IMG/VR virus record: IMGVR_UViG_2061766007_000422
Length of the DNA: 64,000 nucleotides
DNA from: an uncultured virus (IMG/VR IMGVR_UViG_2061766007_000422)
Taxonomy: Duplodnaviria; Heunggongvirae; Uroviricota; Caudoviricetes
Direction: 5' to 3' (one strand)
A program made the position numbers and the translations under genes. Position 1 is the stretch's first letter. The number at the start of each line of letters is the position of its first letter. Under the pieces are notes generated by a model that was not told where the DNA came from, did no database searches, and worked only from the letters and a program-made list of their open reading frames with translations. Below are positions 1-64,000 of the stretch, piece after piece.

Positions 1-64
1 ATTTGATATAAATCATATATCAAAAATCTACAATTTATATAGAAAAAAAATGATATTCTTTTAT

Positions 65-93
65 TTGACTTTTTTTAAAATCTATGATATAAT
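65..93 (+). promoter_or_regulatory. SigA-type promoter for helicase
   Basis: TTGACT 65-70, 17-bp spacer, TG-n-TATAAT 88-93; RBS AAAGGAG before ATG 120. Confidence 0.8.
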
Positions 94-119
94 AGAATTA
101 GAAACGGAGGAAAGGAGAA

Positions 120-1475
120 ATGGAGCATACAACAGTAACAGATTTACAATTACAAAATAAACTAATTTTTCGGCGCGGCGACTATAATATTTTGGATTGC
201 GGCATCCGCACTGGAAAAACTTATTGGGCAATAAACAGTCTTAAACAATTTACGCGCGATGGCCAGCTTAATCGCATATTGTTTTTAGTAGATACGACAG
301 CTTTAAAGGATAATCTAATACAAGAATACAGTGATAGCTGTACCGAAGCTGATTATATGTGGGAGCGCCAGCCCAGCTCGTGGTCTATAGAAGAAACTCA
401 AAAGATAGGAGTAATGTGCTATCAACGTTTGGGTCAAAAAGCATTAAAAGATGAACTTGGTTTTCTGGATGAGATAGATGTAATATGCTGGGATGAGTGT
501 GATAGTATATTTGATTTTGCAACGCAGGCTTTTGTAAAGGCTCGGCGGCAAGATTTTGCACGTAAAAGCACATCTAATGCAGAGGTATTGTCCATTATAC
601 AATCTTACTCTACTAAACAAGATTATATGCCTTTAATTTTATTGGGTGCCTGGCAGCGTATTATAGAAGATGGACGCATAATGTGTATTGGCCTTTCAGC
701 TTCTCCGGAGCGCGCATATGCATATTATAAATCACTTGTAAGTGCTAGCTATCAAGGTAAACTTGAAGCTGGCTATCGTATGGCTAATGACATTTATTTT
801 TGTGATGTCATTACTCACGTTGAGCAGCTCACACCTGAACTTAATCGTGGTTATTGGTGTTTCTCTCCTTTTATTGAACCTAATCAGCGTCTTGTGGCGG
901 CGGCAAAAGCCCGTGGCTTTAAAGCAATAGAGCTGCACTCGCCTAATAATAAAGATAAACCTATGACTGAGGAGCAGCTTCGGGTATATAATTGTATTGT
1001 TGCAACAGGATTAGTGCCGCCAGAGTATGATTTTGTGGTTGTAAATAAAGCTTTGGCGCGTGGGATAACAATTATTGACCAGCGTTTTGACCATATTATT
1101 ATTGATTCTTTTCGCCAGGTTGACCGCATACAAGCAGCTCGTCAAACTTTTAAATATCAACGACATTTAAAAGTATTAGCGCCGAGCATACCAGATGAAT
1201 ATTTGAATACATGGCTGCCGGTAGAAAAATGTCGCGAGCTAGCAGAATATATGAATGTGCCGGAGTTAGACAGTAAATCGAATCGTGAAATGACCTGGAA
1301 TAGGCTTAAAGATTATCTTCCAGCTATTGGCTATTCGATAGAACAAAAGCGTAGACGTGTAGATGGTAAATTACAAACCTGTTATTGTATTACTGGCGAA
1401 TGGCACGATGCTGAAGTGGTAGATGACAACGATTTCTTGGAGCTTGTTGCAGCTGCGAACACAGAAGAAGAATAG
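120..1475 (+). CDS. Superfamily 2 (DExD-type) helicase/ATPase
   Basis: Walker A GIRTGKT, Walker B CWDECD, motif III LSAS, motif V ARGITI, motif VI-like QAARQ. Confidence 0.8.
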   Translation: MEHTTVTDLQLQNKLIFRRGDYNILDCGIRTGKTYWAINSLKQFTRDGQLNRILFLVDTTALKDNLIQEYSDSCTEADYMWERQPSSWSIEETQKIGVMCYQRLGQKALKDELGFLDEIDVICWDECDSIFDFATQAFVKARRQDFARKSTSNAEVLSIIQSYSTKQDYMPLILLGAWQRIIEDGRIMCIGLSASPERAYAYYKSLVSASYQGKLEAGYRMANDIYFCDVITHVEQLTPELNRGYWCFSPFIEPNQRLVAAAKARGFKAIELHSPNNKDKPMTEEQLRVYNCIVATGLVPPEYDFVVVNKALARGITIIDQRFDHIIIDSFRQVDRIQAARQTFKYQRHLKVLAPSIPDEYLNTWLPVEKCRELAEYMNVPELDSKSNREMTWNRLKDYLPAIGYSIEQKRRRVDGKLQTCYCITGEWHDAEVVDDNDFLELVAAANTEEE

Positions 1476-1503
1476 GAGCTTCCAGCTCCTATTTTTATTT
1501 TTT
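1471..1503 (+). terminator. Rho-independent terminator
   Basis: AATAGGAGCT-TCC-AGCTCCTATT followed by T tract. Confidence 0.8.
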
Positions 1504-1504
1504 A

Positions 1505-1598
1505 TCCAGCTTCCAGCTTGCAATAAATGTTAAATTTTCAGTTCCCAGCTCGCAACGCTCTGTCTCTTTCCCAGCTTGCAGCTCGCTTCCAGCTTGCA
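1505..1598. repeat. Cluster of short CAGCT(T/C)GC-like repeats
   Basis: AGCT cores at 1508, 1515, 1547, 1573, 1580, 1591, mostly in CCAGCTYGCA context. Confidence 0.6.
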
Positions 1599-1982
1599 CA
1601 GGGCCAAGTTGCGCGAAGTATGTATCCATACAGGGTAATATCTGTATCTGCGCCATTTAATATACCATATTACTTGACCTGACCCCTCACATTATATGAC
1701 CTAATATTCCATATTACATCATCTAATCTCCCTTTTCCTTATACTAATATTATACATCAAATTTCATAATAAGTCAAATAAATAATTTAATCAAATCTTA
1801 ACACAAAAATGCTTGAATTTTAACACAAGGTATGATATAATGAATAGGGGAAGAATGAAGAATGAATATATATAAAAATATCTCCCTCCCCAGTATAGCA
1901 TAATTATATTAAGATACAGGGTGAGTTGTGTAAAATATATGTTAAAATTTGGGCCGGCACGAAAGTTTACAGAAAGATAATA

Positions 1983-2216
1983 CTACATTTCTACATCAAG
2001 CGCTACACGCTCTATGGTGTATGCGCCCCTATAAGTATAATAAATTTCGCCCCATATAGTGACCTCTTTATCTATAATATGTTCAATGGTTTCATTGAAC
2101 ATTTTTTTAAGGGCAATTCGCGCGATTTCTATGGTGCTATACGCACCTAAAACGCCACCTTCATTATTTATTGCGTCCTCTGAGGGAAGATAAGAAACAA
2201 CATAAACGTAGTTCAT
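1983..2216 (-). CDS. Hypothetical protein
   Basis: Start moved to MNYV (RBS AAAGGAGAG). Confidence 0.7.
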   Translation of the reverse strand: MNYVYVVSYLPSEDAINNEGGVLGAYSTIEIARIALKKMFNETIEHIIDKEVTIWGEIYYTYRGAYTIERVALDVEM

Positions 2217-2229
2217 TTTTTCTCTCCTT

Positions 2230-2487
2230 TTAGTCAAAGAATAAAGATTCTAAATCAGTTTTAGTAAGAGTAATGAAAGTGCTAAATTCATTATAATTCG
2301 CGTCAAACCAAGATATTTCTGCGCCATCATTTTCTAAATATAAATCTTCTTTATATTCTTCTTGTTCTTTACCCTCTTGTCTTAACTCATACAGTTTGGC
2401 TTCTGCGCTTAATTTGTCGTGATAAAGTTCAAAAAAGTTATCGCCCTCATAGTTGTCATAAGTGATTACATATACAGTATCGTTCAT
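2230..2487 (-). CDS. Hypothetical acidic protein
   Basis: 85 aa ORF with RBS AGGAGAG and own promoter. Confidence 0.75.
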   Translation of the reverse strand: MNDTVYVITYDNYEGDNFFELYHDKLSAEAKLYELRQEGKEQEEYKEDLYLENDGAEISWFDANYNEFSTFITLTKTDLESLFFD

Positions 2488-2593
2488 TTTTTTCTCTCCT
2501 TTGTTTTTTGTATATTCATTATAGCGCGAAAATTCTAATTTGTCAAGTTAAAAGAATGTAAAAATTGCGGCCGGCCATAAATTAAAAGGACGA

Positions 2594-2797
2594 TTACTCG
2601 TCCTCATCATCACCTTCATAATTTTTTAGTCCATCTTCAAATGTGAGGGTATAATGTTGTGTCCAATCATAAGTATTAGCACATTTTGGGCAAAAACCTG
2701 TTACATAATGACGTATCATTTTACTATCGCTACTAATGTTATCGCAGTCTAAATCTTCTTCAATTAGTAAAGTGACATTACATTTGGGGCATTTCAT
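2594..2797 (-). CDS. Small Zn-ribbon protein (paralogue family A)
   Basis: CPKC...CPKC..Y.WTQ.Y; start MKCP after AAGGAG. Confidence 0.75.
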   Translation of the reverse strand: MKCPKCNVTLLIEEDLDCDNISSDSKMIRHYVTGFCPKCANTYDWTQHYTLTFEDGLKNYEGDDEDE

Positions 2798-2810
2798 ATT
2801 TTTATCTCCT

Positions 2811-3089
2811 TTATTTGTTATTAGTATAAATATTTTGAGAGTCAAGTAAAAACGAACCATCAAACGTATCGTTAAATTCTCCAAGTGATAAATTTTTTAT
2901 TGCTTGCTGCCAATTTTCACCAAAAATATCTTTAACGCTACTTGACCCATCATTACCATTGAAATAAAAAATTTCAGTATTTTCATTAAGCCAATCATAT
3001 TCAATTAGAAAATTGATAGCACTAATATAATTCATAGCAACTCTAATTAAACCATGATTTTCTTCGCTGATTAGGATAACATTATTCAT
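2811..3089 (-). CDS. Hypothetical protein
   Basis: 92 aa with RBS GAAGGAG and promoter. Confidence 0.75.
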   Translation of the reverse strand: MNNVILISEENHGLIRVAMNYISAINFLIEYDWLNENTEIFYFNGNDGSSSVKDIFGENWQQAIKNLSLGEFNDTFDGSFLLDSQNIYTNNK

Positions 3090-3144
3090 TACTTTTTATC
3101 TCCTTCATTTGATAAATCAATTATACCATAGAGAGGGGTATTTG

Positions 3145-3333
3145 TCAAGTTGAGATTATGTTATAAGGTGGGCGCAATCCTATTTTTAGTGGTCTTTTAT
3201 AATCTATCCAAGGTAAGTAATGCGTGCGCTTTAAGTAATTACGAGGGACGAATAAATCGCGCCATTCGCGCCAGTATTTTTTATTTATATTATTTTTAAT
3301 CTTGCTAATAGTACGTTTTCTTTTGGCTTTCAT
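3145..3333 (-). CDS. Small basic hypothetical protein
   Basis: 62 aa K/R-rich; RBS AAAGGAG and promoter. Confidence 0.6.
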   Translation of the reverse strand: MKAKRKRTISKIKNNINKKYWREWRDLFVPRNYLKRTHYLPWIDYKRPLKIGLRPPYNIIST

Positions 3334-3474
3334 TTTTTTCTTCTCCTTTGCTTTTTGTGATTATATTATAACACTGGATTAAAGAATTGTCAAGTTATAT
3401 TCATGTTAAGTTGGCGCCTGGTGGCAATTGAATTTGGACGTTTAACATCCAAATAATTAAAGGGCTTCGCGCCC

Positions 3475-3768
3475 TTATAGTATAGCATTTCTTTTTCTGC
3501 GCCAAAATCTCAAACCAAAAGGTATGCGTATGATATAATAATTACCAAACCATATTTCATGCCATACAATATCAGGGCACTTTGAACGAACATAGTATAT
3601 TTTGGCAGAAGGATTATCTTTAAAATAACCTATTCCTATGCGTTTATCATTTTGTCTAATAAGATTTTCTAAATCTTCTCTTACATCTGATGGAAGGGAA
3701 GGAATTTCTGTGCCCCAATAAAAGGAACAATGTTTTCTGTATCTGTTGTAATATTCAATAAAGCCCAT
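3475..3768 (-). CDS. Hypothetical protein
   Basis: Start MGFIE after GAAGGAG; promoter upstream. Confidence 0.7.
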   Translation of the reverse strand: MGFIEYYNRYRKHCSFYWGTEIPSLPSDVREDLENLIRQNDKRIGIGYFKDNPSAKIYYVRSKCPDIVWHEIWFGNYYIIRIPFGLRFWRRKRNAIL

Positions 3769-3842
3769 ATTTTTTATCTCCTTCATTTGATAGTTTGATT
3801 ATATCATAAAGTAAGTGATATGTCAAGTTAAGATTATGTTAT

Positions 3843-4025
3843 CTATTCAGGTTTAATTCCACATTCATCAGTAAGAGTATAACGCTGTAACCATGTATAC
3901 CATTTATGACATTTAGGACAACATCCTAATACTTCGATTGTAAAGTCATTGTAACGGTTGGGCCCACGATTATCCTCAATATCCTGAGCAATAAGAAGCT
4001 GATTTTTACATACGGGACAATACAT
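3843..4025 (-). CDS. Small Zn-ribbon protein (family A)
   Basis: CPVC...CPKC..YTWLQRY; start MYCP after AAGGAG. Confidence 0.75.
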   Translation of the reverse strand: MYCPVCKNQLLIAQDIEDNRGPNRYNDFTIEVLGCCPKCHKWYTWLQRYTLTDECGIKPE

Positions 4026-4134
4026 ACTTTTGTACTCCTTTTCTTTACTATAATTAGTATACCATTGAAAAGGCAAATTGTCAAGTTAAAATTATATAAA
4101 GTTGGCGCCGGCACGGATAAAAAGTTGAGGACGA

Positions 4135-4338
4135 TTATTCGTCGCCCTCGTCAGAATCATCTTCTAATTCTACTTCTTTTACAAGAGCATAGAACTGCGT
4201 CCATGTGTAGGGATGCGCGCACTCTCTGCATTTACCCATTACGCGCACTTCAATTGTATCAAATTGGGGGTGTTCTACAAAAAGGTCGCCAGTTGCATCG
4301 ATTCGCGCGCCACATTTGGGGCAATAAATCAAATTCAT
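4135..4338 (-). CDS. Small Zn-ribbon protein (family A)
   Basis: CPKC...CREC..YTWTQFY; RBS GAGGTG. Confidence 0.75.
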   Translation of the reverse strand: MNLIYCPKCGARIDATGDLFVEHPQFDTIEVRVMGKCRECAHPYTWTQFYALVKEVELEDDSDEGDE

Positions 4339-4350
4339 ATCCGTATTCGT

Positions 4351-4599
4351 TCACCTCTTATTTTCATCTGTTAATCTTCTTATTGTTTCTTCTGCCATGA
4401 GCGCAACGAGTGCATTTATTTCTTCTTCTCCAATAGTTTCATATATCAATTCACCATAAGTATTTTCTAATACTGAACGAGCGCATTCATCAAAAGAACG
4501 ATTTTGACTATCGACATACATTTTATATGCTTCTATTGAATAGTTTTCTATTTGATAATCATAGACTTCCATGACTGGTCTTAATTCCATTACTACCAT
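4351..4599 (-). CDS. Hypothetical protein
   Basis: 82 aa with RBS and promoter. Confidence 0.7.
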   Translation of the reverse strand: MVVMELRPVMEVYDYQIENYSIEAYKMYVDSQNRSFDECARSVLENTYGELIYETIGEEEINALVALMAEETIRRLTDENKR

Positions 4600-4713
4600 T
4601 GTTTGCGTTCCTTTCTTTTTGTATTATCATTATACTATGGAATGGGGAAGTTGTCAAGTTAAAAGAATGTTAATCGCGTGGCCGGCGCCATGTTAAGAAA
4701 AGGTAAAGAGGCC

Positions 4714-5049
4714 CTACTTGGCCTCTTTTTCCTTTATCTTGGCTTCGCGCTTGGCCTTGTCTGCTTCTGCCTTTTTAGCACGTTCCTGTGCCTTGCGCTG
4801 TTTCTCTGCCTGCGTATCCTTATAAAGTTTGATTTCACTTTCCATAAGTTCGCGCGCAGTCATATCTTCGCGCTCTTCTGCGACAATCGCGCCCAAACGC
4901 ACATAACGTTCTACACCATTCAAGTCAGTTAGGAGAATACCATACTGTCTATCATTGATTTTAACGAAAGGCCCATTTTCAACATCAAGTTCCTCAAACA
5001 CATGAACACGAAGGTCAGAGTCAATAACATTCTTAGAGATTTTAGCCAT
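4714..5049 (-). CDS. Hypothetical protein with K/A/E-rich C-terminal helix (family B)
   Basis: Resembles 10207-10605 (D.nG.E.y/f.V motif, KREAK tail). Confidence 0.8.
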   Translation of the reverse strand: MAKISKNVIDSDLRVHVFEELDVENGPFVKINDRQYGILLTDLNGVERYVRLGAIVAEEREDMTARELMESEIKLYKDTQAEKQRKAQERAKKAEADKAKREAKIKEKEAK

Positions 5050-5123
5050 AATTTTTTCCTTTCTGGTGTTTTAGTGTTTTCCTTCACTTTCTAAATATAT
5101 TATATCACAAAATTTGAAATTTG

Positions 5124-5243
5124 TCAAGTAAAAATTTCTTTAATTAGAAATTTTACAACGATATAACAAGCGCCAAAAAACGCGACAAAAGGCGCAAGAG
5201 GAAATGCCCAAGAGGGAACACGCAAGCGTAAATTCATAGTCAT
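5124..5243 (-). CDS. Small membrane peptide (39 aa)
   Basis: Read manually: MTMNLRLRVPSWAFPLAPFVAFFGACYIVVKFLIKEIFT; RBS AAAGGAG and promoter. Confidence 0.6.
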   Translation of the reverse strand: MTMNLRLRVPSWAFPLAPFVAFFGACYIVVKFLIKEIFT

Positions 5244-5350
5244 AGTTTAATTTCTCCTTTGCTTTACTATAATCATTATACTACCTACTTCCCATTTTGT
5301 CAAGTTAAATAATTGTTAAGATGGCCGCCGGCGCGAAAATTAACGAGAAA

Positions 5351-6049
5351 TTAACCCTCGTTAATTTCTCGCTTAACATCTGTCCAACAGTAGGGACGAA
5401 TACCCATACCTTTAGGAAAATCGTTATAATTTTGTAAACAATAATTCATAATTTCTTGCTCAATTTTAACATCTTCTAAACCTTTGTGTTCTTCTGAAAA
5501 TAAGGGGTTATTTGTTAAGAAAGCATAAACTGTTTGTGCATTTGCTCTATAATTCTTCCCATTATTTGAAATAAATCCATAATTTTCTGCAAACTCTTTA
5601 TACTCTTTTGTTTGACATATAGTTTGGCAAGCCATATTCCATATACAAACAAATTCTGTATCGTAAGGGAAAAACCATCTAAATCTTGACTTTGTTAAAT
5701 ATCTTAAGGTATTGTTAAGTGCGTTTCTGTCAAACCTACAATTATATGCTACAACAGTTTTACAATTATATTGCGCCATTTCGTCAAGAATTATTCGCCT
5801 TGCTCCCATAAAACTAAACATTTCACGCTCTTTATGCTGTATATCTGTAATATATTCGTCAATTTTATCAGCATAATATGCTTCTTTTACAACGTCACGC
5901 ATATCACAAAAAATATCACGAACCACAAAAGCGTGTTCTGTTAAGATTGTGTTATCAAGCGTGACTAAACGAGTAGAAATATCATAAGTTAAGGCGCAAT
6001 CAGTATCATTAGCAGTTTCAACGTCTACGAGGAGTTTGTTTTCAGTCAT
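5351..6049 (-). CDS. DEDDh-family 3'-5' exonuclease
   Basis: ExoI DVET, ExoII AYNCRFD, ExoIII HKGLED. Confidence 0.85.
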   Translation of the reverse strand: MTENKLLVDVETANDTDCALTYDISTRLVTLDNTILTEHAFVVRDIFCDMRDVVKEAYYADKIDEYITDIQHKEREMFSFMGARRIILDEMAQYNCKTVVAYNCRFDRNALNNTLRYLTKSRFRWFFPYDTEFVCIWNMACQTICQTKEYKEFAENYGFISNNGKNYRANAQTVYAFLTNNPLFSEEHKGLEDVKIEQEIMNYCLQNYNDFPKGMGIRPYCWTDVKREINEG

Positions 6050-6200
6050 TTTTTTCTTTGTTCCTTTCGTTTTTACAGTTATGATTATAACATTCTTGCC
6101 TCATTTTGTCAAGTAAACTCTTTGTTAAGTGGCGCGCCGGCCCGAAATTTAACATAATCTTAACATTAAATATAAAAAGAGGGCGTAAGCCCTCTTGGAC

Positions 6201-6539
6201 TTACGCCTTGGTGTATTGATTAGCACCCTTGGCATTCTCAATCTTTACCACTTCATCATTCCAGTAGTGGAGAAGCGCGTACTGTATCTTGGACTTAGAG
6301 AAGTCAGTAGGCAGAGCGTCAACACAAGCGTTAAAGATTTCAGTTACAGTCATGGGAGTATCACTCATTACTTCCATTACAGCGTCATGCGCAGCAGCGT
6401 ACAGCTCGCGATTAGCCTGCGCCTTCTCTTCGCCCTTTTCGCGCTCAGCTCGCAGGTCAGCAACAGCGTCAGCGATGGACTCAGGAATGTCAGTGGCTTC
6501 AAAGTAGTTGGTCAGAGCGATAAGAGTGGACTTCTTCAT
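6201..6539 (-). CDS. Putative winged-helix DNA-binding protein (family C)
   Basis: N-terminal helix plus PMTVTEIF..LP.DFS.SKIQY.L...KG.N.Y; paralogue of 7522 and 11245. Confidence 0.7.
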   Translation of the reverse strand: MKKSTLIALTNYFEATDIPESIADAVADLRAEREKGEEKAQANRELYAAAHDAVMEVMSDTPMTVTEIFNACVDALPTDFSKSKIQYALLHYWNDEVVKIENAKGANQYTKA

Positions 6540-6618
6540 AGGTTGTACCTTTCTGGTTTTGTAAAGAGTTTTCCTTCTCTTATTTACATTTTTATTATAT
6601 CACAATTTTGTAGATTTG

Positions 6619-7104
6619 TCAAGTAATAAATGAAAAATTTGCTTGAATTTTACGTTTAGGAGTTAATTGATATTTTATATATTTATATATTGTTTTAGTA
6701 TCAATCTGGAAATGTTTTGCGCATTCTGTAATTGTATCGTATATTTCTATTGCTCCATTTGTAAATTCTACTTTAACTTTTTGTCGTCTTTTATGATTTA
6801 AATTTAATCTATACTGTGTATTTTCTTCTGAAGTACACCATTCTAAATTTGATAGCATATTGTTATTTATATTACAATCAATATGATTAACTTCTAAATT
6901 TTCCATATTCTCACAAGGTGAAAAAGTTTCTAAAACCAATCTATGGATTCTTTTCATATATCCTTTGTGTTCTTTCCAGAGTTGAACAATTTTATAGCCT
7001 TCTTGATTTTGACAAATTGAAAGTAATTTATTAGTTTGATTATTTTTAATTTCACCAATATCTGAGATAGAATAGTTTGGGAAATCTTTAATTACTTTCC
7101 ACAT
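6619..7104 (-). CDS. NUMOD4-HNH homing endonuclease
   Basis: WKVIKDFPNYSISDIG (NUMOD4), HRLV..EVNHID..NN..NLEW (HNH), C-terminal NUMOD1-like HTH. Confidence 0.9.
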   Translation of the reverse strand: MWKVIKDFPNYSISDIGEIKNNQTNKLLSICQNQEGYKIVQLWKEHKGYMKRIHRLVLETFSPCENMENLEVNHIDCNINNNMLSNLEWCTSEENTQYRLNLNHKRRQKVKVEFTNGAIEIYDTITECAKHFQIDTKTIYKYIKYQLTPKRKIQANFSFIT

Positions 7105-7288
7105 ATTGTTTTCCTCCTTGTTATATTATCCTTTTCCTTGTCCTTTTGTAATTATATTATAGCACAGATTGTGCGCTATGTCAAGTTAAGAGTTTGTTAA
7201 GCACTTATTCTCTTACCCTTTTATTTCGTGCCACCCTGCTTATCCACAGCATAATATGCCTGATACAAGTTTCTCAAGGGTACAGGGG

Positions 7289-7379
7289 GTTCTTGAGGGT
7301 TTTTGTGGAGTTTAGCCTTTTTATTTTTTTTCGAAGTCGAAAGCCAATGCTGTTTCGCTCTGACCTCTCCCTCAAGAAC
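7289..7379 (-). ncRNA. Putative structured small RNA
   Basis: Promoter TTGACA 7409-7414/TATACT 7386-7391; terminal inverted repeat GTTCTTGAGGG (7289-7299)/CCCTCAAGAAC (7369-7379); no credible ORF. Confidence 0.55.
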
Positions 7380-7521
7380 AATATAAGTATATCATAAATT
7401 TGGGATTTTGTCAATAGTTTGGAATGTTAAAGGTTTGTTAAGTTCGCGTCCGGCCGCAAATTTAACGTAAAATTAACGTTGGGCGCAAAAAGAAAAGGGT
7501 CGCATAGCGACCCTTTAGAGT

Positions 7522-7914
7522 TTAACCTACCAACTGATAGGTGTTAGGCTTACCCTTGACCTCAGTCTTAGTCAGTTCAACAGCCATCTCACGAATGAGA
7601 ATGTTCTGCACTTTCTGCCAACTAAAGTCAGAGGGCAACTCGTTCTTGGCAACCTCAAACAGCTCCTTAGCAGTCAGAGGATTGCTCAGATACTTGCGAA
7701 GCACAGGAGTAACCTTGGCGAGCAGCTCGCTCCTCGCAGCAGCAGTTTCAGCCTTGCGCTTGGCACTCAGCTCAGCCTTCTTCTCCTCACTCATAGGAGT
7801 GCGAGCCTTTTCAAGTCCTTCAAGCATCTTCTGAAGGGTTTCCACAGCCTCATCGTTAGCATTGTCAATGGACAGGACAGCGATAGCTCTTTCGATAGCG
7901 TTCTTCTTAGTCAT
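7522..7914 (-). CDS. Putative winged-helix DNA-binding protein (family C)
   Basis: PLTAKELF..LPSDFSWQKVQNIL..KGKPNTY. Confidence 0.7.
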   Translation of the reverse strand: MTKKNAIERAIAVLSIDNANDEAVETLQKMLEGLEKARTPMSEEKKAELSAKRKAETAAARSELLAKVTPVLRKYLSNPLTAKELFEVAKNELPSDFSWQKVQNILIREMAVELTKTEVKGKPNTYQLVG

Positions 7915-8007
7915 AATGTTGTTACCTTTCTCGTTTTTGAGAGTGTCGTTCTCTTTTTGATGTATTCATTATACCATTGATTTGGTAGAATGTCAAGTTA
8001 ATTGTTT

Positions 8008-8062
8008 GTTAAGTGAGGGACTTTTTGTTTTGTGAGAGAGGAGTTTGTGTCCCTCACTTAAC
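8008..8062 (-). ncRNA. Putative hairpin small RNA
   Basis: Perfect 14-bp stem 8008-8021/8049-8062 starting at the predicted +1 of promoter 8069-8097. Confidence 0.6.
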
Positions 8063-8109
8063 GTATTTATTATATCACAGTTTTCAAGGTTTGTCAAGTC
8101 TTTTCTTTG

Positions 8110-8164
8110 TTAAGATTTTGAGAGAGGGGTGTTGGTGAGGGAGTTTGTTTTCCCTCAACCAACA
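8110..8164 (-). ncRNA. Putative hairpin small RNA (related to 8008-8062)
   Basis: Stem 8130-8142/8151-8164 at the +1 of promoter 8170-8198; shares ACAAACUCC and CUCUCUC. Confidence 0.55.
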
Positions 8165-8286
8165 ATAACATTATATCGCAAGTTTCCCAAATTGTCAATA
8201 GTTTTGCGCGTTAAGAGTATGTTAAGTTTGGCGCCGGCACATTGATTAACAGAACTATAACAAATTCTGTTAATCATAATTGCGTT

Positions 8287-8466
8287 CTATACATAATATT
8301 TTTTACATTCCCATATCAATCCATTATAGTGTAGTATTTGCGCGCTTAATGAATGTTGGTAATGTGCTTTAAAATATGTGTATGCTTCTGTTTTGTTATA
8401 AAAATATATACGAGTATTTTTGCCATCCCATCCTGTAATGTAAACACACCATTTCATTGTGGTCAT
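8287..8466 (-). CDS. Hypothetical protein (59 aa)
   Basis: Read manually MTTMKWCVYITGWDG...KKYYV; RBS AAGGGG. Confidence 0.6.
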   Translation of the reverse strand: MTTMKWCVYITGWDGKNTRIYFYNKTEAYTYFKAHYQHSLSAQILHYNGLIWECKKYYV

Positions 8467-8469
8467 ATA

Positions 8470-8715
8470 TTATCCCCTTTTTCCATGATTGATTCTAATT
8501 TTTATACGATGTCTTTTCAAAGCAACATGAATGAAGTGTTTTTTCTTCTTCGCTGCACGATACATCGCCATCAGACAATTTTTGTTATTGGCTGACTTAC
8601 AATTATCAACATTGATACCACCCCACCATATTTTATTCATCATAGGGTCATAATTATACTGCCTGCCATAAAGGATAGATAAATCTGTGAAATAGCGCCA
8701 TTTACTTCTACTCAT
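8470..8715 (-). CDS. Basic hypothetical protein
   Basis: 81 aa with RBS. Confidence 0.65.
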   Translation of the reverse strand: MSRSKWRYFTDLSILYGRQYNYDPMMNKIWWGGINVDNCKSANNKNCLMAMYRAAKKKKHFIHVALKRHRIKIRINHGKRG

Positions 8716-8732
8716 GTTCCTGTTTCCTTTTC

Positions 8733-8885
8733 TTATATATTATCCTCATATTTCTTATATTTTGGCGTGATAAGCTTCTTGCGTTTTTTGTTGGGGATAA
8801 TTTTGGTTATGGGTTTAATATCGCCCCAATCTTTGCGCTGTTTGCGCCAAGCATCATACATGGGGTTGTTTTCTTTCTGCTTCAT
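8733..8885 (-). CDS. Small basic protein (50 aa)
   Basis: Read manually MKQKENNPMYDAWRKQRKDWGDIKPITKIIPNKK...; RBS GAGGGAG and promoter. Confidence 0.65.
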   Translation of the reverse strand: MKQKENNPMYDAWRKQRKDWGDIKPITKIIPNKKRKKLITPKYKKYEDNI

Positions 8886-8972
8886 TTTTCTCCCTCACTT
8901 TCTGTATATATTATAGCATAAGAATGAAATTATGTCAAGTTAAGATTATGTAAATAGGCACTTATGTGCCCA

Positions 8973-9317
8973 TTAGATTTTTATCCATTCATCTATATCA
9001 TAATTATATTTATATTCGCCTATTTTATTAGGAATGTCTACAAATCCATAATAATTTTTTAAAAATAATATGGTTTCTTCACTTAATGGCAAATCAACAC
9101 ATAAATGTTCTACTTCATTAAAAACATCTTCAAAAGTATATAGTGCTTCTTCAATATCTTCTATGCCTGCGATTGACATTAAATTTTCTGCCTTATCATA
9201 CATGCGCCAACATCTTGAAATTTCATTTAGTTGATTAAAATAACTTTGCTCATATTCAAAGCATTCTTCTTCTGTTTCAAATTCTTCTTCGTCAAAAGCT
9301 TTGTAAATAATAGTCAT
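8973..9317 (-). CDS. Acidic hypothetical protein
   Basis: 114 aa; YKAFD..EFETEEEC..YE N-terminus. Confidence 0.75.
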   Translation of the reverse strand: MTIIYKAFDEEEFETEEECFEYEQSYFNQLNEISRCWRMYDKAENLMSIAGIEDIEEALYTFEDVFNEVEHLCVDLPLSEETILFLKNYYGFVDIPNKIGEYKYNYDIDEWIKI

Positions 9318-9427
9318 AATTTTTTCTCCTTGTTTTTTGTAATTAAATTATATCATATAAAGATATAGTTGTCAAGTTAATTATATGTAAAATGGAAGGC
9401 CGGCGCGAAAGTGGGCGCGAAGCCCAC

Positions 9428-9871
9428 TTAAATGAGAGAGTAATAGGCACGTTTAATTTTAATAGATGTGATAGTTGGCACCTCTTTGCGCTTAAGCTGA
9501 CGCGACTGACGCAATTTATAAAATTTAGGATTATAAGCTGTATACGTAATACCATTTACATTTATTGTAAGCACTTCAGGAACTTCATTACCCTCATTAT
9601 CACACCAATGTGTTTCTATTCTTTCTTGTGTGTTCATACTTTCTTCTTCACGTATTTCTTTTATGAGATATTTACAAAATTCTAACGTGTCAAGAACATA
9701 CTTAATTTCTGAGTATGTATATTTGTTGTCGCAAAGTTTGATAATATCACGAATAGCAAGGGCAGTATTCATATTTTTAACAAAAATATTGTAAATAATG
9801 TCTATTCTATCAGAAATTTCTGGCCCTTTTTCTACTGTGTAGAACTGTTCTTTCCAAGTTGTGTTAGTCAT
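9428..9871 (-). CDS. Hypothetical protein
   Basis: 147 aa with conserved leader and RBS. Confidence 0.7.
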   Translation of the reverse strand: MTNTTWKEQFYTVEKGPEISDRIDIIYNIFVKNMNTALAIRDIIKLCDNKYTYSEIKYVLDTLEFCKYLIKEIREEESMNTQERIETHWCDNEGNEVPEVLTINVNGITYTAYNPKFYKLRQSRQLKRKEVPTITSIKIKRAYYSLI

Positions 9872-9944
9872 GTTTTTACCTTTCTGGTTTTAAGTGTTTT
9901 CCTTCACTTCATTGTCTATATTATATCATGGTGAGAGAGGATTG

Positions 9945-10106
9945 TCAAGTTAATTCTTTGTTAATGCGTTTTCGCGCCATCTTGCGTAATTTTTGTTTTA
10001 ATTTTCTGCGCGAATTAGTAGAATTATTAACATACTTATTGCTTCTTGCGTCTAAATCCCACGCACTTGTTTCATGGTCAATCTTTTTATATAAGCTACG
10101 TTTCAT
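9945..10106 (-). CDS. Small basic protein (53 aa)
   Basis: Read manually MKRSLYKKIDHETSAWD...RKRINKELT; RBS GAGGGA and promoter. Confidence 0.6.
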   Translation of the reverse strand: MKRSLYKKIDHETSAWDLDARSNKYVNNSTNSRRKLKQKLRKMARKRINKELT

Positions 10107-10206
10107 AATTCCCTCACTTTCTATAACTATTATATCGCGCGATTATTTATTTGTCAAGTTAATTGTATGTAAATTAAGGCGCCGGCCGCGAATTTAACGA
10201 AGGCGA

Positions 10207-10605
10207 TTACTCGCCTTCGTGTATCATTGCTTCAAGTCCTTTTTTATTCAAGTCTTTAATAACTTTTTTGGCTTCTCGCTTTGCTTCTCTTGCTTTTGCT
10301 TCTGCTTCCTTTTTAGCCTTGCTTGCGTCTTTCTTCGCTTGCTTTGCTTCAAGTTCTGCTTTGTAGTCCTCTGCGAGTCCATAACCATCATAGTCATCGT
10401 AACCACCTGCGCCATTACGAGTGCCACGAGGAATTGAAACTTTGATTAACACAAACTTTTCATTTCCTTCTGCGTCAAGAACAGGGATAGTAAGTTCGCT
10501 TGCACTAATAGGCAAAACATCTGTTTCATATTTGGTTTGTATTGCGTCTGTTATAAACTGAATAAATTCTACTCTGAGGGCAGTTTCCAAACTTGCTTTG
10601 CTCAT
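10207..10605 (-). CDS. Hypothetical protein (family B)
   Basis: Start MSKA after AAAGGAG; paralogue of 4714-5049. Confidence 0.8.
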   Translation of the reverse strand: MSKASLETALRVEFIQFITDAIQTKYETDVLPISASELTIPVLDAEGNEKFVLIKVSIPRGTRNGAGGYDDYDGYGLAEDYKAELEAKQAKKDASKAKKEAEAKAREAKREAKKVIKDLNKKGLEAMIHEGE

Positions 10606-10659
10606 TGTGTGTTCTCCTTTCACTTGATAGGTATATTATATCATGGAGGGGTAGTTTTG

Positions 10660-10863
10660 TCAAATTAAATCTTCGTTAAGATATTCTTCCCAGCTGGCAT
10701 AATATGCGCCAAAATCATCACATTCTTCTATAGGGTCAGCAATATGACAAACTCCATATTTGCTACAATATGGGCAATCACCATATGCGTTAACAGGACA
10801 ATAGACAGTCTTGCCTTCATAGACACCATCAGTTTCCCAATATTCCCATTCTTGCTTTGCCAT
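10660..10863 (-). CDS. Small Cys-rich acidic protein
   Basis: CP..CPYC..CH..C; RBS and promoter. Confidence 0.7.
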   Translation of the reverse strand: MAKQEWEYWETDGVYEGKTVYCPVNAYGDCPYCSKYGVCHIADPIEECDDFGAYYASWEEYLNEDLI

Positions 10864-10929
10864 CTTTTTCTCCTTTGCTTTATAATTCTATTATATCACA
10901 AATTTGAAATTTGTCAAGAGTTTTTTCTG

Positions 10930-11088
10930 TTAACCTTTTGTTAAAACTCCAAAAATTTGAAAACCTACACAACAAAGCATAATAATTTTACCTGTTACGC
11001 TATCGCCTAAAAACCACATAGTAAAAGCAATAAAACCTATTATCATAGATAATACCATCAAACCCCAACCTATAATATGTTTTTTCAT
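10930..11088 (-). CDS. Small two-TM membrane protein (52 aa)
   Basis: Read manually MKKHIIGWGLMVLSMIIGFIAFTMWFLG...; RBS and promoter. Confidence 0.6.
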   Translation of the reverse strand: MKKHIIGWGLMVLSMIIGFIAFTMWFLGDSVTGKIIMLCCVGFQIFGVLTKG

Positions 11089-11244
11089 AACAGACCAAAT
11101 TCCTTTCTTTTGATATATAAATTATACCAAAGTCTGTTTTATCTGTCAAGTAAATTTTGTGTTAAAATGGCGGCCGGCCTCGCGCTTAACATGAAATTAA
11201 CAATGTAAATAAAAAAACAGACCCTAAAGGGTCTGTTAAGAGGG

Positions 11245-11655
11245 TTACTTGACAAAGTAAGTGTTAGGTTTACCCTTTGCTTCTACCTTGCCAATTTCGT
11301 CTGAAAGCTCATGGAGCAGAAGATACTGAACCTTGTTAGCAGTCCAATCAGAGGGCAACTTGTCCCTGCAAGCTTCAAAAATCTCTTTGGCAGTGAGGTG
11401 AGGAGTATTATACACCACATCACGCACAACAGGAAGGACATCAGCAATTGCGTTTGCACGTTCCTGCGCAGACTTTTCCTTACGCTTAGCCTGCGCTTCA
11501 GGGCTTGAAGTTCTGGGCTTCATAAGCTGTTCACGCATACCTGCGATGGTCATCAGAGCGTCAGCAATCTTGGCACGCTGTTCATCGTTGAAAGCAGAGA
11601 GGTCACAAGCGTTGATGGTTTCAGTTACAATCTGAAGGGCAGAGTTCTTAGTCAT
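11245..11655 (-). CDS. Putative winged-helix DNA-binding protein (family C)
   Basis: HLTAKEIF..LPSDWTANKVQYLL..KGKPNTY. Confidence 0.7.
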   Translation of the reverse strand: MTKNSALQIVTETINACDLSAFNDEQRAKIADALMTIAGMREQLMKPRTSSPEAQAKRKEKSAQERANAIADVLPVVRDVVYNTPHLTAKEIFEACRDKLPSDWTANKVQYLLLHELSDEIGKVEAKGKPNTYFVK

Positions 11656-11748
11656 AGTTTTAAGTTCCTTTCTGGTTTATAAGAGTTTTCCTTCTCTTGA
11701 TTACGTTGTTATTATACCACAAATTTTAAGGATTGTCAAGTTAAGATT

Positions 11749-11958
11749 TTATGAAGGATTATATTCATCAAGATTATCTTTTGTCCAAACAGTTACACCT
11801 TTACTCATATGAATAGGTTTATAACACATTTGAAATATATCTTCATCAAACTTTTCGTTGTTAATTATACACCATTTGTTATAGGCAAGTCGTGCAGTTT
11901 CTTCACTGTCGAAAAATTCCCATTCATCGCCTTCTGTACAACACCACAGTTCTTTCAT
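11749..11958 (-). CDS. Hypothetical protein
   Basis: 69 aa with RBS and promoter. Confidence 0.7.
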   Translation of the reverse strand: MKELWCCTEGDEWEFFDSEETARLAYNKWCIINNEKFDEDIFQMCYKPIHMSKGVTVWTKDNLDEYNPS

Positions 11959-12028
11959 CTTTTTCTCTCCTTCGCTTTTGTGATTATATTATATCATATG
12001 AGGAATTATTTGTCAAGTTAAGAATTTG

Positions 12029-12121
12029 TTAACGTTTTTTAAGCTGTTGTATCAGATTGATAATTGCACATATAATAATTAGTGCTTGGCAAATAATGAT
12101 GATTATTATTTTTTTCTCCAT
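12029..12121 (-). CDS. Single-TM peptide (30 aa)
   Basis: MEKKIIIIIICQALIIICAIINLIQQLKKR; RBS and promoter. Confidence 0.55.
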   Translation of the reverse strand: MEKKIIIIIICQALIIICAIINLIQQLKKR

Positions 12122-12176
12122 GTCGTTTCCCTCACTTTCTGAATACATTATATCATAAGAGGGGTATATTGTCAAG

Positions 12177-12323
12177 TTAAGAATTTGTTATGTATTGAAT
12201 CAGTATTTCATAATTTTTTCCTTTAATACAAGGCGTGCCATTATTGTATTGAGTTTGACCCTCTTTAGTGGTCAATCCACGAATTAAAGCAAGTAACGTT
12301 TCTTTATCAATAGTATTTTTCAT
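12177..12323 (-). CDS. Hypothetical peptide (48 aa)
   Basis: MKNTIDKETLLALIRG...; RBS and promoter. Confidence 0.55.
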   Translation of the reverse strand: MKNTIDKETLLALIRGLTTKEGQTQYNNGTPCIKGKNYEILIQYITNS

Positions 12324-12501
12324 TTCCTTTTCCTCCTTTGTTTTCATACTTCAATTATATCACAAATTCCTTATATGTCAATACCTTATTTGTAAACTTT
12401 GTGTAAATTCTGGCGCCGGGCCGCGATTTAACTTGTTTTTAACTTGACAAAAACATCTTCATCCCTTATAATTGTAGTATCAAATGAGAAGGGATAAAGC
12501 G

Positions 12502-13005
12502 ATGAAGAACTCTTATCAGATACGTGCGAAAAAAACTTGGGAAGCTCTCAAGCCCTATTTAGTGGGTTGTACTAATCTTTTTAAATATGAACGTGCTGTT
12601 TATAGGTTTAATTGCGATAAACATCGTAATGTTCATTTTTGTTCTGGTTCTACTCGCATTTGTTTTATTTCTGCTGATTATGTTATAAAAATGGATTATG
12701 ACAAAGACCAAGTTTCAATTTGGGGTGGGTGTCAGTCTGAATATGATAATTATGATTTTGCTTGCGTTAATGGTTGTGATGGCGCGTTTTGTCCTATTGA
12801 AAAAATAGATGAAAATGTATATGTTATGCCTCGTGCTAAAATGGCTGATTGGGATGATGAAAGCATACTTGATGAGTTTTGGCGTGACTGTACTGATGAA
12901 GAGTATTGGTATGTTCAAGAGAATATAAAGGATATTCATAATCAAAATGTAGGACATTATAAAGGTAGGGTGGTGTTAATAGATTATGCTGCGTGCGTTA
13001 ATTAA
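12502..13005 (+). CDS. Protein-kinase-like (PKL fold) protein
   Basis: SGSTR loop, YVIK, conserved E, DIHNQN catalytic loop, LIDYA; own + promoter 12444-12472. Confidence 0.7.
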   Translation: MKNSYQIRAKKTWEALKPYLVGCTNLFKYERAVYRFNCDKHRNVHFCSGSTRICFISADYVIKMDYDKDQVSIWGGCQSEYDNYDFACVNGCDGAFCPIEKIDENVYVMPRAKMADWDDESILDEFWRDCTDEEYWYVQENIKDIHNQNVGHYKGRVVLIDYAACVN

Positions 13006-13063
13006 CGCGCGCATTTGTTAATTTTAGATTGAAATTGCGGCCGGCCCGCAACTTAACGCTCAG

Positions 13064-13543
13064 TTAACACTGAGCGTCAAGCCACGAAATCATAAAGCGA
13101 GAAGCACTTTTAAATCTAATTTTAGGCTCGTGCGTTTTGCTGTCTCTGTCAAGTCTGGTGAATAAGCGCACAAAATTACCAAACTCTTTTTTATTCATCC
13201 ACCATTCGCTCGTTTCGGCGGTTTTATCATCAAAATCTACGAACACAAACACAGAAGAATGAACTTTTTTAAAGAAGGTTTTAATCTGTTCGTTGGTCGT
13301 GCCGTGAAGGTCACGGGCGAGGGAGGCGTTAGCACTCTTTACGCTTGCGTTATATTCTTCAATGTCGCTACCATTATCATAAGAAGTAGAAGGATTGGTT
13401 TCCGTGTATAAACCTAAACGCTCTTTTACAAGACTTTCGGCAAGCTGCCCATGGTTTTGATTGTGTCCATTTACAAGGTAGCGGGCGCCACTATGGGTAG
13501 TGTGAGTAAAATTCAAGGTGGAAATGTAAGTTATCTTTTTCAT
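13064..13543 (-). CDS. Putative PD-(D/E)xK-like protein (family D)
   Basis: NHGQLAE..GSDI..SVKS..ASL pattern. Confidence 0.6.
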   Translation of the reverse strand: MKKITYISTLNFTHTTHSGARYLVNGHNQNHGQLAESLVKERLGLYTETNPSTSYDNGSDIEEYNASVKSANASLARDLHGTTNEQIKTFFKKVHSSVFVFVDFDDKTAETSEWWMNKKEFGNFVRLFTRLDRDSKTHEPKIRFKSASRFMISWLDAQC

Positions 13544-13609
13544 TGCGGTGTCTCCTCTCGTTTCTTTCTGTAATTATTATACCATCAGTCGGTGGCTATG
13601 TCAAGTTAA

Positions 13610-14050
13610 TTAAATGTTAAGAAGTGTTTCGTAAATCTGTATTGGCTCGTATGCTTTGCCTGTCCACGTGAGACGATTTTTTTCTTCATCATCAAAAAGT
13701 ATGTCATATGGAGAAGTGGCAAAATTCTGCTTGGGCGTGCCATGCGCTACAATCTGAATTTCATCCCATTTGACGCTTGGCAAGTGTTTTTTTAGCCAGC
13801 TCGCCTTTGCCTGCGTAACCTCTTGGTCGTAGCTTGCCTGAGGCTCTTTGCTTAGCCAGCTCACAATACCTATGCGCCAGCCCTCAGCTTGCGCCTTGTG
13901 GAGCAGTCGCGCCAGCTTGCTCATATTCAGCATAGGCTTTGCTTGTATGTAAGGCGTGGCATCATAGGCGCGAAGCATAGCAAGCCAGTTGTCTACGCCA
14001 TAGAGGTCTGCTATTGTGCCATCCATATCAAACCAAATCGTGCCTTTCAT
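13610..14050 (-). CDS. HAD-family 5'(3')-deoxyribonucleotidase-like phosphatase
   Basis: DMDGTIAD, K..WL..H.P, ILFDD. Confidence 0.85.
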   Translation of the reverse strand: MKGTIWFDMDGTIADLYGVDNWLAMLRAYDATPYIQAKPMLNMSKLARLLHKAQAEGWRIGIVSWLSKEPQASYDQEVTQAKASWLKKHLPSVKWDEIQIVAHGTPKQNFATSPYDILFDDEEKNRLTWTGKAYEPIQIYETLLNI

Positions 14051-14162
14051 TGTCTTGTTTCCTTTCCTGTTTTGTGATTACATTATACCATGCGGACTTG
14101 TGATTGTCAAGTTAAGACTCTGTTAAGTTCGGCGCCGGTCAATTTGTTAACATAGACGTAAC

Positions 14163-14412
14163 AGACGCACTCAAAACGAGTGCGCCCATTAAAAAGAAAG
14201 AGAGGGATAGGGTTGCTTCGTCCATCTGCGCTTCCAACCCTTGCGCAGTATCTTTGGTCTACTGGATTAACGTGGGGATAGGTTGCCATTGACCATGGTT
14301 AGTCTTAGGACACGACTTTATAGGTCTTACTGCGCTCAAATAGCGACTTACTGCCAACCTATTGCGAAGAGTGACCTTGTTCACTCCACGCTGAGGGTTT
14401 CTCCCTCAGAAC
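14163..14412 (-). ncRNA. Putative structured RNA of about 250 nt
   Basis: Promoter 14419-14447; stems 14391-14397/14403-14409, 14278-14285/14355-14362, 14209-14215/14235-14241; terminal hairpin 14167-14184. Confidence 0.5.
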
Positions 14413-14507
14413 AATATCATTATAGCATCTTATTCCTATATTGTCAAGTTAAGAGTACGTTAAGCCGCTGGCCGGCGCGATAGTTAACAAAAATGAAACA
14501 AAGGGGA

Positions 14508-14711
14508 CTATCTCATCCCCTGTATTCTGACATTGTGCAGTATCACAACTTCATTCCCAAGCTGATTCAGTTCCTTTGCAATCTGGTCTGCTCTGTGGCC
14601 ACTGGTGTATGCGCTGAAGAACCAGTATTCACCATTTACCACACGGCACACTTCAAACTCGTACTTCTTAGCGTAGTCAGGCTCGTTGTTAACTCTAATA
14701 ATCTTTTCCAT
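14508..14711 (-). CDS. Hypothetical protein
   Basis: Start MEKII after GAGGA. Confidence 0.7.
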   Translation of the reverse strand: MEKIIRVNNEPDYAKKYEFEVCRVVNGEYWFFSAYTSGHRADQIAKELNQLGNEVVILHNVRIQGMR

Positions 14712-14800
14712 GTTTTTTCTCCTCTCACTTTCTGTATCCATTATAACCGATAAGGTCAAATCTGTCAAGTTAAGCTTCTGTTAACTTCCGGGCCGGGAGC

Positions 14801-15253
14801 TCACGCTCCCACATGGGAGAGCGTGCGCTCGTTAGTCAGCTCTGCGCTGTCGAATTTTATTTGAACCTTCAGCCCCTCAAGCTTTATATCACCGTCCACG
14901 TAGAACGGAACGCTGTCCTTGATCCAGTGCTGTCCGTTCAGGTCGTGTATCAAGTGTTCGTAGTGCTCGCCCCTGTTATACTGGTCATCGTAGTCGAGCA
15001 AGGTCTCAGCTCCAAGCTTAACCGCCATACCGCAGTTAATCAGACGGGTCTTTGCCCAGTTATCGAAGCTCAGCCTTAGCTTCGCCCACCCGCCACGCTT
15101 GCTTGCCATGCGCCCAAGCTTGATGCTGTCCATCACAGGTTCCAGGCTGTCCGTCTCCACGCTGTAGAGTTCGCCGTGGAATACAAACCCGAAGTTGTAT
15201 TTGTCCGCCACGCTCAGCTCTTCGTATCTTTTCAGCATTTCTTCTCTCGTCAT
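14801..15253 (-). CDS. Putative PD-(D/E)xK-like protein (family D)
   Basis: NRGEHYE..GDI...VQIKF..AEL.NERT; paralogue of 20479-20946. Confidence 0.7.
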   Translation of the reverse strand: MTREEMLKRYEELSVADKYNFGFVFHGELYSVETDSLEPVMDSIKLGRMASKRGGWAKLRLSFDNWAKTRLINCGMAVKLGAETLLDYDDQYNRGEHYEHLIHDLNGQHWIKDSVPFYVDGDIKLEGLKVQIKFDSAELTNERTLSHVGA

Positions 15254-15530
15254 TGTCCCGTTCTCCTCTCTCTTTTTTGTAATTACATTATATCACCGCG
15301 GAAGTATTTTGTCAACCCTTTTTTGTGTAAATTTGAGGTTAATTTGCGCGCCGGTCCAACACTTAACATGTTCTTAACATATAGGGTATACTTCCCCCTG
15401 TCCCTCCCTCCGGTGCAATTATATTATATCATATCGGTGAGATCGTGTCAATACTTTTTGTGTTAAGTGTATGTTAAAAACGCGGCCGGCGCGCATCTTA
15501 ATACGCCGTTAACAAACGAGGACCGACCCG

Positions 15531-15692
15531 TTAGTACAGGTCGGTCCAGTCGCCCTGGGCGAGGAGCGCGTCGGCTTCGCGCTCGCGCATCCCCTGCTCC
15601 CACTCGTCCGCGTAAATCGCGGCGAGGTCTTCGGGCGTGAGGATTTCATCCTCGCCCAGTTCGGTGTCGGCGTCCATCCAATATTCTTCCAT
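15531..15692 (-). CDS. Highly acidic peptide (family E, 53 aa)
   Basis: MEEYWMDADTELGEDEILTPEDLAAIYADEWEQGMREREADALLAQGDWTDLY; RBS and promoter. Confidence 0.75.
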   Translation of the reverse strand: MEEYWMDADTELGEDEILTPEDLAAIYADEWEQGMREREADALLAQGDWTDLY

Positions 15693-15752
15693 TGTTGTTT
15701 TCTCCTCTCATTTGATGATTACATTATATCACTGTTTAGCCGGTATGTCAAG

Positions 15753-15926
15753 TTAAGAAATGATTAAGTCTTGTTCGTAAAGACAGCAAGTGCCCGTTTT
15801 GTCATAAGATATACACACAACTGCGTCATGTGCATCTGCGTGCGCCCAAAGTCTATCGAGTAATTCTTTGGACAATTCTGAGGCGGTCTCAATAACAACA
15901 TTATTAGGGTCAAGCACTTTTATCAT
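15753..15926 (-). CDS. Hypothetical protein (57 aa)
   Basis: MIKVLDPNNVVIETASE...; RBS AGGAGG and promoter. Confidence 0.6.
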   Translation of the reverse strand: MIKVLDPNNVVIETASELSKELLDRLWAHADAHDAVVCISYDKTGTCCLYEQDLIIS

Positions 15927-16098
15927 AGTTTTTCTCCTCCTGTTTGATGGTTTTATTATATCACTTTCCGGTCATATTGTCAAGAGGGGTGTGTGTTAAT
16001 TATATGTTAAAAACATGGCCGGCGCGATTTTTAACGCGCCCTTAACAAAAGGGCGCGATCATCCGGAGGCACGCCCTGGAAGTAGCGGAAGCGGGGAC

Positions 16099-16308
16099 TT
16101 ACCAGTCCCCGCCGTCATCCCACTGGGAGAGCAGAAGGTCTTCCGCTTTCCGCTCCAATATCATTTGCTCCCATTCGCCTTCCGCGATGGCTTCCAGTTC
16201 CTCCGGGGAGAGGACTTCATCTTCATCCTCGTACTCATCCCACTCCTCGAAGTCTTCCCAGGACTCCTCGCCGATTTCGGTGTCCGCCATCATCCAATAC
16301 TGTTCCAT
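16099..16308 (-). CDS. Highly acidic peptide (family E, 69 aa)
   Basis: Start MEQYW after AGAGGAG; 28 D/E versus 2 K/R. Confidence 0.75.
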   Translation of the reverse strand: MEQYWMMADTEIGEESWEDFEEWDEYEDEDEVLSPEELEAIAEGEWEQMILERKAEDLLLSQWDDGGDW

Positions 16309-16425
16309 GTGTTTTCTCCTCTCTCTTCTTGATGATACTATTATAGCACGTCCAGGGTAGTTTGTCAATGGGTTGTTTGTGAAGATTGTGTTAATCCCGG
16401 ATGTCCTGGTGGTCGATGATGTATA

Positions 16426-16570
16426 GTGTTGGTGAGATTGGCTCCCTCTGCCGTCGCTCCTGCGGTCGGTGGCACTGAATTTCACAAGCCGTCTAAGGGT
16501 ATTGTCAGGACTTACATCGCTCACGTGGGCTTCGGCTCCTGCCGTGGCCTTGCCGTCCCTCACTCAACAC
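16426..16570 (-). ncRNA. Putative structured RNA of about 145 nt
   Basis: Promoter 16575-16603; ends pair (GTGTTGGTGAG 16426-16436/CTCACTCAACAC 16559-16570); GC-rich interior. Confidence 0.5.
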
Positions 16571-16604
16571 GTATATTATAACCGATTTGTGCTCGTCTGT
16601 CAAG

Positions 16605-16805
16605 TTAAGAGTTGGTTAACTGCGCTTTGCGCTCCAGGCGCTTCTTTCGACACCGGTAAGACATAAAACGATCAAAGCACCAAAACGCAATCCAGGCAAG
16701 AAAGCGCCAGGGCCATTTATTATCGCAACTCCAGAACCAGCAGAAAAAAAGCATAACGGACACAAGGCTAGAAAACAGATTATAAGATAAGCGGTTAAAG
16801 ATCAT
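16605..16805 (-). CDS. Small membrane protein
   Basis: 66 aa hydrophobic; RBS GGGAGG and promoter. Confidence 0.55.
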   Translation of the reverse strand: MIFNRLSYNLFSSLVSVMLFFCWFWSCDNKWPWRFLAWIAFWCFDRFMSYRCRKKRLERKAQLTNS

Positions 16806-16992
16806 ACTAATTACCTCCCGGTTGATGATACAATTATAACAGACTTTGGTCTGTTTGTCAATGGGGTAGATGTTAATTCCGTGTTAAGGTGCGGGCCGGT
16901 CCGACTTTTAACCTGGATTTAACATTTAAACTATTGACATGCCGGTGCTACTGTGTTATAATTGTATCATCAAGAGAGAGGAGAACAACCCC

Positions 16993-17148
16993 ATGAAAAA
17001 GATATTCGTTGTGATGTGCCACGTCCCGGAAGGAACTTTTTCCCTGTCCTGTATGTCCTCTGAGATAGACGCTGTGGAATGCGTCGCCTACATGACGGCG
17101 ATTGACCCCTCCGCCTCCTATTGGTACGAAGTGAGAGAGGGCACCTAA
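16993..17148 (+). CDS. Hypothetical protein
   Basis: Start MKKIF after GAGGAG; promoter 16934-16962. Confidence 0.65.
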   Translation: MKKIFVVMCHVPEGTFSLSCMSSEIDAVECVAYMTAIDPSASYWYEVREGT

Positions 17149-17247
17149 GGCGCCCTCCGTCCCGGAGGATTTCTTAACACCGATTTAACTTGACACCCCG
17201 GTTATTCTGCTGTATAATGATATCATCAAATGAAGGGAGAAAATACC

Positions 17248-17424
17248 ATGTATACGATTCTGAGAGTTTATGGAGACTTTGTTACTGTGACCGAGACTGC
17301 CGATAATATCGCAAACATATTCGGCGCGTGTGCCGTCTATGCTGAAGACCCTAATCTGATAGTTCTTAAGGCCTGGAACTCAAAAGATGGAACTGTGATA
17401 GTAGATTACTACTGGGGTGCATGA
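17248..17424 (+). CDS. Hypothetical protein
   Basis: Start MYTIL after AAGGGAG; promoter 17190-17218. Confidence 0.65.
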   Translation: MYTILRVYGDFVTVTETADNIANIFGACAVYAEDPNLIVLKAWNSKDGTVIVDYYWGA

Positions 17425-17618
17425 GGATATGGGCGCCGATGGCGCCCATTTATTTTTGCGGGTGCGTTCTAAAATAAAATTGAAATTACGCGCGCATTAT
17501 GGGAAATGTTAAGAACCGCGCCGGCCAGACTTTTAACATGAAATTAACATTGAAATGTGTTGACATTTTGGGGGTGCCGGTGTTATAATAGTGTCATCAA
17601 ATGAAGGGGGATTTCAAA

Positions 17619-17924
17619 ATGAAATGTATTGCCGATTTATACTATGATAACGTGACTCGTAAATGGTATGACTATCCTGTGCGCCCGGAGGCGTTTCACT
17701 ACGATGGTATGGCGCATCAAGGCAAAACAATCCATATCTATCACCAGGACGGCAATTGCTCTATCGGTTTTATGTTTGGAGAAAAACAATACACTTTTGA
17801 CCCAGACGAACTGATAAGGCATCGCGCTGACTATCAAGCAAAACGGAAAGCGTTACACGAAAGAAACCAACTGTTAGCCAGGATTGCCACTTATGATGAT
17901 GAAACACTCTCTCTCATTGTTTAA
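17619..17924 (+). CDS. Hypothetical protein
   Basis: Start MKCIA; promoter 17560-17589. Confidence 0.7.
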   Translation: MKCIADLYYDNVTRKWYDYPVRPEAFHYDGMAHQGKTIHIYHQDGNCSIGFMFGEKQYTFDPDELIRHRADYQAKRKALHERNQLLARIATYDDETLSLIV

Positions 17925-18059
17925 TTGGTGGAAAAGGAAAAAGGGGATTGATAAAATTCCCCTCTTTTTTTTATTACCCGGTTACTTTTACACTTTAGCG
18001 TGCTAAAGTGCCACGGACTATAAAACGTGGAGTTGTTACCAAACTCCACGAAAAGGGGA

Positions 18060-18257
18060 CTACTTATTAGTGTACTTTATTATTCCTCTCATAATCGCGC
18101 GAATCACCTGCACTAGTGAAATGAGGAAAAACAGTTTGAAACCAAATGGAGGCAAATTAAATTCCCACGCTATTATCCCCCAAATTTCTGCGATAACTAG
18201 GGGAAGGATAACTAATTTAATGCTAAACGTGACGATGGCGCTAATAAGTGTCTTCAT
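18060..18257 (-). CDS. Small two-TM membrane protein
   Basis: 65 aa hydrophobic; RBS and promoter. Confidence 0.65.
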   Translation of the reverse strand: MKTLISAIVTFSIKLVILPLVIAEIWGIIAWEFNLPPFGFKLFFLISLVQVIRAIMRGIIKYTNK

Positions 18258-18405
18258 GGTGTGAAATCTCCTCTCTTTTTTATGCCCCTATTATATCACC
18301 CATTTATCCGGGTGTCAATAGTTTTTATGTTAAATGCGTGTTAAAAAGGCGGCCGGCCGCGATCTTAATCTGAAATTAACAATGGCGCGAAAAAAAGAGT
18401 TTGGA

Positions 18406-18573
18406 CTATTCAAGTCCAAACTCTTCGGGGTTGGCGTTGATGTACGCCTGGATGTATTCCCAAACCCCAGTGGCATCGGCGCCATTTTCAAATTGCGTGA
18501 AAACTTCAATAGTTACATCGGCTTCAAATCCAAATGCCTTAATTGCGAAATCCTGTACATTTTCTTTAGTCAT
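18406..18573 (-). CDS. Acidic hypothetical protein
   Basis: Start MTKEN after GGAGG. Confidence 0.65.
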   Translation of the reverse strand: MTKENVQDFAIKAFGFEADVTIEVFTQFENGADATGVWEYIQAYINANPEEFGLE

Positions 18574-18683
18574 TGTTTTGTCCTCCCTCATTTTCTAGAT
18601 AAATTATATCATATAATCTGGCCGGTGTCAATAGGTTGAATGTTAATAGTGTGTTAATGATTTCTTCCGGTGCGTGATGCCCT

Positions 18684-18965
18684 TTACAAGGGCATCACTT
18701 CGCCTGTCTCAATGTTCATCTTTAGTCCATCTTGCCAAAGTGATTTGGCTGTGTAATAGTCAAATCCCAACGCACGCATAAACCACCCGATGTGTTTTAT
18801 GGTAGTGCGTGAATATGTGCCAGTACAACGCAACCAATTATTCTCAATGATAACCACATCCGTGGAATAACTACGAAGAGTTATATCTCCATTGGTGTAG
18901 TGGATGACGCCACATTGCGCGTATTTGTGTCCGTTGATGTATGCTGTGTAGTCGTAGTGCTTCAT
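18684..18965 (-). CDS. Hypothetical phage protein
   Basis: 93 aa; LRSYST.V..TGTYSRTT.KHI..F motif. Confidence 0.75.
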   Translation of the reverse strand: MKHYDYTAYINGHKYAQCGVIHYTNGDITLRSYSTDVVIIENNWLRCTGTYSRTTIKHIGWFMRALGFDYYTAKSLWQDGLKMNIETGEVMPL

Positions 18966-19214
18966 TGTTTTGTTCTCCTCTCTCTTGATGCTTCAATTAT
19001 ACCGCATTAACCGTCTGTTGTCAATACCTTGTATGTAAAGAGTTGGTTAAGTTTCGCGCCGGCCAATCGCTTAACACTCCTATAACATAGGGAAGAGCGC
19101 TTGCGCGCTCTTCACTCCATTGTCTTGATATACTCTTCTGCGTCTACCTTTTCTATGATGTATACATTATATCATGTTTGCGCCCGCAAGTCAAGTTAAG
19201 AGTTTGTTAAGTCG

Positions 19215-19523
19215 TTAGCAGTACACTAACGACATATCAGACCACTTAAGCACACTTATTTGATTATGCTCTCTGCCCACTTTCAACGCTTCGGTTTTTG
19301 TTGCTACTCTATGAGATTTATCTATATAGTACACGCCATCACTGTACCACACGCCGCAGTTGCCATTCATGCGCTTCATTGCTTCAACCGCTTCATTTAT
19401 ATCTTTCGTCTCTATTCCTTCGGTCGCTACTTGATAACCCGTCTTATAGATCACTTCATTAAACGCCTTCATGGTCAATCCGTCATTGTTGTTCAGTGTG
19501 CTCAGTCTTTCATAAAGTGTCAT
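19215..19523 (-). CDS. Hypothetical phage protein
   Basis: Start MTLYE; G.W....YYID.S..V....EA...G...NQIS motif. Confidence 0.75.
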   Translation of the reverse strand: MTLYERLSTLNNNDGLTMKAFNEVIYKTGYQVATEGIETKDINEAVEAMKRMNGNCGVWYSDGVYYIDKSHRVATKTEALKVGREHNQISVLKWSDMSLVYC

Positions 19524-19681
19524 TGCTTTATTGCCCCTCTCATTTGATGATATAATTATATTATATTCCGGAGGATTTGTCAATACCTACAATGTTAATT
19601 GTTCATTAACTTTGGCGCCAGCAGTCAATACTTTTACCCGCGCAGAGCTTAACGCAGCCGTAGCACAGGTTGAGGAGAGCC

Positions 19682-19855
19682 TCAGCTCTCCTCAATGTAG
19701 GTCATCTTGTCAATGACCAGCCCGCCTTCTAGCTCCCATTGGCCATAGTCGTGATCCAGCGCCCAACCCATAGCGCCGTCATAGGTCTTGCAGGTCTTTA
19801 AGTTGCGACAGGTATCCGCAGTGCGCACGATGTAAACAGTGATGGTCTTTTTCAT
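19682..19855 (-). CDS. Hypothetical protein (57 aa)
   Basis: MKKTITVYIVRTADT...IEES; stop lies inside hairpin 19670-19695. Confidence 0.6.
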   Translation of the reverse strand: MKKTITVYIVRTADTCRNLKTCKTYDGAMGWALDHDYGQWELEGGLVIDKMTYIEES

Positions 19856-20008
19856 AGGTCTTGTCCTCTCTCTTTAGGCTTCGCCTAATTATACCGCATT
19901 CAGCCGATTATTGCAAGCACTTTACAAACTTTTAACATTCGCGCACGGCAAGATCGTTAACCCGGATTTAACATTATAGACAAAAAAATAAAGGGCTTTA
20001 CAGCCCTT

Positions 20009-20224
20009 TTAATATTCCTGCCAGTTTACTTTGTTCAATTCTACATATTCAGCAAAGGCAGGCACATGGTCAATCAGTATCATTATTATATCATCATCAT
20101 CGGTGTAAATTATTGCGCAACGTCTAGCAATCTCTTCACAGCCCGCGAGAAAAGCCATTTCCGGATCAAGCATTTTGTTCTGCATAGCTTTTTCCATGAT
20201 GTCAATAACTTGTTTAAGTATCAT
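20009..20224 (-). CDS. Hypothetical protein
   Basis: 71 aa, coupled to the upstream ORF. Confidence 0.65.
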   Translation of the reverse strand: MILKQVIDIMEKAMQNKMLDPEMAFLAGCEEIARRCAIIYTDDDDIIMILIDHVPAFAEYVELNKVNWQEY

Positions 20225-20442
20225 TATTCTATCCCCCTTTTATAAAGTGCTTCTAAGTAGCTTTTTGTCACGCCTGCAAAATATCCTATACAGCTTTCTT
20301 TTTTTCCGTCTTGAGCTTTTATTTGAACGCCATTAACAAAAACGTCAAAATTCATATGACAGGTAATGTCAAACATAGCTTCAACCGAAGGCGCCATAAT
20401 TGTAACCTGTTCTCCATTGATTATTGCGATAGCTTTAAACAT
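20224..20442 (-). CDS. Hypothetical protein
   Basis: 72 aa with RBS. Confidence 0.65.
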   Translation of the reverse strand: MFKAIAIINGEQVTIMAPSVEAMFDITCHMNFDVFVNGVQIKAQDGKKESCIGYFAGVTKSYLEALYKRGIE

Positions 20443-20478
20443 TTTTGTATCCCCTTTCTTATTGTAGCTTGCGGGGCT

Positions 20479-20946
20479 TTACAGCCCCGCTCGAGCTATT
20501 GCATTCAGTGTTGTTCTTTCGTTGGCTATCTCAGCCCGTTCAAATTTTATCTGTACCTCTGCCCCGTTGTACTGCATATCACCCGCTAGGTCAAAGCTTT
20601 TGCCGTCTTGCCTGTCCCGTTTTTCGCCAGTAAAATACTTAACACAGTAGCATTCAAAGTTTACGCCCCTGTTTTTGTAGCTTGTGCAGGTCATTACAGT
20701 TTTTTCGTCACCTATGTAAATAGCTTTTTTACTATTGATTAGAGCAGATTTTGCAAAGCTATCAAAGTCAAGGCGGATTTTATAGCTAGCCCCTTTTGCG
20801 TGGCTAGTCACGTCATCACGGAGCCAGCGTTTATTTAACGTATCTGTAAAGAAAGCGTAAACCCGGCCCCGAAAGCTGAAGCCTAGCAAATACAAACTAT
20901 CAGCCTTTACGGTTGCGTGTAAATCTAACAAAGTCTGCCTGTTCAT
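20479..20946 (-). CDS. Putative PD-(D/E)xK-like protein (family D)
   Basis: NRGVNFE..GDM...VQIKF..AEI.NERT. Confidence 0.7.
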   Translation of the reverse strand: MNRQTLLDLHATVKADSLYLLGFSFRGRVYAFFTDTLNKRWLRDDVTSHAKGASYKIRLDFDSFAKSALINSKKAIYIGDEKTVMTCTSYKNRGVNFECYCVKYFTGEKRDRQDGKSFDLAGDMQYNGAEVQIKFERAEIANERTTLNAIARAGL

Positions 20947-20964
20947 TGTTCTAGCCCCTTTCAT

Positions 20965-21138
20965 TTAGTATATTGTGTAAATAATATGCGCGCTGTATGG
21001 GATAGTATCATACTCAGCTTCTACGTCCTTTAAAAATTTAAAGGCTTCCACGGCATGAGTGAATTTTTGTTCACGGCATACATAAGCTGTATATGTGCCG
21101 TACGTTTGACGCCAACAAACCACAAAATGTTTTCTCAT
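20965..21138 (-). CDS. Hypothetical protein (57 aa), first gene of the array
   Basis: MRKHFVVCWRQTYG...; RBS GAGG; promoter TAGACA 21195-21200/TATAAT 21172-21177. Confidence 0.6.
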   Translation of the reverse strand: MRKHFVVCWRQTYGTYTAYVCREQKFTHAVEAFKFLKDVEAEYDTIPYSAHIIYTIY

Positions 21139-21486
21139 AATGGTTGACCTCTTTCGTTATTTTCTGATGAAATTATACACCCGCCCGCCTTTTTTGTCTA
21201 TGTATTTTATGTTAAAAGAATATATCACTTTTGTTAACTATTTACAGGGCGGTTTGTAAAAATTGTAACACTTTCGTAATAATTAAAAAAGTAGGCAAGT
21301 CAGCAAAATATTATGAAATGATTACGGAATTAACATAGTAGACGTAATATTTTGTAAAGTTTTTGTAATAATTTCAGACCCCGGCGGTGTATTACAGGAA
21401 TGTTACAAATGTTAAGATTGTGTTAAGCCTTTACCTGCCCAAATTCCACCAACTTTTTTATTTTCAACTTTTTAAAAACCTAATAC

Positions 21487-21515
21487 TTGACTTTTGTTAA
21501 ATTTTGTGTTATAAT
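21487..21515 (+). promoter_or_regulatory. SigA-type promoter of the packaging/virion operon
   Basis: TTGACT-N17-TGtTATAAT; RBS AGGAGG before 21540. Confidence 0.75.
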
Positions 21516-21539
21516 ACATATGTAAAAAAATAGGAGGAA

Positions 21540-22832
21540 ATGCCTATGAAAAAACCCTACACCCTAGATTATAGTATTGAGCGAGATGTAGACCGCCTAA
21601 AAGCTGTCCAAGAAATTCTTGACTCATTAGATAAAAATCCATCGCCCACTGAATTAGAACAAATGGGCTCATATATATTATACGGAAAAGACGAGGAAGG
21701 CCGCAATGCCTACCAGAGAGGAGAAATGCTGCGCGACGCCCGCTATAATTCCTACAAAACCAAAGATGACGAAGTAACTTCGCTAGACGAAATACTTGAA
21801 AACCCACTCGCAGACCACCAGCAATTCAAAGAACTTGGCGCTCGCGACCGCTACATCGCGCCGCGCACTACCATCAAACGCCCCAAATATGACCGCGAAG
21901 GCAATCTTATAGATGCGGGCGACTCCGATATTCCTGGTATGCGCGAACTATGGGAATGTATTGACCGCAACGAGCACTGGATAGCGGTTCTTGAAGGTAA
22001 GGTTCCCGCCACGGGTGGTGAAATGCTTTTCACCAATCCTTACCGTCTTTATCGCCTCAAACACGCTCTAATAGATATGCGCCGACACCAATACTACCTC
22101 AAAGATTCCTACAAACCTACAATTCATTTCCTCGCGGCCGACCATCCTAAACGCCAATACATAAATTGGTCAAGCGATACATTCTACTGGATTTCGCGCG
22201 AAGAATGGGAACGCCGCATCAATTCCACCTACTTTCCTATTTCCAAAAACATTGAAGATTACGAAACCCGTAATAATGGCGCCGAAGTTAAGTGGGTAGT
22301 GCGCCGCCACACATTTGATTGGGAGAACCCCGTTCACGTTTATGCCCTAATATGTAATTATTTCAATATGAACAACCTACTTTGGGACAAACTTGATACT
22401 GACGGCAAAGCCTTACTTCTAGATTTTGACCGCTATCGCGCGATGGCCCCTCTTTCTGAGGCCCGCAATTTCATTCTTGATTGTAAAATCGCGCAATGGA
22501 CGCAAGCCGAAATACGCGAAGCCCTACAAATTAAGTTTGGATTAGCATACGGCGAAAATCGTCTTTACACTATCATCTGCCACGAAATACCAGACGCAAT
22601 CGTCGCGGCCATCAAGCGCTATCACCTCATCATCAATACGCCCGAAAAAGACAAGAAAATTTGCCCACGTTGCGGCCGCCTGCTGCCCAAAACACCGCTC
22701 TTCTGGGTAGTCAACAATAGTCGCAAAGACAAACTTAATAAATATTGTAAAGACTGCGAGCGCGAACATCGTATAGAAAGGGGGACACAGAAACAAAATG
22801 ATGGAAGAAAAAAAGAAACGCACGTGCATTAA
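21540..22832 (+). CDS. Hypothetical protein with C-terminal Zn-finger
   Basis: 430 aa; CPRC...CKDC. Confidence 0.8.
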   Translation: MPMKKPYTLDYSIERDVDRLKAVQEILDSLDKNPSPTELEQMGSYILYGKDEEGRNAYQRGEMLRDARYNSYKTKDDEVTSLDEILENPLADHQQFKELGARDRYIAPRTTIKRPKYDREGNLIDAGDSDIPGMRELWECIDRNEHWIAVLEGKVPATGGEMLFTNPYRLYRLKHALIDMRRHQYYLKDSYKPTIHFLAADHPKRQYINWSSDTFYWISREEWERRINSTYFPISKNIEDYETRNNGAEVKWVVRRHTFDWENPVHVYALICNYFNMNNLLWDKLDTDGKALLLDFDRYRAMAPLSEARNFILDCKIAQWTQAEIREALQIKFGLAYGENRLYTIICHEIPDAIVAAIKRYHLIINTPEKDKKICPRCGRLLPKTPLFWVVNNSRKDKLNKYCKDCEREHRIERGTQKQNDGRKKETHVH

Positions 22833-23742
22833 GTGCAAACAAGAAAAACCCGAATCTAATTTCCAATACACGCCCTCTAACTTCTTTCCTGCGCATCGCT
22901 GCTACATTTGCACTTCCTGCCTTGAAACTATGGTGCCGCAAGACAACTTGGGTGAGGTAGACCGTTTAATGCGCTGGTTAGACCTTCCTTTTGACCTTGA
23001 TAAATGGACTGCCTTATATGCTACCCACGGGGGGCATACGTTATCGGCCTATTTCAATCTTCTTCTAGATGACCACTATCAAGCATTACAATGGGCTGAT
23101 GAAAATGAGCGTTGGCGCTTGGCGCGCGAAGAAGGCACAATAGATGAAGAAATACAAGTAGTGAATGACGCCAAAATGCGCCGACTCAAACGAGAATGGG
23201 CGCCGACCTACACAAACGATGAACTTCTATTTTTAGAAGATTATTATAATCAAATTCTTGCGACCCAAAATGTTTCCACCCCTATTCTTAAATCGCGGGC
23301 GCGCGACCTTTGCGAACTTACTTTGCGCACTAAAAAAGCAATGCGCGAAGGCGCTGATGTAAAAAAGGATATGGATGCTATCGCGGCAATTATAAAAGAT
23401 TGTAAGTTTGAGGCCAACAATGCTAAAAACGCCGCAGATTTTGAATCAATTGGCGAACTTATGGTGTATTACGGCAAAAAAGGTTGGCATCCAAAATGGC
23501 ATAACGAGCCGCAAGATTCTATTGATTTTATGATGGAAAATATTCAAAACTTCCTAAAGCGTTTAGTCATTAATGAAGGTAACTTTGCGGAACAAGTAGA
23601 AGACGCGCGGCAACGCTACAATATGACAGAACGTCTTGAAGAAATAGAAAATGAAGCAGTTGAGTTTGACAATACGGCCGACATTACTTATGAGGGCGAA
23701 GAAGAGTTGGAGGCTGATTTGAATAATGACCAACAACAATAA
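22798..23742 (+). CDS. Putative terminase small subunit
   Basis: N-terminal CxxC..CxxC, helical body, directly upstream of terL (positional call). Confidence 0.5.
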   Translation: MMEEKKKRTCIKCKQEKPESNFQYTPSNFFPAHRCYICTSCLETMVPQDNLGEVDRLMRWLDLPFDLDKWTALYATHGGHTLSAYFNLLLDDHYQALQWADENERWRLAREEGTIDEEIQVVNDAKMRRLKREWAPTYTNDELLFLEDYYNQILATQNVSTPILKSRARDLCELTLRTKKAMREGADVKKDMDAIAAIIKDCKFEANNAKNAADFESIGELMVYYGKKGWHPKWHNEPQDSIDFMMENIQNFLKRLVINEGNFAEQVEDARQRYNMTERLEEIENEAVEFDNTADITYEGEEELEADLNNDQQQ

Positions 23743-25518
23743 TATTTTGCGCGATGGCATACCAATTGAAAAAGGCGTCGTTTTAACTAAGGAGTTTTTG
23801 GATATAAATCGTGAACTTTTTACTAAATATTTGAATTATTGGATTTTATATCCTGATGCTTGGCTAGATGTAATACAAGATTCAGTAGATGCGCAACATT
23901 TTCATTTACTGCCCTTTCAACGAATTGCTTTGCGCGCGAGTATGCGCTATCGCTATATGTTTTGGACTGCTACACGCGCAACCTCTAAATCATTTACTGC
24001 CTACCTTGGTGCTTTCGTGCGCGCGGCCTTGTTACCAAACTCCACTATTATGATAGTATCTGATACTAAGGGCACTGTTATAAAAATCGCGCAAGCCAAG
24101 TTTGAAGAGNNNNNNNNNNNNNNNNNNNNNNNNNNNNNNNGCGCAATGAGTTAGCTACCCGTCAAGATGATGGTAAAACCGGTATAAAAACTAGCGGCAA
24201 CTATTATGAGATATATTTAAAAAATGGCAGTATGATTTCTGTTATTTCTAAAGATACTAGTCGTGGTCTGCGCGCAACCGCCGCAGTTTTAGAAGAGTGC
24301 GCGCTAATAGATGAAACACCTTTTAACGAAGTGGTTTGGCCGCAAATGAACGTTAAGCGCCGCGAACCAGATGGGTCACTCAATCTTGAAGAACCTTCAA
24401 GCCCACAAATTTTTATTACCACTGCGGCGGAACGCACCGTATTTATGTATTCTAAACTAATTGAGTGCGCGATTAACGCCGTTTTGCGCCCAAAAGAATC
24501 TTTTGTATGGGGTCTTAGTTATGAGATACCTTTACATTATGGTCTAATTGATAAAGCCACTATTATGGACCAGCGCTATTCTGCTACTGTAAGTGAAGAT
24601 TCATTCGCGCGCGAATCATTATCCATTTGGACAGGCAATAGTAAAGAAGCTTGGCTAGATTCGCGGCAACTAAATCGTCATAGAAAATTACTAAAATGTG
24701 AACGAAAAGCACAAGAAAATCCGCAGAACAAAAACATATTTTATGAAATAGCTTGCGATATAGGCCGTTATAATGCTAATACCGCAATTATGGTTACAAA
24801 AAATATTCCGCAACAAGATAGGTTTCAAAAGAATGTTGTTTATACAGAAGTAATTCATGGCGCAAATTATATCACAGAGCAAGCTCCGCGCATAAAGGAA
24901 TTAATTGAATTATACCGGCCACGCGAAGTCGTTATTGACGGTAATGGCCCTGGTATTGGTTTATTAGACGCAATGGCTTTGCCTTCCTTTGATGAAAAAA
25001 CAGGTAAGCAGTATCCGCCATATTATGTGTTTAACAATGACCATCACTTGCCCGCTGATATGAAAACGCCCACTGAAGAACCTCGCCCTGAATTTAATGC
25101 AATTATTTTTGATATTAAGGCTGGCGCGAACAACGATGATGATATTCATTCTAACTTTTTCGCGCAAATAAACAATGGTTCTGTGGCCTTTCTTGCGCAC
25201 GAGCGAGTCGTAAAAGAAAAATTAATGGCTACGAAAAAAGGTCAAAAAATGTCTTTGTATGACCGCCGCGTATATCTAATGCCCTATGAAATGACTTCTC
25301 GCCTTATGGATGAATTAAACAATTTGCGCCTAAAACCTACTGGCGTGAATAATCAATTTAAAGTAGAACGTATTTCTCGGTCTTTAGAAAAAGATAGATT
25401 TTCTGCGCTTGAATATAATTTATGGCGTATTAAATATTATGAAGATAAAGCATACAGACAAGGTAAGAAAAAAATAGAAGGTAAATTTGCTTTCTTTAGT
25501 CCTAGATCAAGGAGGTGA
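23726..25518 (+). CDS. terL: Terminase large subunit (spans N gap 24110-24140)
   Basis: Walker A ATRATSKS, Walker B-like AVLEEC, FITTA, nuclease ACDIG, IDGNG, KDRFSA; frame is open from the gap to 24232. Confidence 0.9.
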
Positions 25519-27050
25519 TTAGGTTGAGTGAATCACCACAAACAAATTTCCGTATTAAGTTAAAAAAGCCCAGTTTTAGTCCTCTAAATGAACGGTCATA
25601 TACTTTTGGCCGCTATGGATATCGTCATAATGCGGCCGTAGCCCGTGATTTTACAGAAGAAGAAATTCTTGAGATAATTCGCACTGGTGATATTGAAGAA
25701 TTGCGCGAGCTATCCCGTTATTATTATAGAACTAATAGTAACTATCGTAATAACATTGATTTTTTGGCGCACCTTTTCCTTTACGATACAATGGTTATAC
25801 CCAATTTTGAAGAAGGCAAGGGTTCTCAATCTCTTATTACTAAAGCGTTTTATGATGCCTGTAAATTTATAGATGCACTTGATGTTCCAACTACTTTTGC
25901 GCATATAACTACTGAATGGCTACTCAATGGCATTTATAATGGTATTCTGCGCAAAGATGGCGAGAAATATACTATTCAAGATTTGCCGTTACAATATTGC
26001 CGTTCTCGTTTTAAAGATTTCAACAATCTTAATATTCTTGAATTTAACATCACCTATTTTAGTCGTTTTTCAGATGAAAGACAGCGCGCGGAAATAGTAG
26101 CAACTTTTCCTGAACCAATTCAAAAGGCTTGGCGCCTTTATAGTGATGGTAAATTGGTAGATATTTGGGTGCCCATCTTCCCAACGGACGGGGGCATAAG
26201 TTTCAGTTTTCCTACTGACCAAATTCCATTACTTATTGCTAGTATTCCAGAACTGAAAAAATTAGATGATGCTACAAAACGTGAAGAAAAACGTGATGAA
26301 AACGAATTATATAAGCTACTTATACAACGTATGCCAATTGATAAGAATGGTGAATTGGTATTCCAATTAGATGAAATAGCTGATATTCACGCTTCTGTTG
26401 CGGATATGCTATCTGAATTAGACACGGTAGATGTTCTTACTACTTTTGGTGAAACCAATTTAGAAAACTTACAAGATACTACCGCCGCCANNNNNNNNNN
26501 NNNNNNNNNNNNNNNNNTGGGGTGCGCTTGGCCGCAGTGAGTTGCTATTCAATGCAGAAAATAGCTCTTCTCTCGCCTATTCTATTAAAAAAGATGAAAC
26601 AATTATGTTGGGTTATTTAAATGTTTATGAAACCTGGATTAAGTTTGTTCTTAATAAAGAATTTGCGCGAAAAGGCTTGACATTTGACTTTGAAATCTTA
26701 CTTACTACGCGCTTTAATCAGAGTGATATGCAACAGACATATTTCCGCGGCGCGCAATATGGCTATTCTAAGATGTTCGCTGGAGTTGCTATGGGCATTA
26801 AACAAATGGATCAGTTAAGTTTGATGAATTTTGAAAATGATTTCCTTAAGATGTCTGAAAAAATGATACCATTACAATCTTCTTACACTACTTCTGGAAA
26901 AACTATAGCGAATGAAGAAAAAAATAGTAATTCGTCCAATCAAACTACAATAAAAACTTCCAAGTCTAATGACATTACCAATGAAGGCGGTCGTCCAGAA
27001 CTGCCAGATGAACTAAAATCTGAGAAAACACAAGCCAATATAGAGGCTAA
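25515..27050 (+). CDS. Portal protein (spans N gap 26491-26517; probably ends in gap 27051-27077)
   Basis: Follows terL; about 500 aa; typical portal tail PLQSSYT..GGRP. Confidence 0.75.
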
Positions 27051-27077
27051 NNNNNNNNNNNNNNNNNNNNNNNNNNN

Positions 27078-28329
27078 AATTTATTTTGATACTGCCATTA
27101 TCACTTCTCCTATTGAAAGAATTTCAGATTCTGAACCAAATCTTGGTCGTCTAAAAGTTGGAGTATTTACAAAATATGGCAATCGTAATGGTTCTTACAT
27201 TACTGAAGCAGTAGCAGACGAATTAATACATAGCGCCACAGAAGGTAATACTCCTGTAGTTGGGTTTTTTGACCCTGAAACAAAAACTTGGGCGGGACAC
27301 ACTGGTCCTACACTAGCTAATGCTTATGGCTATGTTGAATCGTTTATAGGCTGGGAACCATTTCAAGATAAAGATGGAGAAACTCGCGAATACGCCGTTT
27401 TTTCTGTTGTCTTATTTACAAAATATTTTGAAGAAGCTACTATGATTGTGGGCCAAAATCAATCAATGGAATTAGATATAAATTCCATTGATGGAGATTG
27501 GGCTGATATAAACGGAATGGAATATTTTGTTTATACTAAAGCGCGCATTCAAGGGCTTTGTATTATTGGTTCTCACGAACCTTGTTTTTCAGTATCTGCA
27601 TTCTTTTCTAAAGATGATGATAATTATAAATCTCAATATGATAAGTTCTCTTCACTTTTATCAGACCTAAAGATGCGAGTGAAAGAGGCTGAAAATGGAG
27701 GAGAGAAAACTATGGAAGAAGAAAAGTTTGAAAATCAGGAAGTTGAAACCCCTGAGACTCCTGCCGTAGAAGAAAACCAAGTTCAAGAAGCTGAGCCAGT
27801 AGCCGAATTTACTGAAGAAGAAGCTGTTGTAGAGCAACTTTCTACTGAAGAAGCAGTAGAGCCAGAAAGTGAAACTACTGCTGCTGCGGTTGAAGAGACA
27901 ATTGAAGTAGAAGAGTCCATCAATTTTGAAGCGCTCTATAATGAGTTAAATGCAAAATATGAGCAACTCACTACTGATTTTGCGGCGGCACAGGCGCAAA
28001 TTACTGCTCTTAATGAGCAACTCGCGGCCGCGCAAACCACTGAGCAAACTCTTCGTGAGACTATAAGCGGCTATGAACTTAAAGAGCAGGAATACGAGAA
28101 TGCTCGTAAAGAAAACTTAATACAAAAATATGAAAAAGAAATTAAATCTTCTGAAGAAATTGATAAGCTTCGTGGGTCAATTAGTGACTTTTCTTACGAA
28201 GATTTAGAGAGCAAACTAGCAATAATGTTTGCTAATGAAAAACTGCACAAAGAACCCGAAGAAAAAGTTTTTGTGCCAGAACAACCAGTTAATGAATTTG
28301 CGTTATTGATGCAAAAGTATCGTAAGTAA
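27078..28329 (+). CDS. Prohead protease/scaffold (start inside N gap)
   Basis: GNRNGS, QSMEL, GLCIIG..EPCF protease-like domain followed by an acidic coiled coil. Confidence 0.75.
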
Positions 28330-28350
28330 TAATATAGGAGGAAAAAAGTT

Positions 28351-28896
28351 ATGACAAGATTTCCTGTTGAAAAGTATGCTAGTCTTGAGCTCAATCAGGT
28401 AGCTTTCCCTAAGACTGGTATGGTTGTTTCTCAGGTTCCACTAGATGAAGCTTTCACCGCTAGTGCGCCTTGTGAAAATGGTATGTGGGTTGTAGCAGAT
28501 AAGGCCGCCAAAGTTATCAAGGCCCCTCACACCGCTGCTGATACCCTAATTGGCATTGTATACACTGCCGAAAAAGAATATGATAATTATAATGTTGGTT
28601 TAAAGAATTTTAAGGGAGTTGCGGGTGAATATCCTTGTGTTGGCATTCTTGGTCTTGGTGATACCGTTACCACTAATTGCCTCCAGTATAATGAGACCAC
28701 TTATGCTACTTTCTCTGCTCTTGACACCGCGCTTAAAGGCAGCACCCAGTTCTATGTAAAGGCTGTTGCTGATTCCCCTGTTCCCGAACTCACCGCTTCC
28801 GCGCCCGAATCCGGCACTTTCGGCAAGGTAGTAAAGTATTACACCATGCCCAACGGTGAAAAGGGAATTAAATATCAGATTGTTAATATTGCTTAA
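28351..28896 (+). CDS. Putative head decoration protein
   Basis: Lies between scaffold and capsid; ENG motif; high-expression codon usage. Confidence 0.55.
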   Translation: MTRFPVEKYASLELNQVAFPKTGMVVSQVPLDEAFTASAPCENGMWVVADKAAKVIKAPHTAADTLIGIVYTAEKEYDNYNVGLKNFKGVAGEYPCVGILGLGDTVTTNCLQYNETTYATFSALDTALKGSTQFYVKAVADSPVPELTASAPESGTFGKVVKYYTMPNGEKGIKYQIVNIA

Positions 28897-28911
28897 TAGG
28901 AGGTGCGAACC

Positions 28912-29982
28912 ATGAATAATCTGAAAGTTCTTATGAATGGCGTTTTCGGTCGTAAAGTTCCCGCTGAGTTCGCTGCCGCCGATTACGATTATGAAGCTGC
29001 TCTACATGATGAGCTAGTTAAGCTTCTTTGCGACGAAAAAGGTCGTTTTAACAAATATCAGTATCAGAGAAATAAGATTGACCTCTTTGAGCTACTCTCT
29101 GAGAATCTAGATGAGGTTCTTCCTCAGAAATTAGACCAGGCTCTAAATATGTTTGCTCAGGTTATGCGTATGCCCCAGGGCAGCCGCCCCGAGTTCTTCG
29201 TAACCCGTGGTAAGCAGCGTGGCAAGCAGTTTGTTACTCGCGCTACTGCTTCTGGTAACTACGAGACCTTCCGTCTTGACAGAGACCGTTTTGATGTATA
29301 CATTCAGGCCATTGGTGGCGCTGGTGTAGTTGACTTTGAACGCTATCTTGATGGCGTTGAAAGCATTGCTGACATCTATGAAGTTCTTGAAGCCGGCTTC
29401 ATTGACCGTATTTTTGAGATGCTTCAGGAAGCTTTACTTTCTACTTGGAATCTAGCTGGCCGTCCTGCCCGCAACAAGGTTGTTTCCAATGACTTTGACC
29501 CCGTTGCTATGGATGAGCTCTGCCGCACAGTTGCTGCTTATGGCACTCCTGTTATCTACTGCTCTCCTGAGTTTGCTTCTCAGATGGTAAATGCTATTGT
29601 TTATCAGACTGCTGTAAAGATTTCTGACCAGGATATAGCTGATTTACGTGACCGTGGCTATATTGGCAAGTTCCATGGTGTTTCTGTTGTTGTTATGCCT
29701 CAGTCCTTCGTAGACGAAAATAACGAGAAGAAGGCTATGGATCCTTCCTTCGCTTATGTAATTCCTAGCGGCAAAGAGAAGCTCGTAAGGCTTGCTTTTG
29801 AGGGCAATTCTTACTTCCGTGAGTGGGATGACCACGAGGGCGATAATTCCATTACCATTCAAGCCTATACCAAGGTCGGTGTTGCTATCGTATCTACTCC
29901 TAACTATTGGGGCATTTACTATAACAAGGCTCTTGATGAAGGTAGCGGCTGGGAAGCTTATAACGCTGCTCTTAATGCTTAA
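28912..29982 (+). CDS. Major capsid protein
   Basis: About 356 aa, position, strong codon bias, downstream stem-loop 29998-30020. Confidence 0.8.
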   Translation: MNNLKVLMNGVFGRKVPAEFAAADYDYEAALHDELVKLLCDEKGRFNKYQYQRNKIDLFELLSENLDEVLPQKLDQALNMFAQVMRMPQGSRPEFFVTRGKQRGKQFVTRATASGNYETFRLDRDRFDVYIQAIGGAGVVDFERYLDGVESIADIYEVLEAGFIDRIFEMLQEALLSTWNLAGRPARNKVVSNDFDPVAMDELCRTVAAYGTPVIYCSPEFASQMVNAIVYQTAVKISDQDIADLRDRGYIGKFHGVSVVVMPQSFVDENNEKKAMDPSFAYVIPSGKEKLVRLAFEGNSYFREWDDHEGDNSITIQAYTKVGVAIVSTPNYWGIYYNKALDEGSGWEAYNAALNA

Positions 29983-30040
29983 TTATAATATATAAATGGG
30001 GTGGGTAAGACACCCACCCCGGAGTTAAAAGGAGGATTTT

Positions 30041-30490
30041 ATGGATAAGAAAATTTCTATTAAAAATATAAGTTCTGCGACAATTAATTTGATTTTACCT
30101 TATATTAATTTTCGCCGTAAATTAGATACAGGAAGAACAATTTATGTATCTGAAGATGAATTATTTGAATTAAATAATGATGCGGGTTTTGCCGCGATGG
30201 TGCGCGAGCACTACCTGCAAGTATCTGGTGTAGAAGAAAATGAAGTGGCTGAAGTGGTTAAAGGGCCTATTTATTCGATGCAAGACATTAGCGCGATGCT
30301 TGATAAGCTTGATATTACTGCTTTTGCTAAATTTATTCCTACAGCCGCGCCCGCTGAGAAAGAAACCGCAGTTAAATTGGCGATAGATAAAGGTATTACC
30401 AATTCTGCAATTACCGCTCTAATAAAGAAATATTGTGATGTTGATATTATTGGCGCAATCAATATGAAACATCAGGCGGAAGAGATTTAA
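30041..30490 (+). CDS. Virion-module hypothetical protein
   Basis: 149 aa after capsid; RBS AGGAGG. Confidence 0.7.
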   Translation: MDKKISIKNISSATINLILPYINFRRKLDTGRTIYVSEDELFELNNDAGFAAMVREHYLQVSGVEENEVAEVVKGPIYSMQDISAMLDKLDITAFAKFIPTAAPAEKETAVKLAIDKGITNSAITALIKKYCDVDIIGAINMKHQAEEI

Positions 30491-30942
30491 TGGCAACTCC
30501 TTGTTTAGATGTATATAGTGCATTCTTAGCACGTATTACGGCGGATGAATGGACATTAGAAGAAGAGATGGCCATCGTAGAGCGGGATTGGCAAGAACTT
30601 TTAAAAATGGCTATTTTCCGTTTCAAATATCCTCGTGTAAAATTAGACCTTTCAACAGAAGAAAACGAGTTTATTGAAGACTTGAATAATGATGAAATTC
30701 AATTGCTTGCATTGTATATGAAGCACGAATGGGTCAAACGATGTATTGCAAGTTGGGAAAATATTCGTCAGTTGTATGCCGATAAAGATTTTTCACAAGC
30801 AAATCATTTAGCTAAATTAAATGATTTGGAAGAAGCTATTGCGCTTGAAGTTCATAAGGCCGAAGGCATTTATGACCGTTCGCGCGAAAAGTCACCTGCA
30901 GATTTATTTAAAAAATTGGCAGGAAAAAAGAATGTCGTATGA
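30490..30942 (+). CDS. Putative head-tail adaptor
   Basis: 150 aa helical; positional call. Confidence 0.55.
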   Translation: MATPCLDVYSAFLARITADEWTLEEEMAIVERDWQELLKMAIFRFKYPRVKLDLSTEENEFIEDLNNDEIQLLALYMKHEWVKRCIASWENIRQLYADKDFSQANHLAKLNDLEEAIALEVHKAEGIYDRSREKSPADLFKKLAGKKNVV

Positions 30943-31207
30943 TGTAACTTTTGACGGCTATAAAAATAAACTAAAAGGTCGTCTTTATGGCTTACTTTGT
31001 GAAAAAGAAAAAGATGGTGAATGGGAAAAATTTTTAGATTCAATTATTATTGAATTGCGCGGTTTGCAGTCTAATTCAATAAATTGGTGGCCGCTAATTG
31101 GTAAATTGTCTGAATTGCGTTATTTATCTTATGATTATTTTCGCAAGACAATTTTTGAATGTATGAATTTAGTTAGCGGATTAGAGCAACCGAATGAGCT
31201 ATCTTGA
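30932..31207 (+). CDS. Hypothetical protein
   Basis: Start MSYDV overlapping the upstream gene. Confidence 0.7.
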   Translation: MSYDVTFDGYKNKLKGRLYGLLCEKEKDGEWEKFLDSIIIELRGLQSNSINWWPLIGKLSELRYLSYDYFRKTIFECMNLVSGLEQPNELS

Positions 31208-32384
31208 TGCTTATTTTTCCCGTATAAACCACATGGGTGAAACAACTGCAGAACGAATTAGAAGCGGTGGAATTCGGTCGTTCTATAAATGGATGGCAGA
31301 ATCGCCGCACACAATAAATAATTTATCTGTTGAAAGAGGTTTGTATTTTTCTGGTATTATTCTGACCAGTAAAGATAAAGAATATGAAAAAATTATGTTC
31401 TTGAATGTAGCAAATGATATTCCAATTCAAGTTGGAGATATTATGAATTGGACATTAGACGATGGTTCTATTGAAAAGTGGATTATTATTCAAGAAGAAA
31501 AGAAAGTAAATGGCACATATCGCACTTTTTGGATAGTTAGGTGTAATTATTTAGTAAAGTGGATAGATACAAATGGACATTTACAAAAATCTTGGGCATA
31601 TTTAGTTAGTTCTGTAGATAGTAAAATTAAAGGTAACTATAGAACATGGAACTCATTGATTACACCTCAACCTAATAAGTATTTAGAACTTTTAATGCCT
31701 CGTTATCCAATTGAACGAGCAACACATTTTATAGTTGAAAATGAAAGTTGGGATGTTATTGAATACGACCATACTAGTGTGCCTGGGGTAATTTATTTAT
31801 CACTTACTGAAAGTAAGGTAAATTTAATTTACGATGATTTAGAAAATAATATTGCCGATATTGACCGTTTAGCTAAATATACGTTTGCTTTGCCCGAAGA
31901 GCCCGAATCTTTTGTGGTGGGAGAGCCGATTGAGCCTACTTTCACTTTAATGAAAGATGGTGCGGTTTCAACCTTAAAAGTTGATTTTTATCCTGTAGAT
32001 AAAGAATATACACGCATTATTGATGGGCAATTAACTGCTATGAAAGAAGGACAAACAAAAATTTTGGCGCAAGTATCTGAATTTCCTGATATACAACAAG
32101 AAATTGATATTGTAATTGCTAATGCAATATCATTTTCTGCTTATCTTGATGGGCCAGATAGTGTTAGATTAGATAGAGAAGCCAAATATGAATTACGCAG
32201 TAATCAAGTATTAAATGGCACAGTAAATTATGCTATTAATAATAATTTAGCTTCTATTTCAATTAAAGATAATGTATGTACTTTGCGCGCGAACAATAAG
32301 AATCAATTAGGAACGTTACTTTTAACCGCAACTTATAATAATGAAGTTTACGAAAAAGTAATTAGTATTGTTCCTCTGTGGTAG
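31194..32384 (+). CDS. Putative head-closure protein with C-terminal Ig-like domains
   Basis: Position; beta-rich C-terminus. Confidence 0.55.
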   Translation: MSYLDAYFSRINHMGETTAERIRSGGIRSFYKWMAESPHTINNLSVERGLYFSGIILTSKDKEYEKIMFLNVANDIPIQVGDIMNWTLDDGSIEKWIIIQEEKKVNGTYRTFWIVRCNYLVKWIDTNGHLQKSWAYLVSSVDSKIKGNYRTWNSLITPQPNKYLELLMPRYPIERATHFIVENESWDVIEYDHTSVPGVIYLSLTESKVNLIYDDLENNIADIDRLAKYTFALPEEPESFVVGEPIEPTFTLMKDGAVSTLKVDFYPVDKEYTRIIDGQLTAMKEGQTKILAQVSEFPDIQQEIDIVIANAISFSAYLDGPDSVRLDREAKYELRSNQVLNGTVNYAINNNLASISIKDNVCTLRANNKNQLGTLLLTATYNNEVYEKVISIVPLW

Positions 32385-32392
32385 GTGAGTAT

Positions 32393-32905
32393 ATGGAAAC
32401 TCAAAGACGATTTGCGGTAATGGGTAATAACGCATTTCAAATTGCAAATAAACTCATGCAAAATCAACGCATTTGTAGACTTTTAAAGTATCAAACTAAA
32501 AGTCCATTTGCAAAGATTGAGCCTATTACTGGTATTGAACAGCCCGATGTTGATGGGGCGGATTTAATTAACAAGCAAATTCTTATTGTTCCTAAAGTAT
32601 ATGATGATAGTAATGAGAAAATGTCATATGTCGTCGCGCTATTTGATGGATTTGTAGTAAATCAAATAAACCCAGAGTTTAAAATTTCTACTGTTCGTTT
32701 TGATATAGCGTGTCCTTATGATGAATGGGTACTAAATGAGCAATCTTTGCGCCCGTATCTCATTATGCAAGAAATTGATACTATGTTTAATGAAAGTAAA
32801 TTATCTGGTATTGGAACTTTACAATTTTATAGAGCGGACAATTTAGTATTATCACCTTGGATTGGTGGATATACTATGTGGTATAAGATAAATGAATTTA
32901 ACTGA
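32393..32905 (+). CDS. Putative tail completion/terminator protein
   Basis: Position; LRPY.I..EID..FN motif. Confidence 0.5.
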   Translation: METQRRFAVMGNNAFQIANKLMQNQRICRLLKYQTKSPFAKIEPITGIEQPDVDGADLINKQILIVPKVYDDSNEKMSYVVALFDGFVVNQINPEFKISTVRFDIACPYDEWVLNEQSLRPYLIMQEIDTMFNESKLSGIGTLQFYRADNLVLSPWIGGYTMWYKINEFN

Positions 32906-33665
32906 TGATGAAATTTTAAAATTTCAAAAAGGTTCGCCCGTTTTTATTGATGATATTTGCGCGATTTATTCGCCTAAATTAGGCGAAATTATAGATGTAG
33001 GCTATAGTAAGTTTGAGCAATATTTAAGTGTAATTACCATGAAAAAACCCCTAGATGCGAAAGATAAAGAATTGGAGCAACTATTAGATAAATTGACGGA
33101 TTTTCAATATGTGCTTTTACTTGTGTCTACTGATAGGGAAGTTAATCAAATTTTGAAAGAAGCCTTTATGTTTTTTACACACGAAAATGTAACTTTTTCT
33201 TTAGAGCCCGCACAAATTGTTATTGGCCCGCTTGAAGAAAAACACCTATTGAGTGAAGATAAATTTTATGACTTTCAAAAAATTGTAAAGCATATGTGCT
33301 TTTTAGAGCAAGATGCGGAAGAAATTGTTATTAACCCTAACGATTCTCCACAAGTCGTAAGATTGAAAAAACAAATGATGAAAAATCGTGAGAAATTGCG
33401 TAAAGCTAAAGCGCAGAAAGCTGCGCGAGAAAAAACAAATCTTAATTTTTCAGATTTAATTGGTAGTTTGACTTTAAATCATTGTAATTTAAATATGGAA
33501 AATGTTTGGAATATAACATATTATGCTTTTCACGACCAATTAAAAAGAATGGGTTGGCGTGATCAGTTTGATATAAATAACCGCGCGGCGATGGCTGGCG
33601 CAAAATTAAAGAAAAATCAGTTAAAACATTGGATGCGGTCTATTACCGATTCTGATAAATCATGA
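32892..33665 (+). CDS. Virion-module hypothetical protein (possible tail chaperone)
   Basis: 257 aa; positional call. Confidence 0.6.
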   Translation: MNLTDDEILKFQKGSPVFIDDICAIYSPKLGEIIDVGYSKFEQYLSVITMKKPLDAKDKELEQLLDKLTDFQYVLLLVSTDREVNQILKEAFMFFTHENVTFSLEPAQIVIGPLEEKHLLSEDKFYDFQKIVKHMCFLEQDAEEIVINPNDSPQVVRLKKQMMKNREKLRKAKAQKAAREKTNLNFSDLIGSLTLNHCNLNMENVWNITYYAFHDQLKRMGWRDQFDINNRAAMAGAKLKKNQLKHWMRSITDSDKS

Positions 33666-33688
33666 TTTTATTTTAGGAGGTAAACTCT

Positions 33689-34666
33689 ATGGCTGTTAAT
33701 ATTTTTGATAAGTATGGCATTAAAGAGGTTGCCAACGTATATTTTGAGGCGCTTGATGACGATCAGAGCGCGGGCGTATACAAGGGCGACATAGTGCTAT
33801 TTCTTGATACTTTAAAGGTATCCACTATTGAAACTACTGCCGAAAATACTGCTGCTCAGGGCGGCTGGGGCAACCCCAAGCTCATTCAGTGGGACTACGG
33901 TAAGGAAATCAATGTTACTCTAGAAGATGCTCTAATGAGTCTTGAATCTCTTAGGTTCATGCTCGGCGGCGCTATTAAACGTGTTTCTAGTGAGAAGCCC
34001 GTTGTTGTACATCATAATGAAGAAGTTGTTTGTGATGCCAATGGCAAAATGCCTCTACCTGAAGACCATTTAACTGGTAAGAAATTTGATGGTACTGAAG
34101 CTCCTGCGGTGAAGGCGACTACTGGGCATCCTATTCGTCTTATTAACCTTACTAAGGGCACTCGTACTCAATTAGTAGGTACAGATGCTGAACCCGTTGC
34201 TTTAACCGCGGCTACAAAAATTGATTTTATTAATCCTTCTATGATTGAAGGCAATGGCCATACTCAGGCTACTGAAGCCGGCGACCATATTCGCATTTTC
34301 TGGGACGAAGTTCTCACTGGTGCAAGCGCGGCTGATGCTCTTGAGTCTGCTGTTGAAGTTACCATTTCTCCTAGCACCTATCCTGGCACCTATAAGGTAG
34401 TTGGCGATACTTTCATGCGTTCTGAGAAGACTGGCGCGGATGAACCCTTCCAGTTCATTATCAATAAGGCTAAGGTCACTTCTGAAGTTACTCTAACCCT
34501 TCAGGCCGAAGGCGACCCTGCTACTTTTGAGATGACTCTAAACGTATTACGTGCTACCAATGCTGATGGTAAGGACGAAATGATGAAGCTAGTCCGTTAT
34601 AATATTGCGGCTGGTACTTCTTCTAGCTCTGGCAATGACTATGGCTCTGTGCACGAAGGCTCTTAA
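33689..34666 (+). CDS. Major tail tube protein
   Basis: High-expression codons; AQGG.GNP.LI.W and GDPATF motifs; followed by terminator. Confidence 0.75.
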   Translation: MAVNIFDKYGIKEVANVYFEALDDDQSAGVYKGDIVLFLDTLKVSTIETTAENTAAQGGWGNPKLIQWDYGKEINVTLEDALMSLESLRFMLGGAIKRVSSEKPVVVHHNEEVVCDANGKMPLPEDHLTGKKFDGTEAPAVKATTGHPIRLINLTKGTRTQLVGTDAEPVALTAATKIDFINPSMIEGNGHTQATEAGDHIRIFWDEVLTGASAADALESAVEVTISPSTYPGTYKVVGDTFMRSEKTGADEPFQFIINKAKVTSEVTLTLQAEGDPATFEMTLNVLRATNADGKDEMMKLVRYNIAAGTSSSSGNDYGSVHEGS

Positions 34667-34679
34667 TAATTAATACATA

Positions 34680-34716
34680 AATAAGGTGCGACGTGTTGTC
34701 GCACCTTATTCTTTTT
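34680..34716 (+). terminator. Rho-independent terminator
   Basis: AATAAGGTGCGAC/GTCGCACCTTATT stem plus T tract. Confidence 0.8.
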
Positions 34717-34731
34717 ATGTTGGTGATGACT

Positions 34732-35598
34732 ATGATTGACCAATATTTTGGAGTAAAAGAACTTTATGAAGTGGCACTTAAAGCAAAAGTTCCACTTTAT
34801 TTTGGTTCGCGCTATATTGAAGCCGGCGAGCCAGTTTTATATTTTGAAAATGTTATAATGTCTGTTTTAAATGAGAAAAATCAGCCTGTTTTCGCGCGTG
34901 GCGGTTGGAATAACTTGCCGCGAGTGATATGGGAAGATAGGTCAGAAGTTCAATTTGCGCTTTCCGAAGGCGTTATGTCTTCTATTAGTATGAGTGTGCT
35001 TTTAAGTGCAACCGTAGGAGAAAAGAAACATGAGGAACCAATGCTAGTGCCAAAGCGCGAAGGACCTTTTGAACTTCAAGTAGGACATCGTTTATATCCT
35101 ACATATTGGCCTGTTTCATCATTAAAAAATAAGACATTTATTTTTGAGTATGCGCGTGATGTAGCGCAAAAGAAAATGTATGGAAAAGAAATACACGGTG
35201 TGCCTGACCCGTTTACAGGAGAAGGGGAAATACCTTGTATTGAAGTTTATGAAGATAAAGAATTGACTAAATTAGCAAGTATGGATAATGAATATTTGAT
35301 TGATTATTATTATCAATATAATAATGAAGCGCTAATTTATACCATTCAAAAAGAGAGATTTAATGGGTTGTTCACTCTTGAGGGTAAGTTTTACTCCAAG
35401 GATGAAAATGAGGGTTTAAATTATACTAATATAATTTATATGCCAAAAGTGAGAGTAGTTAGTGATATTAACTTACGCTTGGGAGAAAGGGCTGATCCAA
35501 CGATGTCTGTGTTTAATATTATTGGGATGCCAGAAACAACCACAGACAAGAAGAGTCTGATTATGGAAATAACACGATTAAGTGAAGATATAGAGTAA
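34732..35598 (+). CDS. Second tail-tube-like protein
   Basis: Shares FGVKE, ARGGW.N...IW and ADPT..F with 33689-34666. Confidence 0.6.
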   Translation: MIDQYFGVKELYEVALKAKVPLYFGSRYIEAGEPVLYFENVIMSVLNEKNQPVFARGGWNNLPRVIWEDRSEVQFALSEGVMSSISMSVLLSATVGEKKHEEPMLVPKREGPFELQVGHRLYPTYWPVSSLKNKTFIFEYARDVAQKKMYGKEIHGVPDPFTGEGEIPCIEVYEDKELTKLASMDNEYLIDYYYQYNNEALIYTIQKERFNGLFTLEGKFYSKDENEGLNYTNIIYMPKVRVVSDINLRLGERADPTMSVFNIIGMPETTTDKKSLIMEITRLSEDIE

Positions 35599-35633
35599 GC
35601 CACTCCTTAGTAATAAGGGGTGGCTCTTTTTTT
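35598..35633 (+). terminator. Rho-independent terminator
   Basis: AGCCACTCCTTA/TAAGGGGTGGCT plus T tract. Confidence 0.75.
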
Positions 35634-35661
35634 GTTTTAGGGAAAAAGGAGAGTGAGGATT

Positions 35662-38600
35662 ATGGCGCAAGGAATAACCTTTGATGTTACTGCTAGAGTC
35701 AAAGGATATGAAGATAGTGTTGCTAGATTACGAAAGCTATTAGATAGTCTAGACCCTGGGTCTGGACTTGCGAAAAGTATAAAAAAGGGTTTAGAGAGCG
35801 CAGAAAAGCAAATAGCAAATTTAAGTAAAGATTTAACTCCTAAGGTTACTAATGAAAATCAATTAGATAAATTAACTACTAAGTTGAATAATACTAGTGA
35901 GGCAATTCAACGTGTAGGTAGAGATTTTCAACAAATTAGTAGCAAAGATATTAAATTTGATGCTTTTGGCGCAAGTTTGCGGCAATTAGAACAGCAATTA
36001 AAAGATGTTAAAACGCAATTAGATAATGAAGTTGCGGCTGCATTGCGGCAGACTATTGCTGATTCTGAAGATTTAAGCGGTGCTTTAAAATCAATGGATG
36101 TTACTGTGGGAACTAAAGGGCCTGCGGAATTATTTACAGAATTAGAAGATAAAGCTAAAGCCGCGGCAGAAAATACTAAANNNNNNNNNNNNNNNNNNNN
36201 NNNTTAACTAATAAAGAATTAAGTTTAAATAAATCAAAAGCAAATCCTATTATTAACAAAGATCAGATTGAAAGTGATTTAAAAGCGGTTAGTGAACAAT
36301 ATATGAACTTAAAGTCTATGCTTGATAATGGTATGAAAAACTTAAATGTTGACCCAGGTCAAGCAGATAAAATGGTCACGAAGTTTTTAAATGGCTTAAC
36401 TCCAGAAAATGTACAAGAAAAAATGAATGAGCTAAAGCAAGCCGTTTCAAGTGAATTAAACGGAGCTGTTAGCGCAAATAGAATTTATCAAGAATTATTT
36501 GGAAAAGATGATGTAAAAGGCGCGAATACGTCTCAAGAGGTATTAAAAACAGCTGTAAAAAATTTAATTCCAGATGTGCCGGCATTACAAAAAGAAATGC
36601 AAGCTAAGCTTGAAGAATTTGCGAGTGGTTTGTCTCCTAAAAAAGCAGGTACTATTCAAGAATTAATTTCTCAAGCTGATATAGAAAGTGCATTACAAAC
36701 TACTATTAAGTATTTAGATGATGCTTATAAGACATTACAAGGTAAGATGCTTCAACAGACGCAAGAGGTTGCTGCTGCTACGCAAACAAAGCAAGAAGCC
36801 AAAGGAAAATATAAATTTGCTTCTAGTCAAGAACGTGGTATTAATAATACTTTGGAGACTTTACGAACTGAAGCACAACGCTTACGAGATGAAAATAAAG
36901 TATTAAATGAACGTATTACTGATTTAGAAGAACAAATTCGTGGAGAACAGCAAGGCAAAGTAGAAGAAATTAAAGGCGAAGGAAAGGAAATTAATGAATT
37001 AACTGAACAATTTAAGGCTGGCACGAGTGAAGTAAGTAAATATGGCAAAGAACTAGATGAAGTTCATCAAAAAGAACAAGTTCTAGGTGCGATTGATAGC
37101 GCCATTAAAAAATGGTTTAGTCTTGGCGCGATTCTTAATAAAGTCGTTCAAGGCATTCGTTCTATAATTTCTAATGTGCGCGAACTTGATAAGGTTATAA
37201 CTGATATTGCGATTGTTACTGATATGTCACAAGGTGACTTGTGGAATCAGATGCCGCAATATATTGATATGGCACAACAGTTTGGTGTATCTATTCAAGG
37301 TGCGTATAAGGTTTCACAATTATTCTATCAACAAGGCTTACAAACTAATGACGTTATGAAGATGTCTGCTGAGACATTAAAGTTAGCCCGTATTGCTGGA
37401 TTGGATTATGCTGAAGCCGCAAACTATATGACAAACGCTGTGCGTTCTTTCAAGATAGATATGGAAGATGCGGTGCGTGTTACAGATGCTTATGCAGCAT
37501 TGGCGGCCTCTTCTGCTACTAGTGTTGAAGAATTGGCAGTAGCTATGAGTAAAACTGCTTCATCTGCATATTCGGTTGGTAGTAGTTTAGAGAATACTGC
37601 TGCGATGATTGCAGTTATGACAGAAGCTACGCGTGAATCTGCAACTAACATCGGTTCTGCGTTGAAGTCTATTATTTCTCGTTATGGTGAAATGAAAGCT
37701 TCTCCAAGTGATATTATTGATGTTGATGGTGAAGAAGCTTCGTTCAACAAGGTTGATACCGCATTAAAGTCGGTTGGTATATCTATTAAAGACGCACAGG
37801 GACAATTCCGTGATTTTGATGATGTTATTATGGAATTGGCTACTGTTTGGGATACATTAGATAATAATACACAACGTTATATTGCTACTATTATGGCTGG
37901 TAATAGGCAGCAATCACGTTTTATTGCTTTAGTATCTAGTGGTCAACGTTTACAACAATTAACTAATGTTGCCAATGATTCTGAAGGTGCTAGTACGGCT
38001 CAGTTTGAGAAGTCATTAGAAGGCTTAGAGGCCAAGATACAGAAATTACAAACTGCAATGCAAGGTTTGTATATGGATTCTGGCGTTCAGGATTTAATTA
38101 GTGCTTTTATTGAGTTGGGCGGAACTGTTTTAGGACATATTAGCGAGCAAATGAATGCTTTTGGACAAGGACTAGGTGCGGCGGCAGGAAGTGCGGCGGC
38201 ATTGCTTGTTCAATTTTATAGATTTGGTAGTGCGATTTCATTTTTGTTTAATTTGATTAAGGCTAAATTAAAAGAAACTAAGGCTAATGTTAATCTTAAT
38301 AATAAGCAAATAAGTATAGATACGATACAGCAGCAGCAGAAAACTTTAAATGATATTGCTATATTGTATAAAGTAGCAGAAGAAGCTAAAACTGAAGAAT
38401 TAAAGAAAGAATTGCGTGAACGAGCAGAAGCGGAGTTAGATAGCTTTAATGAAATACAGAATAAAAAATCTGATAAAGCTGATAAAAAAGCTCGTTCCAC
38501 TGCAAAGCAAACTCTAGGTGCAATTAGCACTATGATAGGTAGCATTGCACCAATGGTGACTTCTATGCTTGGCGTAGAAGAAAATTCTACCGCTGGTATG

Positions 38601-41600
38601 TTAACTCAAGGAGCCAGTAGTGTTGGTAGTATAGTTGGTGGTGCTCTTTCTGGTGGCTGGATGGGTGCTATTATGGCACTTGTTGGAGAATTGCCAAATA
38701 TTATTAATCTATTTAAAAATGTAACCGCAACCCAAACCGATTTTGAAAAACGATTAGAACACGCGAAAAAATTACAAGAAGAATATGAAAAGAATGTAGA
38801 AACTTCTAAACAAAGTGGGAAAGAAGCAAAACAATTGCAGCAAGATGTTGATAGGTTAAGAGAATTACAAAAAGAGCTGCAATGGTCTAATGAAGGAAAA
38901 GAAGAATTTTTAACATTACAACAAAAGATTGCGGATCAATATCCAGAACTTATTACTGCATATGATAAAGAGGGTGTAGCATTAGATCTTACTTCTACTA
39001 AATTGGATGAAATACTTAAAAAGAAAAAAGAAATTGCTGAGATAGATGCGCACAATACAGCAAATAGTTATTTAAAATTAGACGATGAAGCATTAGCGAT
39101 TGAGCAGGCATCGCAAACAGTGAAAGAAGAAGAAGATTCTCGTCGAGTATATACACAATATGCTAGTCAAATAAGTCAAAAAGCTGAAGCTTTTTTAACT
39201 GCAACTGAAAGTAATATAAAAATTGGTAATTTTTTACGTGATGAAATGGCAGATGCTTCTTATAGAGCGTCTTGGGGAAATATTGGTTTTTGGAGTAATC
39301 TTGTAGGTGCGGTTGGTATAGGACCATATTTATCTGCCGATGAATTACGAGCTAATTGGGGATTTGAAGAGGAGGTTGAAGATTCTTCTGCACTCACAAC
39401 ATTATTAGAGTCAAGTAAAATTAAACAGCAATATGAAGCTTGGATGAAAACTGATTTTAGTCATTTAGAACATCATTATATAGCTGGTTATACAGGAGAA
39501 GAATCAGATGTAGATTTAGATAAATTTTTATTATATATGTGGGGTCAATATGTTGAACAAAATACCCAAGGGATGTCTAGTGACCAGTTAAAGCAAGTTA
39601 ATTACGCGGATTTATTTGAAAAATTTGCAACTACTGAATTAAAAGGGTTGAATGTAGATGTAGAAAAATTGCGTCAAGGTCCTTATTATCAAATGATGGT
39701 TTCGACAACAAAGCAGTTAGCGACAGGGCCAATGGAAGCAATGATAGCAAAAGTGCCAGAATATGTCGAATTATATTATAAAAATACTGATTTTGATTCT
39801 ACCGTTGGAAAACTATATGCTTCACAACAAGCACAATCTCAAGTTAAAGAATTAATAAAAGCTCAGGGCGATGAAAAGTTAGATGAACAGTTAGAACGAG
39901 AGACATTTGTTACAAGCCAAGTAGATAAACTAATGGAATCTATTGCAAATCAATATGTTGAGAATAGTAAAACTTTGTATGAAGGAGTTAGTCAAGCTAC
40001 TCAAGATTTTGTGGAAAATAGCTTGTTGCCCAATATTGGTAAATATTCTAAAGATTATATAAAGCAATATGCTCAAGAGCATGGATTTAAAGATGAATTA
40101 TTGCAGACAATTTTAACTTATTCTGATAATGCTAATCAATTTGCAATAACAGAATATAATACAATGATAGAGGGGCTGTCAAAAGAAAATTCTAAATTGC
40201 TTGCGATATTTACTGAAGATTTAACAGAACTATTACCCGCTGATTTATTATATACTCTTACTAAAAATCGTAAAGCTTTTGAAGTGAATGTAAAGGATTT
40301 AGACGAAAATGCTACTGCTGAGTATACTAGTGGTTTAAATTATTTATTAAATTATATTGCTCAACTTGCAAAAACTAACCCAGAACAATATAATCAGATT
40401 TTAACAATTATTGAAGAGTATGGATTAGATTCTATTTTAGGTTTAGCGCAGATTCGTACTATTTTAGGAATTGACCATGAAGCATATGAACAGGTTTCTA
40501 ATATTATTGAGCATACTAATTTAACTGCTGTAGATTTACAATCTGCTGTTGATATAATGCAAAGCAAATATGAAACTTTTGAAAAAGAAATAAATAAAGC
40601 TATATCTGGCTTAAATGCAAAAGATATGCTTGCTATGGCAAATAAATATGATTTACAATTAGAAGATTTTCAATTTAAAAATGGTAAATATTATTTATCT
40701 AATTATGAAGCTATTTTAAAATATTATAATAAAATTCAATTAGATATAGCAGAATTACAAGAAAAAATTAATGCTGCAACAGAAGATGAAAAAGAAGGAT
40801 TAGAAAAAGAATTAGCCGCGTTAGAGACTACTTTATCACAATTTACTGATAAAATTGCTTTACAATATTTTGAAGAAGGACGGTTTTCAGAAGCATTAAA
40901 ATCTATTGATGCGCATTATAAAGAAGGTTTAAATGATAGTGAAATTATTCAATTAATAGAAAATCAAGATTATAATAAATTACCAAAATTTATACAAGAA
41001 CATTATTTGCCTCAAATTATAGACTATTTTAATACCATTAATAAAGATATTGTAGAAGTTTTTAGTAATGCTTTAAATAAAAAGGGTATACAAACTATTA
41101 CAAAAGAGCAAATAAACAGTTCTAATGAAGCATTTTTGCGTTCTTGGATAGGTAGCGGTATTGTTACTGAATTAGATACTGGTGATATGTTAATTGATAT
41201 GTCTAAAGCTTCTGTTGCTGATTTACAATTAATGTATCAACAAATTATGCGTGATGTTATCACTCTAACTCCTGAAGAGAAGCGGCAGTGGTTGCAAGCA
41301 ATAAATAATGAAATTAGTAAAAATCGAAATAAATCAAATGTTTTAAAAGAAGTTGTTGATTCTTATTCGGGTTTTGACGAAGAACTTGCAGAGCGTTATG
41401 CGGAAAGTTTAGGCAAAGATTTGCCCAAGGCTTTAAAAGATGGCACTATAATATTTAATGAGTTTACTCGGCAATATTCGGTTACATTAAATCAATTACG
41501 TCAACAGTTAAAAGAATTGAAATCTAATCCCGATGCTGATACTATTCAAATTGCTTCTATAGCAGATAGTATAGATCAACAATATCAAAAGTTATCAGAT

Positions 41601-44600
41601 ACTTTTGAACGATTGATTAATGGAACGTTAGAAAGCGCAGCGGAATATGAGACTTTTATTAGTGAGATTACTAGTAATTACAATATTTCATCTGAGGAAT
41701 TAAATGAGTTAATTTCAGAAAATAATGGTTTTTATAAATTTAATGATATAAACGATGATAAAGTTTTAAAAATTGCTACTACACTATCGCAAGCAAGTAA
41801 AATTGCGGGCGGAAAGGCTTTTAAGGCATTAACAGAATATTTAAGTAAATCCGGAGAAGCTTGTGAAAATATTTTTGAAACAATGATTTCAATTAAAAAG
41901 CAAGAAGAAAAATTAAAAAATTCTGCTGATGGCACTAATAAAATTTTAGAGCAACGTTTAGGTTTATATAAACAAATCGCCGCCGCGCAAATGGATGAAC
42001 CAGATAATTATAATTTTATGTCTGCAAAATTACCTGGCGCATTACAAAGTCCATTAACTTTTTGGGATAATTATCTTGAAATGCGCGAAAAAATTACAGA
42101 AGCGGGAAAAACCGGATATTTTAATGCAGATGATTTTTATCGTACAGTAAATACTTTAAAATCTTGGGCGAAAGAGTCAGGAAAAGAAATTGATTTTATG
42201 GGAGTTACCATTGGCGGTGAATTAGATAGGTCAGCCGAATTATTGCAGAAGGGTGGACAGAATTTAGTTAAAACCGATAATGGTATTGCTGTTGATTTAA
42301 CCGCGGCATTAAAGGGTTTAAGTACTAGTTTTGTAAAAGGCACTACGGATGTTGATAATAGCGTTCAAGATGGTATGAAGGCTTTTGCTGACTCGCAAAT
42401 TAAAATTATAGATGGATTAATTGGATATTTAGAAGTAGTTGTTGCTTTAGAGGATTTGGAAACAGAATCTAATAAAATTGATTGGGAACATATTTTTGAT
42501 TCTAAAGATATAGATGAAAATGGACAAAATTATGCGCGAGAAATATTAAAAGTAGCAAAAAATAGTGAACAAGCTAGAAAAGTATTGGAATCTACATTTT
42601 TAGATAAGGATAATAAAATTTCAGTATATAGTATGTTACAAGATTGGGCAAATGATGGACAATTTAATGATAAACAATATGCTGATGATGTTAAAGAAAA
42701 ATTTCAAAAAATAATGCAAAATTTAGTTGGTGTACTTAATTCCACTGATTGGAGCAATACTTCTGTAGGAGAAATTCAAGAAAAAATAAATCAATTATTA
42801 GGGCTTGATGGTGATGGGTTAGATGAAAAGCCAAAAGAAATACCATATAATCTAAATTTATCTGTTACTGCCGGAAAAATGGAATTATCAGCTACAGATA
42901 TGGAAGCTTTTACTAATTTAGTAAATTCATTAAATTTAGGTGACCATATTGCTGGTACTATTGAATTAGAAGACGGTGCGACAGTAGATTATAGTGTAGA
43001 TATTGATAGTGAAACTGGCGACGCTTTGATTGTAGTGGGAAATCAAGCCAAATATCTTCCCGCGGGTTGGACATCTAAAAGTTTATCTGATGCAGTTCTT
43101 GAGTGTGCGAATAATTATAGTAACAAAGTTGGAGCCGGCTCTATTGATAATTCCATTTCTACCGAAGCCGCGAACAATCCTATTGAATTAGATGATTCAC
43201 GCACTGGTTCTTATAATATTAATTTTACAACTACTGGAGTAAATGCTAGTTATGCTATGCCTGATGGACAAAAACCAACTACGGAGAGGCGCACTGCTAT
43301 CACGGCATGGAACGAATGGATTAGTGCTCATAATTTAGGGCCTTTAATAAAAGATTTAAAAAGTAAGGGCTTTAGTGAATTAGAAGTGGGCGAAGGCGGC
43401 CAATTACAAGCATATAATCCAGATGTAATTAGTTACGGTGGCGGAGAAGCGATTGCTGCGGGTTATATTGTTGAAGCAGATGGTACGGCAACCGCATATT
43501 ATAAGTATCCAGTTGTAGGTGCGCGTGGAAAAACTGTAATAAAATCTACTACAGATGCAGACGAAGCGACTGAAGGCTGGGAGAATTGGATTTTAAATTA
43601 TCAAGCAGATTTAGAAGAGATAAAAAATATCGGAGGATTTAAAGCTGTAAAAGATGCCGAAGGTAATAGTAATATAGTAGTAGAGTCTGAAACTTTTATG
43701 GCGGGGCAAAAAGTTGCTTTGAACTATACTTTTGATTCTACAGGAAAGGTTACAAAATCATACGCTTTACCGAATGGAACATCAACTACAAATGCGAATG
43801 AGGCAGAAGAAGCTTGGAATGAGGTAAAAAAATCTCGTGAAATGGCACAGTGGGCTCAACAGGTTTTGGGCATTCCATCAAAATTTTTTGGGACAAGAAA
43901 AATTACTACAAAAATAGGAGAGTCTGTTTCTGTTGTTATTCCTATCAAGGGTGGGCAAAAATATAAATTAGATTATATCGTAGATACTCAAACCGGTGAA
44001 GTGGGGCAAACTTTTGAGGGCGAGCCTGATGACAATAATGAAAAATTTCAAGCATGGGTTGATACGTTGCCTAATGCGGATACTATAAAAGATATGGTAG
44101 ATAAAGCGGCGGGCATAGAATATGAAACAATTCAAAATGAAGATGGTACTTCTTCTGCATCTATTAAATTTCAAGAACTTGATTTAGGCAATGGTGTAAA
44201 GGTAGATTGGAGTTTTGGTGTACAAAATGTAGGCACTCCTGAAGAAGCAGAGGCTGGCTTAAAAGAAGTTACCGGTCCAATTGCACAATTATACACTCAA
44301 TATCAAATTGCAGTACAAAATGCCGCCGCGATGGGAGAAGCAATTGATGTTCCTACTGATTTAAATATCACAATAACAGGTAGTGGAAAATATTTAATTA
44401 ATGAAGGTAAGGGTGTTAATGGCAAAGGAATAGGAGAATTAACAGAATCTCAATTAAAAGAATTATTAAATAGTTTAATGCCTTCAATTCCAACAGTAAC
44501 ACAGCCTGAAAATCCAGATCCTTTATTTAAACCAACAGAACTTGATGCTACTCATAAAGTAATAATTAAAACCGGAACTTCTTATTATAATGAAAAAGGT

Positions 44601-47600
44601 GAATTAATTGCTACTGATAATGATCCTACTTTACCAGAATTAGAATTAGAACAGATTGAATCTTTAGGAAAAATACAACAGGCAACTTCTTGGGAAGAAT
44701 ATGATAAGTTATATCAGTCGGCAGATAGTAAAATACGAAATAAAGAGAAAACAGCATATTCACAAAAAAAACAAAGATATGATGATTTATTACAGCTTGA
44801 GTTATTTAAAGCTCAACGATTAAATCCTGATGAATTACAATATTTAAAAGACAATTTTTCAGCAGAAGAATTATCATTTTATGGATTAAATCCAAATTTA
44901 TTGAAATATGATATAAATAAATTGCAAAAAAAGACATTTGATACATATAAAGAATATCAAGATTATTATTTAAGTTTACCTGAACAATTAAGAGATTGGG
45001 TTCCGATTGATATGAGTAAACTTACAGGATTTGACCTTCAGAAAGAATATAATTCAGCTCAAGATAAAAATCAAAAGCAAGAAATATTGGCTAAAGGCTA
45101 TTCGTTATATGGCAAAGATTTTTGGGAAGGTTGGGATATAGATATAGATGCAGAAGCAATAAAAGAAACAATAGAATCTAACGCTTCACGTGCGCAAGAG
45201 GCTATGGCAACATTATCAAATCCAAATTCTACAATGGAAGAATTTTCAGAAGCTTTAAAACAATATGATCAATATTCTTGGGCAAGTTCTGAAACTTTAG
45301 ATGATGGTTCTCTTAAAGAAATGCATTCCTTTGTTGAAAAGTATCAACAAATAATGACAGAGATAGAAGAATTAAAAAAGTCAGAGAAAGAAAATTATAT
45401 TTATACGGAAAAATATAAAGAATTATATGGTAAATTTATGAAGGGAGGATATAATGAAACTCTTGCTGAACCTAAGGAAAAATCGCTATTTACTATAACA
45501 GAAAAAGCTCTTAGTTCAGAAAAAGGATTACGTGATTTTTCTACTTCGCTTTTTGAACGTTCATATTTAGGAGAAAATCCTGATTATGATACATCAATAT
45601 ATACAGATGAAGATATGAAGATAATACAAGAAAGAATTGCAAAAATAAAAGAATTACAACGGGCATTAAAGATTTATGAAAAACAAGAAGGAACTTTGCA
45701 AGAACAATTGGCGGCGATAAACCTATTAAAATCACAAGGATATATAAAAGATAGCGGCAGAAAAGAAGAGTTGGAAAAACAAATAGATTGGGCTCAGAAA
45801 AAAATACCAACTGAATTAATAGATTCAGAAGGAAAATATCTTTCAAATACAAGAGAATATAAAAAATGGTGGGATAGTCTTTATGATACTGATAGAACAG
45901 TACTATCGAATTATGGCGTGCCGACTCCTTCTGATAATAATTATGCAAAAACAATAGTTAATGATATTCTGCCTGAAATTTCTAAAGCAGAAGATGATTA
46001 TGGTTATTTAGAGGAATTAAAAAATGCTATAAATAATTTAAAAAATCCAGAAGAATTTTTTGAAGAGCAAGATTTTAGCGATTGGTTAAAATCGCTTTAT
46101 CCTGATGAAGGGGACTTAGAAGAAGTAATAAAAACAGTGCATATGAATTTGCGGAAAATACTTGCTCAAGACGGTATTGATATTTTCAGTGCTTTAGGAG
46201 AAGGCGCTCAAGAAGTCGATTATACTGATGATATTGAAGCTTGTTTAACTGCAATTGAAAGTAATATACAACAATTAGCAGAAATTAATAGTCCTGCAAA
46301 ACGTTACATTCCATTTGGTAAAAGTATTGCCGAAGGTATTGGTGTTGGCATTGCTTCTGGTAATTTAACTCCTTATATTCAAAAGTTAATTAATAAGTCA
46401 TTAGGAAATATTACTGTTACATCAAGCGGCTCAGAAACAACTTTAGACAATTCTGCAACTGCTACAGGCAACGCCCAAGCTAAAGGCACTCTTATGGGTG
46501 AGCTTGGTCCAGAACTTTATGTTACTGGTGGCCATTATTATATTGCGGGACAAAATGGCGCAGAATTTGTAGATTTACCCAATGACGCAATAGTATTCAA
46601 TCATTTACAAACTAAACGCTTAATGTCTACGGGTAGTACAGGACGTGGTTCTGCCGTAACAAATGAGAAAAAAGCTACATCGTTTGCTACGGGTAATGTT
46701 GCTATGGCGTCTGCAAAAGACACTTTAGAATACCTTAAAGATTTACGTGCTTTCTGGGAAGGAATTAGAGATGCTTCACCTAAAGAACTAGCCACTAAGG
46801 GCGGTAGTAAAGGCGGTGGTAGCAATAATAATGGCATCAACATGCACGACCTAGACCGCTGGTATAACCTCATGCGCCAAATTGAGAAGGTAGAAGAACA
46901 AATTACCTATCAGCAAAAATTGCGCGAAAATATGCGTAATGGTAGTGGTTATATCAAGAGTATGGAATATGAGTTAGCATTACTTGAGAAAGAACAAGCT
47001 AACTATCAACTTCTTGCTAAACTCCAAAAGAGCTACTATGAAGCACGTCGTAAAGACCAAGAAAAATCCATTTATGGTAAAATTTTCACCTATGACTCTG
47101 ATGGTTTAATGCAATATCGTGATGGCGCTTTCCGCGATGCGCTTGCTAAAATGGAAGAGCAACGCACAACTGGCGTCATGAAATATACGAATGAGCAACA
47201 AAAGCAAATCCTTACAAATTACTTGCGCGCGCAAGGCGTAGGTCAGAAACAAATCAATGCTGAATTAAATTATAAGACTGACGGCACGAAAGTTAAAGAT
47301 ACTAGTGAGTGGATTGAAAATTTCTGGGATAAGTTTGATGGTTGGATTGAAGAAATGGATTCAATGTATGATAGTTACACTGAATACCAAACTAAAGTTC
47401 AAGAAATGATTGCTGAACAGAATAAGATTCTTGAAGAATATCGTGATTTACAACTTGACCTTGAGGGTCAATTGCTAAAAGCAATTGAAGACCGTGAACA
47501 GGCTGTAATAGATAAGCTTCAAGATACATATGATGCAATTAATGAATCTTCTCAAAAATACATTGATGGTTTAAGCGAAGCTCTTTCGCGCGAGCAAGAT

Positions 47601-48986
47601 ATGTATAATAGGAATCAAGAAAACCAAGAACTCACGCAAATGCAACGTCGTTTGGCTATACTTCAACGCTCTGGCGGCTCGGGTTCAGAAATTCTTTCCT
47701 TACAGAAACAAATTGAAGCGCAAATGCAAGATAGATATTTTTCTGAACAACAAAGTCAAATTGATGCGATTAAAGAAGCATCTGACGCGCAATTAGAAAA
47801 GTTACAACAACAAATTGATATTGCGCAAGAAACATTAGAGTATCAGAAAGAACACGGTTTATTCTGGTCAGAAGTTACTTCTATGATGCGCGAATGGACA
47901 CCCACACAACTTGCTGATTTTATTAAAACCAATTCTGCTGAAATGTTTGGTAAGAGCCCATTGGATGTACAAACTACAATGGAAAAGACTCTTATGGACT
48001 TTGAGAAATGGTATGAATTACAGAATCGTTTCGGTGCGTTTAATGACTGGTATGATAATGAAATGACTAATGATGTGTTGCAGAAGAAGTATGGTGTTAA
48101 TGTTAAGGATAAAGACGAACTTACTCGCACGAGAGCAATTGCAAAAGAGGCATATCAAAGGTATTATGCGGATGAAGTTTATGCAAAGAATTATAAGAGT
48201 GCTGAAGATGCGGCAAAGGCTGCGTTGTTGGAAGAGAAGAATCGGAAGGCGACAAAGACGGTTAATACTACTAAGAATTTAACCACTTCAACAAGTAGCA
48301 GTAAAACTAGTGCTAATGGTGTTTATCATACTAGAAAAGAAGTATATGATGCTTGGAATGCCGCCTTGAGAATATATAATGCTGGAATGGATAGCGGAAA
48401 TTTAACTCAAGTAAAAAAAGGATATAAAGAATTAAAACGAATATTCGATGGTTATCCCGCTGCGATGAAAGCAAGTAATAAACAATTACCTCATGGCTTT
48501 TATTATACTTATAATGGCGAGACATATTTAAATGGGCCTTTTGCTTCAAAAGCTGAAGCTGCTGGAGCAGCAAATCAATCAGTTGAATATTGGGTTCCTG
48601 ATGAAGATTGGAAAAAGGTTAAAGCATCAGTTACTGCTTATGATACTGGCGGTATAGTTGATAGAACCGGTCCTGCTATAGTCCACGCAAAAGAAGGCGT
48701 TTTGAGACCCGAGCAAGTTGAACAATTACGTAAACTAACTTCTTCTAACACCGATTCCATGCAATATAAACTCGCAGAATTACAACAACAATTGGCAAGT
48801 ATTGCGGTACCTTTGACTAATATTGCTGATAACACTAATAATTCTATTACTATTGAAAACGCAACAGTTGAAATGAATGTACAGTCTATCGCAAATGATT
48901 ACGATGCCCGTCGCGCAGGACAGCAGGCACTTGAAGAAATGTTAAAAATCGCGCGAAAAACTAGCGTTCAAAGTATAAGGAGGTAA
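35662..48986 (+). CDS. Tape measure protein, about 4,400 aa (spans N gap 36181-36203)
   Basis: TP901-type core (TRES..NIG.ALKSII.R, AG.RQ..RF.AL), coiled coils, GELGPEL, YDTGG; frame is open from the gap to 36303. Confidence 0.85.
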
Positions 48987-48992
48987 AGGAGT

Positions 48993-50607
48993 ATGACAGA
49001 ACAACAATATAGGGATTACATATTTTTTAAGAAAATTCCCAATCCCGCTTATCCAGATGACCCTGAGGCACCTGAAGAGATTACAGTCCAGATAGACCCC
49101 AATACTGAAGAGGGGCAGTCAACACGGGTTCCAATAAATACAATCAAACATAGCGATGTTTATCTCGCTACTCATGATGGGGAAGGCAATCGCCTTCCCT
49201 ATTGTGAGAGGTCATTTATAAGTTTTACTTATGGCGGNNNNNNNNNNNNNNNNNNNNNNNNNNNNNNNNNNNNNNNNNTGGTCACATCCAATGTATGCGG
49301 AGTTTAGCGATATTACTAATAATCCCGAAGTTTATGATGGTCAATTATATTGGGATACACATCATGGTGCCAATACTTGGGAATTACAGTTATCTACTGA
49401 TTGTATGACCGAGAAAAATTTAAATGATTTTAAGAATTGGTTTAAACCCGGTGTTATTCGTGAGTTAATACTCGCGGAGCACCCTAATCGCGCGATTATG
49501 GCGCGCGTAAGTGCTGCTCCCGTGATGTCGGTGTTACCTTTTGAGGAAGATAGTGAAGTAACACTTGGAAGCACTTCGTATAAAGTGCGGAGTACAGTTT
49601 ATAAGGGAGAGATTAGTTTAAGTTTTGTTATGGATTATCCTTTCTGGTGTGCGAAAAATAATACTTTAATTTTGCCAAATCCAGATATTACTTATACTGA
49701 TGGCGCTAATTATACAGGCAATTTTTCAGTTGAAGATAGTGTAAAAATAATTGTAGAAGATAATTTAGTAGTAGGAGAACATAGTAATATACAATTTATT
49801 GGTGATACTGGAGCTAGCGCGATAACATTGATTTCTGAAACATCAGTTAGTCCCGCGCCAACATATGGTTATATGTATTATGCTGGAACCGCGCCTTGTA
49901 GACCAATTATTGAATTTGATTTGACCCCTGAGGTAAATAATGCTGGATACATTGAGATACCACGTAATTCAATCGGCACAGTATCAGAACAAACCAATCC
50001 ATACAATTATATTAGATTTGAAAGTGAAAATAAATATGATTTGAATATTACAACTCCTGGTATCTATTCTACTTATAACTACGCGCGCCAGATACTTGAT
50101 GAATATGCAACGGGTGTTAGCTGGGAAGAATTGCGTATGGCATTTAGAGATTATCTAAAACGCTATGATGTGCGCGCGTTTATGATGCGCATTGTTGATA
50201 GATGTCAAAGTGGTTCTGAAGAAGCGGTTATTAGTTCTACTGATGTAACTAATATGCTTAATTGGATGCAAGATTATTTGAAAGACGCAACTAATCCGTC
50301 TATTCTCGCGTCTGCACACTATTACATAAATTGTGAGACTGGCCGCGCGCGAATTGAAGTAAATCATTGTTCTTTAGTTTATGATGAACTTCAAGATAGC
50401 TGGACTCCAACTTATGAAATAGTGGAGGAAGATGCTGGTGATATGTTAAAGTCTAAATACCTAAAATTAGAAGATAGAAATTATTTATTAGATAATCATA
50501 CTTGTGGTACTTGGGATAATACACATAAACAATATGCTTATTGTATTTCTACTAATTTCCCACAATTAAATAATTTCAAAGTATCATATAAAAATATGTA
50601 TTATTAA
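48993..50607 (+). CDS. Putative distal tail protein (spans N gap 49238-49278)
   Basis: Follows tape measure; FISFTYG..DGQLYW..GEISLSF..P.W. Confidence 0.6.
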
Positions 50608-50628
50608 GAGTGAAAGGAGGAGACTGAA

Positions 50629-53600
50629 ATGGACTTAAAACGTTCCTATGAAGTCTCTATTTGGTCGCTTCAGGACGAGTTTATAACCGTCCTGAAGCCT
50701 CTCGATGTTGAAAACATCGGACAATTAGAGAATAAGGACTTAGAATTAAAAACCGATGATGGTTTAAATCAGTATTCCTGTTCTATTCCTATGTATATTT
50801 ATGATGGCGCGAACCGCATTGAGAATCCAATATGGTATAATACGCTTAATGGTAATATTGTATCTAATTTGAGGAAGATTAAAATAATTCTCAATAAAGG
50901 TGAAGAATCTGAAGAAGTATATGAGTTTTTAATCATTAAAGTTGAAGAACGACACGATAAAGACCAACTTTATTGCGATATTACTTGTGAAGATTTAGCG
51001 TTTCATGAATTGGGGAAGCAAGGATATAAGATTTCATTATCTACTGACGTATTTTTAGAAGAATATGGCACTTGGGCAGATACAGACGGAGATATTGATA
51101 ATGAACCACATAGCACATTACAGTATTGGCTTAGTAAATTTTTGGCGCCCGTGCCAGAAAATCCAATTTCTACTGAATGGTATTATGATATTCAAATGAA
51201 TTGGGATGCTTATGCAGATGGCCCAAATCGTGACACTTCTAAAGTTTATGAGGAAGAATATACATCATCATGGGCGCTACAAGACGAGAAATTAGTCCCT
51301 GTTGCAGTAGAAGAGTATAAAGAAAAGGAACGCCTAGTAGATTTACAAGAAAGCAATATATTTAATCTTACGCAAGACCTCGCGCAAACTTTTGAAGTAT
51401 TCGTGCGCTATCAATATTTATATGACGATAATTATCATATTCGCGGCCGCAGGATAATTTTTTATAATAATTATTTGCGCGAAGCTGATGATCTTATTGA
51501 TATTTCATACCCATATGAAGCATCTCAAATAACTCGCTCTATTGATGCGGTAGATGTTACTACTAAAATGTATGTGCGGCCAGTTACAGAGGAATCTTCT
51601 GAATCGGGATTACTTAGCATTACTGAGGTTGACGCTAATAAAACTAAAGAAGATTATTTATTTAATTTTGATTATTTATATAGTATTGGCGCGATTACTG
51701 AAGAGCAATATGCTGAAATTCCTAAATATGAAGCATATATGCGCGCATATAATATTGAATTAGATAATTTAAAATCTTATATGGATGTGTTGGAAACTGA
51801 ATTAACTGGATTAGAAGCATCTAAAACGATTGTTGTTAATTCTATAAAATTAGACCAAGAACGTATTCAAGAAGCGCAAGATTTGTTAAATAGTTTAGAT
51901 GCTAAAGATAATAATATAGATGGCGCGATTACAATAGATGAATATCGGCCCGCAAGCGCAGTGCTTTTGGCACAAGAAAATAGTAATAAATATTATATAA
52001 ATATTACCGAACCTGGCATTAAGAGAGAAACTTTACATATTTATACTAAATATGAATATGTGGGTAGTAGTACTGGATTATCTGGTGAAATAAGCGGCAC
52101 TTTTGTAGATGATGAATTTGGTAATCTTATTCAGGTTAGAAATTTGGTTAAACCAAATAATATGGCTAGTTCTTTAGTATATATGACCTATACTTATATT
52201 CCTAAGTTGCAATATGAACAAGTAGAAAAAATTTGGACTATTAGATTGTCTAATGACCAGAAAAAACTTGATGCATTAGAAACAGAAATCACAGAAAAAC
52301 AAAATGCGCTTAATAGCGTAAAAGAGGATTATGATAGCACTTTAACTGCGAAGAAAGAACGTATAGATGCTTTCAATCGTATGATGGGGCCTGCTTTGCG
52401 CGAATCCTACTGGCAGCCAGATGATTATAAGGCTACGGGTGATAAATTCAATGATACTTTTTCTGTGGTATTTAATTCTGTAGAACCCATAGCAGGTGAT
52501 TCTGGATATACAAAATTTATATGGGATGAAGAATTATTTGATGATGAGCAAAAATCATTTTATAATATCAGTATTTTGGAAAGTGAAAGCCCAATTTATT
52601 ATCCCTGTATTGACTTATCCGGAAATATTACAATTGATGGGGAATCTGTCTCAAAACTTAATTATGTTCTTGAAAACTATGATAAAATAAGTTTTATGTT
52701 CTATGACTATATTGCTGGCGAATCAGACCCATATCAAATTAAATATTTTAGGCATTTTACTTTAGGTTCAGAGGCGCAGTTGGCTTTTGCAAAAGTAGGT
52801 AATAATATTAAGCCAGTTATTTTATTAACTGGGGCAGAAACCATTTCATTAGCTACCTTAAGAAATATGATAAATTATAAAGGCAATATACCAGAAGGAC
52901 AACCATTACAAGGACCGGAAATTGGTATATATACAGTTGATTTTGATGAGCAAACTGGTGAAATTGAAGAAAATATTGAAAGCGCTTTTGTTGTAACTTG
53001 GCTAAATTTAAATAGATATCAGCCTAAACCGAATACTGGAAATTATGATTTAACTAATGCTGCAGATTTTGACGCTTGGGCTGCGCAACAATTCGCTGAA
53101 CAAGACAACAATATAAAAATAATTGGTCTTGCTGAGCAGGAGGTTTGGGCGCTAGTCACATTAGTATATCCTCGTATTCAAATTAATTCAATGCTTTTAA
53201 AGAATGATGAGTCTTTATCGGTTCATTGCGGCGATACGTTAATAGAAAATTATGAAGATTATTATGTTTTAACGCGTCGAGTTGAATTAACCCCTGGAGA
53301 TGAAGAAGCTGACCCGCCAATTCTTCCTACTTATAAAGGTATGTATTTCTTAACTATTAAACCGCAAGTGTTTAGTAGCAATAATATTAGTTTTTACTAT
53401 ACTTTATCTAATGCTCAAACCGCGATTTATTTAGATGCGAAACAAGTAATTAAAGAAAATGCTTATCCTAAAGTAACATATACAATTACTCCTACTTTAA
53501 TACATAGAGATTTGCATTATACTTTATATAAACTATTAAATCGTATCGTTAATATTAATGATATTGATTTAAAATTTGATAATGTTCAAGGATATATTTC

Positions 53601-54930
53601 TAGTTTGAGTCTAGATTTAGATAATCCTTTTAATGATAGTATAGAAATTAAAAATTATAGAAATAAATTTGAAGATTTATTTAGTTCTATTGTCGCGCAA
53701 ACCGAGTCTATGAAGAAAAATTCATTTACAATTGGACTTGCGGCCGCGTCATTTACACCTTCTGGCGCGCTTTCACCTGCTGTTATACAACAAAGTATAA
53801 ATAACGCAGATTTGAATTATGCCTTTAATCAAGGTAATTTAACTATAAGTGAAGATGAAGGTATTTGGGCTACGAGTGATGATGGCGTTGTGGCTATGCG
53901 CGGTGGCGGCATTTTTACCGCCACGCAGAAAGATGATGATGGTAATTGGCAATGGAATACGGGTATATTGCCATCTGGTATAAATGCGAGTTTAATTACC
54001 ACAGGACAACTAGATACTAATTTAATTAGAATATATGCTGGAGATAAGCTAAAATTTCAATTAAATGGAGATGGACTTTATGCTTATAAGTCTATCTTTG
54101 AAGATGAAGATTTAATGGATTTAATGGCTAATGACGCTATTGAATTAGATGATAGAACGGAAATAATAAATAAAATTGAGTCACAAGCTGGATTAGACTT
54201 AAAGCAATATGTAGTTCATAATGATGAAGGTATTTTTCTTAAAGCAGATAGGGGCGCTATTGTTAAAGTGGGTTCAGGAGAAGATAGTATATTAAAATTA
54301 CTCAAAGAAGATGTAACACGTGTAGCTATTACTTGGGATGGATTAACATTACATGATTGGCAAGATAATGCGGTATTTTATGCTGATGCCGATACAGGTG
54401 ATTTAACATTACAAGGCAAGTTAATTGCTACAGATATAGAAATTTTTAACGATGTAATATTAGGCGGCGAAAATAATGATAATCAATTAATTTTAAGAGG
54501 AGAAAATATTATTATTGATACTCCTGCCTTTAAGGTTAATTGGGAAGAAAATGCTGATTATCCAAATGGCCACTATGTTGAAGGCGCAGTATCTATCGGG
54601 CGCGCGGAATATAGAAATGCATTAGTTAACAATACTGATGTTGGAGAGCTAGTTACAGAAAAAACATCTGCTTTTCAGACTATGAATTTTGATCCAACTA
54701 ATGGGCTCGTTATTAGATTAGCCGACCCAACAGAACTCGAGCCGAATAGAATGTCAGAATATTGGACTAGCACTAGAAATGATGGGTATTATGTTATGCG
54801 TAATGATACTGAATTAGCAAGTTTTGCGGGTTATATGACAACGGTGCGTCAATTACGAGTTGGCGATATTGTAGTAAAAGCTACTAGTAGTGGCGGCTGG
54901 AAATGGATTTTAATAGAGGATGAGGAATAA
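50629..54930 (+). CDS. Baseplate hub/central tail protein
   Basis: 1433 aa; position; GINASLITTGQL repeat typical of tail spikes. Confidence 0.65.
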   Translation: MDLKRSYEVSIWSLQDEFITVLKPLDVENIGQLENKDLELKTDDGLNQYSCSIPMYIYDGANRIENPIWYNTLNGNIVSNLRKIKIILNKGEESEEVYEFLIIKVEERHDKDQLYCDITCEDLAFHELGKQGYKISLSTDVFLEEYGTWADTDGDIDNEPHSTLQYWLSKFLAPVPENPISTEWYYDIQMNWDAYADGPNRDTSKVYEEEYTSSWALQDEKLVPVAVEEYKEKERLVDLQESNIFNLTQDLAQTFEVFVRYQYLYDDNYHIRGRRIIFYNNYLREADDLIDISYPYEASQITRSIDAVDVTTKMYVRPVTEESSESGLLSITEVDANKTKEDYLFNFDYLYSIGAITEEQYAEIPKYEAYMRAYNIELDNLKSYMDVLETELTGLEASKTIVVNSIKLDQERIQEAQDLLNSLDAKDNNIDGAITIDEYRPASAVLLAQENSNKYYINITEPGIKRETLHIYTKYEYVGSSTGLSGEISGTFVDDEFGNLIQVRNLVKPNNMASSLVYMTYTYIPKLQYEQVEKIWTIRLSNDQKKLDALETEITEKQNALNSVKEDYDSTLTAKKERIDAFNRMMGPALRESYWQPDDYKATGDKFNDTFSVVFNSVEPIAGDSGYTKFIWDEELFDDEQKSFYNISILESESPIYYPCIDLSGNITIDGESVSKLNYVLENYDKISFMFYDYIAGESDPYQIKYFRHFTLGSEAQLAFAKVGNNIKPVILLTGAETISLATLRNMINYKGNIPEGQPLQGPEIGIYTVDFDEQTGEIEENIESAFVVTWLNLNRYQPKPNTGNYDLTNAADFDAWAAQQFAEQDNNIKIIGLAEQEVWALVTLVYPRIQINSMLLKNDESLSVHCGDTLIENYEDYYVLTRRVELTPGDEEADPPILPTYKGMYFLTIKPQVFSSNNISFYYTLSNAQTAIYLDAKQVIKENAYPKVTYTITPTLIHRDLHYTLYKLLNRIVNINDIDLKFDNVQGYISSLSLDLDNPFNDSIEIKNYRNKFEDLFSSIVAQTESMKKNSFTIGLAAASFTPSGALSPAVIQQSINNADLNYAFNQGNLTISEDEGIWATSDDGVVAMRGGGIFTATQKDDDGNWQWNTGILPSGINASLITTGQLDTNLIRIYAGDKLKFQLNGDGLYAYKSIFEDEDLMDLMANDAIELDDRTEIINKIESQAGLDLKQYVVHNDEGIFLKADRGAIVKVGSGEDSILKLLKEDVTRVAITWDGLTLHDWQDNAVFYADADTGDLTLQGKLIATDIEIFNDVILGGENNDNQLILRGENIIIDTPAFKVNWEENADYPNGHYVEGAVSIGRAEYRNALVNNTDVGELVTEKTSAFQTMNFDPTNGLVIRLADPTELEPNRMSEYWTSTRNDGYYVMRNDTELASFAGYMTTVRQLRVGDIVVKATSSGGWKWILIEDEE

Positions 54931-54941
54931 AGGAGGAAAAT

Positions 54942-56684
54942 ATGGCGATTACATATCAATTTAATGATCCAGCATTTGGAAAAATAAATGTAATTCCTTC
55001 AACAACAAAATTATTAGGGGGAGAGACTTCATTAACTGTTACAATTCAAATTCTTCCAATTAAAAATTTTGGAGTAGGAACAATACATTTTTCAATAGAA
55101 TTCGATGATGGGCCTGGTTCGTATTTTATGATTGCAAATTTTGGATATAATCCACGAGCATTAACAAAAAATGTTGCAGCATCTTATACTGACACGGTTG
55201 CAATACCTATATATCGGAATGGCACTGGAGACCCAAGTACGATAATTGATAATATAAATTTAAGAATATGGGGTATAGATAGTGGGGGGTATTTAAATTG
55301 GCCAAATTCTTGGACGTATAATAATAATAGAATACAATATAAGTATGGTTATGAGCCAATACAACTTTTAAATGAAAGCACTTTTTATCAGTTAGGAGAT
55401 TCTGCGGGCTTATATCAAGGACAGAATCAGTCTTCCTATGTTTATCCTCTTTCAAGGCCACTCATCACCTTAAATCGCGCAGGTATATTTTATGATACGT
55501 TTACAACCAATCATTTACAGGTTACATTAGAAATTAAAAATAACGACGACACAGACTATGATAGTTTTTATGTTTATTGGGGTAATAATAATTTTGATTG
55601 TCCGACTTATATTACAAATCCAACTTCTTATAAATATCGTATACATGCGATTGATGACATAGGAAGCGAGATTTATATTCCTGCTGAGCAAAATGAAATA
55701 CCACAATATTATACTATTCCTATATTATTATATACAGCACCCCAGTTTACAGATGATTTTTCTGTTGTTCGTCATTTAGTAGATACTGCTGCACAGCCGC
55801 CAGAAGATAAAATTGATGAAGAAGGAGAATATGCTAAACTTATAGGCGGTGTAAAAATTACTGAATTTAGTGGTAGTCTCGCAAGAACCGCCACGTTAAC
55901 GGCTAAGCTTATTAGCACAAATGGTATTTTTATAGATATGAGCACCGGGAGGCAAGCTCAACTTCCTTTTCAAGTTTATACAACTACCGTTGATGTAGCT
56001 CATTTAGGGCAAAAAGTAGACGGATATTATATGTTCGATGATGCGCATTTCTATCCTATATATGATGATTGGCAAATTTATAGCCCGGGTGGTGATGGGC
56101 CATATTCTGCTAGTTCTACTTATGATTTTCAACTAACCTTAAACGATGGTTTCACAACCACTACTCTATATTATCAAATTTCTTCTGCTGCGGGCATATT
56201 ATTTATTGAGCCTTGGGGTGGAATAGGAATAAATGGGAAGCCAGTTCAAGAAGGAGGAGGAGACCCCGTAGTAGATATTTACTGCCCAGTAAAATTGCAT
56301 AGTAATATTATTATGCTTGATGGTCGTACATATGATACTGGCTGGCAATGGCCCACTCCTAGCGCTACTTATTTCAATACAGGTAGCTGGATAAAGGTAC
56401 GACGTATTGGTAGTATTGTTAATTTAGTTGGACGCCTTGATGTTAAATCAGATATAAACTCCGGTTCGAATGTTAAAGTTAGCGGGTTAGGCACGCAATA
56501 TTGCCCTCCAAATAATGCTACTACTGCACATCCACAAGATTATTACGTTCAAGTCATGGCAGCGCCTACTGTTCCGGGATGGTTAATACGAGTGACGTAT
56601 GAAGGTGAAGTTCTTTTATATAACTGCACTGGCGCGGCGGACCATAGAACAATATCATTTAATATGACCTATTTTGTAGATTAA
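54942..56684 (+). CDS. Putative tail fibre/receptor-binding protein
   Basis: Last tail gene; C-terminal DTGW..RRIG..V.L.G head domain. Confidence 0.65.
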   Translation: MAITYQFNDPAFGKINVIPSTTKLLGGETSLTVTIQILPIKNFGVGTIHFSIEFDDGPGSYFMIANFGYNPRALTKNVAASYTDTVAIPIYRNGTGDPSTIIDNINLRIWGIDSGGYLNWPNSWTYNNNRIQYKYGYEPIQLLNESTFYQLGDSAGLYQGQNQSSYVYPLSRPLITLNRAGIFYDTFTTNHLQVTLEIKNNDDTDYDSFYVYWGNNNFDCPTYITNPTSYKYRIHAIDDIGSEIYIPAEQNEIPQYYTIPILLYTAPQFTDDFSVVRHLVDTAAQPPEDKIDEEGEYAKLIGGVKITEFSGSLARTATLTAKLISTNGIFIDMSTGRQAQLPFQVYTTTVDVAHLGQKVDGYYMFDDAHFYPIYDDWQIYSPGGDGPYSASSTYDFQLTLNDGFTTTTLYYQISSAAGILFIEPWGGIGINGKPVQEGGGDPVVDIYCPVKLHSNIIMLDGRTYDTGWQWPTPSATYFNTGSWIKVRRIGSIVNLVGRLDVKSDINSGSNVKVSGLGTQYCPPNNATTAHPQDYYVQVMAAPTVPGWLIRVTYEGEVLLYNCTGAADHRTISFNMTYFVD

Positions 56685-56725
56685 AAAAATAAGCCCCTCC
56701 GAAAGGAGGGGCTCTTTATTTTTTT
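56684..56725. terminator. Bidirectional terminator
   Basis: AGCCCCTCC-GAAA-GGAGGGGCT flanked by A and T tracts between convergent genes. Confidence 0.85.
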
Positions 56726-57077
56726 ATTCAGTAAAATTCATCAATGTATTTGCTTCAAGTGGTGTAAGTTCTACTGATTCAAGCAAATCTATATTTAATG
56801 GTTCAGCATTGATTTCTACTTCTTCGCTCAATGCTGCCTGCATTTCTTCATTATACTGTTCCATTACATTATTTGCAATAGTAACCTGATTACCTTCTAT
56901 TGTTCCATACTTTTCAAGTAATGCTTTGCGCACTTCTTCAAAAGATTTTGTTTCACGTTCAATTTCTCTAATTAATCGCGCCACCTGTATAGCAGTGCGG
57001 CCGCTCATAGTTTGATTTGCTATCTTACGCATAGCAGGAATACTATCCATAAGAGTTCCTATTGTTACCTTAAACAT
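56724..57077 (-). CDS. Hypothetical phage protein
   Basis: 117 aa helical. Confidence 0.75.
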   Translation of the reverse strand: MFKVTIGTLMDSIPAMRKIANQTMSGRTAIQVARLIREIERETKSFEEVRKALLEKYGTIEGNQVTIANNVMEQYNEEMQAALSEEVEINAEPLNIDLLESVELTPLEANTLMNFTE

Positions 57078-57816
57078 CTATATCTTCTCCCCAACTGCTT
57101 TTACTATTTTTTAGTTTGCTCACAAAATACTTCCCAATACAAATTGCATCGGCTTCATCTTGAGTGCAATCTTGTCCATACCACAACTTTACTTTTTCCT
57201 GTGCCAATTTTTTCTTATTTTCGCGCCCTTTTTCATCGCCAATATTGCAATACTTGCGCCAAGTAGAAGAATAAGCTAAATCGTGGTCTACACAAGCTTC
57301 AAATAATGTATCCAATATCACGCCTTGTAAATTTGCTAATGCGCGATAAAGTTCAACTTGATATTGGCCATGGCCAAAATTTTGTAATTGAATATGTTCA
57401 ATTCCTACAAAATCTGGCTCCCATGTCCTCAATGCTGTTTGAAGCCATTTCTTAAATTCATTTATACGTGCTTCAGTATTATTATCAGCATTAGTTTTGT
57501 ATGTCCCATAACTAATTAATTCGCCGTCATCAAAAACAGCATATCCACTTACATTAGTAGCAGCATCAAGTGCTAAAACTCGTTGTGTGTCAATCGGTTT
57601 GATTGGCACAATATTTTTTTTGACTTTGCGCCCATTACCACCGAAGCATTTATCACATGTAGGATGTTTGCGCCAATCGCCATAAGTGCGCATTTGTATA
57701 TGTCCGTTTGGACATTTCATTTCTAATTCTGTATTTAAATTTTTATAAGTGTTGCTAATCAATACCCACCCTTCCGAGTTGAGGTGATTAGCAACACTAT
57801 GAATGTTTATTGGCAT
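57070..57816 (-). CDS. RuvC-like Holliday junction resolvase with N-terminal Zn-ribbon
   Basis: LALDAA..SGYA, IEHI, QDEADAICIG; N-terminal CPNGH..CDKC. Confidence 0.8.
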   Translation of the reverse strand: MPINIHSVANHLNSEGWVLISNTYKNLNTELEMKCPNGHIQMRTYGDWRKHPTCDKCFGGNGRKVKKNIVPIKPIDTQRVLALDAATNVSGYAVFDDGELISYGTYKTNADNNTEARINEFKKWLQTALRTWEPDFVGIEHIQLQNFGHGQYQVELYRALANLQGVILDTLFEACVDHDLAYSSTWRKYCNIGDEKGRENKKKLAQEKVKLWYGQDCTQDEADAICIGKYFVSKLKNSKSSWGEDIDV

Positions 57817-58637
57817 TACTTACCAGAGCTGCCAAAACCGCCTTCTCCACGCTCACTAGTGGGTAGAATATCTACTACTTCAGCCTTAAAGTGATAACAA
57901 GGCATTACGATAAGCTGAGCAATGCGGTCGCCAGTATTGATGGTATAGTCAGAATCAGAAATGTTATCATATAAAATACCAAGTTCGCCACGATAGCCCG
58001 CATCAATAACGCCAATGCTATTGCTTAGCCGTAAAGGAGTCTTTGAGCCGATGCTAGAGCGGGGCACAATATAAGCAACCCAACCCTCTGGCAACGCAAT
58101 ACTTATACCAGTAGAAATTTTATTGCCTAATGAATGCGCGGGAACTACTACTGTTTCAGCTGCGTATAAGTCAGCAGCAGCATCTGTATCATGAGCATAT
58201 GAAGGCACCTGCGCATCACCCTTAAGTGTCATAGGAAGTTCAATGTCATAATTATTATAACGATTTTCTACTTCATCAAATATTTCATAGAAAATATTAA
58301 ATACGCTTCTTAACAACATTTCCTTTTCTTTAGAAGGCTTAAGTTCTGCGATTATATCTTCAATAGTGGCTTTTAAAGCTGCGATTTCATTCTTGACTTC
58401 ACCACGAGTAGCATTATTATTCTTATAATTAGTTATAATTTGTTCCGCGGATTGCTGGCGCAAAGTAGGTGTGAGCCCGCCTTGAAGCATACCTTGAATA
58501 CTTTCAATTGCTACTGGTGTTAGATTTTCATCTGATAATTCCATAATAGATTGAATAATTTCCATAAAAGGCTTTAACTGTTCGTTATCCGCGGTAATAT
58601 CTGCTAAATTTACTAGATTATTAAAATTAGTTTCCAT
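57816..58637 (-). CDS. dut: Trimeric dUTPase with N-terminal extension
   Basis: AAADL, PRSSIG, GVIDAGYRGE, GDRIAQL, RGEGGFGSSG. Confidence 0.92.
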   Translation of the reverse strand: METNFNNLVNLADITADNEQLKPFMEIIQSIMELSDENLTPVAIESIQGMLQGGLTPTLRQQSAEQIITNYKNNNATRGEVKNEIAALKATIEDIIAELKPSKEKEMLLRSVFNIFYEIFDEVENRYNNYDIELPMTLKGDAQVPSYAHDTDAAADLYAAETVVVPAHSLGNKISTGISIALPEGWVAYIVPRSSIGSKTPLRLSNSIGVIDAGYRGELGILYDNISDSDYTINTGDRIAQLIVMPCYHFKAEVVDILPTSERGEGGFGSSGK

Positions 58638-58640
58638 AAT

Positions 58641-58853
58641 TTATACCTCATAAGCTAGTGTAACTTCCGTTACCCATTTTTCTTCAACAATTTCACCAGT
58701 CTTTCTATCTTTTTTTGTCTTATAATCTACTTTAGATTTAAGAACGGTATAACCTTCAGTAAGCTGGCGATCTTTATAATCCTGTATAGTGCGTGTTGAT
58801 TCTTCTTCATTGTCTATGTTATAGACATAAGTAGTTTTAATTAGTTGCTTCAT
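58641..58853 (-). CDS. Hypothetical protein
   Basis: Start MKQLI after AAGGAG. Confidence 0.7.
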   Translation of the reverse strand: MKQLIKTTYVYNIDNEEESTRTIQDYKDRQLTEGYTVLKSKVDYKTKKDRKTGEIVEEKWVTEVTLAYEV

Positions 58854-59187
58854 TTTCTTTATTCTCCTTTTTATTTTTTTCATTTAAAGCGCGTAATTTT
58901 TGTATTAGTTCAATATATTCCAATTTTTTAGTTGTTTCTGCGATTGTATCAATCGCATTATCTTGCGTATTACAAAGTTCAGCAACTTTTTTCTTACCTA
59001 ATTTTTTTTCTAATTTTCTGCGTTGCTCGCGATTAAGTTTGAGCTTTGCTTTTTCATTAATTGTTCTGGTTGTGAAATCTTCTATATTCTTTAGAATTTC
59101 TTCATTAGTTGGCGCGCCGATTTGTGTTTCGGCTTCTTCATATGTTATGCCTTGAATTTCGGCAAAGCGTTTAATTATTTCGTTCAT
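58837..59187 (-). CDS. Hypothetical protein
   Basis: 116 aa, translationally coupled. Confidence 0.7.
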   Translation of the reverse strand: MNEIIKRFAEIQGITYEEAETQIGAPTNEEILKNIEDFTTRTINEKAKLKLNREQRRKLEKKLGKKKVAELCNTQDNAIDTIAETTKKLEYIELIQKLRALNEKNKKENKENEATN

Positions 59188-60176
59188 CCGCCGCCTCCGC
59201 TATTTTTGTTATATCCATATTCTACTGATTTAAAGAATTCAATATAATATTTTTCAAGTTCATTTAACTTATCTTTATCACAATAAGTAATAATTTCAAG
59301 TGACCAATTCCATAACCCTTCTTCAAGTATGGCGTGATGAACGGCTTGGTCTGCTATACTTTGAATTCCAACACTAGATTTCATATGGTCTTGTAGTCGT
59401 TTTTTTACATTTGTGCTTTTTCCTATATAGCACTTACCCGTAGTGATGTTAGTAATTTTATAAATTCCTGGCTCATCTTTAATTTCAACTCGTTTAATTG
59501 TTTCATCCATATAAGGCTTTACATATTCTGCCCAAACAAGTTTACTTATTATATCAGGATGATTGACTTTTTGAGCAACAGTAGTAAGTAGATAGTCAAT
59601 ATCGCTATGATACTCTTCGGGCACTTGTATCGTATAAAATAGTTTTGCCTGTTTTTCGCGCTCATATTGTTGAAGTGGCGCGAGTAAACTTTGAAATCGC
59701 GTTTCTTGAAATTCGGTATCTTTTTTTAATTGCTCTATTCTACTACTGCAATCAGTAGATATTTCTATCCAACTAGTATTTAAATCTTGTATTAACTTGG
59801 TATAATTGGCTTTTTCTTCAGCAAGATTTTTTTGTAGTAGTTCGCGCGATTTATCTTCTTGCGCGAGCATTTCATTTTCCAATTGCTCCATTCGGCGCGA
59901 TTTATTGCGCTCATACATCACATCTAATTCGCGTGCTTGTTGGTCAACTGCTTTAGTATGTTCCGCTTGCTTTTGCTCAAAATATTGCTGTTCGCGCGCG
60001 ATTTGCTTTTCGCAAAAAGCAATATCATTATTTAAAGATTCTTTACGATGCTCTAACAACTTTACTTGTTGTGTATAGTTATTAAATTCACTTCTATCAA
60101 TAACTTGTTTGCGCCGTAAAGCAACAATTAAAATAATTATACATATAATAAGTATTCCAGAAATTATCCAACCCAC
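59184..60176 (-). CDS. Membrane-anchored coiled-coil protein with C-terminal GIY-YIG nuclease
   Basis: N-terminal TM, coiled coil, GIYKITN..CYIGKS..R..H..E.YYI..GYN. Confidence 0.8.
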   Translation of the reverse strand: MGWIISGILIICIIILIVALRRKQVIDRSEFNNYTQQVKLLEHRKESLNNDIAFCEKQIAREQQYFEQKQAEHTKAVDQQARELDVMYERNKSRRMEQLENEMLAQEDKSRELLQKNLAEEKANYTKLIQDLNTSWIEISTDCSSRIEQLKKDTEFQETRFQSLLAPLQQYEREKQAKLFYTIQVPEEYHSDIDYLLTTVAQKVNHPDIISKLVWAEYVKPYMDETIKRVEIKDEPGIYKITNITTGKCYIGKSTNVKKRLQDHMKSSVGIQSIADQAVHHAILEEGLWNWSLEIITYCDKDKLNELEKYYIEFFKSVEYGYNKNSGGGG

Positions 60177-60212
60177 TTACATCACCTATCACTCCTTTCT
60201 TATTTACACTTT

Positions 60213-60241
60213 ATTATATCACAATTTTTATAAAAAGTCAA
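60213..60241 (-). promoter_or_regulatory. SigA-type promoter
   Basis: TTGACT-N17-TGaTATAAT on the minus strand; no TTAAC boxes. Confidence 0.7.
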
Positions 60242-60272
60242 GTAATAAAAATAAGTGGGATGAGTAATTAAC

Positions 60273-60434
60273 TCATCCCAATAAATCAATTAAATTTTTT
60301 ACAGTAAGAACAATCCAATATAATACAATAAACGCCCAAGTTAGACCTTGTTTCTTATCGCCATAACGATACTGTCTATAACTAACATATCCTGCGATAA
60401 GGGCTAATAAAATAACTACAATTGTGATTATCAT
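60273..60434 (-). CDS. Small two-TM protein (53 aa)
   Basis: MIITIVVILLALIAG...; ATGA overlap with the nrdG stop. Confidence 0.55.
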   Translation of the reverse strand: MIITIVVILLALIAGYVSYRQYRYGDKKQGLTWAFIVLYWIVLTVKNLIDLLG

Positions 60435-60928
60435 ACTTTTTTATCCTTTAAATTAATGATTCTTTGATTAGAAGAACCGCGTAATGGTAATGTAATATCA
60501 CGCTTATCTATTTCAAATCGTCCATCTATAAGAACATCAATTCTTGTATCGAGCAGATGCCTTACAAGTTCATCTTCCTTACTTCTCTCCAATAACTCTT
60601 CATAAGTATAGCCAGTCCATACATAAATAAGAGTATTAGGATAGCGGTGTTTTACTGTTTCAATTAAAGTGGCTACCGCCGCGATATTACCATCACATAA
60701 TGGTTCACCACCAAGAATTGAAAGACGACGCTCAACGCCATTTTTCTGTAATTTCTCTACAATTTCATTCAATAGCGTAGGAGTGAAATCTTCACCATAA
60801 TTAAAGTCCCACGCTTCTGGATTATGACAACCGGGGCAATGGAAGTAACATCCAGAAAAATAAACCGAGAGGGAGATACCGGGCGCGGCCGCAGTATCAT
60901 CCCAATAAATACCAGCAATTTTACTCAT
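60431..60928 (-). CDS. nrdG: Anaerobic ribonucleotide reductase activase
   Basis: Radical SAM CxxxCxxC, LGGEP, WTGY, RGSSNQR. Confidence 0.95.
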   Translation of the reverse strand: MSKIAGIYWDDTAAAPGISLSVYFSGCYFHCPGCHNPEAWDFNYGEDFTPTLLNEIVEKLQKNGVERRLSILGGEPLCDGNIAAVATLIETVKHRYPNTLIYVWTGYTYEELLERSKEDELVRHLLDTRIDVLIDGRFEIDKRDITLPLRGSSNQRIINLKDKKV

Positions 60929-61076
60929 AATTTACCTCATTAAAAGCATCAGATGGAGTATAAATATCACGATAATCTACACAATCTTCTGCATAATCAA
61001 TATCTTTTTTATCATACATAAAATCCCATGGACATTCGTGCCTTTCTATTTTCCATCTACATTCATTACAAGTCAT
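60921..61076 (-). CDS. Small Cys-containing protein (51 aa)
   Basis: MTCNECRWKIERHECPWD...; lies between nrdD and nrdG. Confidence 0.5.
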   Translation of the reverse strand: MTCNECRWKIERHECPWDFMYDKKDIDYAEDCVDYRDIYTPSDAFNEVNYE

Positions 61077-61077
61077 T

Positions 61078-62379
61078 TTAATGAATATGCTTTACGCGGT
61101 CTTCAGTTTCTTTTTGTTTGCCCCAGTTAAAAGCGTCTTTATAAGAACCAGTAAGATAACCAGTAACGCGACGTAAGCGTTTTATGTTGGTGCTGCCGCA
61201 TTGTGGACACTTATCATTTATTTCATCTTCATATCCGCAATCTTCACACGAATCTAAGGGAATATTAAGCGCGAAATACGGCACGTCATGGTCCATAGCA
61301 TAGTTTACAATGGTTTCAAGAGCATCAATATTATTCTTTACACCACTAGGAACCTCTACATAAGTAATGCATCCGGCACTAGAATATCCAGTAAGCTGTG
61401 ATTCAATGTCAATTTTATCAAATACAGAAATTTCTTTCCATACTGGAACGTGCATACTATTGGTAAAGTATTCACGGTCAGAAACATTAGGAATAATACC
61501 ATATTTAGCTCTGAACTTTTTCATTGCTGTATAGCAAAGATTTTCGGCAGGAGTGTAATACACGCCAAAGTTCAAGTGTTCTTCTTGCTTGAACTGCGCA
61601 CATCTTTCTTTAAATAATAGTTCAATGCGCTTTGCAAGTTCCATACCTTTTTCAGTTGTGTGGTCACAGCCAATAAGGATTTGAAGTGTTTCTGCTAAAC
61701 CAAGCTGGCCAATAACTAATGTGCCATGTTTAAGTGCGGAACGGATACCTTCTTCTGGATGATACCCAAGCATCGTATTGTTTTCATACATAAATTTAGC
61801 AGAAGCCGCGGATTGAGAGCAAATCCAATTAAAGCGTTCAAGAAGCATATCTTTTGCTTCGTGGATTTTTTTATCAAGTAATAACATAAAAAGCATTGTT
61901 ACATCTGGTAATTTAATATCATTTTTTAAACGATCTTCATATTCTTGTTTTGCTTCCATAGCGAGTGTTGGCAGAATAATGGTTACAGGACAGATATTTC
62001 CGCGTCCGTCTTTCATCTGCGGATTGACGCCAGGCTCTGCGTTAATGTCTGCGAGATTCGCTGTACGGCAACCCATTGTACTGAAATAAGTGCGTGGGTC
62101 ATTGATATCATATCCAGCAGCATTAGTCCAGTCTACGTTAGCATAGTTAGGATAAATACGACGCGCGGTAGATTCAAGAGCCAGCCTAAACATATCATAG
62201 TTCGGGTCGCCAGGCTTTCTATTTACACCCTTCATACACTGGAAGATACCACAGGGGAAGATAGGAGTTTTATGATGTTTTCCGACGCCTTTAATTGAAC
62301 CATCAAGTAGTGCCTTTATAACCATTCTACCCTCAGGAAGAGTGCAAGTACCATAGTTGATAGAGGTAAAAGGTAATTG
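61078..62379 (-). CDS. nrdD: Class III ribonucleotide reductase, 3' exon
   Basis: QLPFTSINYG, MGCRT, TPAENL, YFTNS.H, Zn site, RRVTGYL glycyl-radical loop. Confidence 0.95.
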   Translation of the reverse strand, partial: QLPFTSINYGTCTLPEGRMVIKALLDGSIKGVGKHHKTPIFPCGIFQCMKGVNRKPGDPNYDMFRLALESTARRIYPNYANVDWTNAAGYDINDPRTYFSTMGCRTANLADINAEPGVNPQMKDGRGNICPVTIILPTLAMEAKQEYEDRLKNDIKLPDVTMLFMLLLDKKIHEAKDMLLERFNWICSQSAASAKFMYENNTMLGYHPEEGIRSALKHGTLVIGQLGLAETLQILIGCDHTTEKGMELAKRIELLFKERCAQFKQEEHLNFGVYYTPAENLCYTAMKKFRAKYGIIPNVSDREYFTNSMHVPVWKEISVFDKIDIESQLTGYSSAGCITYVEVPSGVKNNIDALETIVNYAMDHDVPYFALNIPLDSCEDCGYEDEINDKCPQCGSTNIKRLRRVTGYLTGSYKDAFNWGKQKETEDRVKHIH

Positions 62380-63626
62380 CAATAGTTATTAACTGTAAGT
62401 TTTTTATCTTACACTCTAGAAATTTCTTTCATTTTCATCGGTTGGTCATTTCCAACCTAGTTTAGCATACATCTTCACCTTCGCCTTTATGCGTTAAGGG
62501 TGGACACTCGTGGGTGGATTATATTTATTCACCACCTATGCGTTACGCTACTAATTAACCTTTCGTAATTTAATTAGTTAGCTCGGTATTGCCTTGAATT
62601 TCCAAAAAATTAGAGTATTTTCTTTTTAAATAACAATCATTTTTTTCATCATAAAGATAATTACCTAATTTAACAATATCTTTTATTCCGCTCCACCCTA
62701 TTTGCCATAAATGTTCTTCTGGATGAAGTATTTTTACAGGATAAATATCTAAATGAGAAAGTAAATATTCACGAACATGAAGGACCATTTGTTCAGCCCC
62801 ACAAAAACCAATTTGATGACCTTTAGAAGAAATCCATCCATCACCATCAAATAGCCCTCTTATTAGGTGTGGCATATATTTTTCTTCTAAAATAGGTAAA
62901 TCAGCAATATAAGTTTTTTGTGGTATCATTCCATATTTACTTAAATCATTTTTCCATTGACCACATTTAACAGTTAGTGTTGCTTCAGGTTTGTCTTTAC
63001 GATAATAAATTTGATTTGCATTATTGGTATATTTAGCAAAAGTTTTTAATATTTCATCGTCTTTTGAACTTAATGATAATGCGATAGCATTGGAATTTAA
63101 ACCTACATTGCCATCTGTTAAAAGAAATCCTAAAAAATAGGCTTTATCATAAGAATCAATATTAGCAAAATAATCTATAATTAAGTTAGTATTTTTATAA
63201 CGATTATCGCGTGGTATATTATGTGCTTCTAAAATACTACTAATACTATGAAACGATACATTATAGTTATCTGCGATTTCTTGACAACTTTTGCCTAGTT
63301 GGTATTGTTGTATTATAATATCGTCTGGAAGTTTATAAATTCCACCTTTTGTGCGCTTTGGAATATTATATCTTTCTAATATATTTTTTACGGTAACTGG
63401 ACTTACTTGAAAATATTGTCCTGTCGCCGCCATAGAATTTCCTTTATTATAATACTCTATTATTTGTAATTCTGTTTCTTGAGATATTCTTTTCATAATC
63501 TCACCTCCACAGAATTTGTAATAAGATTATGTGAATACTTTACTATTTTGTTCTGGAAATTTTTAGGGTTCACCGATTTTGCCCAATTTTTTACTATAAA
63601 TTTCTTTATAGGGGAACCAATTGTTA
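62380..63626 (-). ncRNA. Group I intron in nrdD (1247 nt)
   Basis: Removal restores SRSGN|QLPF. 5' exon ends in U; P1 GGGAAU/GUUCCC; terminal G at 62380; P (AAUCGGUGAA), Q (AAUACCGAG), P7 GCAUA/UAUGC, S-like AAGAUGUAUGC. Confidence 0.92.
62570..63496 (-). CDS. Intron-encoded LAGLIDADG homing endonuclease with N-terminal HTH repeats
   Basis: AYFLGFLLTDG and HLIRGLFDGDG; RBS GGAGG. Confidence 0.9.
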   Translation of the reverse strand: MKRISQETELQIIEYYNKGNSMAATGQYFQVSPVTVKNILERYNIPKRTKGGIYKLPDDIIIQQYQLGKSCQEIADNYNVSFHSISSILEAHNIPRDNRYKNTNLIIDYFANIDSYDKAYFLGFLLTDGNVGLNSNAIALSLSSKDDEILKTFAKYTNNANQIYYRKDKPEATLTVKCGQWKNDLSKYGMIPQKTYIADLPILEEKYMPHLIRGLFDGDGWISSKGHQIGFCGAEQMVLHVREYLLSHLDIYPVKILHPEEHLWQIGWSGIKDIVKLGNYLYDEKNDCYLKRKYSNFLEIQGNTELTN

Positions 63627-64000
63627 ATTCCCTGACCTACTTTGTAGGGTATTAAGGTTGTGATACATACCCTCAACCGCCTGTTTAAGCTCACGCTTGG
63701 TCATATCCATTGCATATTCATATTCGAGAGTAACAGTACCATCTGCATTTTTATAATCTTCAATGGATACGTTTTCTGGCTTATCCTTTAAATGTAGATA
63801 ACGATAACCTTGTTTATCTTCATCAGTTGTAAGATCAAAACCTTGCAGATATTTTAATCCATCACGGTAATGTTTGTAAAAGCTCTTCCTCACATAGGGC
63901 ACCATTGTCCAGTCTAAATGCGTGGCGGCAACACCACCAAATTGCATAAGGGATTGAAGCTGGAATATAACAGCAACAAGCTGGAACGCCGTATTAATAC
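63627..64000 (-). CDS. nrdD: Class III ribonucleotide reductase, upstream exon (continues beyond window)
   Basis: QSLMQFGG..HLD..MVPYV..QAVEGMYHNLNTLQSRSGN. Confidence 0.92.

Follow-up and report, generated by a model that had tools for sequence, protein, structure and literature searches.

The window, a stretch of 64,000 nucleotides, belongs to a large virulent siphovirus, distantly SPbeta-like, from bovine gut metagenomes; its host is probably a Firmicute. It contains an 18-kb early-gene array (1930..19972, both strands) of about 40 small ORFan genes, and for most of the array ORFs no family was found in Pfam or PHROG. The left boundary of the array is a ResIII helicase-like gene (120..1475, plus strand), which is collinear with relative G002, while the right boundary is a sigma-factor-like gene (phrog_5767; 21540..22832, plus strand) kept in all six whole relatives examined. 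Beside the latter, at the array end, lies a minus-strand gene (20479..20964) for a 161-residue protein, here called family X. A second family X paralogue of 150 residues, 33% identical to the first, is encoded on the minus strand at 14801..15253.

The distinctive feature of the array is a 52-bp dyad, GTTAA-N6-GTTAA-N8-CCGG-N8-TTAAC-N6-TTAAC. Four copies in the window match this pattern exactly, compared with none in 100 shuffles, and 20 copies have at most six mismatches over the 24 fixed positions. A position weight matrix (PWM) built from these 20 copies gives 23 matches at a cut-off of 12 bits, the top score among 20 shuffles being 4.4 bits. Every one of the 23 is inside 1930-19972, with no match at 20-64 kb, in agreement with the sequence-only reading, which had reported at least 23 copies and none outside about 1.9-21.4 kb. 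Each arm is a box pair, TTWAC-N6-TTWAC, with an 11-bp period, and the sole change tolerated inside the boxes is T or A at the W position. The N positions, which had been described as freely varying, are indeed variable except next to the CCGG, where the column counts in the 20 copies are 18 for G24, 19 for C25, 20 for each of C26 to G28 and 16 for C29; since the bases flanking CCGG are GC-rich, the true core is GCCGGC. The arms, as had been noted, are not complementary beyond the boxes. Across the 202 distinct sites collected in the window and its relatives, complementarity between mirror N positions is not above column composition, and the 52-mers do not fold better than shuffles (mean z of -0.66 for RNA and -0.81 for DNA; z is below -2 for two and three of the 20, respectively). 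Hairpin covariation is absent and the element is probably a double-stranded site.

The dyads are locked to very strong promoters of the sigma-70/sigma-A consensus. The array has 43 perfect TTGACA-N16-18-TATAAT promoters, and the rest of the 64 kb has none. Thirty-nine are on the minus strand, with the first base of the -35 at 2546, 3148, 3393, 3826, 4657, 5127, 5303, 6112, 6622, 7184, 7996, 8097, 8198, 8938, 9375, 9948, 10157, 10663, 10917, 11149, 11739, 12016, 12175, 12381, 13604, 14110, 14447, 14768, 15315, 15451, 15751, 15983, 16368, 16603, 16861, 18318, 18631, 19024 and 19583, and four are on the plus strand, at 12444, 16934, 17190 and 17560. The sequence-only reading did not mention these sigma-consensus promoters. 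The proximal box pair is present at 40 of the 43, a CCGG in register at 22 and the full dyad at 17, while about half (23/43) have a half-element made of the promoter-side boxes only. Conversely, 18 of the 20 dyads have a promoter matching at least 10 of 12 positions at an offset of 0-11 bp, so that the motif does mark promoter-gene units, as suggested earlier.

The box pair either abuts the -35 or sits one helical turn further upstream. Minus-strand promoters abut (offset 0) the dyads at 2547..2598 (five mismatches, distal arm degenerate), 5304..5355 (exact), 6113..6164 (one mismatch), 10158..10209 (six, without the outer distal box), 11150..11201 (one), 14111..14162 (one) and 14448..14499 (two). 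The minus-strand promoter is at offset 10 for 15462..15513 (one mismatch), 18329..18380 (one) and 19035..19086 (two), and at offset 11 for 7426..7477 (exact; TTGACA-17-TATACT, with the terminator of the upstream unit at 7494-7516), 8210..8261 (one mismatch), 15995..16046 (exact) and 15327..15378 (one), the last serving the family X paralogue. The dyad at 17497..17548 (four mismatches) has a plus-strand promoter at offset 11. Divergent perfect promoters flank 12392..12443 (two mismatches; minus at offset 10, plus at offset 0) and 16872..16923 (exact; both at offset 10). The copies at 1930..1981 (four mismatches, 42.4 bits) and 13017..13068 (two mismatches) have no neighbouring consensus promoter, and the degenerate copy at 19921..19972 (six mismatches, core CACGGC, 22.1 bits) has a weak one, TTGCAA-17-TATAAT. 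In the three weak PWM copies, the promoter-side pair is retained and the core lost at 3394..3445 (13.2 bits), while the proximal pair and CCGG are retained and the distal boxes lost at 4658..4709 (17.3 bits) and 9376..9427 (15.8 bits).

The same geometry is found in the relatives. Among 233 dyad-promoter pairs, from 263 dyads in the window and 15 relatives' contigs, the axis is 26 bp from the first -35 base in 126, 36 or 37 bp in 44 and 48 bp in four; the 41/42 class (22 pairs) consists of sites with a flipped proximal arm. If TATAAT is assumed to occupy -12..-7, the axis would fall at -61.5, -71.5/-72.5 or -83.5, and the proximal box pair at -37..-52, the position of an UP element. Dyads at fixed distances before very strong early promoters have the look of regulator sites rather than of sites for cassette swapping. 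Because 21 of the 43 promoters lack the centre, it appears to be dispensable for promoter function; perfect consensus promoters do not need an activator.

Five relatives have 36, 15, 9, 39 and 10 copies of the motif at up to three mismatches, and none of the reversed control pattern. In the complete 169-kb genome of G002, all 30 PWM matches fall within 135.6-157.4 kb. Within the phage family, the dyad comes in two architectures that exclude each other. The N8 form with GCCGGC is found in the window (15 N8/CCGG copies) and in G001-G004 (30, 14, 8 and 42), while an N9 form is found in G006 (22 copies with ACGT) and G007 (17 with CCGG). Each of these whole genomes has one architecture only, and no contig belongs both to the 15 that have exact N8 sites and to the 21 that have exact N9 sites. 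The centre is not always strictly of a single type, since ACGT and CCGG centres occur together among the N9 sites of five contigs. Where G002 and G006 have orthologous promoters, the elements are at unchanged places and the two sequences align over the -35, the proximal box pair and the gene; the sole difference is in the segment between the inner boxes. One architecture per genome and replacement of the centre alone would be signs of a trans-acting specificity. A conserved MarR-like protein is not type-specific, being 99% identical in G006, a genome that lacks N8 sites.

Family X, whose members are 150-175 residues long, is encoded in the window (two copies) and in each of G001-G004, whereas G006 and G007 lack it. 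The arrays of genomes that carry family X are strongly enriched in GCCGGC (copies inside versus outside, 17/5 for the window, 20/5 for G002 and 43/7 for G004), and those of genomes without it are not (3/16 for G006 and 0/6 for G007), an association that comes from few independent lineages. Of 20 contigs with family X, none has N9 sites and eight have exact N8 sites. In five more (G011-G015), about half of the array promoters are preceded by GCCGGC at a distance of 13-85 bp, and the family also occurs in genomes whose arrays lack TTAAC boxes. Family X has no Pfam or PHROG match and no recognisable DNA-binding domain or fold; its model has no Foldseek match at E<=1e-3 (best VIA Z 3.1). Its invariant residues are E104, D120, D129 and K140. 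From its distribution, family X is a candidate reader of the GCCGGC centre. It might instead be a small GCCGGC endonuclease, whose breaks at the dyads would stimulate recombination and homogenise the elements. The co-occurrence with GCCGGC-rich arrays, the scarcity of GCCGGC outside arrays (five in 147 kb of G002) and the four invariant residues, which we take to be nuclease-motif-like, are in keeping with such a role. It is nevertheless very improbable, since the model matches no nuclease fold, the family is without a database match, and cutting of the phage's own 20-40 sites would demand a protection system, of which none was seen. Moreover, the site is not avoided, its counts outside the array reaching or exceeding those expected from composition (5 versus 3.9 in G002, 5 versus 1.5 in the window).

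The sequence-only reading took the dyads for crossover sites of a site-specific system that excises, inverts or exchanges promoter-gene cassettes. The symmetric layout around a fixed core would suit such a system, as would the rapid turnover of gene content in the array. Between the window and G002, only six reciprocal best hits lie inside the array (Kendall tau 0.47), compared with 19 outside it (tau 1.00). One clean chimeric dyad changes from one parent to the other at CCGGccc (G002 array 13245-13708 versus G003), one deletion junction ends at the CCGG edge, and breaks between element halves are common (pair patterns HH?n 16, nnHH 9 and HHnn 2). However, the breakpoints, which had been expected to map to the CCGG, occur among six close relatives at every element boundary, and the other boundaries break equally often (Hnnn 13, HHHn 8, nHHH 5 and nnnH 2). 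Except for indels, the close relatives are collinear, and the orthologous elements of G002 and G006 stay in place. The absence of a recombinase from the window was confirmed for Phage_integrase and Resolvase domains, and a search beyond it, for PF00589 and PF00239 in the records of five relatives (four of them 91-100% complete), found none in any, with positive controls matched; nor was an MrpR/YopR-like protein found. The strict -35 phasing and the half-elements at 23 promoters would also have no role in a crossover site, the least probable of the explanations considered here.

The high gene turnover fits repeat-mediated homologous recombination as in T4-type PeSLs, for which a dedicated recombinase is unneeded. 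In PeSLs, consensus early promoters precede ORFans within a plastic region (PMC2839356), as they do in the dyad array. The repeated element is found at the bounds of cassette-sized indels, and in many of 34 pairwise insertion events among the six relatives the junction alignments overlap by 10-131 bp, which places a repeat at both ends of the inserted stretch. Homology ends fall within -100..+60 of a -35 in 49% of cases versus 27% of random positions (n=1012 from 30 ordered pairs, which are not independent). That portable homology for ORFan shuffling is the main role of the element, with boxes and core as mere filler, is still unlikely. It would leave unexplained the conserved boxes beside free N positions, the 11-bp quantised -35 spacing, the single architecture per genome and the centre-only replacement at orthologous sites; PeSLs, in addition, have a stem-loop, whereas the dyad shows no selection for pairing.

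A host factor has a better, though still doubtful, claim. The arms could be a tandem OmpR/PhoB-type site (WalR- or PhoP-like) or a UP-like site for the alpha C-terminal domain, in which case early transcription would be tied to host physiology. The UP-element position of the proximal pair and the restriction of changes within the boxes to T or A at W agree with this, as do the A-tracts that G014-type relatives have at the same position. Exact matches to the consensus given in PMC4168254 have a density of 1.10 per kb inside the array versus 0.07 elsewhere in the window. A host factor does not account for the conserved GCCGGC centre, or for the ACGT/CCGG swap with one extra base per side in relatives with many genes in common. 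The four-box element is also absent from host chromosomes in a scan requiring all 24 fixed bases to match exactly; among genomes of 185,579 prokaryote species it occurs in two places only, both on phage-array contigs binned in one MAG.

The 52-bp dyad is therefore best described, with good though not full confidence, as a putative composite double-stranded operator on early promoters, whose centre would be read by a phage factor, family X being the candidate. The sequence-only reading had offered, as its alternative, an operator of four boxes bound by a phage regulator, and the evidence favours this. The boxes, common to all box-bearing relatives, would fix the site on one helix face relative to RNA polymerase. 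Their reader might be a conserved phage protein, a host regulator of the OmpR type or the alpha C-terminal domain. The centre would be the specificity determinant, bound by a dimeric phage-encoded factor. As a roughly 130-bp unit repeated more than 40 times, the element with its promoter and leader should also provide substrates for homologous recombination that adds, deletes or moves gene cassettes; this PeSL-like turnover is likely a side effect and not the function. Repression or activation by the element is a matter of pure conjecture, but because the promoters are so strong, silencing would be expected rather than activation. The centre factor would control the early promoters jointly, most likely to shut them off once the early phase is over or to silence a same-type phage that superinfects the cell.

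The dyad, GTTAA-N6-GTTAA-N8-CCGG-N8-TTAAC-N6-TTAAC, spans 52 bp and recurs far more often than chance allows. The exact pattern occurs four times in the window and not once in 100 shuffles, and tolerating as many as 6 changes among the 24 fixed bases raises the count to 20. A position weight matrix (PWM) built from these 20 copies scores 12 bits or more at 23 places, every one of them inside 1930-19972; the other 44 kb of the window are free of hits, and the best score across 20 shuffled windows is 4.4 bits. The sequence-only reading had counted at least 23 copies and none outside the array, and the PWM bears out both statements. In the column counts the boxes and the CCGG are invariant, the sole variation within a box being T or A at the third base (GTTAA or GTAAA). 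The N positions do vary, as had been claimed, but not with complete freedom, since those flanking the CCGG are fixed enough to make the core GCCGGC, inside a GC-rich stretch.

The motif is double-stranded in nature. Among 202 distinct sites from the window and its relatives, complementarity between mirror N positions does not exceed the expectation from column composition, and mutual information is low. The 52-mers fold much as their shuffles do, with mean z values of -0.66 as RNA and -0.81 as DNA, falling below -2 in 2 of 20 and 3 of 20 cases, respectively. The paired arms of a folded attC-type strand appear neither in the 202-site pairing nor in the folding scores, and the earlier view of a double-stranded protein site without a hairpin stands. 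The accessible literature on GTTAA/TTAAC, phage early promoters and SPBRE yielded no account of the motif.

Coupling and phasing of the dyad to consensus early promoters are strict. The 18-kb array contains 43 perfect TTGACA-N16-18-TATAAT promoters, 39 of them on the minus strand and most with a TG extension; the rest of the window has none. A promoter of at least 10/12 lies within 11 bp of 18 of the 20 dyads. At sites 12392 and 16872 divergent perfect promoters flank the dyad on both sides, and sites 1930 and 13017 are dyads without a neighbouring promoter. The proximal, promoter-side pair, TTWAC-N6-TTWAC, is found at 40 of the 43 perfect promoters, abutting the -35 element in 26 and standing 10-11 bp off in 14, while CCGG is in register at 22 and the complete dyad at 17. 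The unit is therefore nested, with the promoter and proximal pair followed outward by the core and then the distal pair. The terminator of the preceding unit often lies just beyond it; these terminator hairpins are separate from the dyad and not conserved in sequence.

A set of 263 dyads from the window and relatives provides 233 dyad-promoter pairs, in which the distance from the axis to the first base of the -35 element is 26 bp in 126, 36 or 37 bp in 44 and 48 bp in 4. With 11-bp steps the site always faces the same side of the helix. With TATAAT placed at -12 to -7, the axis would fall at -61.5, -71.5/-72.5 and -83.5, the classic upstream activator positions. Class I activator sites for CAP are centred at -61.5, -71.5 and -82.5, and the deduced spacing of the dyad would share their geometry. 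Because the promoters already match the consensus, repression or over-stabilization of the polymerase is as likely as activation. Another 22 of the 233 pairs have a distance of 41 or 42 bp and represent a variant with a flipped proximal arm, present in the clade of the complete 169-kb relative G002 and absent from the window. In six close relatives of that clade, 4-6 sites per genome have all four boxes in the same orientation; their promoters lie 41 or 42 bp from the axis, not 26 or 37, and the window has no such site.

The array has several further features of its own. At 7968-8198, on the minus strand, three perfect promoters are spaced 101 bp apart (-35 at 8198, 8097 and 7996), and after each comes no ORF but a short stretch, similar in all three, that can form a hairpin; tandem small RNAs are a possible explanation. 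Leaders are long at the promoters 5127, 6622, 7184, 9948, 11739 and 16603, where about 48-55 nt separate the -10 element from the start codon, compared to about 30 nt elsewhere, and several of these leaders share a purine-rich stretch ending in aaaccagaaagg, which may be a common translational control element. At about 14 kb the G+C content rises from 32-38% (1930-14000) to 42-47% (14000-20000), and the dyad-promoter offset class also shifts, from mostly 0 before 15 kb to mostly 10 or 11 after it. The array may have been assembled from two sources.

The large ORFs of the window encode portal, virion and tape-measure proteins, a sigma-factor-like protein, a RuvC-like resolvase, dUTPase, NrdD and homing endonucleases. 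For the capsid-region protein, tblastn gives distant matches (23-42% identity) in Phass-1, in large Enterococcus phages and in SPbeta-like phages, and megablast of positions 1-20000 against phage records found no near-identical record. Judged by capsid protein, the closest relative with a name is Phass-1 (OQ749652.1), which is catalogued under a 'code 15 clade'; the long late ORFs of the window show no sign of recoding and end in ordinary TAA, TGA and TAG stops. The tape-measure protein, at 36303-48986, has 4227 residues, and the collinear or longest ORF in relatives reaches 5129 residues in G002 and 5612 in another related genome, G007, lengths that imply an exceptionally long tail. NrdD, the anaerobic ribonucleotide reductase, occupies 61078-63998 on the minus strand as two segments (61078-62382 and 63624-63947) separated by an endonuclease gene at 62570-63496, which suggests an intron or endonuclease insertion. 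Short masked N runs at 24110-24140, 26491-26517, 27051-27077, 36181-36203 and 49238-49278 lie in structural genes and interrupt the portal and neighbouring ORFs in ORF lists. No Rfam family at gathering thresholds and no tRNA were found in the whole window.

A Pfam scan of G002, covering 126 ORFs of at least 70 residues in 27.8-135.2 kb, identifies gyrase, DnaB, ribonucleotide reductase, ligase, many GIY-YIG endonucleases, PG_binding_1 lysins and an r1t-type holin, and no integrase. Such a gene content suggests a virulent phage that infects a Gram-positive host. Window sequence is present in runs labelled bovine gut metagenome; 16 DNA-type runs cover parts of 5001-15000, and no RNA run is among those listed for that interval.

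The motif is restricted to one phage group. Its exact form, with eight bases between inner box and centre (N8), occurs in 15 IMG/VR contigs, and the records of five relatives contain 36, 15, 9, 39 and 10 copies with up to three mismatches, where a reversed-pattern control gives 0. In G002 all 30 PWM hits are located in one 22-kb region with the same flanking genes as in the window. Phass-1 has no copy. Among genomes of 185,579 prokaryote species there are only two exact copies, both on phage-array contigs binned in one Acutalibacteraceae MAG; the bin is a weak lead to the host and shows no host regulon.

Two related genomes, G006 and G007, have the same backbone as G002, with the sigma-like protein 90% and 82% identical and a MarR-like protein 99% and 88% identical, and neither has any N8/CCGG site. 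A scan of every palindromic tetramer against every spacing found instead 22 copies of GTWAA-N9-ACGT-N9-TTWAC in G006 and 17 of the same layout with a CCGG centre in G007, both with AT-rich ATTA shoulders. N8/CCGG is the only form in the window and in relatives G001-G004 (15, 30, 14, 8 and 42 copies). Exact N9 patterns occur in 21 contigs, none of which is among the 15 N8 contigs: ACGT centres in 13, CCGG centres in 13 and both in 5, so that the two centres are mixed within the N9 class and single specificity has this exception. Where orthologous promoters of G002 and G006 are aligned, the gene, leader, -35 element and both proximal boxes match, and the difference is confined to the stretch between the inner boxes. 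The two architectures are mutually exclusive, and orthologous sites differ in the centre alone.

Thus one specificity occupies a whole genome and another occupies the same positions in related genomes. A concerted, genome-wide difference of the centre alone is expected from a trans-acting factor with matching specificity, and is not expected from a purely structural element or from pure recombination filler. Lambdoid phages have heteroimmune operator/repressor pairs, and KorB of plasmid RK2 is a global regulator with multiple operators. The dyads resemble both in having many operators of one specificity, with another specificity at the same positions in related genomes, and differ in that the phage is apparently virulent, the operators lie upstream of the -35 element rather than over the promoter, and the factor is only a candidate.

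The dyads had been interpreted, from the sequence, as recombination sites of a gene-cassette system, with a four-box operator as the alternative. The array is indeed plastic. Between the window and G002, 19 reciprocal best hits outside the array are perfectly collinear (tau 1.00) and 6 inside it are not (tau 0.47), with tau 0.43-0.81 for five other relatives. Six close relatives of 80-90% nucleotide identity are collinear save for cassette-sized indels, and in many of their 34 pairwise insertion events the junction alignments share 10-131 bp of overlap, as expected when a repeat stands at each end. Homology ends are enriched near the units, where 49% of them lie, versus 27% of random positions, over 1012 non-independent ends. 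In three-way views, one chimeric dyad changes parent at CCGGccc, one deletion fuses a -35 element to the next CCGG, one crossover lies left of the core, and one homing-endonuclease gene has been inserted together with its own promoter unit. On one contig (IMGVR 3300031867_000812, 13774-14423), a homing-endonuclease-like gene and its promoter unit have taken the place of the 5′ end of a nucleotidase gene, which relatives keep intact, so that endonuclease mobility also feeds array turnover.

Crossover does not appear to be confined to the CCGG. When flank and spacer markers are followed, homology breaks at every element boundary, at the centre (HH?n 16, nnHH 9, HHnn 2) and equally at the others (Hnnn 13, HHHn 8, nHHH 5), beside HHHH 24 and further patterns, all counted as pairs, not independent events. 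The absence of a recombinase from the window, remarked on earlier, is borne out by a search of 55 window ORFs, in which no tyrosine or serine recombinase domain is found, and extends to the records of five relatives, four of them 91-100% complete, in which PF00589 and PF00239 are absent (0/5) although the controls were detected in 14 of 14 and 12 of 14 genomes. These results give no support to the recombination-site reading, and array turnover would be accounted for by general recombination between repeated regulatory units, as in PeSL regions. An operator is the best explanation of the dyad: the strict promoter phasing, the mutually exclusive architectures and the centre-only differences at orthologous sites all favour what had been offered as the alternative.

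If the dyad is an operator, boxes and centre may have different readers. A MarR-type winged-helix protein (119 residues in G002) is kept in all six whole relatives and is absent from motif-free Phass-1. It was rejected as a type-specific binder, being nearly the same in G006 and G007, which are without N8 sites, and can at most read the shared boxes. An HTH_36/DnaD-like protein was set aside because it is not universal. The arms also resemble tandem hexamers, TGTWAH-N5-TGTWAH, exactly in 14 of 40 and with at most one mismatch in 30 of 40, the exact form having a density of 1.10 per kb in the array versus 0.07 per kb elsewhere. A host OmpR-type regulator or the alpha subunit is therefore a possible reader of the boxes. 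B. subtilis PhoP reportedly has a TTAACA repeat. Each arm is arranged like the tandem hexamer sites of WalR/VicR (PMC4168254) and PhoP in Firmicutes, with two TGTWAH hexamers at an 11-bp period upstream of the -35 element. The dyads differ from such sites in having two arms inverted around a conserved palindrome, and in being phage-borne in tens of copies.

For the centre, a phage factor is the probable reader, and family X, a protein of 150-175 residues, is the candidate. When 245 G002 ORFs were screened for presence or absence, two proteins turned out to be shared with G001, G003 and G004 but missing from G006 and G007. One is family X, which also has two copies in the window (20479..20964 and 14801..15253, both on the minus strand); in G002, G003 and the window one copy lies just upstream of the sigma-like gene (21540..22832, plus strand, in the window). 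The other, an 80-residue protein, was discarded because it is not among the protein matches between the window and G002. Family X occurs on 20 viral contigs, 8 of which have exact N8 sites and none N9 sites. Five more family X contigs from more distant relatives, G011-G015 (G014, observed over 1-40000, being complete), are without boxes and have arrays of 20-47 strong promoters, with GCCGGC 13-85 bp upstream of about half of them and phased A-tracts at the box position; these arrays would amount to a fourth version of the layout. Counts of GCCGGC inside and outside the array are 17/5 in the window, 20/5 in G002, 43/7 in G004, 12/11 in G003, 3/16 in G006 and 0/6 in G007.

Family X thus co-occurs with GCCGGC arrays, and its predicted structure has no assignable DNA-binding fold. 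The AlphaFold model (pLDDT 82, pTM 0.77) has no Foldseek match in the PDB at E<=1e-3, and the best VIA-align Z is 3.1. There is no Pfam or PHROG match and no usable hit in the ESM Atlas, and none of 111 metagenome homologues is named or has a Pfam domain. What ties family X to the GCCGGC centre is accordingly association and falls short of demonstration. A protein beside the sigma-like gene, specific to G006 and G007, was rejected, since it is ambiguous which strand encodes it, and alignment of the two ORFs is poor (28%). Single-protein scans with this slot protein and with a G006-specific 198-residue protein each found only the query itself.

Two known systems combine some of these features. 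In the Bacillus phage SPbeta, the 15-bp SPBRE motif is found at 10 ChAP-seq peaks and is bound by MrpR (YopR) (PMC10516654). As described there, a short element is repeated at many early-gene promoters of a large Firmicute siphovirus and one phage protein binds it for joint control. The dyad is likewise repeated in early-gene promoter regions, and the capsid protein of the window has distant relatives in SPbeta-like phages. It differs as a 52-bp four-box element in 20-40 copies per genome with only a candidate reader; a tblastn search with SPBc2 yopR detected no MrpR/YopR homologue, either in the window or among six whole relatives (best E 0.28). Since the five relatives have no recombinase domain, maintenance of lysogeny is an unlikely role. 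The PeSL (promoter-early stem-loop) elements of T4-type phages (PMC2839356, PMC4122927) accompany about 50 consensus sigma-70 early promoters with conserved upstream sequence, concentrated in plastic regions 5′ of ORFans, where repeats delimit the indels that distinguish close relatives (PMC2839356). The perfect, mostly TG-extended promoters of the array, its plastic ORFan content and its repeat-bounded indels match this description. Unlike PeSL, the dyad has no stem-loop and no selected pairing, its box layout is strict and phased to the -35 element, its centre types are genome-specific, and it belongs to another phage lineage with a host in another phylum.

The action of the factor would probably be shut-off of early transcription, and the centre types may act like immunity groups. 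In full, virulent rumen-type phages of about 160-180 kb would control their whole early programme through 20-40 operator copies, in which the shared boxes would dock the operator to RNA polymerase and an exchangeable palindrome (GCCGGC with N8, ACGT or CCGG with N9) would be recognized by a small phage protein with an undescribed fold, family X being the putative reader of GCCGGC. Centre-factor pairs would constitute regulatory 'immunity types' in lytic phages, which would let a phage turn off early genes, both its own and those of any superinfecting phage that shares its type, and gene conversion between repeats would keep the centres uniform over dozens of orthologous sites. Joining modular operator, exchangeable centre, new-fold phage reader, immunity types and upkeep by gene conversion, this proposal is tentative, and it is rather unlikely that all its parts hold together.

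Multi-copy early-gene operators (SPBRE/MrpR) and repeated promoter cassettes that shuffle ORFans (PeSL) are already known, and the dyad would unite both in large gut phages of a group that has yet to be studied. To them it adds a strict four-box layout phased to the -35 element, about 40 perfect consensus promoters in 18 kb, and interchangeable centres that differ at the same promoters between related genomes. The motif is a specific marker of the phage group in metagenomes, and the element with its promoters offers candidate parts for Firmicutes that are small, very strong and perhaps switchable. The interchangeable centres are a natural experiment that leads toward the cognate factor and toward a test of immunity-like types in lytic phages.
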